From Pavona decussata (lineage: Eukaryota), in NCBI GenBank assembly GCA_977016875.1, contig CDRNST010000188.1:620001-684000 (forward strand): a DNA stretch of 64,000 nucleotides. Direction: 5' to 3'. A model generated the notes under the pieces. It saw only the letters and a list, made by a program, of their open reading frames with translations, made no database searches and was not told the origin of the DNA. Of the stretch, positions 1 through 64,000 are shown piece after piece. The stretch's first letter is position 1, and each line of letters opens with the position of its first letter. The position numbers were made by a program, and so were the translations under genes.

Positions 1-2276
1 GAAAGTGATAGGAATTTCAATGTAGAGTGGGGTCTCTAAAGCCAGACTTTTTTAAAGTGTAAGCTAAACTGGGATTTGCCGAGGGGCAGAGGAGTTTAAA
101 GCAGATAACCTTTATAGTGGTAGGACCTTAACCAAATATAAGCCTGAATTGGCAAGATTGGAAAATTGATTGGCTTTTGGGTCAGTAGATGGCTGAAATC
201 TGATCAAAAAATTAACATGTAATGTTCCTTCACCCTCATACTGACCCTGTCATGAGATGATATTGATTGACTTTCTTGTACTATGTCATACTGTTCATGG
301 CAAGACTTTGGATAATTTATTCATAAGAACAGTAACACAGTAACATTAAGAATATATGATGCCTTGAAAGAAGCAAACCCCCATCTAGGTAGTGATCAAC
401 TTTGATTTGATAAATATTAGTGGCTGTCATTACATGAGCTTGGCTGGCTCAATTTTGCCAAGATGAGTTTCAGACCGGTATTACATGAGGCGAGCTGTCC
501 TGGCACTGGCTACATTTCAATGTGAAAAATGGGTCTAACATTGAGAATGGATAGAATGACTTTACTTTTGTGTTAATCATTTTTGTGAATAAAACAATAA
601 ATTGTTTTTCACATTTAAGTAGCTTTGAAATTTTCTCTGTTCCTTCATATGTCACATTTATTGAAATATATTCTGTAGTGTGGAATTTTGTCTGAGAAAA
701 ATTGCTGGCCTTGTGAATGCGATAATTTTACATGGAAATTCTCAGCCCAGTTGACAAGCAATCAGCCTGTCACTGTGCCACCAGAAATCAACCAGCTGTG
801 AAAGACGTATGATTTGACTTTGTGCCTGATATAAAATAACAGTAAAAAGTAACAGATTCCACTTCCATGAAAATATCTGGGAGGGAGCAACCCTAATCCT
901 ATTTCAGACCAAATTATGCAGTTTTCAATGCCAGTTTTCTGCAGACCTATCTTCTAAAATCCATAACCATTTTCTAAACTCTGTTCTTGTTTTCAAACGT
1001 TCAGACAAAAATGGGTTGACATCTAAACCTATATTTTGAGACCAAAACCGTTAAAAAGCTATGCCCCTTGTTGTGGCACATACCTGTCTAGCTAAAAAAC
1101 AGAACCACGAAAATGCCCCCTGAGCTAAATTAAGCTGATTACAATGCCCAGGATATACAACCACTTTTTTTACCATTGATGATGTAGAAGACTCACACTG
1201 CAGAGGAGGTCATGCTTGTGTGATGAGAAATAATTGAACCCCCAAAAGTAATGGCCAATTGAATGTGGCACAACAGGATGCTATTAATCCAAAAGTTATT
1301 TCGTCATCATTGTAGGGTAGTATAGAGTTTTTAAAAAATTACAACACACACCAACCACACAGTATTGAAGGAATTTAAGCGTGCTTTAATTTCAAAATGA
1401 ACATTTTTATACAATATTAAAACAAACACCATTCAATGTCTGTAATGTTTCCTCACTACTAGGTAATGGAGAAAACCAAAATCTGACTGGCCTCTGCAGC
1501 AACTGGATTTTGTTGAGACATTCTATAAATGTTAGCAATGTGAGTATATAATAATAGCATACAATTATTATGATACATATAGCGTTCATTTAACTAACAC
1601 TTGGGAAAGGGTACTGTTAAAATCTTCCCCCCTGGAATCTCCCAAGAAAATAACACACCTATTGAAGTACATAACATAAACAAGTTTTTGTTTTTGTTGA
1701 TTTGCACAATTTTTATTTGTTTGTTTGCATTTTTAAAATAAATTTTCTCTTTTTTTTTCAAAAATTTTCTTTTAGTTGTGTTGTCTTCTGAAGTTTTTGT
1801 TTTTGTTTGTTTTGTTGTTGTTGTTGTTTTATGTTGCCTTGATGCGTTTTGATCGTTCGAATATATGGTAAGAAACTATGTATATAACATGATAGTTGAA
1901 AAACTATCGATTTTTTTCCTTGCGTCCGCTGGGTCAGCGGTTAACCACCACATAAACAAAAATATACCATTACGTCACGCAACGTTGAGCGACGTTCTGA
2001 AACGTTTTCACTTAGCGATCCGGGCGAGATCCCCGGCTAAACGAGCTAAAATATCGAAACTAACAAGAAACTCTTAATTAAATGTGTAATTACGTGACTG
2101 TTGTTAAGTTTCTAAACTGTTAAGGCTACACGGAAAGTTCTACGCTTGCGAGCGCGCAGCGAATTAACAACTCGTCCAACTCTTCTGGAACTCGACCACT
2201 TGTACATGTACAAAGGTTTATAAACTTCAGTGTTTTCTACTAGCAAATGTTCTCCTCGTAGAAAGGAAAGTCTAGT

Positions 2277-2933
2277 TTATTTTGGGAGAGGAGTGATCTT
2301 GAGTACCTTGCCGGGCATCTTGGAGACTTCTGTTAACAGTTTGAGGTACTTTTTCTTGAACATGTCTCGCTCCCGCTCTGCTACAGAAACTTGTTGTTGC
2401 AGACGTTCAAGCTCTTGTACGAGAGTTATCTTCTCTTTCTCTAGAGTGTTTTTAGTCTCAATCCTCCTAAGCCTGGAGTGTTGTGCGTAGCCCCTGTTTT
2501 TCAGCGTCCTTCGTCGATGCTTGACTCGAGCGATTTCGTCTTTCGACAGCCCTCTTTCTTTTAGAAGTCGGTTGACATCTTTGACTGAAAGTTCGCGCAG
2601 TTCTTTCTCAGTGAACTGAGATTCCCTGGCACTGAGTTGCTGCTCTTCGCCGAAAAAATGCCCAGTGCCTGTAGAGCTACATTCAGAAGGCGACGGGCTC
2701 AGCTCGTCCGCAACTTTAAATTTATCATCATCGACCAAAACCTGCGGCTGGTGAGTTTCGCTTAACCATTCAGGCATTCCGTTGAGGTCCAGGGTTGAAT
2801 CAGGAACACTTTGCGCACTTTCCTCCTTTTCCTCCTGGTAAATCCAAAAGTTTTCTAGATCTAGGAAACTGTCAAAGTCATTCAATGGCGACACATCGGT
2901 GCCGTGTTCATTGTTGTAGTTGGCGCGCATCAT
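2277..2933 (-). CDS. Maf: Maf-family bZIP transcription factor, intronless, acidic N-terminus (large-Maf-like)
   Basis: Extended homology region (FTEKELRELSVKDVNRLL..GLSKDEIARVK), Maf basic region RRRTLKNRGYAQ and leucine zipper (LEKEKITLVQELERLQQQV) in one 218-aa ORF. Confidence 0.93.
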   Translation of the reverse strand: MMRANYNNEHGTDVSPLNDFDSFLDLENFWIYQEEKEESAQSVPDSTLDLNGMPEWLSETHQPQVLVDDDKFKVADELSPSPSECSSTGTGHFFGEEQQLSARESQFTEKELRELSVKDVNRLLKERGLSKDEIARVKHRRRTLKNRGYAQHSRLRRIETKNTLEKEKITLVQELERLQQQVSVAERERDMFKKKYLKLLTEVSKMPGKVLKITPLPK

Positions 2934-3243
2934 GGTGAAAGTTGAAAGGTGATCTAGTGACAGGTTTGAAAATCAAAGAGAAACGATTTACTTCTGCGTG
3001 GATAGCTTCAAATGGCTTCCAAAAGTGAAGGAGGTAAAGATCCTTTCCACTGGCAAACGAACACTAGATCAAGACACGTGTGATCAGATCAACAGATAAC
3101 AAGGAATGAGTAGCTGTGCTCCGAGCGACCGCTTTTAACCGGTGCAAGCGACTAGTAAAATTGCACCACACTTGCTTCTAAATTTTATTTATTCGATGAT
3201 GTAATGTTGCCAAAAACGGTTCTATTGTAAAGAATCGGGCTTC

Positions 3244-3326
3244 GGCCAATCATACTTGAGAACAGGGGGGCATGTCCGGGCAGTCGCCATGACAACGATG
3301 CGAAAGATGACGAACGGGGAATCCCC
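3244..3326. promoter_or_regulatory. Candidate Maf upstream module: CCAAT box, RFX X-box, kappaB site
   Basis: CCAAT at ~3246; GTCGCCATGACAAC at 3283-3296 (RFX X-box consensus); GGGGAATCCCC at 3316-3326 (kappaB consensus); 310-390 bp upstream of the Maf ATG. Confidence 0.45.
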
Positions 3327-5877
3327 TAGCCGGCGTTCGTGACAGGTTTAAAAAGCCAGTGAAGTACTTTTCAAAACCATTTCAAACATGCGGATTTTTT
3401 TTCAATTGAAAACGTCAGATTTCGGCTGTCGTTAATAAAAACTGTCTTCTTCGGCTAAGTTTAAAATACTTTTATGCAATCCCGATTTTCTGGGATAACT
3501 TTTAAGCGTTTGCCAGTAGTTGATTCAATTACGCGCAGTGGTGCAACTGGAATAATGAATTTTGTCCTAAAAATATAATAATTCGCCCGTCCGGAAACAA
3601 GCCCATTAAGTCTAGCGTCAACAAGACATTTTACAGCGAAGAAAATCGAACCATTTAGAGCAGAAAAAATAGACGAGGCAATTTATGATCTTTGGAATTG
3701 AAGATGAGATAAAATCACCGAATTTGAATGAAGCTTGATTTGCTTTTGTGATCAATAGACCGTAGAATTGTGACACGTCACCATAAATGTCGTAGATCTT
3801 TTACAACACCACGTTCAAAACATTGATATCCCCTCTAAAGATTTATCGCAAACAAGCTTTGTTGTTTGACAAAGAGTTTAAATATAGACATGACTTGGTT
3901 AAACCACACGGGTTCGTTTGAGTGCATTTTAGTGAATATATTCTTGCATAGGTCATTTACTTTATAAATAATGTTCCGGTTTATATCAAGTAAAATGCAA
4001 GATCTTGTTGTCCTCCTTTATAAGCGATTGTGATGTGTTTTTTTTCGCGGGTGCGGCTGCCACACAGCTTCTGGTGGAAATTCGGTTACAAGTACTATTA
4101 AATTGTTTACTTGTCTTTTGAATTTTTTTGTCACACAACTATCTTCGCCCACAGATGAAAACGAATTTTTGATCATTTCGCCAACAGAGTAATTTTCCAG
4201 AGGGACGAACACTTTCACTGGTTTTAATTTCCACAAACGTAATGAATAGCAGAAAAATTGTCCTTTTAATCAAAGCGATATCATTTTCTCTCGTGGTGTC
4301 TGAACATTTACAATGCTCAGTGTGTCGAAAACAATTCTCTTTGCGTTGACACAACAATATGGAAATCAATTTTACTGAAGAGAACGGTTTGAAGTTGATG
4401 AAAGATAACAGTGTGTTTTACGTGACTTGCAGCACGGCGAGTTTGCTAGCTCTCTTTAATTTAGCGGGAGTGTTTCAGAGGCGCTGAGGGTGTTGAGGCC
4501 GAGGGAATGATGGTGGGCAGAGAAATCTATCGTGAGGGGGGAGATGGTGAGGCAACTGTTACTGAAAAATCCAGTTCACTACTTTGGACTGTCGTGAGAA
4601 TAGTCGGATAAAGGTTGGGTTTGATGAAAAGCGAGCGCGGAGCACCCAAAAACGTATAAAAGTAACGCCTGTTGTACAGGCTAGAGTCAGGCAAGGTTAT
4701 GCTGTGCGTGAATAGGAAGGAAGGAAGGTTATTTACGGTGGTTTTATCGAACAACAAGAAATTTTCCTTTAATTAGTTTGAGAGTAAATTTTAATGTACA
4801 CGGCTTTTCGGGTAAGTAGATTGATTGTGTGTGAGGAACACAAACTACTGAATGGGGAGCTGACATCAGTAACCGACCGACCTGGTTTGTTTAACGTTTT
4901 TATGAGATGTCGTGAGGGGTCAATATTTTGATAATCAAGAGATCATCATAATCTCTTGTAATGCTTGTAATACTAATAATCCCATAGAGCGATAGCTGGT
5001 CTGCACGGCAGGCGCCAAAACAGTGGTAGTGGTAGTCTTTGTTTTCTGTTTGAATGTGTGACATAGCGGTTCACCTCATGGTTCCTGAAACGTTTTAGTA
5101 TATCGTAAAATGGTTTAGTAACTCGCAGACTCTCAAAAAACTTATCAGCTTTGGGCTTTCAAAGTAAAAACTTTATCTTTAATGGACTTCTCTAATTCTC
5201 TTATTTTTTATGTTTGATCGCGGTTAAGCTAGCCTGCGTTGCGAGCGCGAAAAGCGAACAAAAGCTTCACGTGCATTCCGCGCTCTTGCAAAGGAGACGA
5301 GTGCCACACAGGTTATGATTTTCTGATGTCATTTTTCTTTCCACACGTTTTTTCTCGTTCATTCGTGTTTCTACCTGCCGCTACCGTTTAACCAATTTGT
5401 CGCACCAAATCCGATTTTACAGTAGTCACTTAAATGAACAGTAGTGAAAGAATAATGCTAATGAGTTGGAAGTAAGCAAGTAAACAGGTTCATAAATGCA
5501 AATAAAGAGTCGTTGGTTGGCAGTGATTGTAATAAAATCTTGGAGTGAAAAAGTATGATCGAAAGTCCGTCTCTATAGCAAACAAAAAATGACGTGAATT
5601 GTAGTTGTATTCATTGAAATGATGACTTTTTACTGTGTAGAATCACAATTTGAGCAATTTAACTAGCTGAAAGTTTATCTCTTCGTGAACAAGTGACAAC
5701 GGAAAATACATAGGATTTGTCCAGACATGTCTCATCGTTTCCGTGACGTCACCGGAAACGTGAATATTTGCCCCAGACTCCGTACCTCCTCCAAACAGCC
5801 GTATGACCCTGGGAACGAGACTGACCGATTGTTTTCATGGAGGAAGATTCTAGCATTGCTATATGTTTACTGTATTC

Positions 5878-6149
5878 TAGACTGTTCATATTTTTCCGTG
5901 GGATTGTCGAGACTGGTATGCTTCGATGGAGCTGTCGCCATCTTGGTTTGTAAAGCGAGCGAAGCGAGCACGATCTGGGGAGAGTGTCTGAACTACCGAG
6001 GGAAGGCGAGGGAAGCGGAGTGGGGGTTTGTTAAGTGGGGAGGGGCTGCCTCCCCACTCCTGCTCCCCTCGGTAGTTCAGACACTCTCCCCAGATCGCGC
6101 TCGCTTCCAGTCTCGAGAATCGAAAAATAGGGGGACTGTGAACAGTCTA
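5878..6149. mobile_element. MITE with TAGACTGTTC termini and internal palindrome
   Basis: TIR tagactgttca...tgaacagtcta; flanks actgtattc / cctgtattc (9-bp TSD, 1 mismatch); internal inverted repeat ~5965-6105. Confidence 0.8.
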
Positions 6150-6642
6150 CCTGTATTCAGTTTACATGCGAAAAGATGTACTTGGCCCTAGCGCTAGCAT
6201 CTTTCTAGCGATAGGATCTTCCTAGCTGAGAGATAGGAAGATCCTAGCCGTCTAGGAAGATCCTAGTACTGTACTATGAAAACTACCTTCGCTCGGAAGG
6301 TCCCAGTAAGACCAGTAATAGGGAGAAGAAAACAAACGTGGCGGCGGCCGGGTGTTCAGCTGCTAAAGGCAGAAAATTTCGTCTTCCTTTCCTTCTCCAC
6401 TTCAGGTAACAACCCCGCGACCGATTGTCTTAATTACTCGATTTCACATGACTCAAAATCTAATCGATGAAATGCTTGTTCTGGTGGTTTACGGTCTTCA
6501 CTCTTATCATCACGGTCTGATCTTAAATGAACCGGCGATGTGTTTGCTTGTTCTCTAGCTGTTCATTGAAATAGTTTGTAGCCGCGCCGAGGAAAGACGT
6601 GGACTCGGGACGAGTTAGCGGGTGTCGGCATCTGTTCACCTG

Positions 6643-7330
6643 GGTCCGGTTGTTCGAAAGCCGATTAAACGCTGATGCATGATTCAATAAATGTTAACCC
6701 AGGTTTCCTCGCCCGGCTACTTTAAACCCCAGGGGGGGGGGTACTCCCCTATATAAAGTATATAGGTATGTGCCGCCCCAAAGGGTATGGTTTTTGAGCC
6801 GTTTTGGTCTGAAAACGGGTATAGATTTTGACAATTACGGTCTAAAATCGGGTCGGGTTTTTGGGGCGGGGAACATTTACGAAAGCTTACAAACATATTT
6901 TTCTTCTCAGTACGTAACTAGAACGACTAACTGATAGCGAGAAAAAGAAATAGATAAACTATGTCGTTCCAGCTTACTTTTGACTCACTTTTGCTCCTTG
7001 CGTCAACTTCCGTTCGGCACTGATGCATAATTATCAGACCTGAAAACGGGTATGAATTTTAGAGGTCAGGTCTGAAAACGGGTGTGGAAAATGGCATGTT
7101 TAGGTCTGATATAGGGTCGGGATTTGAAGACCCGGGCGGCACACCCCCACCAAGAATTACGGGGAGTACCCCCCCCCCCCCGGGCTTTAAACTAAAAGCA
7201 AGGAAACGTTAAGCCAAACCTGAGAGGTAAAACTCGTTTTAGAGAATCTTTATTGATTAGTAATACTGAACTCGAACCAAAGTTGACATTAACCCAGGAT
7301 TACCTTAATCGGGCTTCGAACAACTAGGCC
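6643..7330. mobile_element. PIF/Harbinger-type MITE (CWG flanks) carrying a nested MITE
   Basis: Ends ggtccggttgttcgaaag...cttcgaacaactaggcc, flanked by ctg / cag. Confidence 0.7.
6728..7184. mobile_element. MITE with poly-G/poly-C termini and 8-bp TSD (hAT-like)
   Basis: cccagggggggggg-tactcc...ggagtaccccccccc-cggg; perfect TSD ctttaaac at 6720-6727 and 7185-7192. Confidence 0.85.
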
Positions 7331-8160
7331 CAGGTTGTTCTTGACCCGCTTACAAAGAGACTTGCACATCTATCAAAATAAACTGGCCGGTAAAAGCTCA
7401 TATGCAACTCCCAACCGAGAAGAAAATTAAATGAAGGCTATATCGAGGAATTTTCGACGGAGTTCGATGTAAGATGAAATCGATGCTTCTCGATAGTAAT
7501 CGATTCTTATTAACGAACTGCTTATTATCGATATTAATCGATATTTTTCAAAATATTTTTATTGCTGTGTGAAATAGTTTATTTGTAAATACCAGCTGTT
7601 ACTGTACCGTGTCGGGTGACACATTCTTTATTTTATTTTGCAGTATAAATAAAGACACTTACTTATATTAATTAATGTTCGATTAATATCCATTCATCGA
7701 CTACGTTTTTCCATGATCAATTTGCAACGATTTCTTACGCCGGGATCTTCCTTATGGAAATCAAGATGCTTATATTTATAATTCATACTTGCTAACCGAT
7801 TCCAGTCATAAATCACTGAATCTAGTTTTCTTGCGGTTATTACTTTTCTTGATTTTATATTTACAATTTCAACAGTTCTGCTTTGTGTTCTGACATCTTT
7901 TTAACTTGTTGATTTGTGCCTGCAGTTTTCTTGTTTTCTAAACCTTGTTCTATTTACGGTGTTCTGAAGCATGATCAGGAAAACTTACAGGCAGTATTGT
8001 TTCCGTTTTTCAGCAGCAAAGATCAATATGACCTTTAGTTGTGGTCGAAATAAACATGTCTTTTATATTGTATATTAGGTCAATAATAAGCCGATAAGAA
8101 CACGATATTGGTCGATTCTTACAAGTGCGAAAAAGCTTTCACCAAAGGGTCTTCGCGTCA

Positions 8161-9222
8161 ATGAAGAAAAACATGCCTTCGGACAGGGTTGTCTCCCTGC
8201 GAGTTGGCCAAGCAATCGTTGTAGAAGCAACCGAGCTTGAGATTCACAGTGTACTCGGCAGTGGAGCTTTCGGTGTGGTGTATAAGGCGAGGGATTTGCT
8301 CAGTAGCATTCCCGTGTTCTACGCTCTGAAAGATGTCGTTTGTTTGGATTCTTCCTCTCTTGGCAAGGCGATCAGCGAAGCTGAAACTCTTCGTCGAGTC
8401 AATCATGACTTTATTGTTAAAATCGTAGCGGCAGATCAGTTCGAAGATTGGCACGGGGGATTTCACGTTTTGATTTTAACCGAATACTGCTCCGGCGGCA
8501 CTTTAAATGAGAGGCTATCGCAACCGAGTAGTGGAGAGACAACTCTCAAATGGTTGAGTCAAATGGCGAGTGCTTTGAGCTATCTGCACTCGTGTCAAAT
8601 CGTCCACCGCGATTTAAAACCAGACAATGTTTTGCTGACAAATTCAACGACTGAAGACTTGAAACTCGGTGATTTTGGCTTGGCAAGGGAGTTTCTATCG
8701 TTGAAGCGAGTTAACACGCGTTGCTCGCCCCTCGGATTAGCGGAGTACTATATGCGTTCGGGAACTGGCCCCGCTCATTGGATGGCTCCGGAGGTCTTTC
8801 GCTGCCGTTACACAGAAAAAGCGGATATATTCTCTCTCGGAGTTTTATTCAACGCAATTCTCGTACGAGACTTCGCCTTTTCGACCAACGAAAAGAGATG
8901 GTATGGCGCGTTTGTGAAGGTCTCGGGAGGTGTTAAAATCGGCCTCGGTTACGCCATGTCGATTCTCGGTCCAACGGCCATGGGGGAGTTTACCCAAGGT
9001 TATATGCTCAATGAAGAGAACGGATTCCGGAACTTGGTCTTAGATGCTTTGAATTATGTTCCTCGCGAGAGACCAAGGGCGGATGAAATTTACTACCGTA
9101 TAGAAGATATATCCACGGGTATTCGTCTGCAGTGGTCTGAACAAGAACTTCTGAATGGTAGACGAGGAAAGAAGGGCAAAACCCATCGGTCAGGAGTAAG
9201 GAACCGGTGTTGTATTGCTTAG
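8161..9222 (+). CDS. K1: single-exon STK35/PDIK1L-like Ser/Thr kinase with polybasic tail and CaaX (CCIA)
   Basis: First ATG at 8161; [34 protein letters not shown]; C-terminus GRRGKKGKTHRSGVRNRCCIA*. Confidence 0.9.
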   Translation: MKKNMPSDRVVSLRVGQAIVVEATELEIHSVLGSGAFGVVYKARDLLSSIPVFYALKDVVCLDSSSLGKAISEAETLRRVNHDFIVKIVAADQFEDWHGGFHVLILTEYCSGGTLNERLSQPSSGETTLKWLSQMASALSYLHSCQIVHRDLKPDNVLLTNSTTEDLKLGDFGLAREFLSLKRVNTRCSPLGLAEYYMRSGTGPAHWMAPEVFRCRYTEKADIFSLGVLFNAILVRDFAFSTNEKRWYGAFVKVSGGVKIGLGYAMSILGPTAMGEFTQGYMLNEENGFRNLVLDALNYVPRERPRADEIYYRIEDISTGIRLQWSEQELLNGRRGKKGKTHRSGVRNRCCIA

Positions 9223-10059
9223 TCTCTTAGGGGACTAGGCCTGCGCACGGCACTGTTTGCGCGGTTGATTTTGAAATAGGTGACCAATATGCTTTAAGTA
9301 GTCGTATGAAATCCGACTTAAACCTCCAAGTTTTGATACTACCTTGGCGACGTGCTGTCTACGTTGTTAAGTGACTATTTATAATTTCTTGACTGTTTAT
9401 TCTGTATATAGTTTGTTGAAGTGTTTTAATCAAATTGTGGACGTCAAATCAAAAGGCAGGCCAATATGGATCTTAAAAAGGAAAACAGACGAACATTTCT
9501 AAGAGCGCCTTATGCCATTCTCCTCGAAAAAATCCAAGATTCTCGCCACTTACAGGAGTCCGTAATTTCTGCGTTATTGGCTGTATGCTGCCCACGGAAA
9601 TTTTGTCTTTTACCGTTTATTTTTCGAGAGAGAGTCAACTGAAGTTTTTTAGTTTATGAGGTGAACATTTCATGTCGTCCTCAAATCACAGCAAACTTGA
9701 AAATATAAGTTTCATTCTCGTTAAATATTTACAAGACAGATATTGAAAGCCTTAAAGGCATGGCCGGCAACAGACACGCAAAAGCCAAACTCTCAGCTAG
9801 ATTGATATTGTGATTTTAAACATTTTGTTACATAAAAATTTTGAAGACTTTAAGAACGTCGTGGAAAGCCCGTGGTGATCGTGATTTCTGTGTTAATATC
9901 GGGATTTAGAAGTAGGGTCTTGCTTACAGCTGTGGCAGTTTAATTTCCTTCTGCATGATCTGTTGCCGGTTCTGATAAGGCAGTTCTCCGTCAGTCTCTT
10001 ACAGTACGTGTTATTTAGATAACTTCAAGATTTAGGCATAAATAACATTTTTAAAAAGT

Positions 10060-10288
10060 AATCATTGGATAATGCAATTTGAGAGTTTTGGTTTCCTTAG
10101 CGGCCAAAGTAAATCAGCCATTGTGCCATGCCTGACAAATAGCGACCATTGAAATTGTTTTCTGGTTCTTGCAAAGCGAAATCAGCAAGATCTAGCAATA
10201 TTTCTTGGCTGTTTTTTTTATGACATTTATTCCACTCGCTCTTGTTGGATATGGTCTGATTATAGCCAACTCGGTGCTACGTGTCTCA

Positions 10289-10319
<31 letters not shown>

Positions 10320-10340
10320 GCTCGTGGAATAATTGTTAAT
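10060..10340 (-). mobile_element. Non-autonomous hairpin-ended repeat (same family as 13630-13960 and 52590-52920)
   Basis: ttattccactcgc...ggatatg...catatccaacgcgcgctcgtggaataattgtt hairpin; reverse-complement homolog of 13630-13960. Confidence 0.65.
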
Positions 10341-10545
10341 GATCTCCAATCCATTTGGAAGTACGGTGGTCAAACACAATTAGAAAGGATGAGTTCCGTG
10401 CTGGGAAAGAACAGTGCGGAACGCGTGGTACAGTAACTTGAATAAGACTCTTAAAGTTGGCCATTAGATTGCTATGCATTTTATCCCGGGCGGAGATATT
10501 TACTAAAAACTCTATTAAGCCACCAAGGAGGACTTACTATTGTCA

Positions 10546-10852
10546 CTTAGCATACCTCAGTGACCGACTATCGCGTAACGCGCAATCTGATTGGCTACAC
10601 AGGTGCCGTCTATCGATCGATAGACGGCAGTTTGTCAGAGCGCGCACGACTTAGCATGCATCATTGCACAAATATATCAAAATTTATGAAATATAAAGAT
10701 TTTTTTGCTTCATAGATCGATCACTGAGGTATGCTAAAACAATTAGACGGCTCGCTCTCGGTTTCTATCGCCTTTGATAGTTGGCTCGGGGCTTCGCCCC
10801 TCGCCAACTATCAGCCGATAGAAACCTCGAGCTCGCCGTCTAATTGTTAAAT
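10546..10852. mobile_element. Non-autonomous element with inverted-repeat pair plus long terminal hairpin
   Basis: IR ttagcatacctcagtga (10547-10563) / tcactgaggtatgctaa (10721-10737); ~110-bp hairpin 10738-10848 centred on ggggc-ttc-gcccc. Confidence 0.65.
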
Positions 10853-10886
10853 ATCAAGGATGGGTGATTATTAGAGATTGAAGCTC

Positions 10887-10907
10887 GAGAGAGAGAGAGA
10901 GAGAGAG
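10887..10907. repeat. (GA)n microsatellite
   Basis: gagagagagagagagagagag. Confidence 0.9.
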
Positions 10908-12177
10908 GGGGGTGGGTTGTGTACCGCAAATACAAAGTAATTTACCCTACCATAATAATACTTGTATATAAATAAACTTTTGTTACAGACGAAGTTTTTC
11001 TACAAACTGATTGATTTGCATAGACGGTAATCATTCTTGTTGTTTTGACCATTTTCACGGCTGATCTTTGATGTATTCATTTTGTTACCGAACATTTCAA
11101 TCCCTGTATCAATTTTTACCATTCCATGAGAGAAGAGAAGAGGGCTTAATGTAGAAAGAAAGGGCTCTTCAAAATGTGACCTCAAACATAGGAAGAGTTT
11201 TAATGGAGAGAAATGTAGTCGCCGGTGTTCAGTGCTATGGTAAACGGACAGTTCTAGTCTGTGCGCATGTTCTCTGCCCCGTAAGGAATAGACCATATTC
11301 GTGTTTTCCGCATTGCACTGGATATAGCTTGCAATAGAGGCTCTTTGCCGGGAAATATATTTAAAAAAAAGCAAATTTGCACGTGGAAAGATGTCCCGGC
11401 TAAAGCCTCTCGTTCAAGCTAATTTCTGTTTTATACGGAAGATACGAATACGGTTTGTAAGCGGGGTAACTGCTGTAGATCAAGCTTCATTTCTTTAAAA
11501 CAGATCGCTGAAGAGTAGACGAGCTTTTCTTTTGGCGATAGCCATACTTTACTTTGCAGACTTTATTAGAAAGTAGTGGCTCTTGTTTGGTTTAAAGCCG
11601 TCTCTCTAACGCTATGGAAATGCAAAAAAATTTTCACGGGTTATTTATCCGATCTAGTATTAAAACCTAACAGAGTTCTGCACTAGTAGAACGGTTTTCA
11701 TGTTTTAAGTAATGAGAAATCATCGACAATACGGGTATAATTTGAGTTTAACCAAACCGCGACAAAAGTAATACCTTATTTCACAAACTCGATACGTCAG
11801 TCGAAATTTTTTTAGAAACGGATTTGCCTTTGACTGCGGTGAAGCAGGGAGCGATAGAAGTCACCTTATCGTGTTCGGCGTCCTTTTCAAGCCAAGTTTT
11901 TGATAAAAAAAGCGAAATTTTTAAAATAATTAATCAAAGAGAAAAACGTAAACTGTACATCAAACGTCATGTCATGAATTTTCTTCCGACAAAGCTAAGA
12001 TTATGGTGCAAATGATCACTTTTTTGAGGTGTCTAGTTATTTTTTCATCGACTTTCGTCACCGACAATAGTCTTTTAAAAGCAAATTTCAGATGTTGCTA
12101 TTTGGTGCTCTCCAAATTACTAACGAAGTGAGCTTTTCAGAGATGCAATAACCTGTGGGTTTCTACCATACTGAGTT

Positions 12178-12362
12178 CAATCTCGTACCCAGAGTCCTCA
12201 GGCTCTTTGGCTAGCGGTTGGTCGCCAGGAGAGACTCTGGGGAACTGGAATTTTGTACTATCGCAGGATTTCTGCAGTAAAACAATGCAAGTCCTTATGC
12301 ATATGTCTCTCCTAGCGACCAACCGCTGGCCAAAGAGCCTGAGGACTCTGGGTACGAGATTG
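12178..12362. mobile_element. Palindromic MITE (caatctcgtacccagag family)
   Basis: ~55-bp TIRs caatctcgtacccagagtcctcaggctctttgg.../...ccaaagagcctgaggactctgggtacgagattg; absent from the homologous flank at ~46070 and ~51360. Confidence 0.85.
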
Positions 12363-13656
12363 TACAGGGTTGCAGTTAATTTCACGCAAGATATTGCAAT
12401 GCCTGTTTCCGGCAAGCAAATATTACAAAAAGTCAGTCTAAATTGTTCCATCTAAGAAAATCTCTAATTGTTTGACATGCAATCAATTACTCAATGTGCA
12501 CTTTAATTTTCAAAAAAATCTAATAAGTACCCTTCGTCCGGGCAGGATTTCCGCTTGGGATTAGAACAATCGAGTCAGTTGTTGGGTGTCGGGTGGGGAT
12601 GGGGAAGTAAAATCAGCCTTCACTATAACAACAATTATATAGGAAATTTCGTTCAACCAGAACGTTTTGCATCTTAAACATATTTCACTTAACCAGTTTA
12701 AGACAAAGGGGGGATTTTAAGAGCTTCTACTTTGCTCGTACAAATTCCAATAAGTGAAAAGTACGTTTGTTCCAAGTTATAATCTAGCTGCTTTTTTTTA
12801 CTATTTGTAAGTGCCATTCATGTCATTATGTCGAAGCGACTTTGTATACAGTGATTTGTATTTCTGCCTCAGACATTGGTAAACAGGTAAATAGATGCAA
12901 CGTGTTGGGCCATATTGTCGCTGACTTGTCCTCAGTCGTCTGTTATGATAAAGTACGGTCGCCAGGAGACTGGGACGGCAACGCAACGAAGGGGACTGCG
13001 AGAGACGACTGGGAACGAGTCTCTATCGTCGTATAATTTGTGTAGTGTTCTTATACCGTACCTTGGAAAAAACATATTTCCTACAGTCTGAAAAAGGTTC
13101 TCTGTAAGATATTGTAATCTGTTTCTGTTTGAGGAAGAATTCTCAAATCCACACAAGGCTTCTCTTCACTTATCGGCTGAGGAGATGGCTGTAGGGAATG
13201 GTCGGAGTAGAAGTACTTCCAGTTACGAGGGTAGTCTCAATTATTACGGGCGTTAATAAACCACGACTGGAAGATTGCTAATAAATGTTGCTTAGGAGTA
13301 ACACCTTGCAATGCGACAATAAACTAGATAGATACTTTTTTAGGCAAAGAATTCGTGAAAGTTATCATCTTTACAACAAAGCTGTGCGTCTTAAGTCAAT
13401 CTATGGAAATTAAAAATATCACAAATAAAAAAATTGAAATTGTAACACTTATAACAAACAGGTCGAGAGTAAATCTATAAAACTTGAACTACTAAAAAAT
13501 TCGTACAATACAGAATTAACTCTTATATAATAAGCATTTCGCCACGTAGTATTTTTGAACTCCCTCTAAATTATATGTGGAATAGCACAAGTAAAAATGC
13601 CACGAAGTTTATTTGTTATTGTCGTTCGCTGATAATTAGCAATTATTTCACGATGA

Positions 13657-13687
<31 letters not shown>

Positions 13688-14559
13688 TAGGCACGTAGCA
13701 CCGAGCAGAACTGATAATAAGTGGACAATTATGGCTTAGGTATGTTTGAGTTTGTCGCACAAGCGCGAGTGGAATAATTGTTGTATTAAAAACAACTAAG
13801 AAATGTTGCTCGATCTTGCTAGTTTCGCTTTGCAAGAACAACCAGAAAACAATGTAATGGTCGCTATTTCTCGGGCATGATATAATTGTTGATATCCCAT
13901 GGCCGCTAAGCCAATCAAAACTCTGGAATTGCATCGTCCATTGATCACGTTTTTAATAAAATGTATTGGTATTTTGGAAACCAGTGGATAGTGCCTTTCG
14001 TGCGCTCTGATTGGTTCCTCAGACTCAGGATAGTATTTCCTTTTCACATGCTTTATTTGTTTATTTATACACGAACAATTATCATTGTACAATATGAAAA
14101 TTATATAAAAAATTATAGGGAATAGTAACTGGTTTACATGATTGCCGTGTGGGAATCCAAAGAACAGCAGTGCGATTTGCCTTCTTTTTGCAATTGAGTC
14201 CCACTGTCTCAGAGTTTGAACGGCACGACTATTGGAAAAACTACGTTTCATGTACTCCTTTCTAGGCTTAGGTAAGTTTCAGTTTGTTCTTCGAATTTCT
14301 CAAAGCATAATTAGTGTCGTGTTCAGAAAACATGTTGCGAAGTTACACTTGCGGGTGATTATGTAGAGACTCAACATCATAATGGTTTGTGCTTTTTTCG
14401 ATGATAAACTAACTTATCCTACTGAAGAGTGTTAAGAGTAAGAGAAGAACAATCTTGATAACTTGGTTTTGTTTTGACTCTAGCAGTCCGATGTTGAAGT
14501 CTTTTAAGCTTTTCGCCTAAAGGATAACTTAAACCATCACAAAAAGTGTAGCGATAATC

Positions 14560-15260
14560 CAAATGTGGTTGGATGAGGGCATGATAGATTTTTATAGTAG
14601 CTGTGTCTAGGGATATGAATGGCTGCTGTCTTTAAAGGGCACCTATGCCAGAGGATACTGAGAAATTTCACAAACGTGTTTTTTCCAGGTCAGCTTTTCG
14701 TCAATAAAAACGCCTAATGACCTAGTACGCTTCTTAACTTAGTTGATAATTTCCCTCTTAATTTGGATATCCATGGTCATTTGTAACGTTAACCTTTGGT
14801 GGGAAGCTATCAACATAAATTCTGTTTGAGCGGCAGTATTCAGCCAATGAGTTTTAAAAGTTTCATAATCCACAGTTTATCTCTTCTTAAGGGAAATTAT
14901 CAAGATCAGAGACAGCCAGGGCAGTTCTGGTATCATCAGCTTACATCCTAGGCACAGCCCTTCTCAAACGGTTTGAGAAAACGTAGGGGGCCTAGGATGG
15001 ATCACTGATGAACTCTACAACTGACTTGTTTTACCTGAGAAAGACCAATGACCTTACACTTTTGGGTGCAATTGCTAAACCTGACGACTTAAAACACTTT
15101 AACGAGTTGCGATTCATCGCGCAATATAATGTAATGAGTGCAAACGGCCTTTTTTGGGGGGTCTAAGAAAATGACATAATTGAGAAGACGGTTATCAATA
15201 TTCCACATATCCTGGTATTGCCCTAGATTTTGCACGTGAGGTTTTCGGCAGTTTGTGACA
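14560..15260 (-). mobile_element. Degenerate CR1/L2-type LINE reverse transcriptase fragment
   Basis: Paralog at ~53550-54230 translates FLDHPKKA...TQKCKVNG...QGSILGPLLFL (RT motifs); multiple stops and frameshifts. Confidence 0.75.
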
Positions 15261-16468
15261 ATGAAAATTATAGCCTCCTTCGCAGACGCTCTTTGGGTTC
15301 GTCACGCAATCTTTCGTCTGCATCAGAGGGTATGCACTGTCACGCAGTAAAAAAAGAAATCGAAAACCATCTAGTGGAAAAAGTTGAGAAGTTGTGATAT
15401 TATAGAGGATGACTAAAGGAGACAATTCTCCAAATTTCAGGCTTGTACGTCTCCCCAAACGTCAGATATCTGTCGAAATGTTTAGCAGAAATTTACAGAG
15501 CCCAATATGGATCCGCCATCTTGGTGTACCTCCGTGGAACACCAACACGGCGGCCGAAAAATAGTGTTTACATCTGGAACTCACTTTGGCTATTGAGCGA
15601 CTGATTAGCAGTACTGAACACCAAAACCACCGACATAAGCACTTTCTCTAGTGTTCTAACTTCTAAAAGGCTGAAAATAACGAGATAAGCATATTTTTTG
15701 CAACAAAGTCGATCGAAGCTCTTTGTCACGCAACTCCATAACCGTGAAATTCAAACTGCTCTGATTTCCAAACGAAGGACGCTATGGAGCTGTAAAATTT
15801 TAAACAGACATAAATATACGGCGTCTTATGCCTGATGAGGATAAAAACTTTCGAGTCTCTTTAGTTTTGGGTTTTAGGAAATTATGACGTCACATGAATT
15901 CGCTCTGTACGACTGCTTTTTAAATTACTAGCACGTTCTGGCTCACTGGTTTGGCCGATAACTAAATGAATTATTTCACTTTGTGTGCGTAAATAGTGGT
16001 CACCTCGTCGCGAATAACCAGCGGCGATCCTCTACTTTAGTAAGTAATTCATGATTAGTTTACACCTAGGGGTAAACGTCCCCTTAGCTAGTATTATTTA
16101 GTAATCAGCATTAAAAGCCCCACTGCAGAAAAAAACCTTGCAAAAAAATATTTGGGAATATAATACGTCAAGAGGAAGCCTTCCTGTGGCGGTTAAGAGT
16201 TTATAATCCACTTCTACACTTCTAGAAAGTAGGCAATTTGATCAAGTTGTTTTAAAATTTGAAGAAACGAACGAGGGGGGGGGGGGGAGGGGGCACTTTT
16301 GGATCTAACCTGAGAAAAATACAACGCGACTTACGTAAAGATTATCAATAGCACGCATCATATTATTTAACGAAGAATCACGAGAATTGTGGTACCGTGG
16401 AGAACAGTTTCCTGCGGGAAAAACAGTTTGTTCAATATTTTTCGACGATCTTGTAAACTCTGGGTTTC

Positions 16469-17470
16469 TTATTGGATCGTACAGTAAGCCCTAGAAATCG
16501 CTGTCATCCAGAATCGCAGATCTTCCTCGGTGTCTTGAAACACTCTCGTTATCTCTGCAGCACTGGGTCGATTGTCTTTGGTGTACTGTAAGGCATTGAG
16601 AGTTACGTCTTGCATAGCGTTGGATCCTTGCGCGTCGCGTGAAAATACAATGTCGATGTCTGCATCAAATTTTGCCATTGCATACCCCAGACCAATTTTG
16701 CCGGCACGAGGAACACGAACGAACGCACCGTAACATCTTTTTCCATTAATCGTGATGAAATCTCGTTCCAGGATCGCGAAAAAGAGAACACCCAAGGAAA
16801 ACACATCTGCTTTCTCTGTGTAATGCTGGTGATAGAACTCCGGAGCCATCCAGTGTATTGGGCCAGTGCCTGAGGTCATATAGTGCTGAACATAGCTGGT
16901 CGTCCACAAGCCGCCTCGTCGAGTGTTGTTTCGTTTTAGTGCGATGTACTCTCGAGCCAAACCAAAGTCGGCAAGCTTTACATCCTCCTCGGCGGTCAAG
17001 AGGACGTTATCTGGCTTTAAATCGCGGTGAACCACTCCACATGAGTGAAGGTAAGCAAGGGCAGCCGCTGTTTGACGCATCCATTTGAAATTCATTAAGT
17101 CATTACTTGGTCGAGAAAGGCGCTCGTTCAAGTTTCCTCCTGCACAGTATTCGGTCAAGATTAACATGTGAAGGCCTTGATCATCACGGAACTGGTCTGC
17201 CTCTATCACAGAGATCACGTTGTCGTGACAGATTTGGTTCAACGTTTCCACCTCGCGAATAGCATTATGAATTTCTGGAGCATTTAAACAAAGAACAACT
17301 TTTAACGCATAGACACTGGACGTTTCCTCGTCTCTTACTTTGTAAACGACACCAAAAGCCCCGTTTCCAAGCCTCTGCTGCAGAATCAGTGCGTTGTCTC
17401 CAACGTAAACCCTCTGCGGTTGACGTACAAAGGCTCTTTGCATCATGGCACTGCTCTGTACTCTCTGCAT
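16469..17470 (-). CDS. K2: STK35/PDIK1L-like kinase, CaaX CTIQ
   Basis: 333-aa intact ORF; [37 protein letters not shown]; ends RAYCTIQ*. Confidence 0.92.
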   Translation of the reverse strand: MQRVQSSAMMQRAFVRQPQRVYVGDNALILQQRLGNGAFGVVYKVRDEETSSVYALKVVLCLNAPEIHNAIREVETLNQICHDNVISVIEADQFRDDQGLHMLILTEYCAGGNLNERLSRPSNDLMNFKWMRQTAAALAYLHSCGVVHRDLKPDNVLLTAEEDVKLADFGLAREYIALKRNNTRRGGLWTTSYVQHYMTSGTGPIHWMAPEFYHQHYTEKADVFSLGVLFFAILERDFITINGKRCYGAFVRVPRAGKIGLGYAMAKFDADIDIVFSRDAQGSNAMQDVTLNALQYTKDNRPSAAEITRVFQDTEEDLRFWMTAISRAYCTIQ

Positions 17471-17528
17471 GACAATATTGATTCAGAAGTGAAAACAAGA
17501 TCGACAATCAGTTACTCGATTCGATCAA

Positions 17529-17635
17529 TGCGGAAGAATGGTTTCTAAGAAAACCTCTTACTTTCTTAGAAAACAGTACGCTGTGGGGGAGGTGTTGGGG
17601 GAAGGAGGGGGTGTAGGGAGAGAGATAGGGGCTCA
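17529..17635 (-). promoter_or_regulatory. K2 proximal promoter: ETS-like CGGAA, tandem GAS, G-rich tract
   Basis: TTCTAAGAA 17543-17551 and TTCTTAGAA 17563-17571 (11-bp spacer); both sites conserved at 56542 and 56562. Confidence 0.6.
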
Positions 17636-17884
17636 AGCGGAAATGTGTGGTGGGTAGTTAGATCCACACTCTAAACCACATGATCCTGTCTGTTGTTGCA
17701 ATAAAATGTTGAGCTCTCCTCGTCCTGTGTGTGTTTGCTTATTTCGTTTCTGTGGCCATTGAATGTGGTATACTGTGATGAGGTTGCTGGCCCCACGCGC
17801 AGTTTGGCAGAGCCCTGTTAGCCTGATGACCCATTACCGCCTCGTGCGGCGTACGAGGACGTAGGGTTGGACTTTGGGTGACGA

Positions 17885-18031
17885 CAGGCCATTTCCGAGT
17901 TGCTGTGAACCTCATTATGAAAGCGAGGCTTAGTGCAAAAGCTTTTGATATAAAAATTAGTTTTGTTTTCATTGAATGAAAACTAATTTTCATAAGAAAA
18001 ACTTTGCACTTAGCCTCGCTTTCATAATGAG
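17885..18031. mobile_element. Palindromic MITE (aggccatttccgagttg family), right end lost
   Basis: ggccatttccgagttgctgtgaacctcattatgaaagcgaggc...gcctcgctttcataatgag; paralog 57609-57778 keeps the right end caactcggaaatggcctatt. Confidence 0.75.
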
Positions 18032-18269
18032 CGTCTGGATAATGGAAGATATGTGCAATTTAAATTGAATCCGAACAAACAGAATCCAAGTAAACAGAGG
18101 GCGTTCACTAATTTGCATGTGGGAAACAACAGTAAACAATTTTGCTTTAATGTTCTTGTTTGGTGACCCTGAAAATCCGTTGCGACTTAAACTGATTTCA
18201 GTAGTGACCTTCGCTTCTCACAAAAAGTACAAGTCAGCTGTGGAAGTCACTTTAATTTTATTAAGAAAC

Positions 18270-18650
18270 TCTACATACAATTTATTTGTACCAAGGCCAT
18301 TTACTGAAGCTGGAAAAAACAGCTTCCTTAATAGAGAGGCGGTTCTCTGGAATAGTCTGCCTGGTAAAGTCAAAGGTCAGACAAGCTTGAAATCATTTTT
18401 ATTACATTTGTAATTTTTTCTTATATATTTATCACCTTAGTCTCCTATTTATACATTATAGTTCTAATTATCTCCTGTTGTATGTTTTATTATATGTTTC
18501 CACGCTGTACTATATTTGAAATTTTATTCATAAGACTTAATACTCCTGTTTCCCATATTGTATGAGTTATTGTATCGTTTACACGGCTCTCTGGAAGAGC
18601 ATTTTTGTGAAAGGGATTCCGTGTTTAAATAAATGAAGATGATGATGATG
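18270..18650 (+). mobile_element. LINE (CR1/L2-like) 3-prime end
   Basis: ORF2 tail YNLFVPRPFTEAGKNSF..AVLWNSLP...SLKSF followed by aataaa and (gat)n tail. Confidence 0.7.
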
Positions 18651-18664
18651 TATTTCTTCCGCGG

Positions 18665-19105
18665 TATTTTAGATACTTCGTGAACCTCGGCAGCCGTTGT
18701 TCGATGTTTGTCGTACTGTCAAGTATTTAGAGTTATCGCTCGCGTTAATCGTACGGCTTGAAAATGTAACCTTGCGTTCTCGGTCATCTGATTCTACTTA
18801 CCATTGCATACCTAAGGCCAACATTCCCTCCAAACACTGGCTGTACAAACGCGCCATAAAACTTATATCTCCGGCAATCGTGACAAAAAACCCGCTCTAG
18901 GATAGCATAAAAGAGTGCACCAAGGGAGAACACACTCCAACAGCATCACGAAGGTGCAATGTATTAATCACAGGACGCCTTTTAACGCATGGTCGGTGGA
19001 AGTCCACTTGCCAAGTTTCTGCCTAACTGTGAGCACTTAATCATCAACTTTAACCTTCAAAGTTTTGGCTGGGTCTCCAAGGCTTGACCCCCTTTTACAA
19101 TGATT
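18665..19105 (-). pseudogene. Decayed kinase paralog with internal deletion
   Basis: DNA homologous to C-lobe (ccattgcatacc, ccataaaactt, cccgctctaggatagc) joined to N-lobe (ccaagtttctgcctaactgtg); GAS at 19189-19197; deleted in duplication copy 2. Confidence 0.75.
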
Positions 19106-20864
19106 TTTCACACACTATTGACTATTCTTGGATCTGGATAGATCAAATCAGCCAGTCCTTTATTCGCTTCGCAAAGCTGGAGGGCGGTTTCTAAGAAGGC
19201 GCTCATGGTTTTCTAAGATGGGGGCGTGGTTCGGGGGCTGTGAGGTGTGAGAGGGGAGGTGGGGTGCCGGGTAGTTGTAAGCGTTTTATGGCGACGTAAG
19301 GACAGTGGTAGATTCAACTCTGTTGAATCGACGTAGCGCCACAGTTTCTTAAGAAACTTACCCCCTTATTTATGTAGGTCAGATTGTCCGTCGGTATTAT
19401 TTTTCTTCCGCAAGTATACCAAAAACGCTCCTAGAACTGGCTAAATTATTACCGGCTTGTGTGGGTTGATCAGCTTGTTCAACATAGAGGGATTCCTGAT
19501 AAAAATCGTCAAAAGACTTCTAGGAATTTTCAACCTTCAAGCTTTAAAACAATAAAGAATTACCTCTTGCGTAGCGTTCGCTTAGTCAGTGTTGCTGAAA
19601 ATACGACCAGCTTTTGCCCGCTAATTGACAAGTTGACGTTGTTTTTTTCCCTCTGTCCCCTTATTGGTGTTAATTTTCGTCACATCATTGTCAAAAGCTT
19701 GTAGATCCACAACAAATTTTGATAATGTCATGACGAAATTTATCATCTATATAAGATTACCGATGCTTAAAAAGCTTGATGCAATTTGTTATTGCTATTT
19801 TTACATTATCAAATCGCAAACAAAGGAACTTCAATCGCCGGCTCATGGAGAAGAATGCAACTTAAAAAGAGAGTTAACGCAAGAAATAATAGACAATTTC
19901 AGGCTCAGAGACTAAACTTCGAAAACAAGAACTCAACAATACACTGAAGAATCAAACTGTCGAAACTAACCCGTATTCCAGCCGGGATAATTTTCCCAGA
20001 AAAGTCCTCTTTAAAAGCACTGTTTCGGTTACGGTAATTTCAGTCTCGACAGTATTAAATTCGCATTCACTGCCAATTTGCAAGTCGAATCTCAGCAAAC
20101 ATCAACTTTCCGCACTTGAGCCTCGCTTTACTAATCTCTTGTCTTGCCTCATTCAAGAAGTCTAGTTTCGAGTCTGAGTGCTCGCCAATACATGAATGCA
20201 AAACTAAAGTTTTACATTTTCGCCAAATAGCGTCATCTCCGACTTTTCATCCGTCTGTACTCTACTTGATGATAAAAATTAGCCAATGAGCGCGCGAGAA
20301 ATTTGACAGTTATTGTAAAATACTTTATTGATCTAGAAGTATGCAAGCTATAAAATAATCCAAAATGTTTTTTGTTTTGTTTTGTTTTAGTTTTACAATA
20401 TTCTTTGGAATATTGGGGAAAACGTCTCATACATAGCCAGAAAAGTATTGAAAAATCTTAGTTAGACTAATTTCAAAAGAGGTTACCCTCCAGCATACCC
20501 GGTTAACTCTGCATGGGATTTTGACTCCTCATATCCGAAGACCGATCCCTCCTGTGGAAGAGCAGGTGACTTTGTTATCTAACCACTTTAGAAAATTTAT
20601 CAATTTGTTTGAGCGAACCTTTATAAGGAAAAGATTTTGGAAAAAGTGGCCGCCTGACGTGGGTTAAATAACTGCTTCTTGTTTTTGCCTAAGCATGGCT
20701 TAAAACTCTTGCTGCTAAAAATGCTAAACGCGAAATCCAGCTGAACGCCTTGCGAAAACTGTTGTGCCTTCGCTATAAACAGTATAAATTAATCTGCACC
20801 GAACCCAACGAAGCTATGTGTAATTTTTAAAAATCTATCGAAGTTCTTCAAGAAAGTCTCCACG

Positions 20865-21000
20865 TTACATTATCGTACAAAAGGCTCAGAGAACTTCTTT
20901 CGACCAGGACTCAAGTTCCGCTTCTAATAACTGTTCGTGAACCTCGGTGGGGCTTGTTCTATCATCCCTTTCGTACTGCAAGACACATAGAGTGATTCCA
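20865..21000 (-). pseudogene. Kinase C-terminal remnant ending CTIM
   Basis: Minus strand reads ...EVL*AFCTIM*; homologous to the K4 3-prime end; paralog at 59763-59897. Confidence 0.7.
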
Positions 21001-21356
21001 AAAATTTGGAGTTGTCTTTAGTCTTGAAGATACTTTAATTTGATTTAAAACAGGGTAATTCCTTCAGTAATTAAAAGAACAAAATTACTGGTATCAACGG
21101 AAGCCCTCACGCCTAATTACAATGTTAACATTTTTTTAGAAGTACTAAAGAGATCACACACATCAGAATGATAGAAATATAAAACTATTAAAAATCTACA
21201 AAACTACATTGAAACTGATCAAAAACCATGCCGCCATGATAGAAAAATGCCTTTTTTGTTTACTCTAATTTAACTCTCGGTAGTCTAATGTGGTTGCTCT
21301 GTCTAGAAGTCCTTTCGATGCAATCCTTATTAAGATTAAAATAATTAATAAAAATT

Positions 21357-21911
21357 GCAGGTAAAAGCTGATGCACATTGTTTCATCCATTTGAAATTCA
21401 CAAAGTCACTACTCGGTCGAGTTAGGCGCTTGTTTAAATTGCCTCCAGCGCAATACTCAGTCAAAATCAACAGGCGAAGCTGGTTTTCGGAGTCTCTCTT
21501 GATGCACGCTGCTATAAAGTTTATCACGTTCTCATGACGAAGTTGTTGCAGTGCGTGAACCTCGTGTGTGCCATTATAGGCTTCGCAAAGGACATCTTTT
21601 AACGCGAAGTCGGCGGCCGTGTCTTCGTCTGTGACTTTGTACACAACACCAAAACCTCCTTCGCCAATTTTTTCCCTAAGTATAGCCCACTTTGAAAAAG
21701 AGTGATGGCCTGGGTCGAGAGTAACTGCCCAAGTGATTGTGGGATTGTTTGGGGGGACGATGGCTATTGTTATCGTCCCCCCAAACAATCCCACAATCGC
21801 TTGGGCAGCTACTCTCGACCCAGGCCATCACTCTTTTTCAAAGTGGGCTATTAAACATCTTTCGTTAATTTCAATCCGTTTGGGAAGTGGACTGTCAGAG
21901 ATTTGAAACAT
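21357..21911 (-). pseudogene. K3-N: N-terminal half of a kinase, MITE-interrupted, C-lobe deleted
   Basis: ATG at 21911, MFQISDSPLPKRIEINERCL-[MITE]-ILREKIGEGGFGVVYK...FKWMKQCASA, then joins directly to downstream flank. Confidence 0.85.
21684..21849. mobile_element. Near-perfect palindromic MITE with AT target duplication (ISL2EU/PHIS-like by inference)
   Basis: at|agcccactttgaaaaagagtg...cactctttttcaaagtgggct|at; removing it restores codons tgt-tta-ata-ctt. Confidence 0.85.
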
Positions 21912-21924
21912 TTTTACAACGTTT

Positions 21925-22346
21925 CAGACCTCTCAAGTCTCACGATTTTGCCGTGACACTCACGGTTTTCAGTTCAGTCTCACGGTCTCTCGACGAGACA
22001 CAAAAATCTCACGATAAACAGAGTCACAAGCTGACAGGATACAATTTCCTTCTATAATTTCATTTTTGGCTTGCTTAGGTGACTTCCTCGTGCCAATTCT
22101 GTGCAAATCAATCAATTAGTAAACAGCCCTAAGCTCACCCGTCTGTTCGCTGGAAACACAGTCCATGACCATATATAGAAGACATGTTCCAAATTAGGAT
22201 TTCATTACCAGCCTCTCGCATTTTAGTCACGTTTTCAAAATGGCGGAAATTGATGTGGTTACTTGGTTTTGTCTGCCGGTTGATCAATCTCCAGATTTTT
22301 TTACCTCAGTCTCCAGATTTTCGGTGTTTTGAGGTTGAGAGGTCTG
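21925..22346. mobile_element. MITE with cagacctctcaa TIRs, just upstream of the K3 ATG
   Basis: cagacctctcaa...ttgagaggtctg; paralog ~61262-61652 with left end deleted. Confidence 0.75.
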
Positions 22347-22499
22347 CCTTTTAACAGACAAACATGTTTGCCTGGTGCGCTTCCATGTGAACCGGAACAG
22401 TTCCTTAGAAAATGACAATGTGCTCTAAACGTGGAGGAGCTGAAAGGGAAAGATAGGTTGGTGTGAGGGAGGGGTTGAAGGCTTTAGCGAGTCTCTTAA

Positions 22500-22860
22500 T
22501 TACACGAATTCTCGCATAACGGTCGGTTGAAAATGCATTCCGCTTGTTTGAATCGCCACTGGTGCAATACTCAAAAACAGCATGTGGACGCCTTCATAAT
22601 TTTGAAACTGATCTGTTCCTGTCGCCACAATCAGATTCTCGTGATTTATTTGATTCAACGTTTCGACTTCGCGAAAAGTTACGAATTTCCTATGTATTAA
22701 CGCACATGACATCTGTTAACGCGTAGTTGACCGTAGTTGGTGAACGTCCTCACGTCTTTGTACACGACACCGAAAGTTTCTGCCGAATTGTACGCACATC
22801 ATCTCCAACTTGAAACTCTGTTCGCTCACTCGTGAAGACTCGGCTTATTTTTTACACTGC
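22500..22860 (-). pseudogene. Decayed kinase N-lobe fragment
   Basis: FREVETLNQINHENLIVATGTDQFQNYEGVHML homologous to paralogs; frameshifted; paralog ~61820-62200. Confidence 0.75.
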
Positions 22861-23689
22861 TTATCAGACAGTACTGACTGACTGAGAAAACGCTCTCGGT
22901 TTTTCTGATTAAACTGGCGGGGCATGGGGTGGAGGGACTATGATGTCTAAGGGGACAGGCGAGTGGGTAACTGTAAACATTTAAAGGGGGCGTCGTGACT
23001 GCTCAGACAGTCGCTCAATCGACTATTCTCCCTCAAGCATATCAATACAGCCTTTTGGAGCCGCTCTTAGAGCTAACTAAAATCTTGTCGGATTGTGTGG
23101 GTTGATCAGCTTGTCAAAATGCATGGGTTCCTGATGAAAATAGAAGGTTTCCAGGAATTCCACAATTTTTCAAGTCTCCCATTGCTATAAGAAATTTAAT
23201 TATCTTGGAGACGGTTGAATTAGGTCAAGCTTAGGTTGAGTCAGTGTTGTTGGAAATACGACCAGCTATTGTCTTGTAAAACTTTCTTGATCTAGAAATA
23301 TGCGGGTTATAAAATAATAAAAAATGTTCTTTTTAGTTTAACATCGCTCTTTGGAATATACAGTTTATAGATAACGTCTCCAGAAAAGTATAGAACAGTC
23401 TTAGTTACTCTAACCTTCAGTGAAAAGAGGTTACCCTCCAGCATACCCGGCTAGCTCTACATTGGATGTTCACTTCTCATGGGGAAGGGGCTGCCCGATA
23501 TGGGTTTAATTTTTGCTTTTGGATTTGCCTCAACATGGTTCAAAGCTCCTTCTTCAAAAAGATTTAACGGGAAATGCAACTGGACGCCTTGCAAGAACTG
23601 TAGTGCCTTATCTAATTAATTTGCACCGAACCCAACGAAGCTATGTGTAATTTAAACCTATCGACCTTCGTCAAGAAAACTTCTTAGTG

Positions 23690-24664
23690 TTATATAATGA
23701 TACAATAAGGTCTTAGAGCTTCTACCAACAACGACACTTGTTTCTCCTCCAATAGCTCTTTGTGAACATCGGCGGCACTTGGTCGGTCATTTCCTTCGTA
23801 CTGCAAGGCGTCGAGAGTGATTCTTTGCTGATCGTTGGAACCTTGTGCTCGACTTGAAAATTTAATGCTTATGTTTGGATTATGCATCGCCATTGCATAC
23901 CCAAGGCCAACCTTGCCTAAACCACGAACACGCTTGAAGGCGCCATAAAACTTTTTCCCGTTAATGTCGACAAAATCTCGCGCGAGGATAGCGAAAAATA
24001 GAACACCAAGCGAAAATACGTCAGCCTTTTCGGTGTAATGACCATCGAACACTTCAGGAGCCAGCCAGTTTGGCAAGCCAACCGCAGTGTTCATGTAGTA
24101 CTCTGCATAACTGCTCAGCCATGAGTAATCGTCTAGTCGAGCGTCGGTTTTTAGCGCGATAAACTCTCGTGCCAACCCAAAGTCAGCTAACTTTGCAACG
24201 TCCTCTGCTGTCAAGAGCACGTTATCAGGTTTTAAATCGCGGTGAACCACTCCACACGAGTGAAGATAAGCGAGGGCATCCGACGTTTGGAGCATCCATT
24301 GCAAATTCAGCTCTTCACTGCTTGGTCGAGTAAGGCGCTCGTTCAAGTTCCCGCCAGCACAGTACTCAGTCAAAATCAACATGTGAAGGCCTTGGGCATC
24401 AGAGAGCTTGTCCGCTCCTTTGACGGCTATCACATTCTCGTGATAGAGTTCGTTGAGTGTCATAGCCTCCTGAATGGCATTGATAATTTCTGAAGCATCC
24501 TCGCATAATACATCTTTTAAAGCATAAACTGTGGAAGAAGATACGTCTTTTACTTTGTAGACGACGCCAAAAGCGCCATTTCCAAGTGTTCGCTGGATTC
24601 TCAGCCTTTTTGATCCAACTTGAAGCCTTGCATTTGTTGGACGTCTCACAAAAGCTTGCTGCAT
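23690..24664 (-). CDS. K4: STK35/PDIK1L-like kinase, CaaX CIII
   Basis: 324-aa intact ORF with all catalytic motifs; ends RPYCIII*. Confidence 0.92.
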   Translation of the reverse strand: MQQAFVRRPTNARLQVGSKRLRIQRTLGNGAFGVVYKVKDVSSSTVYALKDVLCEDASEIINAIQEAMTLNELYHENVIAVKGADKLSDAQGLHMLILTEYCAGGNLNERLTRPSSEELNLQWMLQTSDALAYLHSCGVVHRDLKPDNVLLTAEDVAKLADFGLAREFIALKTDARLDDYSWLSSYAEYYMNTAVGLPNWLAPEVFDGHYTEKADVFSLGVLFFAILARDFVDINGKKFYGAFKRVRGLGKVGLGYAMAMHNPNISIKFSSRAQGSNDQQRITLDALQYEGNDRPSAADVHKELLEEKQVSLLVEALRPYCIII

Positions 24665-24764
24665 TGCGTCAGTGACTTGAGCTCTTTGGAAATGAATGCT
24701 TTCGGCGAGAATAAAAAATAAATCGTTGTATTAGTTGCGCGCTTATTCTATGGCGAGAAAGGAT

Positions 24765-24819
24765 TTCTTAGAAAAGCGCCAATGTGCCTCATTAGCATAT
24801 TTAACGGCTTTTCCCAGAA
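24765..24819 (-). promoter_or_regulatory. K4 proximal promoter GAS elements
   Basis: TTCTTAGAA 24765-24773 and TTCCCAGAA 24811-24819; first site also retained at 32739-32747. Confidence 0.55.
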
Positions 24820-25199
24820 TTCCCGATTGACTTCCTGCCCAGCCTCCCTGGCACTCAGCCAGCCGTCACAAATTATATGCGGCAGTGAATGAAAGAAAAC
24901 CCAGCAGTAAAAGTAAATACAGATATGTATGTATAGGTAAACATGGATGTACGAATTAAATGCGTTTCAATGAAATTCCTGAAGTCTCCGGTAAGAGGTC
25001 CTCTTCGTCTGGAATATTGAGAACTCTTTTTCGTTTTTGTGTCTACGGCTTCTAGAGAAGCGTAGACACTATGTCATCGGGTTGACTGAAAGAGTGTAAG
25101 AGTGTAAATGCCACAGGAATCCCAAATGGAATCCTATCGAAAGCCGACGCTACTCCTCGACTGACTGGGATCTAAGCGATTGTATTCGCGGATCAGGAC

Positions 25200-25619
25200 C
25201 CCCGGTACTTGGGTTAAGTTTTGCTGGGTATGTGCCGCTGGCCTCTCAGAGCCCCTGCCCCATTATAGTCTATTTTGTGGCCAGTTATAGACCCCATCTT
25301 AGTCACTTTTTGGGAAAATGTAATTTTCGCGATCCCAACTAAGTCACTTTCTATTTATGCATCTACTTTCAAGAACGGAATGTAATGCGAGGTGATTGTT
25401 ACATTTAATAAACAACAACTTTCTGAACTTTTTAACCGAGACCATTTTGAATCCCTACTTAATAGAATTTTCTCACCCCAAAAATCCGAAAATGTGCGAC
25501 CCCATTCTAGTAACTCTATGGAAAATGCGACCCCATTCTAGTCAATCCAGTCGTGAAAATGCGACCCCATCCAGCGGCACATCCCCATTAGCCTCTTATA
25601 AGGAAGTAACCCCCCTGGG
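25200..25619. mobile_element. MITE with 8-bp TSD (related to 6728-7184)
   Basis: ccccggtact...agtaacccccctggg; perfect TSD atcaggac at 25192-25199 and 25620-25627. Confidence 0.85.
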
Positions 25620-25697
25620 ATCAGGACAATGGCGACAATACGGTAAATGATGTTTTCCGATGTTGATTTGCTTTTTACAAATAGTTTAAGTGATGAT

Positions 25698-25759
25698 TAA
25701 TCTCGTACCCAGATCTCCTCACATTTCGACATTCCCGAACCGATCGGGGTACGAGATTA
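25698..25759. mobile_element. 62-bp mini-MITE with 9-bp TSD
   Basis: TIR taatctcgtaccc / gggtacgagatta; TSD agtgatgat on both sides. Confidence 0.85.
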
Positions 25760-26739
25760 AGTGATGATTTGAACCAGAATTCTGTAACTTCTGTAATTTT
25801 CATCGCAAACGTGCCCGAATTTACTGCGAGTGATCGCTTTGAACAAACACGGAGTGTCTTTAAATTTTACATGCGTGTTTGCACGCACGCAAAAAAAAAA
25901 CTGAAAGTTTTTTGCCTCTAATAGCAAATGCATGGTTTATTTCAATAAAATATTTTGTTGGAAAAGCTTTTTGTTGATTTTTGTGTCTTTGTCAATTCAT
26001 ATATGCGTTTGAGAAGCGACAGATGCGTAATCAAGGACAATTTGCATAAGCGGGTTGAAATTTGATATGCCAAAGGTCTTCATCAACATGCTGTGAGTTT
26101 TAGCAATTTTTGCGTTCAAGTGTGTTTTTCGGCAAATGATTAATAGGAAACGATATTATTTTACGTCAGAAAACATTTGTTTAATCATTCCAGTTTAATA
26201 TGCAGTTAATTTTGGAAGCCAACGATATTTATTTATCTACTGCGCATTTTAAACCGCTCTAGGAAAAAGTTAATTTATGCGAAAACTATGGAAACAGGAC
26301 AGGAATCAAAGGGTTAAAGAATGATACTTGCCATTCATAAGTTCAGTATAGATTAATTAATAGTTTCTGTTACATTTTATGCCCAGGTTTCAGATTAGAA
26401 CTTTGCTTTCAGTACTTTATGTTTAGAACTTTGCTGCATTGCTTTCAGTACAAAGTTGTGGTTCACGTTGTAAGATTATATAATGTATTGTTTATGTTAG
26501 AATAAAGTTACAGTTCTCTTCTTACAAAATGTTTGTGGTAAACGATACCAGCTTAATCTCAATCTCACCAGTATTCTGTGCAACATTTTTACAACCATTT
26601 TTTTTATCTCTATCCTATTTCCACTCTTCCCTCTTCGTTTTCATTTCAGTCTTATTTCCCTTTTCTTCAATTCTTTTATATCACATTTCTATACCAGTAC
26701 TGCAGTAGACACATGCAGTCTGAGACTGCCTATTTTTAA

Positions 26740-28640
26740 TATTCTCTAATGTTGCGCGAGGACTGTGTCAAATTTTAACAAGTGTTGTCGTAGAAACAGA
26801 GAATTCAGTTGGGTCCTCATGCCGTACAGAGATTTCGAATTTTGTTTTTCGTTCATTTGATTTCTCGAGGAAAAATTTTAGCTGGCCGATAGTAGCTTAA
26901 TCACTTACTGTTTGTAAAATTCACGAGTCATACTCATACAAAGTAGAATGTAAAAAGTTCAAGAAATTGTTTCATCACTTTCTTTTACACTGAAATGTTC
27001 CGACGAATAAAATGTCCGAAAATATTTTCGTCCGACCAGCAACATAGCCAGAAAATTTCGATTATGTTTAGGTAAATGTGCAAATGCGCATGCGCTAACT
27101 GTAAGCGGCGAACTGAATGGCCAACCGTATGACTCCATTCGCCATGATTACAAATTGACCAATTCAATCTGCGAGTTTTTGAAATTCGTTGGAACAACAT
27201 CGGCTGTAAAATCTACAATCGTGTAGGAGTTATCTTTGATGCACTCTTCACTTTGTTGTTTTGTGTTCAGTTGTTTTTGGTCGCCATATCTCCTGTACGA
27301 TTGTTGTGTTGTGAACTTCAACTGTCCAAGCGAAACTGTTTTCAATGAATTTAACATGAGTGATTTGTTGTATCCCCTCAGAGTGTTAAGTCCGAAATTT
27401 CGAGAAAAAACGTCCGAGATGTGCCAAGAAATCGTCCGAAAGTTTTTAGTCCATAGTGTATCCAATTTTCGGACGAATATTTTTTGTTACTGAACGTTTT
27501 CCTAATGGAAGGAACGGGCAGTGCCAGCGTTTGTTGTTTGCTTCGTTGGATAAGCATGATAATGGCAGTCTCGCACCCTTGTGGGGCGGCTCACTAAGAA
27601 GATTATGATAAATTTTGGGTCCACTGGTGAGTCTGAGTCTGACCAAGTCAACATTACAAATTGACTTTAGAATTTCTGTCATAGCACATTGTAATTACAT
27701 ACTGCAGATACTATACTGTTGCTTATACATAAGACTTATTGGAATTCTGATTACTAGCGCTTTTACTATAGCTAATATATGTTTCGATTGTTCTTGTATT
27801 TTTATTTTGTATCTGACGGAAATACAGAAACTTATTCTTCCCGTAATCAGCTCTTTCAGCTCAAAGCCTGGAACTAAACGTATTCCTCAGAAGGTAATGT
27901 TCGAAATCCTGATAGATTTTACTACCCGATGTGATAGTCAAAATGTCTGAATTTATCTCGCTAAAGCTTGCACCACTTCTTGATAAACAATTTTTCAGCA
28001 AACTTGAGGGCTCTGGTTTATAGCTAAAGGGTGCTTTTCCGTTATATTCTTTTGGCCCTACATTATAACTTTGACTTTATCTCAGTAGTGTTTATATTGG
28101 GGTTGTACTCTATTCTGCGCATGTATTTCCTATGCGTTCTGAACAGTGTTTTCTGTTCTCGTATTTTCGCATTGTAAGCATGCGTGGCCGTGGAAATTCA
28201 TTCTTTTTGTTTTTCATTCACAGATCTCTTGGCGAGTCCAGTGAAACGTAACTTCAAGAATTCCAGATTCACCACACTTTCTCCCGACGTTGAACCGGAG
28301 CAACGCTGGACGTCAAGTTTTATAGTACGGAGGAATTTTATTCCATGGACGAAGCTCGTTACGACTTCTAAGGTACGCGAGAAGTAGCTAATTATAGCTG
28401 GAGCCCTTCGGAAATCAGAACACAGTCAAAACGTACACTAGCACAAGTTTATTATATCTCCAGAAATAATCAAGATGTAACTAATGTTTACAATTAATTT
28501 CCTTACGTACTGCATGCTGTATGGGTACGTGATACTTCACGACATCTAAAAAAACCTAACCTGAAACAATTTCCTGACAGTCCTAGGAACGTTTGCTTCT
28601 ACGACATAACAGATCTGGTAAGAAATAACACACACAGCAA
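26740..28640 (+). repeat. Intergenic block present three times (also ~33320-35125 and ~39905-41815)
   Basis: Near-identical to 39905-41815 (the same spurious ORFs recur in the ORF track); more diverged copy at 33320-35125. Confidence 0.9.
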
Positions 28641-29071
28641 GGCGACATACCTTATTTAAACATGCCACTCTCACTCTCACAAATCTTATTAGAAAGAGTC
28701 CCACTCGTGGTACTGTTTTAAAGGAGAAATGCTCTTTGTGTTTTTTTCTTCATCCATTTCCGATGTTGACAACCATCTCCCTTCAAATGTAAATTTATGA
28801 AAGGAAATGTTATTAATAATTAACAGCTTTTTTCTCTCCCCCAAACATAATTTCGTTTACTAAAAGGGGTGTCTTCATGCAATCTTTAAAGAGATCTTAA
28901 ACAAACAACGAAAAAAAAATTACCGAGAAAATAGAGAATTATGTATTTGGTGCCGTGGAGGCATTGAGGCCTTCAAGGCCCTATTTTAAGTCTGGGTCTG
29001 GACTAAATCTGCTTACAATCTCAGTCGCTTTGAACTTAACTGATCTTCGCCTCTAGAGACAAATGACATAA

Positions 29072-30043
29072 TTACGAAATCGGGATTAAAACATTGGATG
29101 TCTCCTTCATCCAGAATTGTATTTCTTCTGCTGTATTCTCTAATGTTTGGTAAACCTCTTCAGCGCTTGGTCGATCATCTTCGTTGCAGTGCAAAGCTTT
29201 CAGAGTTGCACTTTGCATTTGTTTTGACCCTTGCGCTCGACTTGAAAATTTAGTTTTGATGCTTGGTAATACTACCATTGCAAACCCAAGGGCATCTTTC
29301 CCTCCAAAATGTGAAGGAGCGAACGCACCATAATACTTTTCTTCGCCAATCGTGACAAAATCCCGCTCCAGGATCGCAAAAAAGAGCGCACCAAGGGAGA
29401 AGACATCGGCTTTTTCTGTGTAACGGCCCTTGAAAACTTCAGGTGCCATCCAGTATGGAGTACCAATTTTTGAGTTCATGTAGTATTTTGTATAGCTGCC
29501 CGGCCATGGATCCTCGCCTAGTGGAGTGTTGATTTTGAGTGCGAGGTACTCTCGAGCCAGGCCAAAGTCGGCTAATTTAACATCCTCAGCCGAGGTCAAG
29601 AGCACATTTTCAGCTTTCAAATGTCGGTGAACCACTTCTTGTGAGTGAAGGAAGGCAAGCGCTGCTGCACATTGTTTCATCCATTTGAAGTTTACTAAGT
29701 TACTACTCGGTCGAGCCAGGCGTTTGTTTAAATTGCCACCAGCGCAATACTCGGTCAAAATCAGCATGTTGAGACCTTCAGAACTACGGTATTGATCTGC
29801 TCCTATCACTTCGATCAAATTCTCATGAGTGACTTGATTCAATGTTTGAACTTCGCGAATAGCATTGCAAATTCGCGATTGATTTACGCACAGGACATAT
29901 TTTAACGCGAACTCTATGGACGTCCTGTCGTTTGTAACTTTGTACACGACACCGAAAGCCCCCTCGCCAAGTTTCTGCCCAACTGTGTACACTTCATCTT
30001 CAACTTCAACCTTTGTCAGCTCGCTCTGCACTACTTGCATCAT
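29072..30043 (-). CDS. K5: intact-ORF pseudokinase (HRD to HRH), no CaaX
   Basis: 323-aa ORF; catalytic loop HRHLKAEN (CAT codon at 29621-29623); DFG and APE intact; ends VLIPIS*. Confidence 0.85.
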   Translation of the reverse strand: MMQVVQSELTKVEVEDEVYTVGQKLGEGAFGVVYKVTNDRTSIEFALKYVLCVNQSRICNAIREVQTLNQVTHENLIEVIGADQYRSSEGLNMLILTEYCAGGNLNKRLARPSSNLVNFKWMKQCAAALAFLHSQEVVHRHLKAENVLLTSAEDVKLADFGLAREYLALKINTPLGEDPWPGSYTKYYMNSKIGTPYWMAPEVFKGRYTEKADVFSLGALFFAILERDFVTIGEEKYYGAFAPSHFGGKDALGFAMVVLPSIKTKFSSRAQGSKQMQSATLKALHCNEDDRPSAEEVYQTLENTAEEIQFWMKETSNVLIPIS

Positions 30044-30127
30044 TATTACTCTGTTTATCAGACAGTATTGACTCTTCTTGTACCAGGGAAGAGAATAAAT
30101 GTCATCAGTCGTTTATTGGCTTCGTAA

Positions 30128-30240
30128 AGCGGAAGTGTGGTTTCTAAGAAAACGCTCTCTGTTTTCTAAGAAAACTGGCGGGGGAGGAATAGGGGTGGGG
30201 GAGATTGTGAGTTGTGCGGGGAGGGGCAGGGTGGGTAGTT
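30128..30240 (-). promoter_or_regulatory. K5 proximal promoter: ETS CGGAAGTG, tandem GAS, G-rich tract
   Basis: TTCTAAGAA at 30142-30150 and 30164-30172 (13-bp spacer). Confidence 0.6.
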
Positions 30241-31216
30241 GTATGGTTTTTACGGCGAGGCCTGGACAGTCGTAGTTTTGCAGCTTCGATCAATCTGTTG
30301 GTTAGGGAATTTAATATTACCAATCGGTTATTCGTTTCGCCAATCGGGAGAGTGGTTTGTCAGTGAATAAAAAGCTCTCGTTTTATCTGGCGGGGGAAAG
30401 ATGGAGGTGTGGGTACTATGAGGTGTGAGGGGAGAGGTGAGTGAGTAGTTGTAAGATTTTAAACCGAGGTTGTGATAGTCGTAGCTTTGTAGCTTCAATC
30501 AACAGATTGGTCATACAGTCCCTAAACTGATCGAGTAATCATCCATGAGCATATCGGCGCAGCTTTTTTCAAGCCGGTCATAGAACTAGCTAAAATCCTT
30601 TCGGACTATGTGGGTTGATCAGCTTGTCCAAAATGCATAGTTTTCTGATGAAAACAAAAGGCTTCAAGGAACTTCCAGGAAAGCCCCCCACCGCTACAAG
30701 ATATTTGATTAAGGAGACGGTTGAATTAAGTCAAGCGTTTTTTGAGTTAGTGCTGTTAAAATACTACCACCTATGCCTTATACAAGTTTATTGATCTGGA
30801 AACATGCAAGTTATAAAATAATACGAAATGTTCTTTTTAGTTTTGCATTGTCAACGTCTTTTACATCGCCAGGAAAGCATTGAACATTGTTAGTAATTTC
30901 ACCCAGTTAGCATTTCAATTTTAAACTTTACATGGGATACACTTGTCACTTCTCGAATCCGAAGACCCCTCCTGTGAAAGAGTAGGTGACTGTGTAATCT
31001 ACCCACGTGAGAAAAAATATCAATTTGTTTGAACAATATATTTTTCAGTTTTGGGGAAGGGGCTCCCGGACTTGGGTAACTGCGTTTGGATTTATCCAAC
31101 TAAACGCCAAGTGAAAACTGTGGTACCTTATCTGATTAATCTGCACCGAACCCAACGAAGCTATGTGTAATTTAAATCTATCGACGTAAGGTCTGCCGAG
31201 AGCTTCTGTTAACCAG

Positions 31217-32049
31217 GGGCCGGTTCCTGAAAGGTGTGATAACTCTATTCCAAGGATAAGTGTGCCTTATTCCAGGAATAAATTTATCCCCGGAATAAAT
31301 TCTGTTCCTGGAAGAGGGAATAGCACTTTTCAGGGAATAAATCTGGGATAAATTTATTACACCTCGCGAGGTGGCGTGATAAATCGCTATTCCAGGGATA
31401 AATCTACAAAAACAAGATGGCCGACATGTTGTTTGGTTGTCTTGCTGATGCAAGACGAGCCAGACCGCGGTGTTTTAGGCTTTTTAGTGCACATTTAGAT
31501 GAATACTTAAGCGAGAAAGACATCAAGTCAAGATTCCGTTTTGGTAGACTCCATAAATTACCTTGCCGATTTGTTTGCGATGATCTAGCGAGAAACACCG
31601 CTCGAAATCACGCACTTTCCCCACTCGTTCAAGTTCTTGTAGCCTTACGTTTCTTCGCACTTGGAAGTTTCCTAGAGGTAATTGGCGATACATTCGGGCT
31701 ACCAAAATCCACGGTCTCGCGATGCATAACTGCAGTATCACAGGCTTTGTATTTCCCTGTATTTTTTCCCGCGAACTATTTTTAGTAGCAGCTCACGGCT
31801 GGTTCGCAGACAAATGTACAGACAAATGTATGGAAAGTTCGAAACACGACTGGACGCTTTCTGTCACAGCTACATCCCTCCAATTTTGTTCTTAAAATCC
31901 TTTTTCTAGTGCCAAAAGTTTCCAATTCATGAATTTTTCAGAAGTGATGTTTTATGAAAATTATTTGACATCGGATTTCCATACAAACACTCTTATTTCA
32001 AGCCTGTTTGCCTATCCGTCAAAATGGCGTCGAAAACCATGATAAGGCC

Positions 32050-32050
<1 letters not shown>
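31217..32050 (+). mobile_element. Truncated PIF/Harbinger transposon with HARBI1-like transposase N-terminus (31417-31785)
   Basis: Left end gggccggttcctgaaag after cag; ORF SRFRF...[40 protein letters not shown]; right end not found. Confidence 0.85.
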
Positions 32051-32636
<586 letters not shown>

Positions 32637-32891
32637 TGTGTCAGTGACTTGCGCTCTTTGGACGTGAATGTTTTCGACGAAAATATAAAAAAAAAATTGT
32701 TGTATTAGTTGCGCGCTTATTCTACGGTGAGAAAGGATTTCTTAGAAAAGCGCGCATGTACCTTATTAGCATATTTCAACCGCTTTTCCTACAATTTCCA
32801 ATTGCCTACTTGCCCAGCCTCCCTGGTGCTTAGTCAGCTGTCGCAAATTGTATGCAGTAATGACAAACAGTAAAATGTAAATATTACCCAT

Positions 32892-33199
32892 TGTTTTGGA
32901 CAATTCGTCCTTGTTTTTGCTGACATTGACATTTCTATATTTCTACTCTTTATTGTTGTATTTTTACATGTTAGCCGCGCGCGCTCTTAGCCTTGCGCCG
33001 CGCGAGGACTGGACATTAGTTAATTTAAGTCGCGCGTTCCGCGCGCAAGATGGCGCGTGGAATGACATAGACAGGTTTTGAGTTTTTTTTGCTTTTCGCC
33101 TCAAAGACAGTGTTCTCTTGTTGCTGGAAAAACAGTGTTTTGTGCTTCCAGTCTTGCCGGAAGCGATTGCCATTAAAAGCCAAGAAATCGTTAAAAACA
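32892..33199. mobile_element. Solo LTR
   Basis: TGTTTT...AAAACA termini, perfect 5-bp TSD cccat, absent from paralogous sites (~24920, ~39785). Confidence 0.8.
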
Positions 33200-34733
33200 C
33201 CCATATATAGGTGGACGTGGATGTACGATTTTAATGCGTTTTAATGATTTTCCTGAAGTCTCCGGTATAACTAGTAAAAGGTCTCGTCGCGTCAGGAATA
33301 TTGAGAGGTTTTTTTTTAATTCTGTAATGTTGCGTGACCACTGCATGGCTCAAATTTAAGCAAGTGTTCTCATAGAAACAGAGAATTTAGTTAGGTCCAC
33401 ATGGGATACAGAGATTTCGAATTTTGTTTTTGATTCATTTGTTTTCTCGATGAGAAACTGTAGTTGGCCAATCAAAGCTTCTCACTTGCGCAAAATTGTG
33501 CGGACCCAGTTCACTGTGTTCATACAAAGTGGACTATAAAAGTTTAAGAAATTGTTTCTTCGCTTTCTTTTACACAAAAAAGGGTTTCGATGAATAAAAA
33601 TGTCTGAAAATATTTTCGTCCGACCAGCAACATGGCCAGAACATTTCGATTATGTTTAGGTAAATGTGCAAATGCGCGTGCGGTAACTGTCAGCCGGGCT
33701 TACGAAACTGAATGCCCACTGATATGACTCCATTCGCCAGGAAAACAAGTGACCTATTCAAACTGCGAGTTTTTTAAATTCGTTGAAGCAACATTGTTTA
33801 TAATTACTACAATCGTGTAGGAGTTTTCTTTGATGCAGTCTTCACTTTGTTGTTTTGTGTCCAGTTGTTTTTGGTCGCAATATCTCCTGGCGATTGTCGT
33901 GATTAGTCCGAAGTTTATCCAATCGTCGGACAAATAATTTCCGTTTCTGAACATTTTCACAATTAAAGGAACGGGTTTTTCATGCACTTAAAAAACCTAG
34001 AGTGCCAGCGCTTGTCGTTGGATATGCATGGTAGTAGAAATCTCGCACCCTTGTACGGCGGCTCACTAAGAAAATTATGATAAATTTTTCGGTTACGTCC
34101 ACTGGTGAGCCTGAGTCTGACCAAGTCAACATATATTACAAACTGACGTTAGAATGTCTGTCATAGCACATTGTAATTACATACTGCAAATACTATACTG
34201 TTGCTTATACATAAGTGTTACTGGAATTCTAATTACTAGCGCTTTTACTAATATATGTTTCGATTATTCTTGTATTTTGATTTCCTATCTGTCGGAAATA
34301 CAGAAACTTATTCTTCGCGTAATCAGCTCTTTCAGCTCAAAGCCTGAAATAAACGCATACCTTAGAAGGTAATGATGGAAGTCCTGATAGATTTTACTAC
34401 CCGTTGTGATTGTCAAAAATGTCTGAATTTATCTCGCTAGAGCTTGCACCACTTCTTGATAAACGATTTTTCAGCAAACCTGAGGGCTCTGGTTTATAGC
34501 TAAAGGGTGCTTTTCCTTTTGGCCCTACATTATAACTTTCGCTTTATCTCAGTAGTGTTCTACATATATTCAGGTTGTTCTCTGTTCTTCGCATGTATTT
34601 CTTACTCGTTCTGAACAGTGTTTTCTGTTCTCGTGAGTTTGCATTGTGAGCATGCGTGGCCGTGGAAATTCATTCTTTTTGTTTTTCATTCACAGATATC
34701 TTGTCGAGTCCAGTAAAACGAAACTTCAAGAAT

Positions 34734-34894
34734 AGCCCTTTTCACGGTTAACTCTGCTCATTTGAATTACAATGGAATCTAGCATGTATGTGAGGCAATT
34801 TCGGGCTATTTTGTAGTTTTAGCCCCAAATTGCCTCGCATCCACGTTGGATAACATCGTAATGCAAATGAGAAAAATCAACCGTGAAAAGAACT
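34734..34894. mobile_element. Palindromic MITE with AT target duplication
   Basis: at|agcccttttcacggtt...aaccgtgaaaagaact|at; empty site cttcaagaattccag at ~28253 and ~41423. Confidence 0.8.
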
Positions 34895-35125
34895 ATTGCA
34901 GAATCACCACCTTTTCTTTTGACGTTGAGCCAGAGCAACGCTGGACGTCAAGTTTTATAGTTAAGTAAGAAGGAATTTAATTCCATGGACGAAGCTCGTT
35001 CCGACTTCTAAAGTACGCGAGAACTAGCTAGTTATAACTGGAGTTTGTCGGAAAGCAGAACACAGTCAAAACGTACACCAGCACAAGATGTAACTAATTA
35101 ATGTTTACGAAATTAATTTCCTTAA

Positions 35126-36352
35126 AGGAGAAGGTCATTCCAAAATGGCACCTTTTATCCTTTCATCAATAGAAAGGTAATGTAAACATTAGCTTTTTAC
35201 CGAAGTTTCAGCCTCCAAAGAGCTTTCTATCCTTATGAAATCCTTGTTCAAAGTAGGCCAAAAATCGTGCACGGTCGCCGCTATTTTGGAATGTATTTAG
35301 CAGCCTGGCGATGCTTGCGTGACGCCATTGAGTTTAACCTGAAGTTTAGCGGGAAGCTTGAACACTCGACTCGTTCTTTTGCAGTTATGCCTTTTTGTTC
35401 AGCACCGTATTGCTCAAATAGATCTCAAAGGGACAGCAAAAAGGTATTTCGTTCCATCGTTTACCAGTAAAAAGAAAAAACTTGGCAAAGCAGTGGGCGA
35501 GACAAAAAGTTTTTGCCAAAAGAAGAACACTTGCATGTTTGTTCCGATCACTTTACTGATGACTGTTTTGAAGTGGACCACCGACATAATCTCCTCGGTT
35601 GTAAAACTCGCAAAAGAAAGAAAAAACCAGACGCAGTTGCAACTATTATGTAAGGTTTCATATTCAGCAATGATTACACCCACACACAAAAGAAATAAAT
35701 AAACGAAATAGAAAACAGAGCAAGAACTCGTCGTATCCTGATACTGGTTGACAAAGTACCTTTAAGCTTGTTTTCTGACTTCGGTTCTTCAACACAACAA
35801 ACGCACTCTCTTGCGGTCTTCCGCACTTCGCATCTTCCGCACAAGCACCAATTTGAGTTTAAAAGTCTTTCTGCACCCTCGTTTTCGTTATCAGAGCCAT
35901 TGTTTCCTTGGTCAACGTTGCCTATGTAGGCAACGTTGACCAAGGAAACAATGGCTCTGTGTGTACTCTGCATGTACACGCTCGGGCTCGAAACGATACG
36001 GCTCAGCCATTTTCTCCAAACTCGCCCAAATTGCCTTGGTAGGTCCCGGAATCCATCCACAAAACGGCTAGAGAGACAACTTCACTCGTGTGCCTTTAAG
36101 TCTGCTACACAGCATGTTTGGCGACTCAGTCAGCATGAAACCACCACTAACCTCTGTTTTCTTTCAGAGGCTTGCACCTACCCACATTCCAGCTTAATGA
36201 TGCCAGAATGGGGGCTTCTGCAGAGGAAAATGGCTTGAAAAACACTTATAAAGCGACGATTTTACCAGATTCGTGCTCGTGCACTCGCTCGAAACAAGCA
36301 ACAACTGTCACTTGCATCAAGTGACAACTAGCCTGAGCCCACAGTTCCTTAA
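35126..36352. mobile_element. Internally deleted Kolobok-type transposon (THAP fragment on +, KolX/P2X7-ballast-like fragment on -)
   Basis: Starts TTAA|AGG; frameshifted THAP 35387-35653 (CSAPYC..SFHRLP..W..VCSDHF..DCF..PDAV); minus-strand MAEPYRFEPE (ATG 36010)...WCLCGRC..T.RECVCC.E; right end uncertain. Confidence 0.75.
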
Positions 36353-36609
36353 GACTGCAGATATTTTTATTTCATCTCCATTTATGGAGAAATTGAGTGG
36401 TTCAGTCTATTTATTGCCAAAAAGTCATTGAAAAAATAGCACAAACCTAGGATTCAAAGGGTTAACATGCCGCTTGAATTGATTATGACTAATCAATTAA
36501 GTGTTTTTACGTCAAGAATCAACCACCTCTACTTCCCCTATTTGAACAAATTTTGATTTATTCAATAGATTCTTGAATAAACAAAAAGGCTAGGAATCTA
36601 TCCAATTGG

Positions 36610-36980
36610 TATCCAAATGTGGAGAATGTTTCATAGAGTTTAGTATGTTAAAATTAACAAATTACTAAATGAATACAATGACAAAAGACATTCAAGTATA
36701 AAGATGACACCTGTCCAAGCAAGTCCGAAAGAAAAATGAGAGTGTTGTTTATAAAAATCTGTACGGCGATCTAATTTACCCAAAACCAAAAGCGCTAAAT
36801 TTTCAGTCGCTGATTTAGTATGTATTTCCTAATACAAGCGAAAAATCTTTGATAAAGGATATGAGAGTAATGGTCAGGAGGAATTCAAAATATCACAAAT
36901 ATTGTCTACAAACCCAATAACTTACCGATTAGTCGATTTGATGGGAGAAGAAATTAAAGAAGCTTTTATGAAGAATAGAT
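36610..36980 (+). mobile_element. Polinton/Maverick-type integrase C-terminal fragment (degenerate)
   Basis: LLNEYNDKRHSSIKMTPVQAS / VYKNLY / IS*YKRKIFDKGY..N..EEFKISQILSTNPITYRLVDLMGEEIK, read across frameshifts. Confidence 0.75.
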
Positions 36981-37563
36981 TCAAATCTATATCAATCCAT
37001 ATTTCGAATTTAAAAAGTTATTCTTTAAGATTTGAAGAAAAGCCGAGCGCTCGTCAAATGGAGCGGTTATATTCAGATATTTAATTCGTGGGTTTCACTG
37101 AAATATTTGAAAGAACTATGAAAAACTGATTTACATAAGAGAGCGACATACCTTATTTAAACATGTCCCCCTCACTCTCACAAATCTTATATCATTCGTT
37201 TTCAGTTGAAAACAATAATTATAGAAAGAGTCCCACGCGTGGTACTTTTTTTTGTAAGAGAAATGCTCTTTGTGTTTTTTTCTTCATCTATTTCCGATGT
37301 TGACAACCACCTCTTTCAATTGTAAATTTATGATAGGAAATGTTATTAATTATTAACAGCTTTTTTCTCTCCTCCAAACATAATTTCATTTACTAAAAGG
37401 AGTGTCTTCATAACTCTTCATGCAATCTTTAAAAGGATTGGTTCCGTGGAGGCATTGAGGCCTTCAAGGCCCTATCTTAAGTCTGGGTCTGGACTAAATC
37501 TGCTTACAATCTCAGTTGCTTTGAACTTAACTGATCTTCGGCTCTGAAGACAAATTGACATAA

Positions 37564-38553
37564 TTACGAAATTTGGCTAAAAACATTGGATGTCTCCTTC
37601 ATCCAGAATTTTATTTCTTCTGCAGTATTCTCCAATGTTTGGTGAGCCTCGTCAGCGCTTGGTCGATCATCTTCGTTGTACTGCAAAGCTTTTAGAGTTG
37701 CACTTTGCATTTGTTTGGACCCTTGCGCTCGACTTGAAAATGCAGCTTTGATGCCTGGTGATCCTACCATAGCATACCCTAGGCCAACTTTCCCTCCAAA
37801 CCATGCGGGACGCACAAATGCACCATAATACTTTTCTCCTCCAATCGTGGTAAAATCCCGCTCCAGTATCGCACTGAAGAGTGCACCAAGGGAAAAGACA
37901 TCGGCTTTTTCTGTATAACGGCCCTTGAAAACTTCAGGTGCCATCCAGTATGGAGTACCAACTTTTGAGTTCAAGTAGTATTTAGTATAGTTTCCCAGCC
38001 ATGATTCCTCGTCTAGTGGAGTGTTGATTTTGAGTGCGAGGTACTCTCGAGCCAAGCCAAAGTCGGCTAATTTGACATCCTCAGTCGAGGTCAAGAGCAC
38101 ATTTTCAGGTTTCAAATCTCGGTGAACCACACCACGTGAATGAAGGAAGGCAAGCGCTGCTGCACTTTGTCTCATCCATTTGAAGTTTACTAAGTTACTA
38201 CTCGGTCGAGCCAGGCGCTTGTTTAAATTGCCGCCAGCGCAGTACTCGGTTAAAATCACCATTTCGAAATCGTCATAAACACTACAAAACCAGTCTGCTC
38301 CTATCACTTGGATCACATTCTCATGAGTGACTTGATTCAACGTTTCAACTTCGCAAATAGCATTGCGAATGGTATTGCGAATTCCCGATTGATTTACGCA
38401 CAGGACATACTTTAACGCGTACTCTTTGGACGTTCGGTCGTTTGTAACTTTGTACTCGACCCCAAAAGCCCCCTCGCCAAGTTTCTGCCCAACTGTGTAC
38501 ACTTCATCTTCAACTTCAACCTTTGTCAGCTCGCTCTGCACTACTTGCATCAT
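37564..38553 (-). CDS. K6: STK35/PDIK1L-like kinase, no CaaX, beta-2 Val to Glu
   Basis: 329-aa intact ORF; GEGAFGVEYK; IRNTIRNA duplication; HRDLKPEN; ends VFSQIS*. Confidence 0.88.
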   Translation of the reverse strand: MMQVVQSELTKVEVEDEVYTVGQKLGEGAFGVEYKVTNDRTSKEYALKYVLCVNQSGIRNTIRNAICEVETLNQVTHENVIQVIGADWFCSVYDDFEMVILTEYCAGGNLNKRLARPSSNLVNFKWMRQSAAALAFLHSRGVVHRDLKPENVLLTSTEDVKLADFGLAREYLALKINTPLDEESWLGNYTKYYLNSKVGTPYWMAPEVFKGRYTEKADVFSLGALFSAILERDFTTIGGEKYYGAFVRPAWFGGKVGLGYAMVGSPGIKAAFSSRAQGSKQMQSATLKALQYNEDDRPSADEAHQTLENTAEEIKFWMKETSNVFSQIS

Positions 38554-41500
38554 TATTACTCTGTTTATCAGACAGTATTGACTCTTCTTGTACCAGGGAA
38601 GAGAATTGATGTCATCAGTTGCTTATTCGCTTCGTAAAGCAGAAGGGCGGTTTCTAAGAAAACGCTCTCTGTTTTCGTTTAAACAAACTGGCGGGGGAGG
38701 GATAGGAGTGCGGAAACTGAGTTTTGAGAGGAGGGGCGGGGTGGGTAGTTGTACGGTTTTTACGGCGACGCCTGGACGGTCGTAGCTTTGCAGCTTCGAT
38801 CAATCTGTTGGTAATGGAATTTAATATCACCAGTCGCTTATTCGTTTCGTAAATCGGGAGTGGGGTTTGTTAGTGAAGCGGTTTATCTAATTAATCTGGC
38901 AGGGGGAAGGGGTGGGGTATGGGGACTATGAGGTGTGAGGGGAGAGGTGAGTGGGTAGTTGTAAGCTTTTTAAGCCGATGTCGTGATAGTCGTAGTTTTG
39001 TAGCTTCAATCAACAGATGGTTGGACGGTCCGTAAACCGATCGAGTATTCATCCACGATCATATCGGCGTAGCTTTATTCAAGCCGCTCCTAGAGTCAGC
39101 TAAAATCCTGTCGGATTATGTGGGTTGATCAGCTTGTCCAAAATGCATAGTTTTCTGATGAAAACAAAAGACTTCCAGGAAAGCCCCCCTCTGCTACATG
39201 ATATTTGATTAAGGAGACGGTTGAATTAAGCCAAGCGTAGTTTGAGTTAGTGCTGTTGAAATACGACCACCTATTGCCTTATAGAGGTTTATTGATCTGG
39301 AAATATACGAGTAACAAAATAATACAAAATGTTCTTTTTGGTTTTACGTCGTCAACGTCTTGTTCATCGCCAGAAAAGCATTGAACATTCTTAGTAATTT
39401 CATCCAGTTAGCATTTCACATACACTTGTTACTTCTCGAATCCGAAGACCCCTCCTGTGAAAGAGCAGGTGACTGTGTAATCCAACCACGTGACAAAAAT
39501 TATCAATTTGTTTGAACGAAAGTTCAAGTAAACAATACATTTTCAGTTTTGGAGAAGGGGCTCCCGGACTTGGGTAACTGCGTTTGGATTTGTCTCAACA
39601 TGACTTAAAGCTCCTACTTAAATATTAAACGCGAAATCCAACAAAACGCCTTAAACTCATAATTTAACCGCTTTTCCTAGAATTTCCAATTGGCTTCTTA
39701 CCCAGCCTCCCTGGCTCTCAGCCAGCCGTCACAAATTATATGCGGCAGTGACTGAAAGAAAACGCAGCAGTAAAATGTAAATACAGATATCTATGTATAG
39801 CTAGACTTGGATGCACGAAATAAATGCGTTTTAATGACATTCCTGAAGTCTCCGGTAAGAGGTCCTCTTCGTCTTGAATATTGAGAACTCTTTTTTCGGT
39901 TTTAAAATTCTCTAATGTTGCGCGAGGGCTGAGTCAAATTTAAACCAGTGTTCCCGTAGAAACAGAGGATTCTGTTGGGTTTTTATGCCATACAGAGCTT
40001 TCGAGTTTTGTTTTTCGTTCATTTGATTTCTCAAGGAAAAATTTTAGTTGGCCAGTAGCTTGAAGCTTAATCACTCACTGTTTGTAAAATTCACGAGTCA
40101 TACTCATACAAAGTAGACTGTAAAAAGTTCAAGAAATTGTTTCATCGCTTTCTTTTACACTCAAAATGTTCCCACGAATAAAATGTCCGAAAATATTTCC
40201 GTCCGACCAGCAACATAGCCAGAACATTTCGATTATGTTTAGGTAAATGTGCAAATGCGCATGCGCTAACTGTAAGCGGCGAACTGAATGGCCAACCGTA
40301 TGACTCCATTCGCCATGATTACAAATTGACCAATTCAATCTGCGAGTTTTTGAAATTCGTTGGAACAACATCGGCTGTAAAATCTACAATCGTGTAGGAG
40401 TTATCTTTGATGCACTCTTCACTTTGTTGTTTTGTGTTCAGTTGTTTTTGGTCGCCATATCTCCTGTACGATTGTTGTGTTGTGAACTTCAACTGTCCAA
40501 GCGAAACTGTTTTCAATGAATTTAACATGAGTGATTTGTTGTATCCCCTCAGAGTGTTAAGTCCGAAATTTCGAGAAAAAACGTCCGAGATGTGCCAAGA
40601 AATCGTCCGAAAGTTTTTAGTCCAAAGTGTATCCAATTTTCGGACGAATATTTTTTGTTACTGAACGTTTTCCTAATGGAAGGAACGGGCAGTGCCAGCG
40701 TTTGTTGTTTGCTTCGTTGGATAAGCATGATAATGGCAGTCTCGCACCCTTGTGGGGCGGCTCACTAAGCAGATTATGATAAATTTTGGGTCCACTGGTG
40801 AGTCTGAGTCTGACCAAGTCAACATTACAAATTGACTTTAGAATTTCTGTCATAGCACATTGTAATTACATACTGCAGATACTATACTGTTGCTTATACA
40901 TAAGACTTATTGGAATTCTGATTACTAGCGCTTTTACTATAGCTAATATATGTTTCGATTGTTCTTGTATTTTTATTTTGTATCTGACGGAAATACAGAA
41001 ACTTATTCTTCGCGTAATCAGCTCTTTCAGCTCAAAGCCTGGAACTAAACGTATTCCTCAGAAGGTAATGCTCGAAATCCTGATAGATTTTACTACCCGA
41101 TGTGATTGTCAAAATGTCTGAATTTATCTCGCTAAAGCTTGCACCACTTCTTGATAAACAATTTTTTAGCAAACTTGAGGGCTCTGGTTTATAGCAAAAG
41201 GTTGCTTTTCCGTTATATTCTTTTGGCCCTACATTATAACTTTGACTTTATCTCAGTAGTGTTTATATTGGGGTTGTACTCTATTCTGTGCATGTATTTC
41301 CTATGCGTTCTGAACAGTGTTTTCTGTTCTCGTGCTTTCGCATTGTGAGCATGCGTGGCCGTGGAAATTCATTCTTTTTGTTTTTCATTCACAGATCTCT
41401 TGGCGAGTCCAGTGAAACGTAACTTCAAGAATTCCAGAATCACCACATTCTCTCCCGACGTTGAACCGGAGCAACGCTGGACGTCAAGTTTTATAGTACG

Positions 41501-42562
41501 GAGGAATTTTATTCCATGGACAAAGCTCGTTACAACTTCTAAGGTACGCAAGAACTAGCTTGTTGTAGCTAGAGCCCGTCGGAAAGCAGAACACAGTCAA
41601 AACGTACACTAGCATAAGTTTATTATATCTCCAGAAATAATCAAGATGTAACTAACTAATGTTTACAATTAATTTCCTTACGTACTACATGCTGTATGGG
41701 TACGTGATACTTTGCGACATCTAAAAAAACCTAACCTGAAACAATTTCCTGACAGTCCTAGGAACTTTTGCTTCCACAACATAACAGATCTGATAAGAAG
41801 TAACACACACGGCAAGGCTCTGAGGCATGGGCGCATTATGGAACCAGGCCCGAGACTCAGGTGACGATGAATATCATGTTCTTTAACCATCTCTCTTATT
41901 GAAAAATAATGCTGTAACACTTGGGCGCTACACTTGCACCCAGATTTCTGTTACGTGCCGGCAAATTATTAATTGATGTTAAGACGGATTGACACAAATT
42001 ACATTTCCCTTTCAAATTTTAATCACGTAGAAAAGCGTTCCAGAAGAAAACAATGAGAAGCTGATAATGAAAGTACAACTCAGTTCGTTGTAAAACGAAA
42101 AAATATTATGCTTTCTTTAAGCGTGATATTCTAACACACGAGTCTATCACGAGATGTTCACATGCACAGAACGTTTAAGTTAAAAGTTGCATGAAATAGC
42201 GAAACTTTTGTTTGAAACTACATGTCTACGTTTTTATAATATTTATAATAGAAACACGAAGTGTCCGTAAATTATTTTTCACATTCGTTCCTCCTTAAAT
42301 CTCGACGTCCTCGTCGATTAAAAATAGTTAGGTAAAGTACTCAGTTTAATTAAGTCATTTTAGTCGTGCACCACATTTGTGATCCCGAATGAATACAAGC
42401 GAAAAGCAGAAAGGCATAAAAGGTAGTTACGGATATTAGCTATTTTGGTAGAGTAAATGTGGTTAGACATGTTGTGTTCTTAAGGGTAATGACGCCCTAA
42501 AACACATTGAATGAATTATAAAAGCTACTTTCAGTCTTGTTTATGTATAGTTAGCTTTTCAG

Positions 42563-43626
42563 TTACAGTAAATGTCTAGTTGCCACCTCCTCACTTCGTG
42601 GTGTGTTGCAGATAAGCGTTCTCAAAGCTGTCGTTGCTGTTCTGACGGTTGATTTTAAAAATATGATAGTTTCAGTCTTCGAAACACTTGCATGAACATC
42701 ATAGTTATGGTCTGCGAATAATGTGTTGAGCACCCGGTCGGTCATGTGGGTGATAACTCAAAGCATTTAACGCTGATTTTTGCATCAAGAGACTCCAACC
42801 TTGTGCTTGACTTGAAAATGCAATGGTGATATTTGGGCCATGCATGGCCAAAGCTTTACCAAGACCAACTTTGCCGACCGAAGGATTAATCGTGAAGGCA
42901 CCATAGTACGATTTTCCCATTCACCATTTTGTAATCTCGCTCCTAGATGGCAAAAAAGATAACACCAGGGGAAAAAACGTAGGCTTTCTCTATGTAATGG
43001 CCAGTGAACACTTCAGGAGCCATCCAGTATGGCGTGCCAGCGGCTGTGTTAATGTAGTGCTGTGTGTAGGCGGTAATCCATGAGCCATCGTCGCGCTGTA
43101 CACAGGTTTGCTTGAGTGCGATGTACTCTCGAGCCAAACCAAAGTCGGCCAGCTTGATGTCATTGGCTTCCGTCAAAAGCACGTTTTCAGGCTTAAGATC
43201 ACAGTGAACCACTCCTTGGCGGTGGAGATAGGCAAGCGCTGCGGTTGCTTGACGAAACCACTTCAAATTCATCTCCTCACTGCTTGGTCGGTTAAGACGG
43301 TCGTTCATGTTTCCCCCACCGCAGTACTCAGTCAAAAATCAGCATGTGAAGGCCTTGGGAAACATGATACTGGTCTGCTCCTATCATAGCGATTACGTTC
43401 TCGTGAGAGATTTGTTTCACTGTGGCAACTTCGCGGAAAGCATTACGAATGGCCGCTCGATCAGGCTTACATAAAATATATATTTTAAGGCGTACTCTTT
43501 GGACGTCCTGTCGTTTTTAACTTTGTACAGGACGCCGAAAGCCCCCTCGCCAAGTTTCTGCCCAACTGTGTACACTTCACCTGCAACTTGAACCTTTATT
43601 GGCTGGCTCTGCAAGGGTTGTATCAT
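42563..43626 (-). pseudogene. Frameshifted chimeric kinase pseudogene
   Basis: Split over four ORFs; [16 protein letters not shown]; K7-like N-terminus with K4/K2-like body. Confidence 0.88.
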
Positions 43627-46154
43627 TTTTACTCTGTTTATCGGACAGAATTTACTTTTCTTGTACCAGGGAAGATAATATATATCACCAGTCTCTTACT
43701 CGGTTCGTAAAGCGGAAGGGTTGTTGCTAAGAAAACGCTCTTTGTTTTCTTAGCAAACGGGCGGGGGAGGGACAGGGGAAGGGAGACTGTGAGTTGTGAG
43801 GGGACGGGCAGGGTGGGTAGTTGTAAGGTTTTTACGGCGACGCGTGGACAGTCGTAGTTTTGCAGCTTCGATCAATCTGTTGTTTAGGAAATTTGATATT
43901 ACCAGTCGCTTATTCGTTTTGGATATCGGGAGTGCAGTATCTTAGTGCATAAAAGGCTCTCAGTTTATCTAATTAATCTGGCAGGGGAAGGGTTGGGGTG
44001 TAGGGACCGTGAGGTGTGAGGGGAGAGGTGCATGAGTGGGTAGTTGTAAGCTTTTTAAGCCGATGTCGTGATAGTCGTAGTTTTGTAGCTTCAATCAACA
44101 GATTGGTCGGACAGTCCGTAAACTGATCGAGTATTCATCCACGACATATCGGCGGAGCCTTTTTGAAGCCGCTTCTAGAACTAGCTAAAATCCTGCCGGA
44201 CTATGTGGGTTAATCAGCTAGTCCAAAATGTATAGTCTCCCGATGAAAACAAGAGGCTTCCAGGAAATACCCCCACTACTACAAGATGTTTGAGACGTTT
44301 GAATTAAGTCAAGCGAAGTTTGAGTGAGTGCTATTGAAATACGACCACCTTTGCCTTATACAGGTTTATTGATCTAGAACTGTGCGAGTTATAAAATAAT
44401 ACAAAATGTTCTTTTTAGGTTTACATCGTTAGCGTCTTGTACATCGCCAGAAAAGCATTTTAAACTTTACATGGGATACACTCGTTACTTCTCGAATCCT
44501 AAGACCTGTTACGAGAGATTTCATTTCACTTTAATCCCGGACTTTAATACGTTTGGCAAGCGCGTTTCAATAGCTTGGCATTGAAATTGAATATTTAATC
44601 AGGTAGTGAATAACAATAGCTGGTATGTCTTGAAACGAATATTTAATCAACTTGAATGTATCCGCGAGAAGTGTACTTTTCTGTTGCATTAACAAATGTA
44701 GACTAGTGATTTACCATTCGTTATGTTACTGGTGTTTTCGCTTTGTTGCGTGAAATTTAGCTGTTTAGCTTTTGTAGTTTTCGGTTTTGGTCGTTCGTTC
44801 ATTACAAACCAGCATAGAGTTTTCAAACACAGAGCTCTTATTTTATCAAGTTCGACATTTGGCTTGTACACGTGTAAGAGCACATGTACTTTGCTCGATC
44901 ACGCGAGTCCCTAAAGCCCTCTGTCCTGTAATCTTACGACTCAGCAATTCTTTTGATGAACGTTCTTTTCCGCGAACAAAGTTCAATATTCTTTGTTAAG
45001 GATGTAGTCCGGAAAAGTACTCTCCCAAATAAGGAACCCCTAACAATTAAACGCACGTGAAAGTAATACAGTCGAACCTGAATATAACGGCCACCCTCGG
45101 GACTTGAGGAACTGGCCGCTTAATACAGGATACTAATACTTAATTTTCAATGGCGCATCATACAAAATCATTTCATGCAAGGATACAGTAGGACAATCAA
45201 CACTCTTTCAAGCGATCAACACTTTAAACAAAGTTCAGTGCCAACTTGTAACTTAATGGTATAATATACGTAACATTGTGTAAAAGTACTTTGCGGTAAA
45301 TTTTTCTCTACTCTTCTACGGTATACAGCACTGTATTTCTATGACTTACAGTTCACAATAAAATATCTCATTCCGTCATTTCATAGTTGTTACGTTCGAA
45401 GTGGAGTTATGAAGAACTTTATAGTTCATAGACCACTGGCTCGAATGAAAATAAACTTTATATAAATACAACCTTCATCGACGCCATCTTCAAAATAACG
45501 CAGGGGTAATTAATAATCCCAAGGAGTATTTTTTGACAAAATAGTAAACCGAAGAGTATTAAAAAAAAAAGACTTTCGTGCCCTCCTTCAAGTGAAGAGA
45601 AGCTTAGAAATCATCTGCTACGTCCGATTTACTTACAACCCTAACCGGACAGCGCGATTAAGAAACTTTCGACTGGAGTCGTTTTATACAGCCAAAACAC
45701 CACATAACATGATAACCACAGTTTGATCTTGGATCGACGTTGTTGGCGTATTTGTTATGGTCCTATGCCTTGTTGTGTATGCACTCTCTAATCCGGCTAC
45801 GATTATTACTAGTACTAAGAATTCTACTGCACAGGCTATTTCTCTAGACCGTTTCTTATTCACGAGTTGGCTCATGGGGCCCTTTGATTTTGAGTTGTCT
45901 GGATATTTCTTCATCGATTTTTGTCAAAATTGTCTCTCAGAAGCAAATTTCTAGAGTTGCTATTTGGTTCTCTCTCCTTGAGATTATCATTAGCTAGTGA
46001 TGTACAAAAACTGAACTTTTCAGACATTCAACAAACTGTGTGGTTGTACCTGTTTTTAATACCATACTGAGCGTAACAGGACGGGCTGCAGTTAATTTTA
46101 AACAAGATATTGCAATTAATATTTCAATCATGCACTAAAGTGGTTGAAAACGTA

Positions 46155-46340
46155 ATCTATGACCCCCAATTCGGATTACTTAAGTTCGGAAGCTCTACCA
46201 CAGAGCTAAACTGAGGAGCTTGGCCAAGCTCCCACGAGTGTCCTGTAGCTCAGTGAGAGAGCATCGGAAGGTCTTTGGTTCGACTCCTGTTGGGAGAACT
46301 TGGATTTTCTTTTTCCGAGTATGCCTTTGTCACTAACTGA
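46155..46340. mobile_element. tRNA-derived repeat with head-to-head tRNA-like halves (copy at ~51445-51625)
   Basis: A-box tagctcagtg (46246), B-box ggttcgactcc (46277); inverted A-box gctctaccacagagcta upstream; no full cloverleaf. Confidence 0.65.
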
Positions 46341-46491
46341 AAAATTAATCAATCAAGCGCTTTATTTTGTACAAAAACAGAAATATACGCAGTTGATATT
46401 TAGGAATACTGCCAGGGTACGAATAACTATTTTTACTACAGAATAATAGCTTATCTACAGTGTTAAGAAAATCATAATATCTTGCAGTTAC

Positions 46492-46740
46492 CTACAATCG
46501 TGGACAAAACTTGTTAAGAAAACTGCGAATTTTGCGCATATATTTCAATCTACTTTAAAGAAAACACCGCCTGGAGAGTACCAAACCTTCACTTCCCCCT
46601 CCCCCTAACTCAATGTTGCTTGAAGGCCATTTATGAAGGGGGGGGGGGGGGGCGGGGGGCTGTGTTGTTGATGTATCACTGCAGCGGTCGACTTTGGATA
46701 TCGACTAAAAGTTTCTTAACAGTTTTGTCCACGATTGTAG
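46492..46740. mobile_element. MITE with ctacaatcgtggacaaaac TIRs
   Basis: ctacaatcgtggacaaaact...agttttgtccacgattgtag; internally deleted paralog at 51780-51868. Confidence 0.8.
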
Positions 46741-47017
46741 CAGCAGTCAAAAATGGCTCGCGGGGATCGGGTGGCCATGGATAAGAGCTATAAAAAGTAC
46801 TTAAAGGAGTGTCTTCATGCAATCTTTAAAGAGTTATTAAAGTAAAAAATAATTACGGAGAAAAGAGAGAATTATATATTTGGTGCCGTGGAGGCATTTA
46901 GGTCTTCAAGGCCCTATTTTAAGTCTGGGTCTGGACAAATCTGTTTACAATCTCAGTCGCTTTGAGCTTAACTGATCTTCGCCTCTAGAGACAAATTGAC
47001 ATAATTACGAAAGCGGG

Positions 47018-47986
47018 CTAAAAACACTGAGATGTCTCCTTCATCCAGAATTGTATTTCTTCGGCCAAATTTTCCAATTTTTGGTGAACCTTGTCAGCGC
47101 TTGGTCGATCATGTTGGTTGTACTGCAAAGCTTTTAGAGCTGCTCTTTGCATTTGTTTGGACCCTTGCGCTTGACTTGAAAATGCAGCTGTGATGTTTGG
47201 TAAATCTACCATTGCATGCCCAAGGCCAACTTTCGCTCCAAAAAGTTGACCTAATTGAGACATAAACACAAACGCACCATAATACGTTTCTCCGCCAATT
47301 GTGATAAAATCCCGTTCCAGGATTGCAAAAAAGAGCACACCAAGGGAAAAGACATCGGCTTTTTCTGTGTAACAGTTCAAGAAAACTTCAGGTGCCATCC
47401 AGTATGGAGTACCGACGTTTGAGTTCATGTAGTATTTAGTATAGTTGCCCAGCCATGAACCATCGACTAGTGGAGTGGTGGTTTTGAGTGCGAGGTACTG
47501 TCGAGCCAAACCAAAGTCGGCTAATTTAACATCCTCAGCCGAGGTCAAGAGCACATTTTCAGGTTTCAAATCTCGGTGAACCACTCCACGTGAATGGAGG
47601 AAGGCAAGCGCTCTTGCACTTTGTCTCATCCATTTGAAGTTTACAAAGTCGCTACTCGATCGAGCCAGGCGCTTGTTTAAATTGCCACCAGCGCAATACT
47701 CGGTCAAAATCAGCATGTTGAGACCTTCAAAACTAAGGCCTGCTGCTATCACTGCCACCACATTCTCATGAGTGACTTGATTCAACGTTTGAACTTCGTG
47801 AATAGCATTGAGAATTTCCGATTGATTTACGCACAGGACATATTTTAACGCGTACTCTTTGGACGTCCTGTCGTTTGTAACTTTGTGTACGACGCCGAAA
47901 GCCCCCTCACCAAGTTTCTGCCCAACTGTGTACACTTCACCTTGAACTACAGCTTTTGTTGGCTGGCTCTGCAAGGGTTGCATCAT
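47018..47986 (-). CDS. K7: STK35/PDIK1L-like kinase, catalytically intact, no CaaX
   Basis: 322-aa ORF; [20 protein letters not shown]; a 1-nt insertion near the end gives SQCF* instead of VFSPLS*. Confidence 0.9.
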   Translation of the reverse strand: MMQPLQSQPTKAVVQGEVYTVGQKLGEGAFGVVHKVTNDRTSKEYALKYVLCVNQSEILNAIHEVQTLNQVTHENVVAVIAAGLSFEGLNMLILTEYCAGGNLNKRLARSSSDFVNFKWMRQSARALAFLHSRGVVHRDLKPENVLLTSAEDVKLADFGLARQYLALKTTTPLVDGSWLGNYTKYYMNSNVGTPYWMAPEVFLNCYTEKADVFSLGVLFFAILERDFITIGGETYYGAFVFMSQLGQLFGAKVGLGHAMVDLPNITAAFSSQAQGSKQMQRAALKALQYNQHDRPSADKVHQKLENLAEEIQFWMKETSQCF

Positions 47987-48069
47987 TTTTACTATGTTTA
48001 TCAGACAGAATTTACTCTTCTTGTACCAGGGAAGATAATATGTATCACCAGTCGCTTAATCGCCTCTTA

Positions 48070-48190
48070 AAGCGGAAGTGCTGTTTCTCAGAAAACGCGC
48101 TCTGTTTTCTTAGCAAACGGGGGGGGGGGGGGGGGGGATGGGATAGGAGTGCGGAGACTGAGATGTGAGAGGAGGGGCGGGGTGGGTAGT
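48070..48190 (-). promoter_or_regulatory. K7 proximal promoter: ETS, GAS pair, G-rich tract
   Basis: GCGGAAGTG; TTCTCAGAA 48085-48093; TTCTTAGCA 48107-48115 (13-bp spacer). Confidence 0.55.
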
Positions 48191-49211
48191 TGTATGGTTT
48201 TAACGGCCACGCCTGGACGGTCGTAGTTTTGCAGCTTCGATTAATATGTTGGTTAGGGAATTTAATATCACCAGTCGCTTATTCGTTTCGAAAATCGGGA
48301 GAGCGGTTTGTTAGTGAATCGGTTTATCTAATTAATCTGGGAGGGGAAGAGTTGGGGTGTGGGGACTATGAGGTGTGAGGGGAGAGGTGAGTGGGTAGTT
48401 GTAAGCTTTTTAAGCCGACGTCGTTATTGGCGTAGTATGGTAGCTTCAATCAACAGATTGGTCACGCAGTCCGTAAACCGATCGAGTATTCATCCACGAG
48501 CATATCGGCAGAGCTTTTTTGAAGCCGCTCCTAGAACTAGCTAATATCCTGTCGGATTATGTGGGTTGATCAGTTTGTCCAAAATGCATAGTTTTCTGAT
48601 GAAAACAAAAGGCTTTCAGGAAAGCCCCCCACTGCTACAAGATATTTGATTAAGGAGACGGTTGAATTAAGTCAAGCGTAGTTTGAGTTAGTGCTGTTGA
48701 AATACGACCAACTATTGCCTTATATAGGTTTATTGATCTGGAAATATGCAAGTAATAAAATAATACAAAATGTTCTTTTTAGTTTTACATCGCCAACGTC
48801 TTGTACATCGCCAGAAAAGCATTGGACATTCTTAGTAATTTCACCCTGTTAGCATTTCAATTTTAAACTTTACATGGGATAGACTTGTTACTTCTCGAAT
48901 CCGAAGACCCCTCCTGTGGAAGAACAGGTGACTGTGTAATCTAACCACGTGAGAAAAATTATCAATTTGTTTGAACGAAAGTTCAAATGAACAAAATTTT
49001 TTTCAGTTTTGGAGAAGGAGCTCCCGGACTTGGGTAACTGCGTTTGGATTTGTCTCAACATGGCTTAAAGCTCCTACTTAAATATTAAACGCGAAAGCCA
49101 ACTAAACGCCTTGTGAAAACTGTGGTACCTTATCTAATTAATCTGCACCGAACCCAACGAAGCTTTGTGTAAATTAAATCTATTGACGTTCTTCAAGAAA
49201 AGGTCTCAGCG

Positions 49212-49300
49212 TTACGTAATTATACAGTAAGATCTGAGAGCTTCTGTTAACCAGGATTCTAGTTTCTCTTCCAATAGCTCTTCTTGAACCTCCGCGGCAC
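49212..49300 (-). pseudogene. Kinase C-terminal remnant ending CIIT
   Basis: Minus strand AAEVQEELLEEKLESWLTEALRSYCIIT*, homologous to the K4 C-terminus. Confidence 0.8.
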
Positions 49301-52300
49301 TATGAGGTGTGAGGGGAGAGGTGAGTGGGTAGTTGTAAGCTTTTTAAGCCGATTTCGTGATAGTCCTAGTTTTGTACCTTCAATCAACAGATTGGTCAGA
49401 CAGTCCGTAAACCGATCGAGTATTCATCCACGACATATCGGCGGAGCCTTTTTGAAGCCGCTTCTAGAACTAGCTAAAATCCTGCCGGATTATGTGGGTT
49501 AAACAGCTAGTCCAAAATGTATAGTTTCCCGATGAAAACAAGAGGCTTCCAGGAAATACTCACACTACTACAAGATGTTTGAGACGTTTGAAGTAAGTCA
49601 AGCGAAGTTTGAGTGAGTGCTATTGAAATACGACCACCTTTGCCTTATACAGGTTTATTGATCTAGAACTGTGCAAGTTATAAAATAATACAAAATGTTC
49701 TTTTTAGGTTTACATCGTTAACGTCTTGAACATCACCAGAAAAGCATTTTAAACTTTACATGGGATACACTTGTTACTTCTCGAATCCCAAGACCTGTTA
49801 CGAGAGATTTCGCGTTTCACTTTAATCCCGGGCTTTAATACGTTTGGCAAGCGCGTTTCAATAGCTTGGCATTGAAATTGAATATTTAATCAGGTAGTGA
49901 ATAACAATAGCTGGTATGTCTTGAAACGAATATTTAATCAACTTGAACGTAACCGCGAGAAGTGAACTTTTCTGCCGCATTAACAAATGTAGACTAGTGA
50001 TTTACCGTTCGTTATGTTAGTGGTGTTTTCGCTTTGCTGCTTGAAATTTAGCTGTTTAGCTTTTGTAGTTTTCGGTTTTGGTCGTTCGCTTTCATTACAA
50101 ACCAGCATAGAGTTTTCAAACACAGAGCTCTTATTTTTTCAAGTTCGACATTTGGCTTGTACACGTGTAAGAGCACATGTACTTTGCTCGATCACGCGAG
50201 TCCCTAAAGCCCTCTGTCCTGTAATCTTACGACTCAGCAATTCTCTGAATTCTTTTGATGAACGTTCTTTTCCGCGAACAAAGTTCAATATTTTTTGTTA
50301 AGGATGTAGTCCGGAAAAGTACTCTCCTAAATAAGGAACCCTTAACAATTAAACGCACGTGAAAGTAATACAGTCGAACCTGAATATAACGGCCACCCTC
50401 GGGACTTGAGGAAGTGGCCGCTTAATACAGAATCACTAAAAATACTCACTGGGCGTGGTTTTCAATGGCGTATCACACAAAATCATTTCATGCAAGGATA
50501 CAGTAGGACAATCAACACTCTTCCAAGCGATTAATACTTTAAACAAAGTTCAGTGCCAACTTGTAACTTAACGGTATAATATACGTAACATTGTGTAAAA
50601 GTATTGTGCAATAAATTTTCCTCTACTCTTCTACGGTATACAGTGCCCTATTTCTGACTTACAGTTCACAATAAAATATCTCATTCCGTCATTTCATAGT
50701 TGTTACGTTCGAAGTGGAGTTATGAAGAACTTTATAGTTCATAGAACAACTGGCTCGAATGAATATAAACTTTTTATAAATACAACCTTCATCGACGCCA
50801 TCTTCAAAATAATGCAGGGGTAATTAATAATCCCGAGGAGTATTCTTTGACAAAATAGTAAACCGAAGAGTATTAAAAAAAAAGAGACTTTTGAGCCCTC
50901 CTTCAAGTGAAGAGAGGCTTAGAAATCGTCTACTATGTCCGATTAACTTACACTCCAACAAGACAGCGCGATCAAGAAACTTTCGACTGGAGTCGTTTTA
51001 TACAGCCAAAACACTCCGCATAACATGATAACCAAAGTTTGATCTTGGATCGACGTTGTCTTCTATTTGTTATGGTCCATTGAAAATCGGCCTTGTACTT
51101 AGAATTCTACTGCGCGGACTATTTCTCTAGAACGTTTCTTATTCACGAGTTGGCTCATGGGGTCTTTTGATTTTGAGTTGTCTAGATATTTCTTCATCGA
51201 TTTTTGTCGAAATTGTCTCTCAGGAGCAAATTTCTAGAGTTGGTATTTGGTTCTCTCTCCATGCGATTAATATTTATTCAACTAGTGACGTACAAGAACT
51301 GAACTTTTCAGACATCAAACGAACTGTGTGGTTGTACCTGTTTTAAATACCATACTGAGTGTTACAGGACGGGTTGCTGTTAATTTCAAACAAGATATTG
51401 CAATTAATATTTCAATCATGCACTGAAGTGGTTGAAAACGTAATCTATGACACCCAATTCGGATTACTTAAGTTCGGAAGCTCTACCTGACAGAGCTAAA
51501 CTGAGGAGCTTGGCCAAGCTCCCACGAGTGTCCTGTAGCTCAGTGGAAGAGCATCGGAAGGTCTTCGGTTCGACTCCTGTTGGGAGAACTTTTTTTTCCG
51601 AGTATGCCTTTGTCACTAACTGAAAAATTAATCAAGCCAATCAAGCACTTCATTTTGTACAAAAACAGAAATATACGCAGTTGATATTTAGGAATACTGC
51701 TAGGGTACAAATAACTATTTTTACTACAGAATAATAGCTTATCTACAGTGTTAAGAAAATCATCATATCTTGCAGTTACCTGCAATCGTAACGAAACTTG
51801 TTAAGAAAACTGCGAATTTTGCGCATATATTTCAATCTACTTTGTCCACGTTTTGTCCACGATTGTAGCAGCAGTCAAAATGCCTTGCGGTGATCGGGTG
51901 GCCATGGGTTAAGAGCTATAAAAAGTTCTTAACGGCAACGCAACGAAGGGGACTGCGAGAGACGACTGGGAACGAGTCTGTATATATCGTCGTATAATTT
52001 GTGTAGTGTTCTTATACCGTACCTTGGAAAAAAACATATTTCCTATAGTCTGAAAAAGGTTCTCTGTAAGATATTGTAATCTGTTTCTGTTTGAGGAAGA
52101 ATCTTCAAATCCACACAAGGCTTCTCTTCACTTATCGGCTGAGGAGATGGCTGTAGGGAATGGTCGGAGTAGAAGTACTTCCAGTTACGAGGGTAGTCTC
52201 AATTATTACGGGCGTTAATAAACCATGACTGGAAGATTGCTAATAAATGTTGCTTAGGAGTAACACCTTGCAATGCGACAATAAACTAGATAGATACTTT

Positions 52301-55300
52301 ATTAGGCAAAGAATTCGTGAAAGTTATCATCTTTACAACAAAGCTGTGCGTCTTAAGTCAATCTATGGAAATTAAAAATATCACAAATAAAAAAATTGAA
52401 ATTGTAACACCTATAACAAACAGGTCGAGAGTAAATCTATAAAACTTGAACTACTAAAAGATTCGTACAATACAGAATTAACTCTAATATAATAAGCATT
52501 TCGCCACGTAGTATTTTTGAGCTCCCTCTAAATTATATGTGGAATTGCACGATTAAATATGCCACGAAGTTTATTTGTTATGGTCGTTCGCTGATAATTA
52601 GCAATTATTTCACGATGACGCATTGGATATGAGATGATAGATAGCCAACTAGGCGCGTAGCACGGAGCAGAACTGATAATAAGTGGACAATTATGGCTTA
52701 GGTATGTTTGAGTTTGTCGCACAAGCGCGAGTGGAATAATTGTTGTATTAAAAACAACTGAGAAATGTTGCTCGATCTTGCTAGTTTCGCTTTGCAAGAA
52801 CAACCAGAAAACAATGTAATGGTCGCTATTTCTCGGGCATGATATAATTGCTGATATCCCACGGCCGCTAAGCCAATCAAAACTCTGGAATTGCATTGTC
52901 CATTGATCACGTTTTTAATAAAATGTACTGGTATTTTGGAAACCAGTGGATAGTGCCTTTCGTGCGCTCTGATTGGTTCCTCAGACTCAGGATAGTATTT
53001 CCTATTCACATGCTTTATTTGTTTATTTATTTATACACGAACAATTATCATTGTACAATATGAACCTTTATAAAAAATTATAGGGAATAGTAACTGGTTT
53101 ACATGATTGCCGTGTGGGAATCCAAAGAACAGCAGTGCAATTTGCCTTCTTTTTGCAATTGAGTCCCACTGTCTCAGAGTTTGAACGGCACGACTATTGG
53201 AAAAACGACGTTTCATGTACTCCTTTCTAGGCTTAGGTAAGTTTCAGTTTGTTCTTCGAATTTCTCAAAGCATAATTAGTGTCGTATTCAGAAAACATGT
53301 TGCGAAGTTACACTTGCGGGTGATTATGTAGAGACTCAACATCATAATGGTTTGTGCTTTTTTCAATGATAAACTAACTTATCCTACTGAAGAGTGTTAA
53401 GAGGAAGAGAAGAACAATCTTGATAACTTGGTTTTGTTTTAACTCTAGCAGTCCGATGTTGAAGTCTTTTAAGCTTTTCGCCTAAAGGATAACTTAAACC
53501 ATCACAAAAAGTGTAGCGATAATCCAAATGTGGTTGGATGAGGGCATGATAGATTTTTATAGTAGCTGTGTCTAGGGATATGAATGGCTGCTGTCTTTAA
53601 AGGGCACCTATGCCAGAGGATACTGAGAAATTTCACAAACGTGTTTTTTCCAGGTCAGCTTTTCGTCAATAAAAACGCCTAATGACCTAGTACGCTTCTT
53701 AACTTAGTTGATAATTTCCCTCTTAATTTGGATATCCATGGTCAGTTGTAACGTTAACCTTTGGTGGGAAGCTATCAACATAAATTCTGTTTGAGCGGCA
53801 GTATTCAGCCAATGAGTTTTAAAAGTTTCGTAATCCACAGTTTATCTCTTCTTAAGGGAAATTATCAAGATCAGAGACAGCAAGGGTAGTATTGGTATCA
53901 TCAGCTTACATCCTAGGCACAGCCCTTCTAAAGCAGTCTGAGAAAAAGTAAGGGGCCTAGGATGGATCCCTGGTGAACTCTACAAATGATTGGTTTTGCC
54001 TGAGAAAGACCATTGACCTTACACTTTTGGGTGCAATTAGTAAATCTGACGACTTGAAACACTTCTAGGAGTTGCGATTCATCGCGCAATATAATGTTAT
54101 GAGTGTAAACGGCCTTTTTTGGGTGGTCTAAGAAAATGACACTATTGAGGAGACGATTATCAATATTCCAGATATCCTGGTATGCCCTAGATTTCGCACG
54201 TGAGGTTTTCGGCAGTTTGTCACAATGAAAGTTATAGCCTCTTTCGCAGACGCTCTTTCGGTTCGTCACGCAATCTTTCGTCTGCATCAGAGGGTATGTA
54301 TGCACTGTCGCGCAGTAAGAAAAGAAATCAAAAACTATCCAGTGGAAAAAGTTGAGAAGTTGTGATATTATAGAGGATGACTAAAGGAGACAATTATCCA
54401 AATTTCAGGCCTGTACGTCTCCCCAAACGTCAGATATCCGTCGAAATGTTTTGCAGAAATTTACAGAGCCCAGTATGGATCCGCCATCTTGGTGTACCTC
54501 CGTGGAACACCAATATGGCGGCCGAAAAATAGTGTTAACATCTGGAACTCACTTTGGCTATTGAGCGACTGATTAGCATTACTGAACACCAAACCACTTA
54601 CATAAGCACTTTCTCTAGTGTTCTAACTTCTAAAAGGCTGAAAATAATGAGATAAGCATATATTTTGCAACAAAGTCGATCGAAGCTCTTTGTCACGCAA
54701 CTCCATAACCGTGAAATTCAAACTACTCTGATTTCCAAACGAAGGACGTTATGGAGCTGTAAAATTTTAAACAGTCATAAATATACGGCGTCTTATGCCT
54801 AATGAGGATAAAACTTTCGAGGCTCTTTAGTTTTGGGTTTTAGGAAATTATGACGTCACATGAATTCGCTCTATACGACTGCTAATAAAGTTACTAGCAC
54901 GTTCTGGCTCACTGGTTTGGCCGATAACTAAAAGAATTATTTCACTTTGTGTGCGTAAATAGTGGTCACCTCGTCGCGAATACCAACGGCGATCCTCTAC
55001 TTTAGTAAGTAATTCATGATTAGTTTACACCAAGGGGTAAACGCTCCCTTAGCTAGTATTATTTATTAATCAGCATTAAAAGCCCCACTGCAGAAAAAAC
55101 CTTGCAAAAAAAATATTTGGGGATATAATACGTCAAGAGGAAGCCTTAACCAGGCGGTGATAAGTTTGATCTTCCTGTGGCGGTGAAGAGTTTATAATCC
55201 ACTTCTACACTTCTACACTTCTACAAAGGAGGCAATTTGATCAAGTTGTTTAATTTGAAGAAACGAACGTGGGAGGGGGGGGGGGGGCACTTTTGGCTCT

Positions 55301-55467
55301 AACCTGAGAAAAATACAACAACGCGACTTACGTAATGATTATATCAATAGCACGCATCATATTATTTGAAGAAGAATCACGAGAATTGTGGTACCGTGGA
55401 GAACAGTTTCCTGCGTGAAAAACAGTTTGTTCAATATGTTTCGACGATCTTGTAAACTCTGGGTTTC

Positions 55468-56469
55468 TTATTGGATCGCACAGTAAGCCCTAGAAATCGC
55501 TGTCATCCAGAATCGTAGATCGTCCTCGGTGTCTTGAAACACTCTCGTTATCTCTGCAGCACTGGGTCGATTGTCTTTGGTGTACTGTAAGGCATTGAGA
55601 GTTACGTCTTGCATAGCGTTGGATCCTCGTGCGTCGCGTGAAAATACAATGTCGATGTCTGCATCAAATTTTGCCATTGCATACCCCAGACCAATTTTGC
55701 CGGCACGAGGAACACGAACGAACGCACCGTAACATCTTTTTCCATTAATCGTGATGAAATCTCGTTCCAGGATCGCGAAAAAGAGAACACCCAAGGAAAA
55801 CACGTCTGCTTTCTCTGTGTAATGCTGGTGATAGAACTCCGGAGCCATCCAGTGTATTGGGCCAGTGCCTGAGGTCATATAATGCTGAACATAGCTGGTC
55901 GTCCACAAGCCGCCTCGTCGAGTGTTGTTTCGTTTTAGTGCAATGTACTCTCGAGCCAAACCAAAGTCGGCCAGCTTTACATCCTCCTCGGCGGTCAAGA
56001 GCACGTTATCTGGCTTTAAATCGCGGTGAACCACTCCACATGAGTGAAGGTAAGCAAGGGCAGCCGCTGTTTGACGCATCCATTTGAAATTCATTAAGTC
56101 ATTACTTGGTCGAGAAAGGCGCTCGTTCAAGTTTCCCCCTGCACAGTATTCGGTCAAAATCAACATGTGAAGGCCTTGATCATCACGGAACTGGTCTGCT
56201 TCTATCACAGAGATCACGTTGTCGTGACAGATTTGGTTCAGCGTTTCAACCTCGCGAATAGCATTATGAATTTCTGAAGCATTTAAACAAAGAACATCTT
56301 TTAACGCATAGACACTGGACGTTTCCTCGTCTCTAACTTTGTAAACGACACCAAAAGCCCCGTTTCCAAGCCTCTGCTGCAGAATCAGTGCGTTGTCTCC
56401 AACGTAAACCCTCTGCGGTTGACGTACAAAGGCTCTTTGCATCATGCCACTGCTCTGAACTCTCTGCAT
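55468..56469 (-). CDS. K8: recent duplicate of K2, CaaX CAIQ
   Basis: 333-aa intact ORF differing from K2 at only a few residues. Confidence 0.92.
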   Translation of the reverse strand: MQRVQSSGMMQRAFVRQPQRVYVGDNALILQQRLGNGAFGVVYKVRDEETSSVYALKDVLCLNASEIHNAIREVETLNQICHDNVISVIEADQFRDDQGLHMLILTEYCAGGNLNERLSRPSNDLMNFKWMRQTAAALAYLHSCGVVHRDLKPDNVLLTAEEDVKLADFGLAREYIALKRNNTRRGGLWTTSYVQHYMTSGTGPIHWMAPEFYHQHYTEKADVFSLGVLFFAILERDFITINGKRCYGAFVRVPRAGKIGLGYAMAKFDADIDIVFSRDARGSNAMQDVTLNALQYTKDNRPSAAEITRVFQDTEDDLRFWMTAISRAYCAIQ

Positions 56470-57252
56470 GACAATATTGATTCACAAGTGAAAACAAGAT
56501 CGACAATCAGTCACTCGATCCGATCAATGCGGAAAAATGATTTCTAAGAAAACGTCTTCCTTTCTTAGAAAACAGTACGCTGTGGGGGAGGTGGTGGGGG
56601 AAAGGGGGCGGGGGTGTAAGGAGAGAGATGGGGGCCCAAGCGGAAACGTGGTGGGTGGTTAGATCCACACTTCAAACCACACGATCCTGTCTGTTGCTGC
56701 TATAAAATGTCGTATTCTCTTCTGCATTTTCTTAAGTGTACATGTCGGCATTTGAGAATTTTGGCTCTACAAGCTACGCAGTTCCTAAGCAAGGCGCTCT
56801 GAAATTATTTCTTAAAGGTCAAGCCAGGATTTTGAAAGTTAGTTAGCTAAGAATTTTGTGCAGTTTGAAGTAATCTGTCTCCTGTAGTCAATCGAATGAC
56901 GCTTGTAAGAGCATTAAAATTTGAATTGGTCAGTGAATCACACCCACCTCTGTGACTTTTATTACCAAGACGAAACCCTTGTTACGAGAGTTCCTCGACT
57001 ATTCTCACTTATTTTTGGTGTCCTAGGCCTTGACTTGATCCTCCTTACGGTCTGTGGTGCATAAGACTGACACCAGAGCTCTCCTCGTCCTGTGCGTGTT
57101 TGGTCATTTCGTTTCTGTGGCCATTGAATGTGGTATACTGCGATGAGGTCGCTGGCCCCACGCGCAGTTTGGCAGAGCTCTGTTAGCCGTCATGACCCAT
57201 TACCGCCTCGTGCGACGTACGAGGACGTACGATTGGACTTCGGGTGACAATA

Positions 57253-57608
57253 ACCCCCAACAGGGCCACCAACACTGAGCGTGCACCTGATCCTAAGAAC
57301 GCCCGAGCAATTCCAACAACTCCCTTAGCTTTAACATGTCCTTGTGCACTGTGACAACAGCTGAGTACTACAAGTTTAGCTCGCAGTTGAACTTGTGAAA
57401 TGTCATCCATTGTCAATAGGTAGTCTTTCTCGCATGGAGTCGCGTTTGTGGGGCGTTCAGGGGCAAGAGCAATTTCTCCTCTTTCGGCATGACCATGAGC
57501 AGCAAAATGAATCAGACTTACAGAGGGTATCCTCTGAAGAACTGCTTGTTTAGTTGCTCGTTCCTCTAACAAAGGCTCAGCTTCGAGTAGTTCTGCTATC
57601 ATCTCTGC
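57253..57608 (-). pseudogene. Captured CHAT (caspase-like, TTC28-type) domain fragment
   Basis: [29 protein letters not shown]...[27 protein letters not shown]....[21 protein letters not shown]; absent in duplication copy 1. Confidence 0.88.
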
Positions 57609-59762
57609 TTTCCGAGTTGCTGTGAACCTCATTATGAAAGCCAGGCTTAGTCCAAAAATTTTTTCATATGAAAATTAGTTTTGTTTGCATATGAATGAAA
57701 GCTAATTTTCGTAAGACAAACTTTGCACTTAGCCTCACTTTCGTAATGAGGTTCAAAGCAACTCGGAAATGGCCTATTGAACGTCTGGATAATGGAAGAT
57801 ATGTGCAATTTAAATTGAATCGGAACAAACAGAATCCGAGCAAACAGAGGGTGTTAGCGTTCACAAATTTGCATATAGGAAACAATATTTTAACTTTTTT
57901 GCTTTAGTGTTCTCGTTGGGTGACCCCAAAAATCGGTTGAGACTTGAACTGATTTCAGTAGTGACTTTCGCACAAAAATGCAAGTAAGCTGTGGAAATCA
58001 CTTTAATCCAGAATTGTATTAAGAAACTATGTGTACGGGCCCATTTTTACAACGAATGGAAACAAACAACGTTTTTTCCAATGAATACTTCTTTTACTTT
58101 TGAAACTGATTGCCGTTGATTCTCGCCTACTTTAGCATCTAATTTAGTTCGTTCAAAGTCTCCTAGGAGGTCTAATTTCCCGCCCTGAACGCGTGATTTG
58201 CACGCGGGCTTGTACACTATACATACAATTTATTTGTACCAAGACCATGTACTGATGCTGGAAAAAACAGCTTCCTTAATAGAGGGGCGGTTCTCTGGAA
58301 TAGTCTGCCTGGTAAGGTCAAAGTTAAGACGAGTTGAAATCATTTTTATTACATTTGTAATTTTTTCGAATATATTCAAGACCTTAGCCTCCTATTATAC
58401 ATTATAGTTCTAATTATCTCCTGTTGTATGCTTTATTATTTGTTTTCCGCATTGTACTATTTTTTAATGTTCTTTTTCTTTTATTCAAGTACCTCATGCG
58501 TAGCGTTCGCTGAGTCAGTGTTGTTGAAAATACGACCAGGTTTTGCCCGCTAATTGACAAGTTGACGTTAGTTTCTTTTCCCTCTGTCTCCTTATTGGTG
58601 TTAATTTTCGTCACATCATTGTCAAAAGCTTGTGGATCCACAACAAATTTAAATAATGTTCTGACGAAATTTATCATCTAATAGAGGACCCATGCATAAA
58701 AAACTTGAGGCAATTTGTTATTCTTATTTTTACATTATCAAATCGCAAACGAAGGAACTTCAATCGCCGGTTCATCGAGAAGAATGCAACATAAAAAGAG
58801 AGTTAGCGCGAGAAATAGTAGACAATTTCAGGCTCAGAAACTAAACTTCGAAAACAAGAACTCAACAATACACTGAAGAATGAAACTGTCGAAACTAACC
58901 CGTATTCCAGCTGAGATAATTTTCCCAGAAAAGTCCTCTTTAATTTCAGTCTCGACAGTATTAAATTCGCATTCACTGCCAATTGCAAGTCAGACCTGAA
59001 CAAAGATCTTCAACTTTCCCCCCTAGAGCCTCGCTTTACTAATTTCTTGTCTTGCCTCATTCAAGAAGTCTAGGTTTGAGTCTGAGTGCTCACCAATAGA
59101 TGAACGCAAAACTAAAAAGTTTTACATTTTCGCTTATAGCGTCATTTCCGACTTTTCATCCGTCTGTACTCTACTTGATGATAAAAATTAGCCAATGAGC
59201 GTACGAGAAATTTCACAGTTATTGTAAAATACTTTATATTATTGTTCTAGAACTAGCAAGCTATAAAATAATCGAAAATTTTTTATGGTTTTAGTTTTAC
59301 AATATTCTTTGGAATATTAGGGAAAACGTCTCATACATAGCCAGAAAAGTATTGGAAAGTCTTAGACTACTTTCAAAAGAGGTTACTCTCCAACATACCC
59401 GGTTAACTCTGCATGGGATTTTCACTCCTCATATCCGAAGAGTAATCCCTCCTGTGGAAGAGCAGGTGACTTTGTTATTTAACCACTGTAGAAAATTTAT
59501 CAATTTGTTTGAGCGAAACTTTATAAGGAAACGACTTTGGGGAAGGGGCGGCCTCACGTGGGTTAAATAACTTCTTCTGGATTTGCCTAAGCATGGCTTA
59601 AAACTCCTGCTGCTAAAAATACTAAACGCGAAATCCAGCTTAACGCCTTGCGAAAACTGTTGTGCCTTCACTATAAACGGTATAAATTAATCTGCACCGA
59701 ACCCAACGAAGCTATGTGTAATTTTTAAAAATCTATCGAAGTTCTTCAAGAAAGTCTCCACG

Positions 59763-59897
59763 TTACATTATCGTATAAAAGGCTCAGAGAACTTCTTTCG
59801 ACCAGGACTCAAGTTCCGCTTCTAACAACTGTTCGTGAACCTCGGTGGGGCTTGTTCTATCATCCCTTTCGTACTGCAAGACACAGAGAGTGATTCC
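59763..59897 (-). pseudogene. Kinase C-terminal remnant (paralog of 20865-21000)
   Basis: Direct duplicate; terminal CTIM mutated to YTIM. Confidence 0.7.
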
Positions 59898-60634
59898 AAA
59901 AATTTGGAGTTGTCTTTAGTCTTGAAGATGCTTTAATTTGATTTAAAACAGGGTAATTCCTTCAGTAATTATAAGAACAAAGTTACTGGTATCAACGGAA
60001 GCCTTCACGCCTAATTACAATGTTAACATTTTTTTAGAAATACTAAAGAGATCACACATCAGAATGATAGAAATGTAAAACTATTAAAAATCTACAAAAC
60101 TACATTGAAACTGATCAAAAACCATGCCGCCATGATAGAAAAATGCCTTTCTTGTTTACTCTAATTTAACTCTCGGTAGTCGAATGTGGTTGCTCTGTCT
60201 AGAGGTCCTTTCGATGCAATCCTTATTAAGATTAAAATAATTAATAAAAACTGCAGACAAATGCTTTTCAGTACTTTCTTAACTAAGGCAAGAACATGCT
60301 TCTCTCGTGCCTCCCTGGCACTCAGCCAGGTGTCACAAATTGTATGCGTAGCTAGTCGTGGATGCTCGATTTTAATCCGTTTAAAAGACATTCCTGAAAT
60401 CTCCGGCATTAAAAGAGCTCCTCTTGGTCTCGAATATTGAGAGCTTTCTTTAATTTGCTTTAGTTAGCTAACACTAATGGATTGCGTGATAAGAACAAGT
60501 CATAAAGAATTTGTGTTAAGCGTAGTAGAAGCACGCCACAGACAACACAGGCTTTACAACATGCAGGTTAAACAAATCAATGTACAAAAGTCTAGCCAAT
60601 GTCACAAGTTCGGTTCCAAGACCAATTTCCATAG

Positions 60635-61258
60635 TTATGAGATCGGACACAACACTTTGGAAGCTTCATTCTTCGCAGCAGCTGCCCAGAATTGCATTTC
60701 TCCCGCCATGGTTTCAAATTCCTTGTGAATCGTGGCAGCACTTGGTCGCTGACGCGGGTCGTACTTCAAAGGATCAAGAGCTATTCTTTGCATTTGTTTT
60801 GATCCTTGCGCGTGCTCTGAAAATGAAACTTGACGTATGTCGCTAGACATTGCCATGGCAAGTCCAATGCCAATTTTTTTTTCACCGAATGGATATGAAA
60901 AGACACCATAAAACTTTTTTCCGTCAATAGCGAGAAAGTCCCGCTCTAGAATCGCGGAAAACATGACACCAAGCGAAAATATGTCGGCCTTTTCCGTGTA
61001 ATGGCCCGCGAACACTTCTGGAGCCATCCAGTGTATCGTGCCAGCCCAAGTTCCCATGTACTTTGTAGAGCGGTAGCATCGTCGAGTGTCTGCTATGAAC
61101 GCGTCATACTTTCGAGCTAATCCAAAGTCGGCCAATTTAACGTCCTCGCTTTCTGTTAAGAGCACATTTTCAGGCTTCAAATCACGATGGACGACTCCGT
61201 GTTCATGCAGGAAGGTAAGAGCTGATGCACACTGTTTCATCCATTTGAAATTCACAAA
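60635..61258 (-). pseudogene. K3-C (K9): open C-terminal half of a kinase, N-lobe deleted, CaaX CPIS
   Basis: [31 protein letters not shown]...DFG...WMAPE...VLCPIS*; fused upstream to a MITE. Confidence 0.85.
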
Positions 61259-61819
61259 CGTCTCAAGTCTCAAGTCTCACGATTTTGCCGTGACACTCAC
61301 GGTTTTCAGTTCAGTCTCACGACGAGACACAAAAATTTCACGATAAACAGAGTCACAAGCTGAAAGGATACAATTTCCTTCTATAATTTCATTTTTGGCT
61401 TGCTTAGGTGACTTTCTTGTGCCAATTCTGTGCAAATCATTCTATAGTTAGTAAACAGTCCTAAGTAGCTGGACACACAGTCCATGAGCTGTTCCAAATT
61501 AGGTTTTCATTACCAGTCTCTCGCATTTTGGTCACGTTTTCAAAATGGCGGAAATTGCTGTGTTTACCTGGTTTTCTCTGCCGGTTGATCAATTTCCAGA
61601 TTTTTTTTACCTCAGTCTCCAGATTTTCGGTGTTTTGAGGTCGAGAGGTCTGCCGTTTAACAGACAAACATGTTTGCCTGGTTCGCTTCCATGTGAACCG
61701 GAACAGTTCGTTAGAAAATGATCACGTGCTCTAAACGTGGAGGAGCTGAAGGGGAAAAATAGGTTGGTGTGAGGGAGCGGAGGGGGAGGAGTTTGAAGGC
61801 TTCAGTGAGTCTCTTAATT

Positions 61820-62200
61820 ACACGAATTCTCTATCGTTTATCTTGCAGTTTCGCAGGTATGAACGGTCGGTTGAAAATGCATTCCGCTTGTTTGATTTGT
61901 TACTAGTGCAATACTCAAAAACAGCATGTGGACGCCTTCATAACTTTGAAACTGATCTGTTCCTATCGCCACAATCACATTCTCGTGATTTATTTAATTC
62001 AACGCTTCGACTTCACGAAAAGTTACGAATTTCCGCTGTATTAACGCACATGACATCTTTCAACGCGTAGTTGGCGAACGTCCTCAGGTCTTTGTAAACA
62101 ACACCGAAAGTTTCTGCCGAACTGTGCGCACATCATCTCCATCTTTAAACTCTGTTCGCTCACTCGTGAAGACTTGGCTTATTTTTTACACTGCTTATCA
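61820..62200 (-). pseudogene. Decayed kinase N-lobe fragment (paralog of 22500-22860)
   Basis: Direct duplicate; GAS TTCTGAGAA upstream at 62263-62271. Confidence 0.72.
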
Positions 62201-63080
62201 GACAGTACTGATTGACTATTCCTGTATCAGGGAATTTAATATCACCAACCCGGGAGGCCGGTTTCTGAGAAAAGGCTCTCGGTTTTTCTGATTAAACTGG
62301 CGGGGTAGGGGTGGAGGGACTATGATGTCTAAGGGGACAGGCGAGTGGGTAATTGTAAACATTTAAAGGGGGCGTCGTGACTGCTCAGACAGTCGCTCAA
62401 TCGACTATTCTCCCTCAAGAATATCAATACAGCTTTTTGGAGCCGCTCTTAGAGCTAACTAAAATCTTGTCGGATTGTGTGGGTTGATCAGCATGTCAAA
62501 ATGCATGGGTTCCTGATGAAAATAGAAGGTTTCCAGGAATTCCACAATTTTTCAAGTCTCCCATTGCTATAAGAAATTTAATTATCTTGGAGACGGTTGA
62601 ATTAGGTCAAGCTCAGGTTGAGTCAGTGTTGTTGGAAATACGACCAGCTATTGTCTTGTAAAACTTTCTTGATCTAGAAATATGCGGGTTATAAAATAAT
62701 AAAAAACGTTCTTTTTAGTTTAACATCGTTCTTTGGAATATACAGTTTATAGATAACGTCTTGTACAATGCCAGAAAAGTATAGAACAGTCTTAGTTACT
62801 CTAACCTTCAGTGAAAAGAGGTTACCCTCCAGCATACCCGGCTAGCTCTACATTGGATGTTCACTTCTCATGGGGAAGGGGCTGCCTGATATGGGTTTAA
62901 TTTTTGCTTTTGGATTTGCCTCAACGTGGCTCAAAGCTCCTACTTCAAAAATATTTAACGGGAAATGCAACTGAACGCCTTGCAAGAACTGTAGTGCCTT
63001 ATCTAATTAATTTGCACCGAACCCAACGAAGCTATGTGTAATTTAAACCTATCGACCCTCGTCACGAAAACTTCTTAGTG

Positions 63081-64000
63081 TTATATAATGATACAATAAG
63101 GTCTTAGAGCTTCTACCAACAACGACACTTGTTTCTCCTCCAATAGCTCTTTGTGAACATCGGCGGCACTTATTCGGTCATTTCCTTCGTACTGCAAGGC
63201 GTCGAGAGTGATTCTTTGCTGATCGTTGGAACCTTGTGCTCGACTTGAAAATTTAATGCTTATGTTTGGATTATGCATCGCCATTGCATACCCAAGGCCA
63301 ACCTTGCCTAAACCACGAACACGCTTGAAGGCGCCATAAAACTTTTTCCCGTTAATGTCGACAAAATCTCGCGCGAGGATAGCGAAAAATAGAACACCAA
63401 GCGAAAATACGTCAGCCTTTTCGGTGTAATGACCATCGAACACTTCAGGAGCGATCCAGTTTGGCAAGCCAACCGCAGTGTTCATGTAGTACTCTGCATA
63501 ACTGCTCAGCCATGAGTAATCGTCTAGTCGAGCGTCGGTTTTTAGCGCGATAAACTCTCAAGCCAACCCAAAGTCAGCTAACTTTGCAACGTCCTCTGCT
63601 GTCAAGAGCACGTTATCAGGTTTTAAATCGCGGTGAACCACTCCACACGAGTGAAGATAAGCGAGGGCATCCGACGTTTGGAGCATCCATTGCAAATTCA
63701 GCTCTTCACTGCTTGGTCGAGTAAGGCGCTCGTTCAAGTTCCCGCCAGCACAGTACTCAGTCAAAATCAACATGTGAAGGCCTTGGGCATCAGAGAGCTT
63801 GTCCGCTCCTTTGACGGCTATCACATTCTCGTGAGAGAGTTCGTTGAGTGTCATAGCCTCCTGAATGGCATTGATAATTTCTGAAGCATCCTCGCATAAT
63901 ACATCTTTTAAAGCATAAACTCTGGAAGAAGATACGTCTTTTACTTTGTAGACGATGCCAAAAGCGCCATTTCCAAGTGTTCGCTGGATTCTCAGCCTTT
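63081..64000 (-). pseudogene. K10: duplicate of K4 with premature stop after DFGLA (5-prime end outside the window)
   Basis: K4 GCA-CGA (A-R) is GCT-TGA here (stop at 63558-63560); also DRPS to DRIS; otherwise nearly identical. Confidence 0.85.

What the first reader, a model, noticed from the sequence alone, without database searches (positions are those of the whole stretch)
17543..62271. Paired STAT-type GAS elements at a fixed position upstream of nearly every array gene
Seen: TTC(T/C)N(A/G)GAA 70-130 bp upstream of the start: K2 17543+17563, K8 56542+56562 (11-bp spacers), K5 30142+30164 (13 bp), K7 48085 plus variant 48107, K6 38652, K4 24765+24811, pseudogenes 19189, 32739, 62263 and variant pair 43725/43747. 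Usually next to GCGGAAG (ETS-like) and a G-rich tract. The K2, K4 and K5 promoters align poorly otherwise. Known: TTC-N3-GAA is the STAT consensus, and tandem sites about two helical turns apart support STAT tetramers. Caveat: paralogous copies are not independent, and the motif alone arises by chance every few kb.
Basis: partly seen in the sequence, partly recalled or inferred. Interest (0 to 1): 0.8.

Follow-up and report, generated by a model that had tools for sequence, protein, structure and literature searches.

The report
Conserved STAT-type sites, coral kinase array
A cluster of duplicated, intronless kinase genes in a stony-coral genome carries a short palindrome of the STAT type (TTCYNRGAA) just ahead of almost every gene, and other corals keep it while the surrounding DNA has diverged beyond alignment, so it is very likely a real control element and a candidate direct STAT target in a cnidarian.

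Summary
The window is G000:C188:620001-684000 of a stony coral. It carries a minus-strand array of intronless PDIK1L/STK35-like kinase genes.

Of 22 intact array-clade genes from this genome and seven foreign contigs, 21 have such a site starting 78-128 nt before the ATG. Four genes of the divergent K1-type sister clade have none. Flanks carry about 0 bits, and synonymous sites between K2 orthologues are near saturation (dS 0.8-1.4). An unbiased word count finds TTC-N3-GAA as a top-ranked word.

The genome has a STAT gene whose DNA-contact exon matches only STAT5 and STAT6 among solved structures.

Three corrections:
- Only the proximal site is universal. Pairs belong to particular clades, with gaps of 9-15 or 32-72 bp.
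- Transcript contigs begin 4-11 nt upstream of the proximal site. The sites therefore straddle the transcription start rather than lying 70-130 bp upstream of it.
- Paired sites show no genome-wide excess.

STAT binding is inferred and has not been shown. The composite of site plus CTTCCGC also precedes unrelated intronless genes.

The parts
16469..17470 (-). K2, intronless PDIK1L/STK35-like kinase gene (333 aa)
   Evidence: ORF; Pkinase 163 bits; named relatives in Oculina, Acropora and Montipora
17530..17536 (-). ETS-like CTTCCGC (gene strand), 6 nt downstream of the K2 proximal site
17543..17551 (.). K2 proximal GAS-type palindrome TTCTTAGAA (gene strand), 73 nt before the ATG
17563..17571 (.). 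K2 distal GAS-type palindrome, 11-bp gap from the proximal site
17583..17633 (-). C-rich tract (gene strand) upstream of the K2 pair
   Evidence: same layout in K5-K8 and in K2-type genes of other corals
23690..24664 (-). K4 kinase gene (324 aa)
24765..24773 (.). K4 proximal GAS-type site, 101 nt before the ATG
24783..24803 (-). TATA-like / octamer-like box TAAATATGCTAATGAGGCACA between the two K4 sites. It begins 30 nt upstream of the proximal site.
   Evidence: related boxes in K11, L025, L024 and L037 K4-type genes
24811..24819 (.). K4 distal GAS-type site (TTCTGGGAA on the gene strand), 37-bp gap
29072..30043 (-). K5 kinase-like gene (323 aa; catalytic HRD replaced by HRH)
   Evidence: covered by contigs of run X1 from 29048 to 30161
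30129..30135 (-). ETS-like CTTCCGC of K5
30142..30150 (.). K5 proximal GAS-type site. The X1 contig's 5' end (30161) lies 11 nt upstream of it.
30164..30172 (.). K5 distal GAS-type site, 13-bp gap
37564..38553 (-). K6 kinase gene (329 aa)
38652..38660 (.). K6 proximal GAS-type site. The distal copy is decayed.
47018..47986 (-). K7 kinase gene (322 aa)
48072..48093 (-). K7 composite: proximal site TTCTGAGAA plus CTTCCGC. The distal copy at about 48107 has one mismatch (TTGCTAAGAA).
55468..56469 (-). K8 kinase gene, a 98% identical duplicate of K2
56529..56570 (-). K8 module: ETS-like variant TTTCCGC (gene strand), proximal site 56542-56550 and distal site 56562-56570
32739..32747 (.). Proximal site kept in the K4-type pseudogene promoter (pseudogene 32043-32663)
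43725..43755 (.). Decayed pair in the K5-type pseudogene promoter (GAA changed to GCA in the proximal copy)
19189..19197 (.). Site in an orphan K5-type promoter remnant (C-rich tract, decayed distal copy). Only a kinase fragment lies nearby, at 18802-18936.
62263..62271 (.). Site in a pseudogene promoter remnant. Its duplicate at about 22881 is cut by a deletion.
8161..9222 (+). K1, a divergent kinase of the sister clade. It has no site within 400 nt upstream and serves as an internal negative control.

Best explanation
The palindromes are conserved binding sites on DNA for a dimeric transcription factor. The most likely factor is the coral's single detected STAT, which is of the STAT5/6 type. 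The sites form part of a compact promoter cassette.

On the gene strand the cassette reads as follows:
- An upstream C-rich tract (K2 and K5 types) or a TATA-like box (K4 and K10 types).
- Then (G)TT-TTCYNRGAA-A at or just after the transcription start.
- In most lineages, an ETS-like CTTCCGC exactly 6-7 nt further on.
- The ATG about 70-100 nt downstream.

The proximal site is the constrained core. A second site (full or half) 9-15 bp upstream in the K2 and K5 clades could allow cooperative binding of two dimers through the N-domain. The predicted effect is signal-dependent switching of the whole kinase array. Because the sites overlap the start site, either activation or occlusion is possible.

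Shown here: the motif, its position relative to the ATG, its conservation against diverged flanks, the presence and type of the STAT gene, and transcript contigs that include the proximal site.

Inferred: that STAT is the binding factor, the sign of regulation, and tetramer use.
For: Excess in the window: 25 sites against 7.3±2.9 expected.

Position: 21 of 22 intact array-clade genes have a site starting 78-128 nt before the ATG. These genes come from this genome, Oculina patagonica, a Tara Pacific coral metagenome scaffold and five other contigs. The 22nd gene (K11) keeps only the distal site. The four K1-type genes have none within 400 nt.

Conservation against flanks:
- Nine promoter clusters have flank identity below 65%.
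- Flank information content is about 0 bits. T at -1 and A at +9, which were not part of the search pattern, carry 1.3 bits each.
- De novo gapped words: TTC-N3-GAA is in 10 of 10 representatives, tied for first with two words that overlap the same palindrome. The maximum in 200 shuffles was 8.
- dS between K2-clade orthologues is 0.27-1.4.

Age: promoter types follow gene clades, and each clade holds several assemblies, so the element predates those splits.

Loss of constraint: the sites are decayed or deleted in 2-3 pseudogenes.

The candidate factor:
- A STAT gene lies at G000:C8:3.6097-3.6235 Mb. Its exon pieces are co-linear: STAT_int, STAT_alpha, STAT_bind x2, STAT_linker (37.9 bits) and SH2.
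- The N-terminal exon aligns to STAT1 residues 1-43, including the QWL tryptophan.
- The exon with PVVVTVHGNQ matches only STAT6 and STAT5A/B among solved structures, E 4e-7.

Literature: STATs recognise TTCN3-4GAA, and the sea-anemone STAT has an N-terminal domain (PMC3670263). STAT5 tetramer sites most often have gaps of 11-12 bp (PMC4990345); K2, K8, L036 and L051 have 11.

Reuse elsewhere: the composite TTCYNRGAAA-N5-7-YTTCCGC occurs 24 times in the genome against 3 for the reversed control. It also precedes two unrelated intronless Prok-JAB genes by 99-117 nt.
Against: - No binding or expression-dependence data exist. No cnidarian STAT motif was found in the paper library.
- Transcript-type contigs begin 4-11 nt upstream of the proximal site: K5 in run X1 and five of seven Logan contigs of P0069. 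The site is therefore transcribed, which is an unusual place for an activating GAS.
- An RNA contig of a K4-like gene in run X15 runs at least 138 nt upstream of the ATG. Contigs L036 and L050 reach 171 and 204 nt upstream. The start site is therefore unsettled.
- The pair gap is not fixed (9, 11, 13, 15 bp, and 32-72 bp in the K4 type). The rigid STAT5A model gives little feasibility at centre-to-centre distances of 18 and 22 (PMC4990345).
- Paired sites show no genome-wide excess: 324 against 954 for the reversed control.
- The STAT_int, STAT_alpha and STAT_bind exon hits are each below Pfam's cut-off.
Confidence: 0.55

Rival explanations
1. The palindrome is a real, conserved DNA site, but another dimeric factor binds it. 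One candidate is a BCL6-like BTB zinc-finger repressor, which in vertebrates recognises a GAS-like TTCCTAGAA core. Another is an uncharacterised cnidarian factor. Sitting on the start site, such a factor would keep the array silent until it is removed.
For: The site overlaps or directly follows the likely transcription start, which is a typical place for a repressor. The extended consensus TTTCYNRGAAA is not diagnostic of one factor. No binding data exist.
Against: Most sites are TTCT[A/T]AGAA rather than TTCCTAGAA. The genome has a STAT of the type expected to read TTCYNRGAA. No BCL6-like gene was looked for here.
Confidence: 0.25
2. The element acts as part of the core promoter or of the mRNA leader. 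In that case it would be an initiator-associated motif read by the basal machinery, or an RNA element in the first bases of the 5'UTR. The two copies can pair into a 12-bp hairpin that might control translation or stability.
For: Transcript contigs start 4-11 nt upstream of the proximal site. TATA-like boxes lie 30-43 nt upstream of it in K4- and K10-type genes. In K2 the two copies fold into a 12-bp stem.
Against: Folding is no better than shuffled sequence: z = -0.64, -0.61, 0.03 and 0.35. Single-site genes cannot form the hairpin. TTC and GAA never change in the 21 proximal sites, so no compensatory change is seen and the stem has no covariation support. Each copy is a palindrome on its own, as expected for a protein dimer on DNA. 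The motif is absent from the K1-type kinase promoters, so it is not a general core element.
Confidence: 0.12
3. There is no function. The sites are inherited copies of an ancestral promoter, spread by tandem and segmental duplication or gene conversion.
For: K2/K8, K4/K4b, K5/K5b and K6/K6b are recent duplicates inside a ~39-kb segmental duplication, so the counts within the window are inflated.
Against: The site survives in nine promoter lineages whose flanks are below 65% identical, and across assemblies with dS near 1. Gene conversion would homogenise the flanks too. The composite also occurs at non-homologous genes.
Confidence: 0.03

Closest known systems
Mammalian GAS elements, especially tandem STAT5 sites (TTCYNRGAA) bound by tetramers
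   Same: Same 9-bp palindrome with Y at position 4 and R at position 6. Tandem copies have an 11-bp gap in K2, K8, L036 and L051, which is the commonest tetramer gap (PMC4990345). In several genes the second copy is only GAS-like. The cognate factor in this genome has a STAT5/6-type DNA-contact loop and an N-terminal exon.
   Different: The coral sites overlap the transcription start or 5'UTR rather than lying upstream of it. The gap drifts (9-15 bp). Many genes have one site. There is no cytokine context and no binding data.
Drosophila STAT92E target sites (TTCN3GAA), named from my own knowledge and not checked here
   Same: An invertebrate with a single STAT5-like STAT that uses clustered TTCN3GAA sites at stress and immune genes.
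   Different: The known fly sites lie in enhancers, introns or upstream promoters. No kinase-array target is known.
BCL6 binding sites (GAS-like core), named from my own knowledge
   Same: Palindromic TTC...GAA core. BCL6 can compete with STAT, acts as a repressor and can lie near start sites.
   Different: The preferred core TTCCTAGAA is rare here. No BCL6-like gene was sought in this genome.
STAT-plus-ETS composite promoter elements of vertebrate immune genes, named from my own knowledge
   Same: A GAS-type site with an ETS core (GGAA, in CTTCCGC) at a fixed short distance. Here the distance is 6-7 nt in the K2, K5 and K10 types, and the same composite sits in the Prok-JAB gene promoters.
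   Different: The fixed 6-nt spacing and the position at the transcript's 5' end are not, to my knowledge, described for those elements.
PDIK1L / STK35 (NKF4) kinases
   Same: The array proteins have a full protein-kinase domain. Their named relatives are annotated PDIK1L-like or STK35-like in Oculina, Acropora and Montipora.
   Different: The coral genes are intronless, tandemly expanded (at least 12 intact copies plus pseudogenes on one contig) and often end in a CaaX-like box. K5 and K5b have HRH in place of HRD. Orthology to the vertebrate genes was not tested.

Membership tests
GAS-type STAT binding element | Palindrome TTC-N3-GAA (STAT5 type: TTCYNRGAA) | tested here: met
   25 exact matches in the window. 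21 of 22 array-clade genes have one 78-128 nt before the ATG.
GAS-type STAT binding element | Under selective constraint, i.e. more conserved than the flanks | tested here: met
   Flanks carry about 0 bits against invariant TTC/GAA plus conserved T(-1) and A(+9). It is a top-ranked de novo word, 10 of 10 against a null maximum of 8. dS reaches 1.4. It decays in pseudogenes.
GAS-type STAT binding element | A STAT with a DNA-binding domain is encoded by the same genome | tested here: met
   Co-linear exon hits on C8: STAT_alpha, STAT_bind x2, STAT_linker 37.9 bits and SH2 24.1 bits. The DNA-contact loop exon matches STAT5 and STAT6, E 4e-7.
GAS-type STAT binding element | Lies in the promoter or an enhancer, upstream of the transcription start | tested here: inconclusive
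   Contig 5' ends lie 4-11 nt upstream of the proximal site, but other contigs reach further upstream. All runs were held as contigs, so no exact start could be read.
GAS-type STAT binding element | Bound by STAT in vitro or in vivo | not testable with these tools
   Needs EMSA, DAP-seq or CUT&Tag.
GAS-type STAT binding element | Target gene expression depends on STAT activation | not testable with these tools
   The one read-laying run showed only that K5 and a K4-like gene are transcribed.
Tandem GAS for STAT tetramers | Two sites with a gap near 6-7, 11-12 or 16-17 bp (PMC4990345) | tested here: inconclusive
   Gaps are 11 (K2, K8, L036, L051), 13 (K5), 9 (L025) and 15 (L024). They are 32-72 in the K4 type. 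K10-type genes have a single site.
Tandem GAS for STAT tetramers | The STAT has an N-terminal interaction domain | tested here: met
   The first exon aligns to STAT1 residues 1-43, including the tryptophan in QWL. The scores are weak: STAT_int 15.9 bits and PDB E 0.028. The sea-anemone STAT is reported to have this domain (PMC3670263).
PDIK1L/STK35-like protein kinases | Complete eukaryotic protein kinase domain | tested here: met
   Pkinase 145-173 bits for K1-K8. Catalytic motifs are intact except HRH in K5 and K5b.
PDIK1L/STK35-like protein kinases | Orthology to vertebrate PDIK1L/STK35 | not tested
   Only the names that sources give to coral relatives were seen.

The most novel reading that the evidence does not exclude
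A STAT5/6-like factor controls a coral regulon of tandemly expanded, intronless genes. The regulon would include the PDIK1L/STK35-like kinase array and also Prok-JAB and perhaps Sel1-repeat gene clusters. Control would run through a fixed cassette of a GAS-type site, or a tandem pair, overlapping the transcription start, plus an ETS site 6 nt downstream. These would be the first direct STAT targets defined in a cnidarian, and an old inducible-promoter design that predates the splits among the corals sampled here.
Probability: 0.35. Interest if true: 0.7.

Novelty: new member of a known kind. Interest (0 to 1): 0.55.

Why it matters
Cnidarians have STAT, but no target genes, no binding motif and no clear biological role for it turned up in the paper library searched here. 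This array offers a short, testable DNA sequence that selection has kept in many coral lineages, next to genes whose expansion suggests a role in a fast-evolving process such as defence or symbiosis. If STAT binds it, the array becomes a ready read-out of STAT activity in corals. The cassette could also serve as a compact inducible promoter for cnidarian transgenesis. The same composite at unrelated intronless genes hints at a wider regulon that could be mapped by motif.

Tried and rejected
- The Pfam STAT_bind search of the genome at the default threshold found nothing. Relaxed thresholds gave co-linear exon hits.
- Look-ups of the Acropora and Montipora proteins P0085, P0089 and P0094 found no contig. 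The 'complex' coral clade could therefore not be checked.
- Genome-wide paired sites show no excess: 324 against 954 for the reversed control. The pair as such is not a genome-wide signal.
- The metagenome scan with the composite pattern returned unrelated soil, gut and other contigs. The one coral-project contig, L078, holds no kinase. The gut-metagenome contigs were not used.
- The Logan contigs L040-L042 and L071/L072 are co-linear with genomic DNA or have identical ends. They say nothing about the transcription start.
- The RNA-hairpin idea gets no support, with z from -0.64 to 0.35.
- I planned to test whether the coral SOCS-type genes carry GAS sites.
- Paper searches for PDIK1L or STK35 in corals and for STAT motifs in corals found nothing relevant.
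- No complex prediction was run, because the question concerns protein-DNA binding.


Full report
**What the window is.** The window is G000:C188:620001-684000 of a 602-Mb assembly. Its long ORFs are intronless genes of about 325 aa with a complete protein-kinase domain. The closest named relatives are 'PDIK1L-like' or 'STK35-like' kinases of the stony corals Oculina patagonica, Acropora and Montipora, so the genome is a stony coral.

The array genes lie on the minus strand:

| Gene | Window coordinates |
|---|---|
| K2 | 16469-17470 |
| K4 | 23690-24664 |
| K5 | 29072-30043 |
| K6 | 37564-38553 |
| K7 | 47018-47986 |
| K8 | 55468-56469 |
| K4b | from 63087 to past the window end |

The array continues to contig position 718624 with K5b, K6b, K10 and K11. 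A segmental duplication of about 39 kb makes K2/K8, K4/K4b, K5/K5b and K6/K6b recent pairs. K1 (8161-9222, + strand) belongs to a sister clade separated by a long branch.

**The observation.** TTCYNRGAA occurs 25 times in the window against 7.28±2.90 in shuffles, and no shuffle reached 25. Every coordinate in the finding is correct. The sites lie 73-147 nt before the ATGs of K2, K4, K5, K6, K7 and K8.

On the gene strand the common module reads as follows:
- a C-rich tract;
- GTT-TTCTNAGAA-A, then a gap of 11-13 nt, then GTT-TTCTNAGAA-A;
- 6 nt further on, CTTCCGC;
- the ATG.

In the six-promoter alignment, the longest invariant block is TTTTCT.AGAAA. Mean column identity is only 55%.

The pseudogene promoters at 19189, 32739 and 62263 keep the proximal site. 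The one at 43725/43747 has point changes in both copies. The duplicate of 62263, at about 22881, is cut by a deletion. The K3 pseudogene has no site.

**Is it more than inheritance?** I collected 26 intact kinase ORFs from eight sources:
- the 134 kb around the window in this genome;
- an Oculina patagonica contig (L023);
- three long-read ENA assemblies (L024, L025, L051);
- a Tara Pacific coral metagenome scaffold (L037);
- a JGI contig (L050);
- a Logan contig (L036).

Of the 22 array-clade genes, 21 have TTCYNRGAA starting 78-128 nt before the ATG. K11 keeps only the distal copy. All four K1-type genes, from three genomes, have none within 400 nt.

After clustering, nine promoter lineages have flanks below 65% identical. 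Information content is about 0 bits in the flanks. T at -1 and A at +9, which were not part of the search pattern, carry 1.3 bits each.

A word count that does not assume the motif puts TTC-N3-GAA, TCT-N2-GAA and TCT-N3-AAA (overlapping parts of the same palindrome) first, each in 10 of 10 representative promoters. The best word in 200 shuffles reached at most 8.

Between K2-clade orthologues dS is 0.27 for the nearest and 0.66-1.44 for the rest. Unconstrained sequence should therefore be largely randomised.

The protein tree shows that the four promoter layouts (K2, K5, K4 and K10 types) follow gene clades. Each clade contains several assemblies, so the element predates those splits. Simple inheritance and gene conversion do not explain this pattern.

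**Layouts.**

| Type | Layout |
|---|---|
| K2 | C-rich tract plus a pair; gaps 9 (L025), 11 (K2, K8, L036, L051), 15 (L024); then CTTCCGC |
| K5 | As K2, with gap 13; distal copy decayed in K6, K6b and K7 |
| K4 | Distal site, then a TATA-like/octamer-like box (TAAATATGCTAATGAGGCACA, window 24783-24803), then the proximal site 30 nt after the start of the box; gaps 32-38 bp, and 72 in one Tara gene |
| K10 | CC(T)TTTATGG or CCTTATATGG box 40-43 nt upstream of a single site, followed by CTTCCGC |

Only the proximal site is universal.

**Where transcription starts.** All available runs were held as contigs, so no exact start could be read.

Run X1 covers only repeats and the K5 gene body. Unique intergenic DNA has zero depth, so the run behaves as RNA. 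Its K5 contig spans 29612-30161 and ends 11 nt upstream of the proximal site, inside the spacer. Comparing the K5, K5b and K6 promoter sequences by eye, K5b is identical there and K6 shares only about 28 nt, less than an assumed assembly word of 31. A paralogue branch point is therefore an unlikely cause of that contig end.

Seven Logan contigs of protein P0069, from seven runs in two accession series, have 5' ends 49-87 nt before the ATG and very different 3' ends. Five of them begin 4-7 nt upstream of a TTCCGAGAA. The TATA-like boxes 30-43 nt upstream of the proximal site fit a start there.

Against this, a K4-like contig in the true RNA run X15 runs at least 138 nt upstream of the ATG, with 46 further unaligned letters. 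Contigs L036 and L050, of unknown library type, reach 171 and 204 nt upstream.

The safe statement is that the proximal site is transcribed and probably lies within the first 5-15 nt of the main transcript. It is not 70-130 bp upstream of the start.

**Who could bind it.** A STAT gene lies at G000:C8:3609731-3623470 (+). Its exon pieces, searched one by one, hit STAT_int (15.9 bits), STAT_alpha, STAT_bind (twice), STAT_linker (37.9 bits, over the cut-off) and SH2 (24.1 bits, over the cut-off), in the canonical order.

The first exon aligns to STAT1 residues 1-43, including the tryptophan of the QWL motif. From my own knowledge, that residue is needed for N-domain contacts. The exon with PVVVTVHGNQ matches only STAT6 and STAT5A/B among solved structures, with E about 4e-7.

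The literature gives three relevant points:
- STATs read TTCN3-4GAA, and the sea-anemone STAT has an N-terminal domain (PMC3670263).
- STAT5 tetramer sites most often have gaps of 11-12 bp, with secondary peaks at 6-7 and 16-17 (PMC4990345).
- JAK and STAT are reported to co-occur in Cnidaria (PMC13203501).

No paper in the library deals with these coral kinases or with a cnidarian STAT motif.

**Rivals.**
- RNA hairpin between the two copies. It is possible in K2 (a 12-bp stem), but folding energies do not differ from shuffles (z -0.64 to 0.35), and single-site genes cannot form it. TTC and GAA never vary in the proximal sites, so no compensatory change is seen.
- Another palindrome-binding factor, perhaps a repressor, given the position on the start site. 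This cannot be excluded.
- Non-functional inheritance. This is very unlikely, for the reasons above.

**Beyond the array.** Paired sites are not in excess genome-wide, at 324 against 954 for the reversed control. The composite TTCYNRGAAA-N5-7-YTTCCGC is in excess, at 24 against 3, and five of the 24 are in this array.

Two more, on C165, lie 99 and 117 nt before the ATGs of intronless ORFs of 360 and 461 aa with a Prok-JAB domain. A Sel1-repeat gene array on C28 carries a pair about 200 nt before the ATG. On C26, a ~200-bp module with ACCGGAAGT plus a pair at gap 12 recurs at least 10 times. This reuse at non-homologous genes argues for a functional cassette and hints at a regulon.

**Verdict.** The STAT reading is the best available but remains unproven (about 0.55). 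The 'paired' and 'fixed position upstream' parts need the corrections above. It is a new instance of a known kind of element, in a phylum where no STAT target was found described. Its position on the transcription start is unusual.

**Earlier notes of the scan.** Two earlier notes bear on this report. One says K5 is a pseudokinase with a perfect pair, and the other says K5, K6 and K7 lost the CaaX cysteine. Both agree with what I saw: HRH replaces HRD in K5 and K5b, and the C-termini are LIPIS, FSQIS and TSQCF against YCTIQ and YCIII.

Noticed in passing
window 13000-24500 versus 52000-63900, continuing beyond the window: A segmental duplication of about 39 kb, 98-99% identical, copies the block K2-K7 into K8-K6b. 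Counts of array genes and sites within the window are therefore not independent.
   Followed up: partly
window 2277-2933 (-): A 218-aa ORF with a bZIP_Maf domain (76 bits) lies next to the kinase array.
   Followed up: no
window 8161-9222 (+); L025 and L051: K1-type kinase: 348-353 aa, ending in CCIA or CCIT, on a long branch from the array clade. It lies beside the array in three genomes and never carries the palindrome.
   Followed up: partly
window 29072-30043 (K5) and contig 689608-690579 (K5b): The catalytic loop reads HRH instead of HRD, and KPxN reads KAEN, so these are probably pseudokinases. Both GAS-type sites are intact, and contigs of run X1 cover the gene.
   Followed up: partly
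window 25047-26837: A repeat with very high depth in RNA-type runs (up to about 7000 in X15), with many variants and joints. It is probably an expressed transposon between K4 and K5.
   Followed up: no
window 17913-18029: A near-perfect inverted repeat of about 117 bp (MITE-like) lies 350 bp upstream of the K2 promoter.
   Followed up: no
window 21676-21854: An inverted duplication sits at the 5' end of the K3 pseudogene. ORFs on both strands encode nearly the same peptide. No GAS-type site is left there.
   Followed up: no
window 30673, 39173, 44258, 49547: TTCCAGGAA recurs about 600 nt upstream of K5, K6 and the 43-kb pseudogene, and at 49547, which is 1561 nt upstream of K7. All lie inside repeated intergenic segments. 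It could be a further conserved site or just part of the repeat.
   Followed up: no
G000:C165:147403-147425 and 164700-164722 (L063, L064): The same composite (TTCCCGGAAAG-N6-CTTCCGC) lies 99-117 nt before the ATGs of two intronless ORFs (360 and 461 aa) with a prokaryote-type JAB domain (PF14464, 47 bits). Both are preceded by TTGCGTGACAT.
   Followed up: partly
G000:C28:1300984, 1343839, 1375738 (L045): A pair TTCCAAGAA-N13/14-TTCTCGGAA occurs three times on C28. At the copy examined (L045) it lies about 200 nt before an intronless 305-aa Sel1-repeat ORF; the other two copies were not fetched.
   Followed up: partly
G000:C26:1783988-2086303 (L043, L044): At least 10 copies of a ~200-bp module with a perfect ETS site (ACCGGAAGT) followed by TTCTCAGAA-N12-TTCTGAGAA. 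No gene was identified nearby.
   Followed up: partly
G000:C56:5454579-5476560 and C87:1642957-1662175: Tandem arrays of open frames of 322-397 aa ending in a SOCS box.
   Followed up: no
K10 promoter (contig 709900-709960), L050, L071: A CC(A/T)6GG box (CCTTTTATGG or CCTTATATGG) lies 40-43 nt upstream of the single site. It could be a TATA box or an SRF-type CArG box.
   Followed up: no
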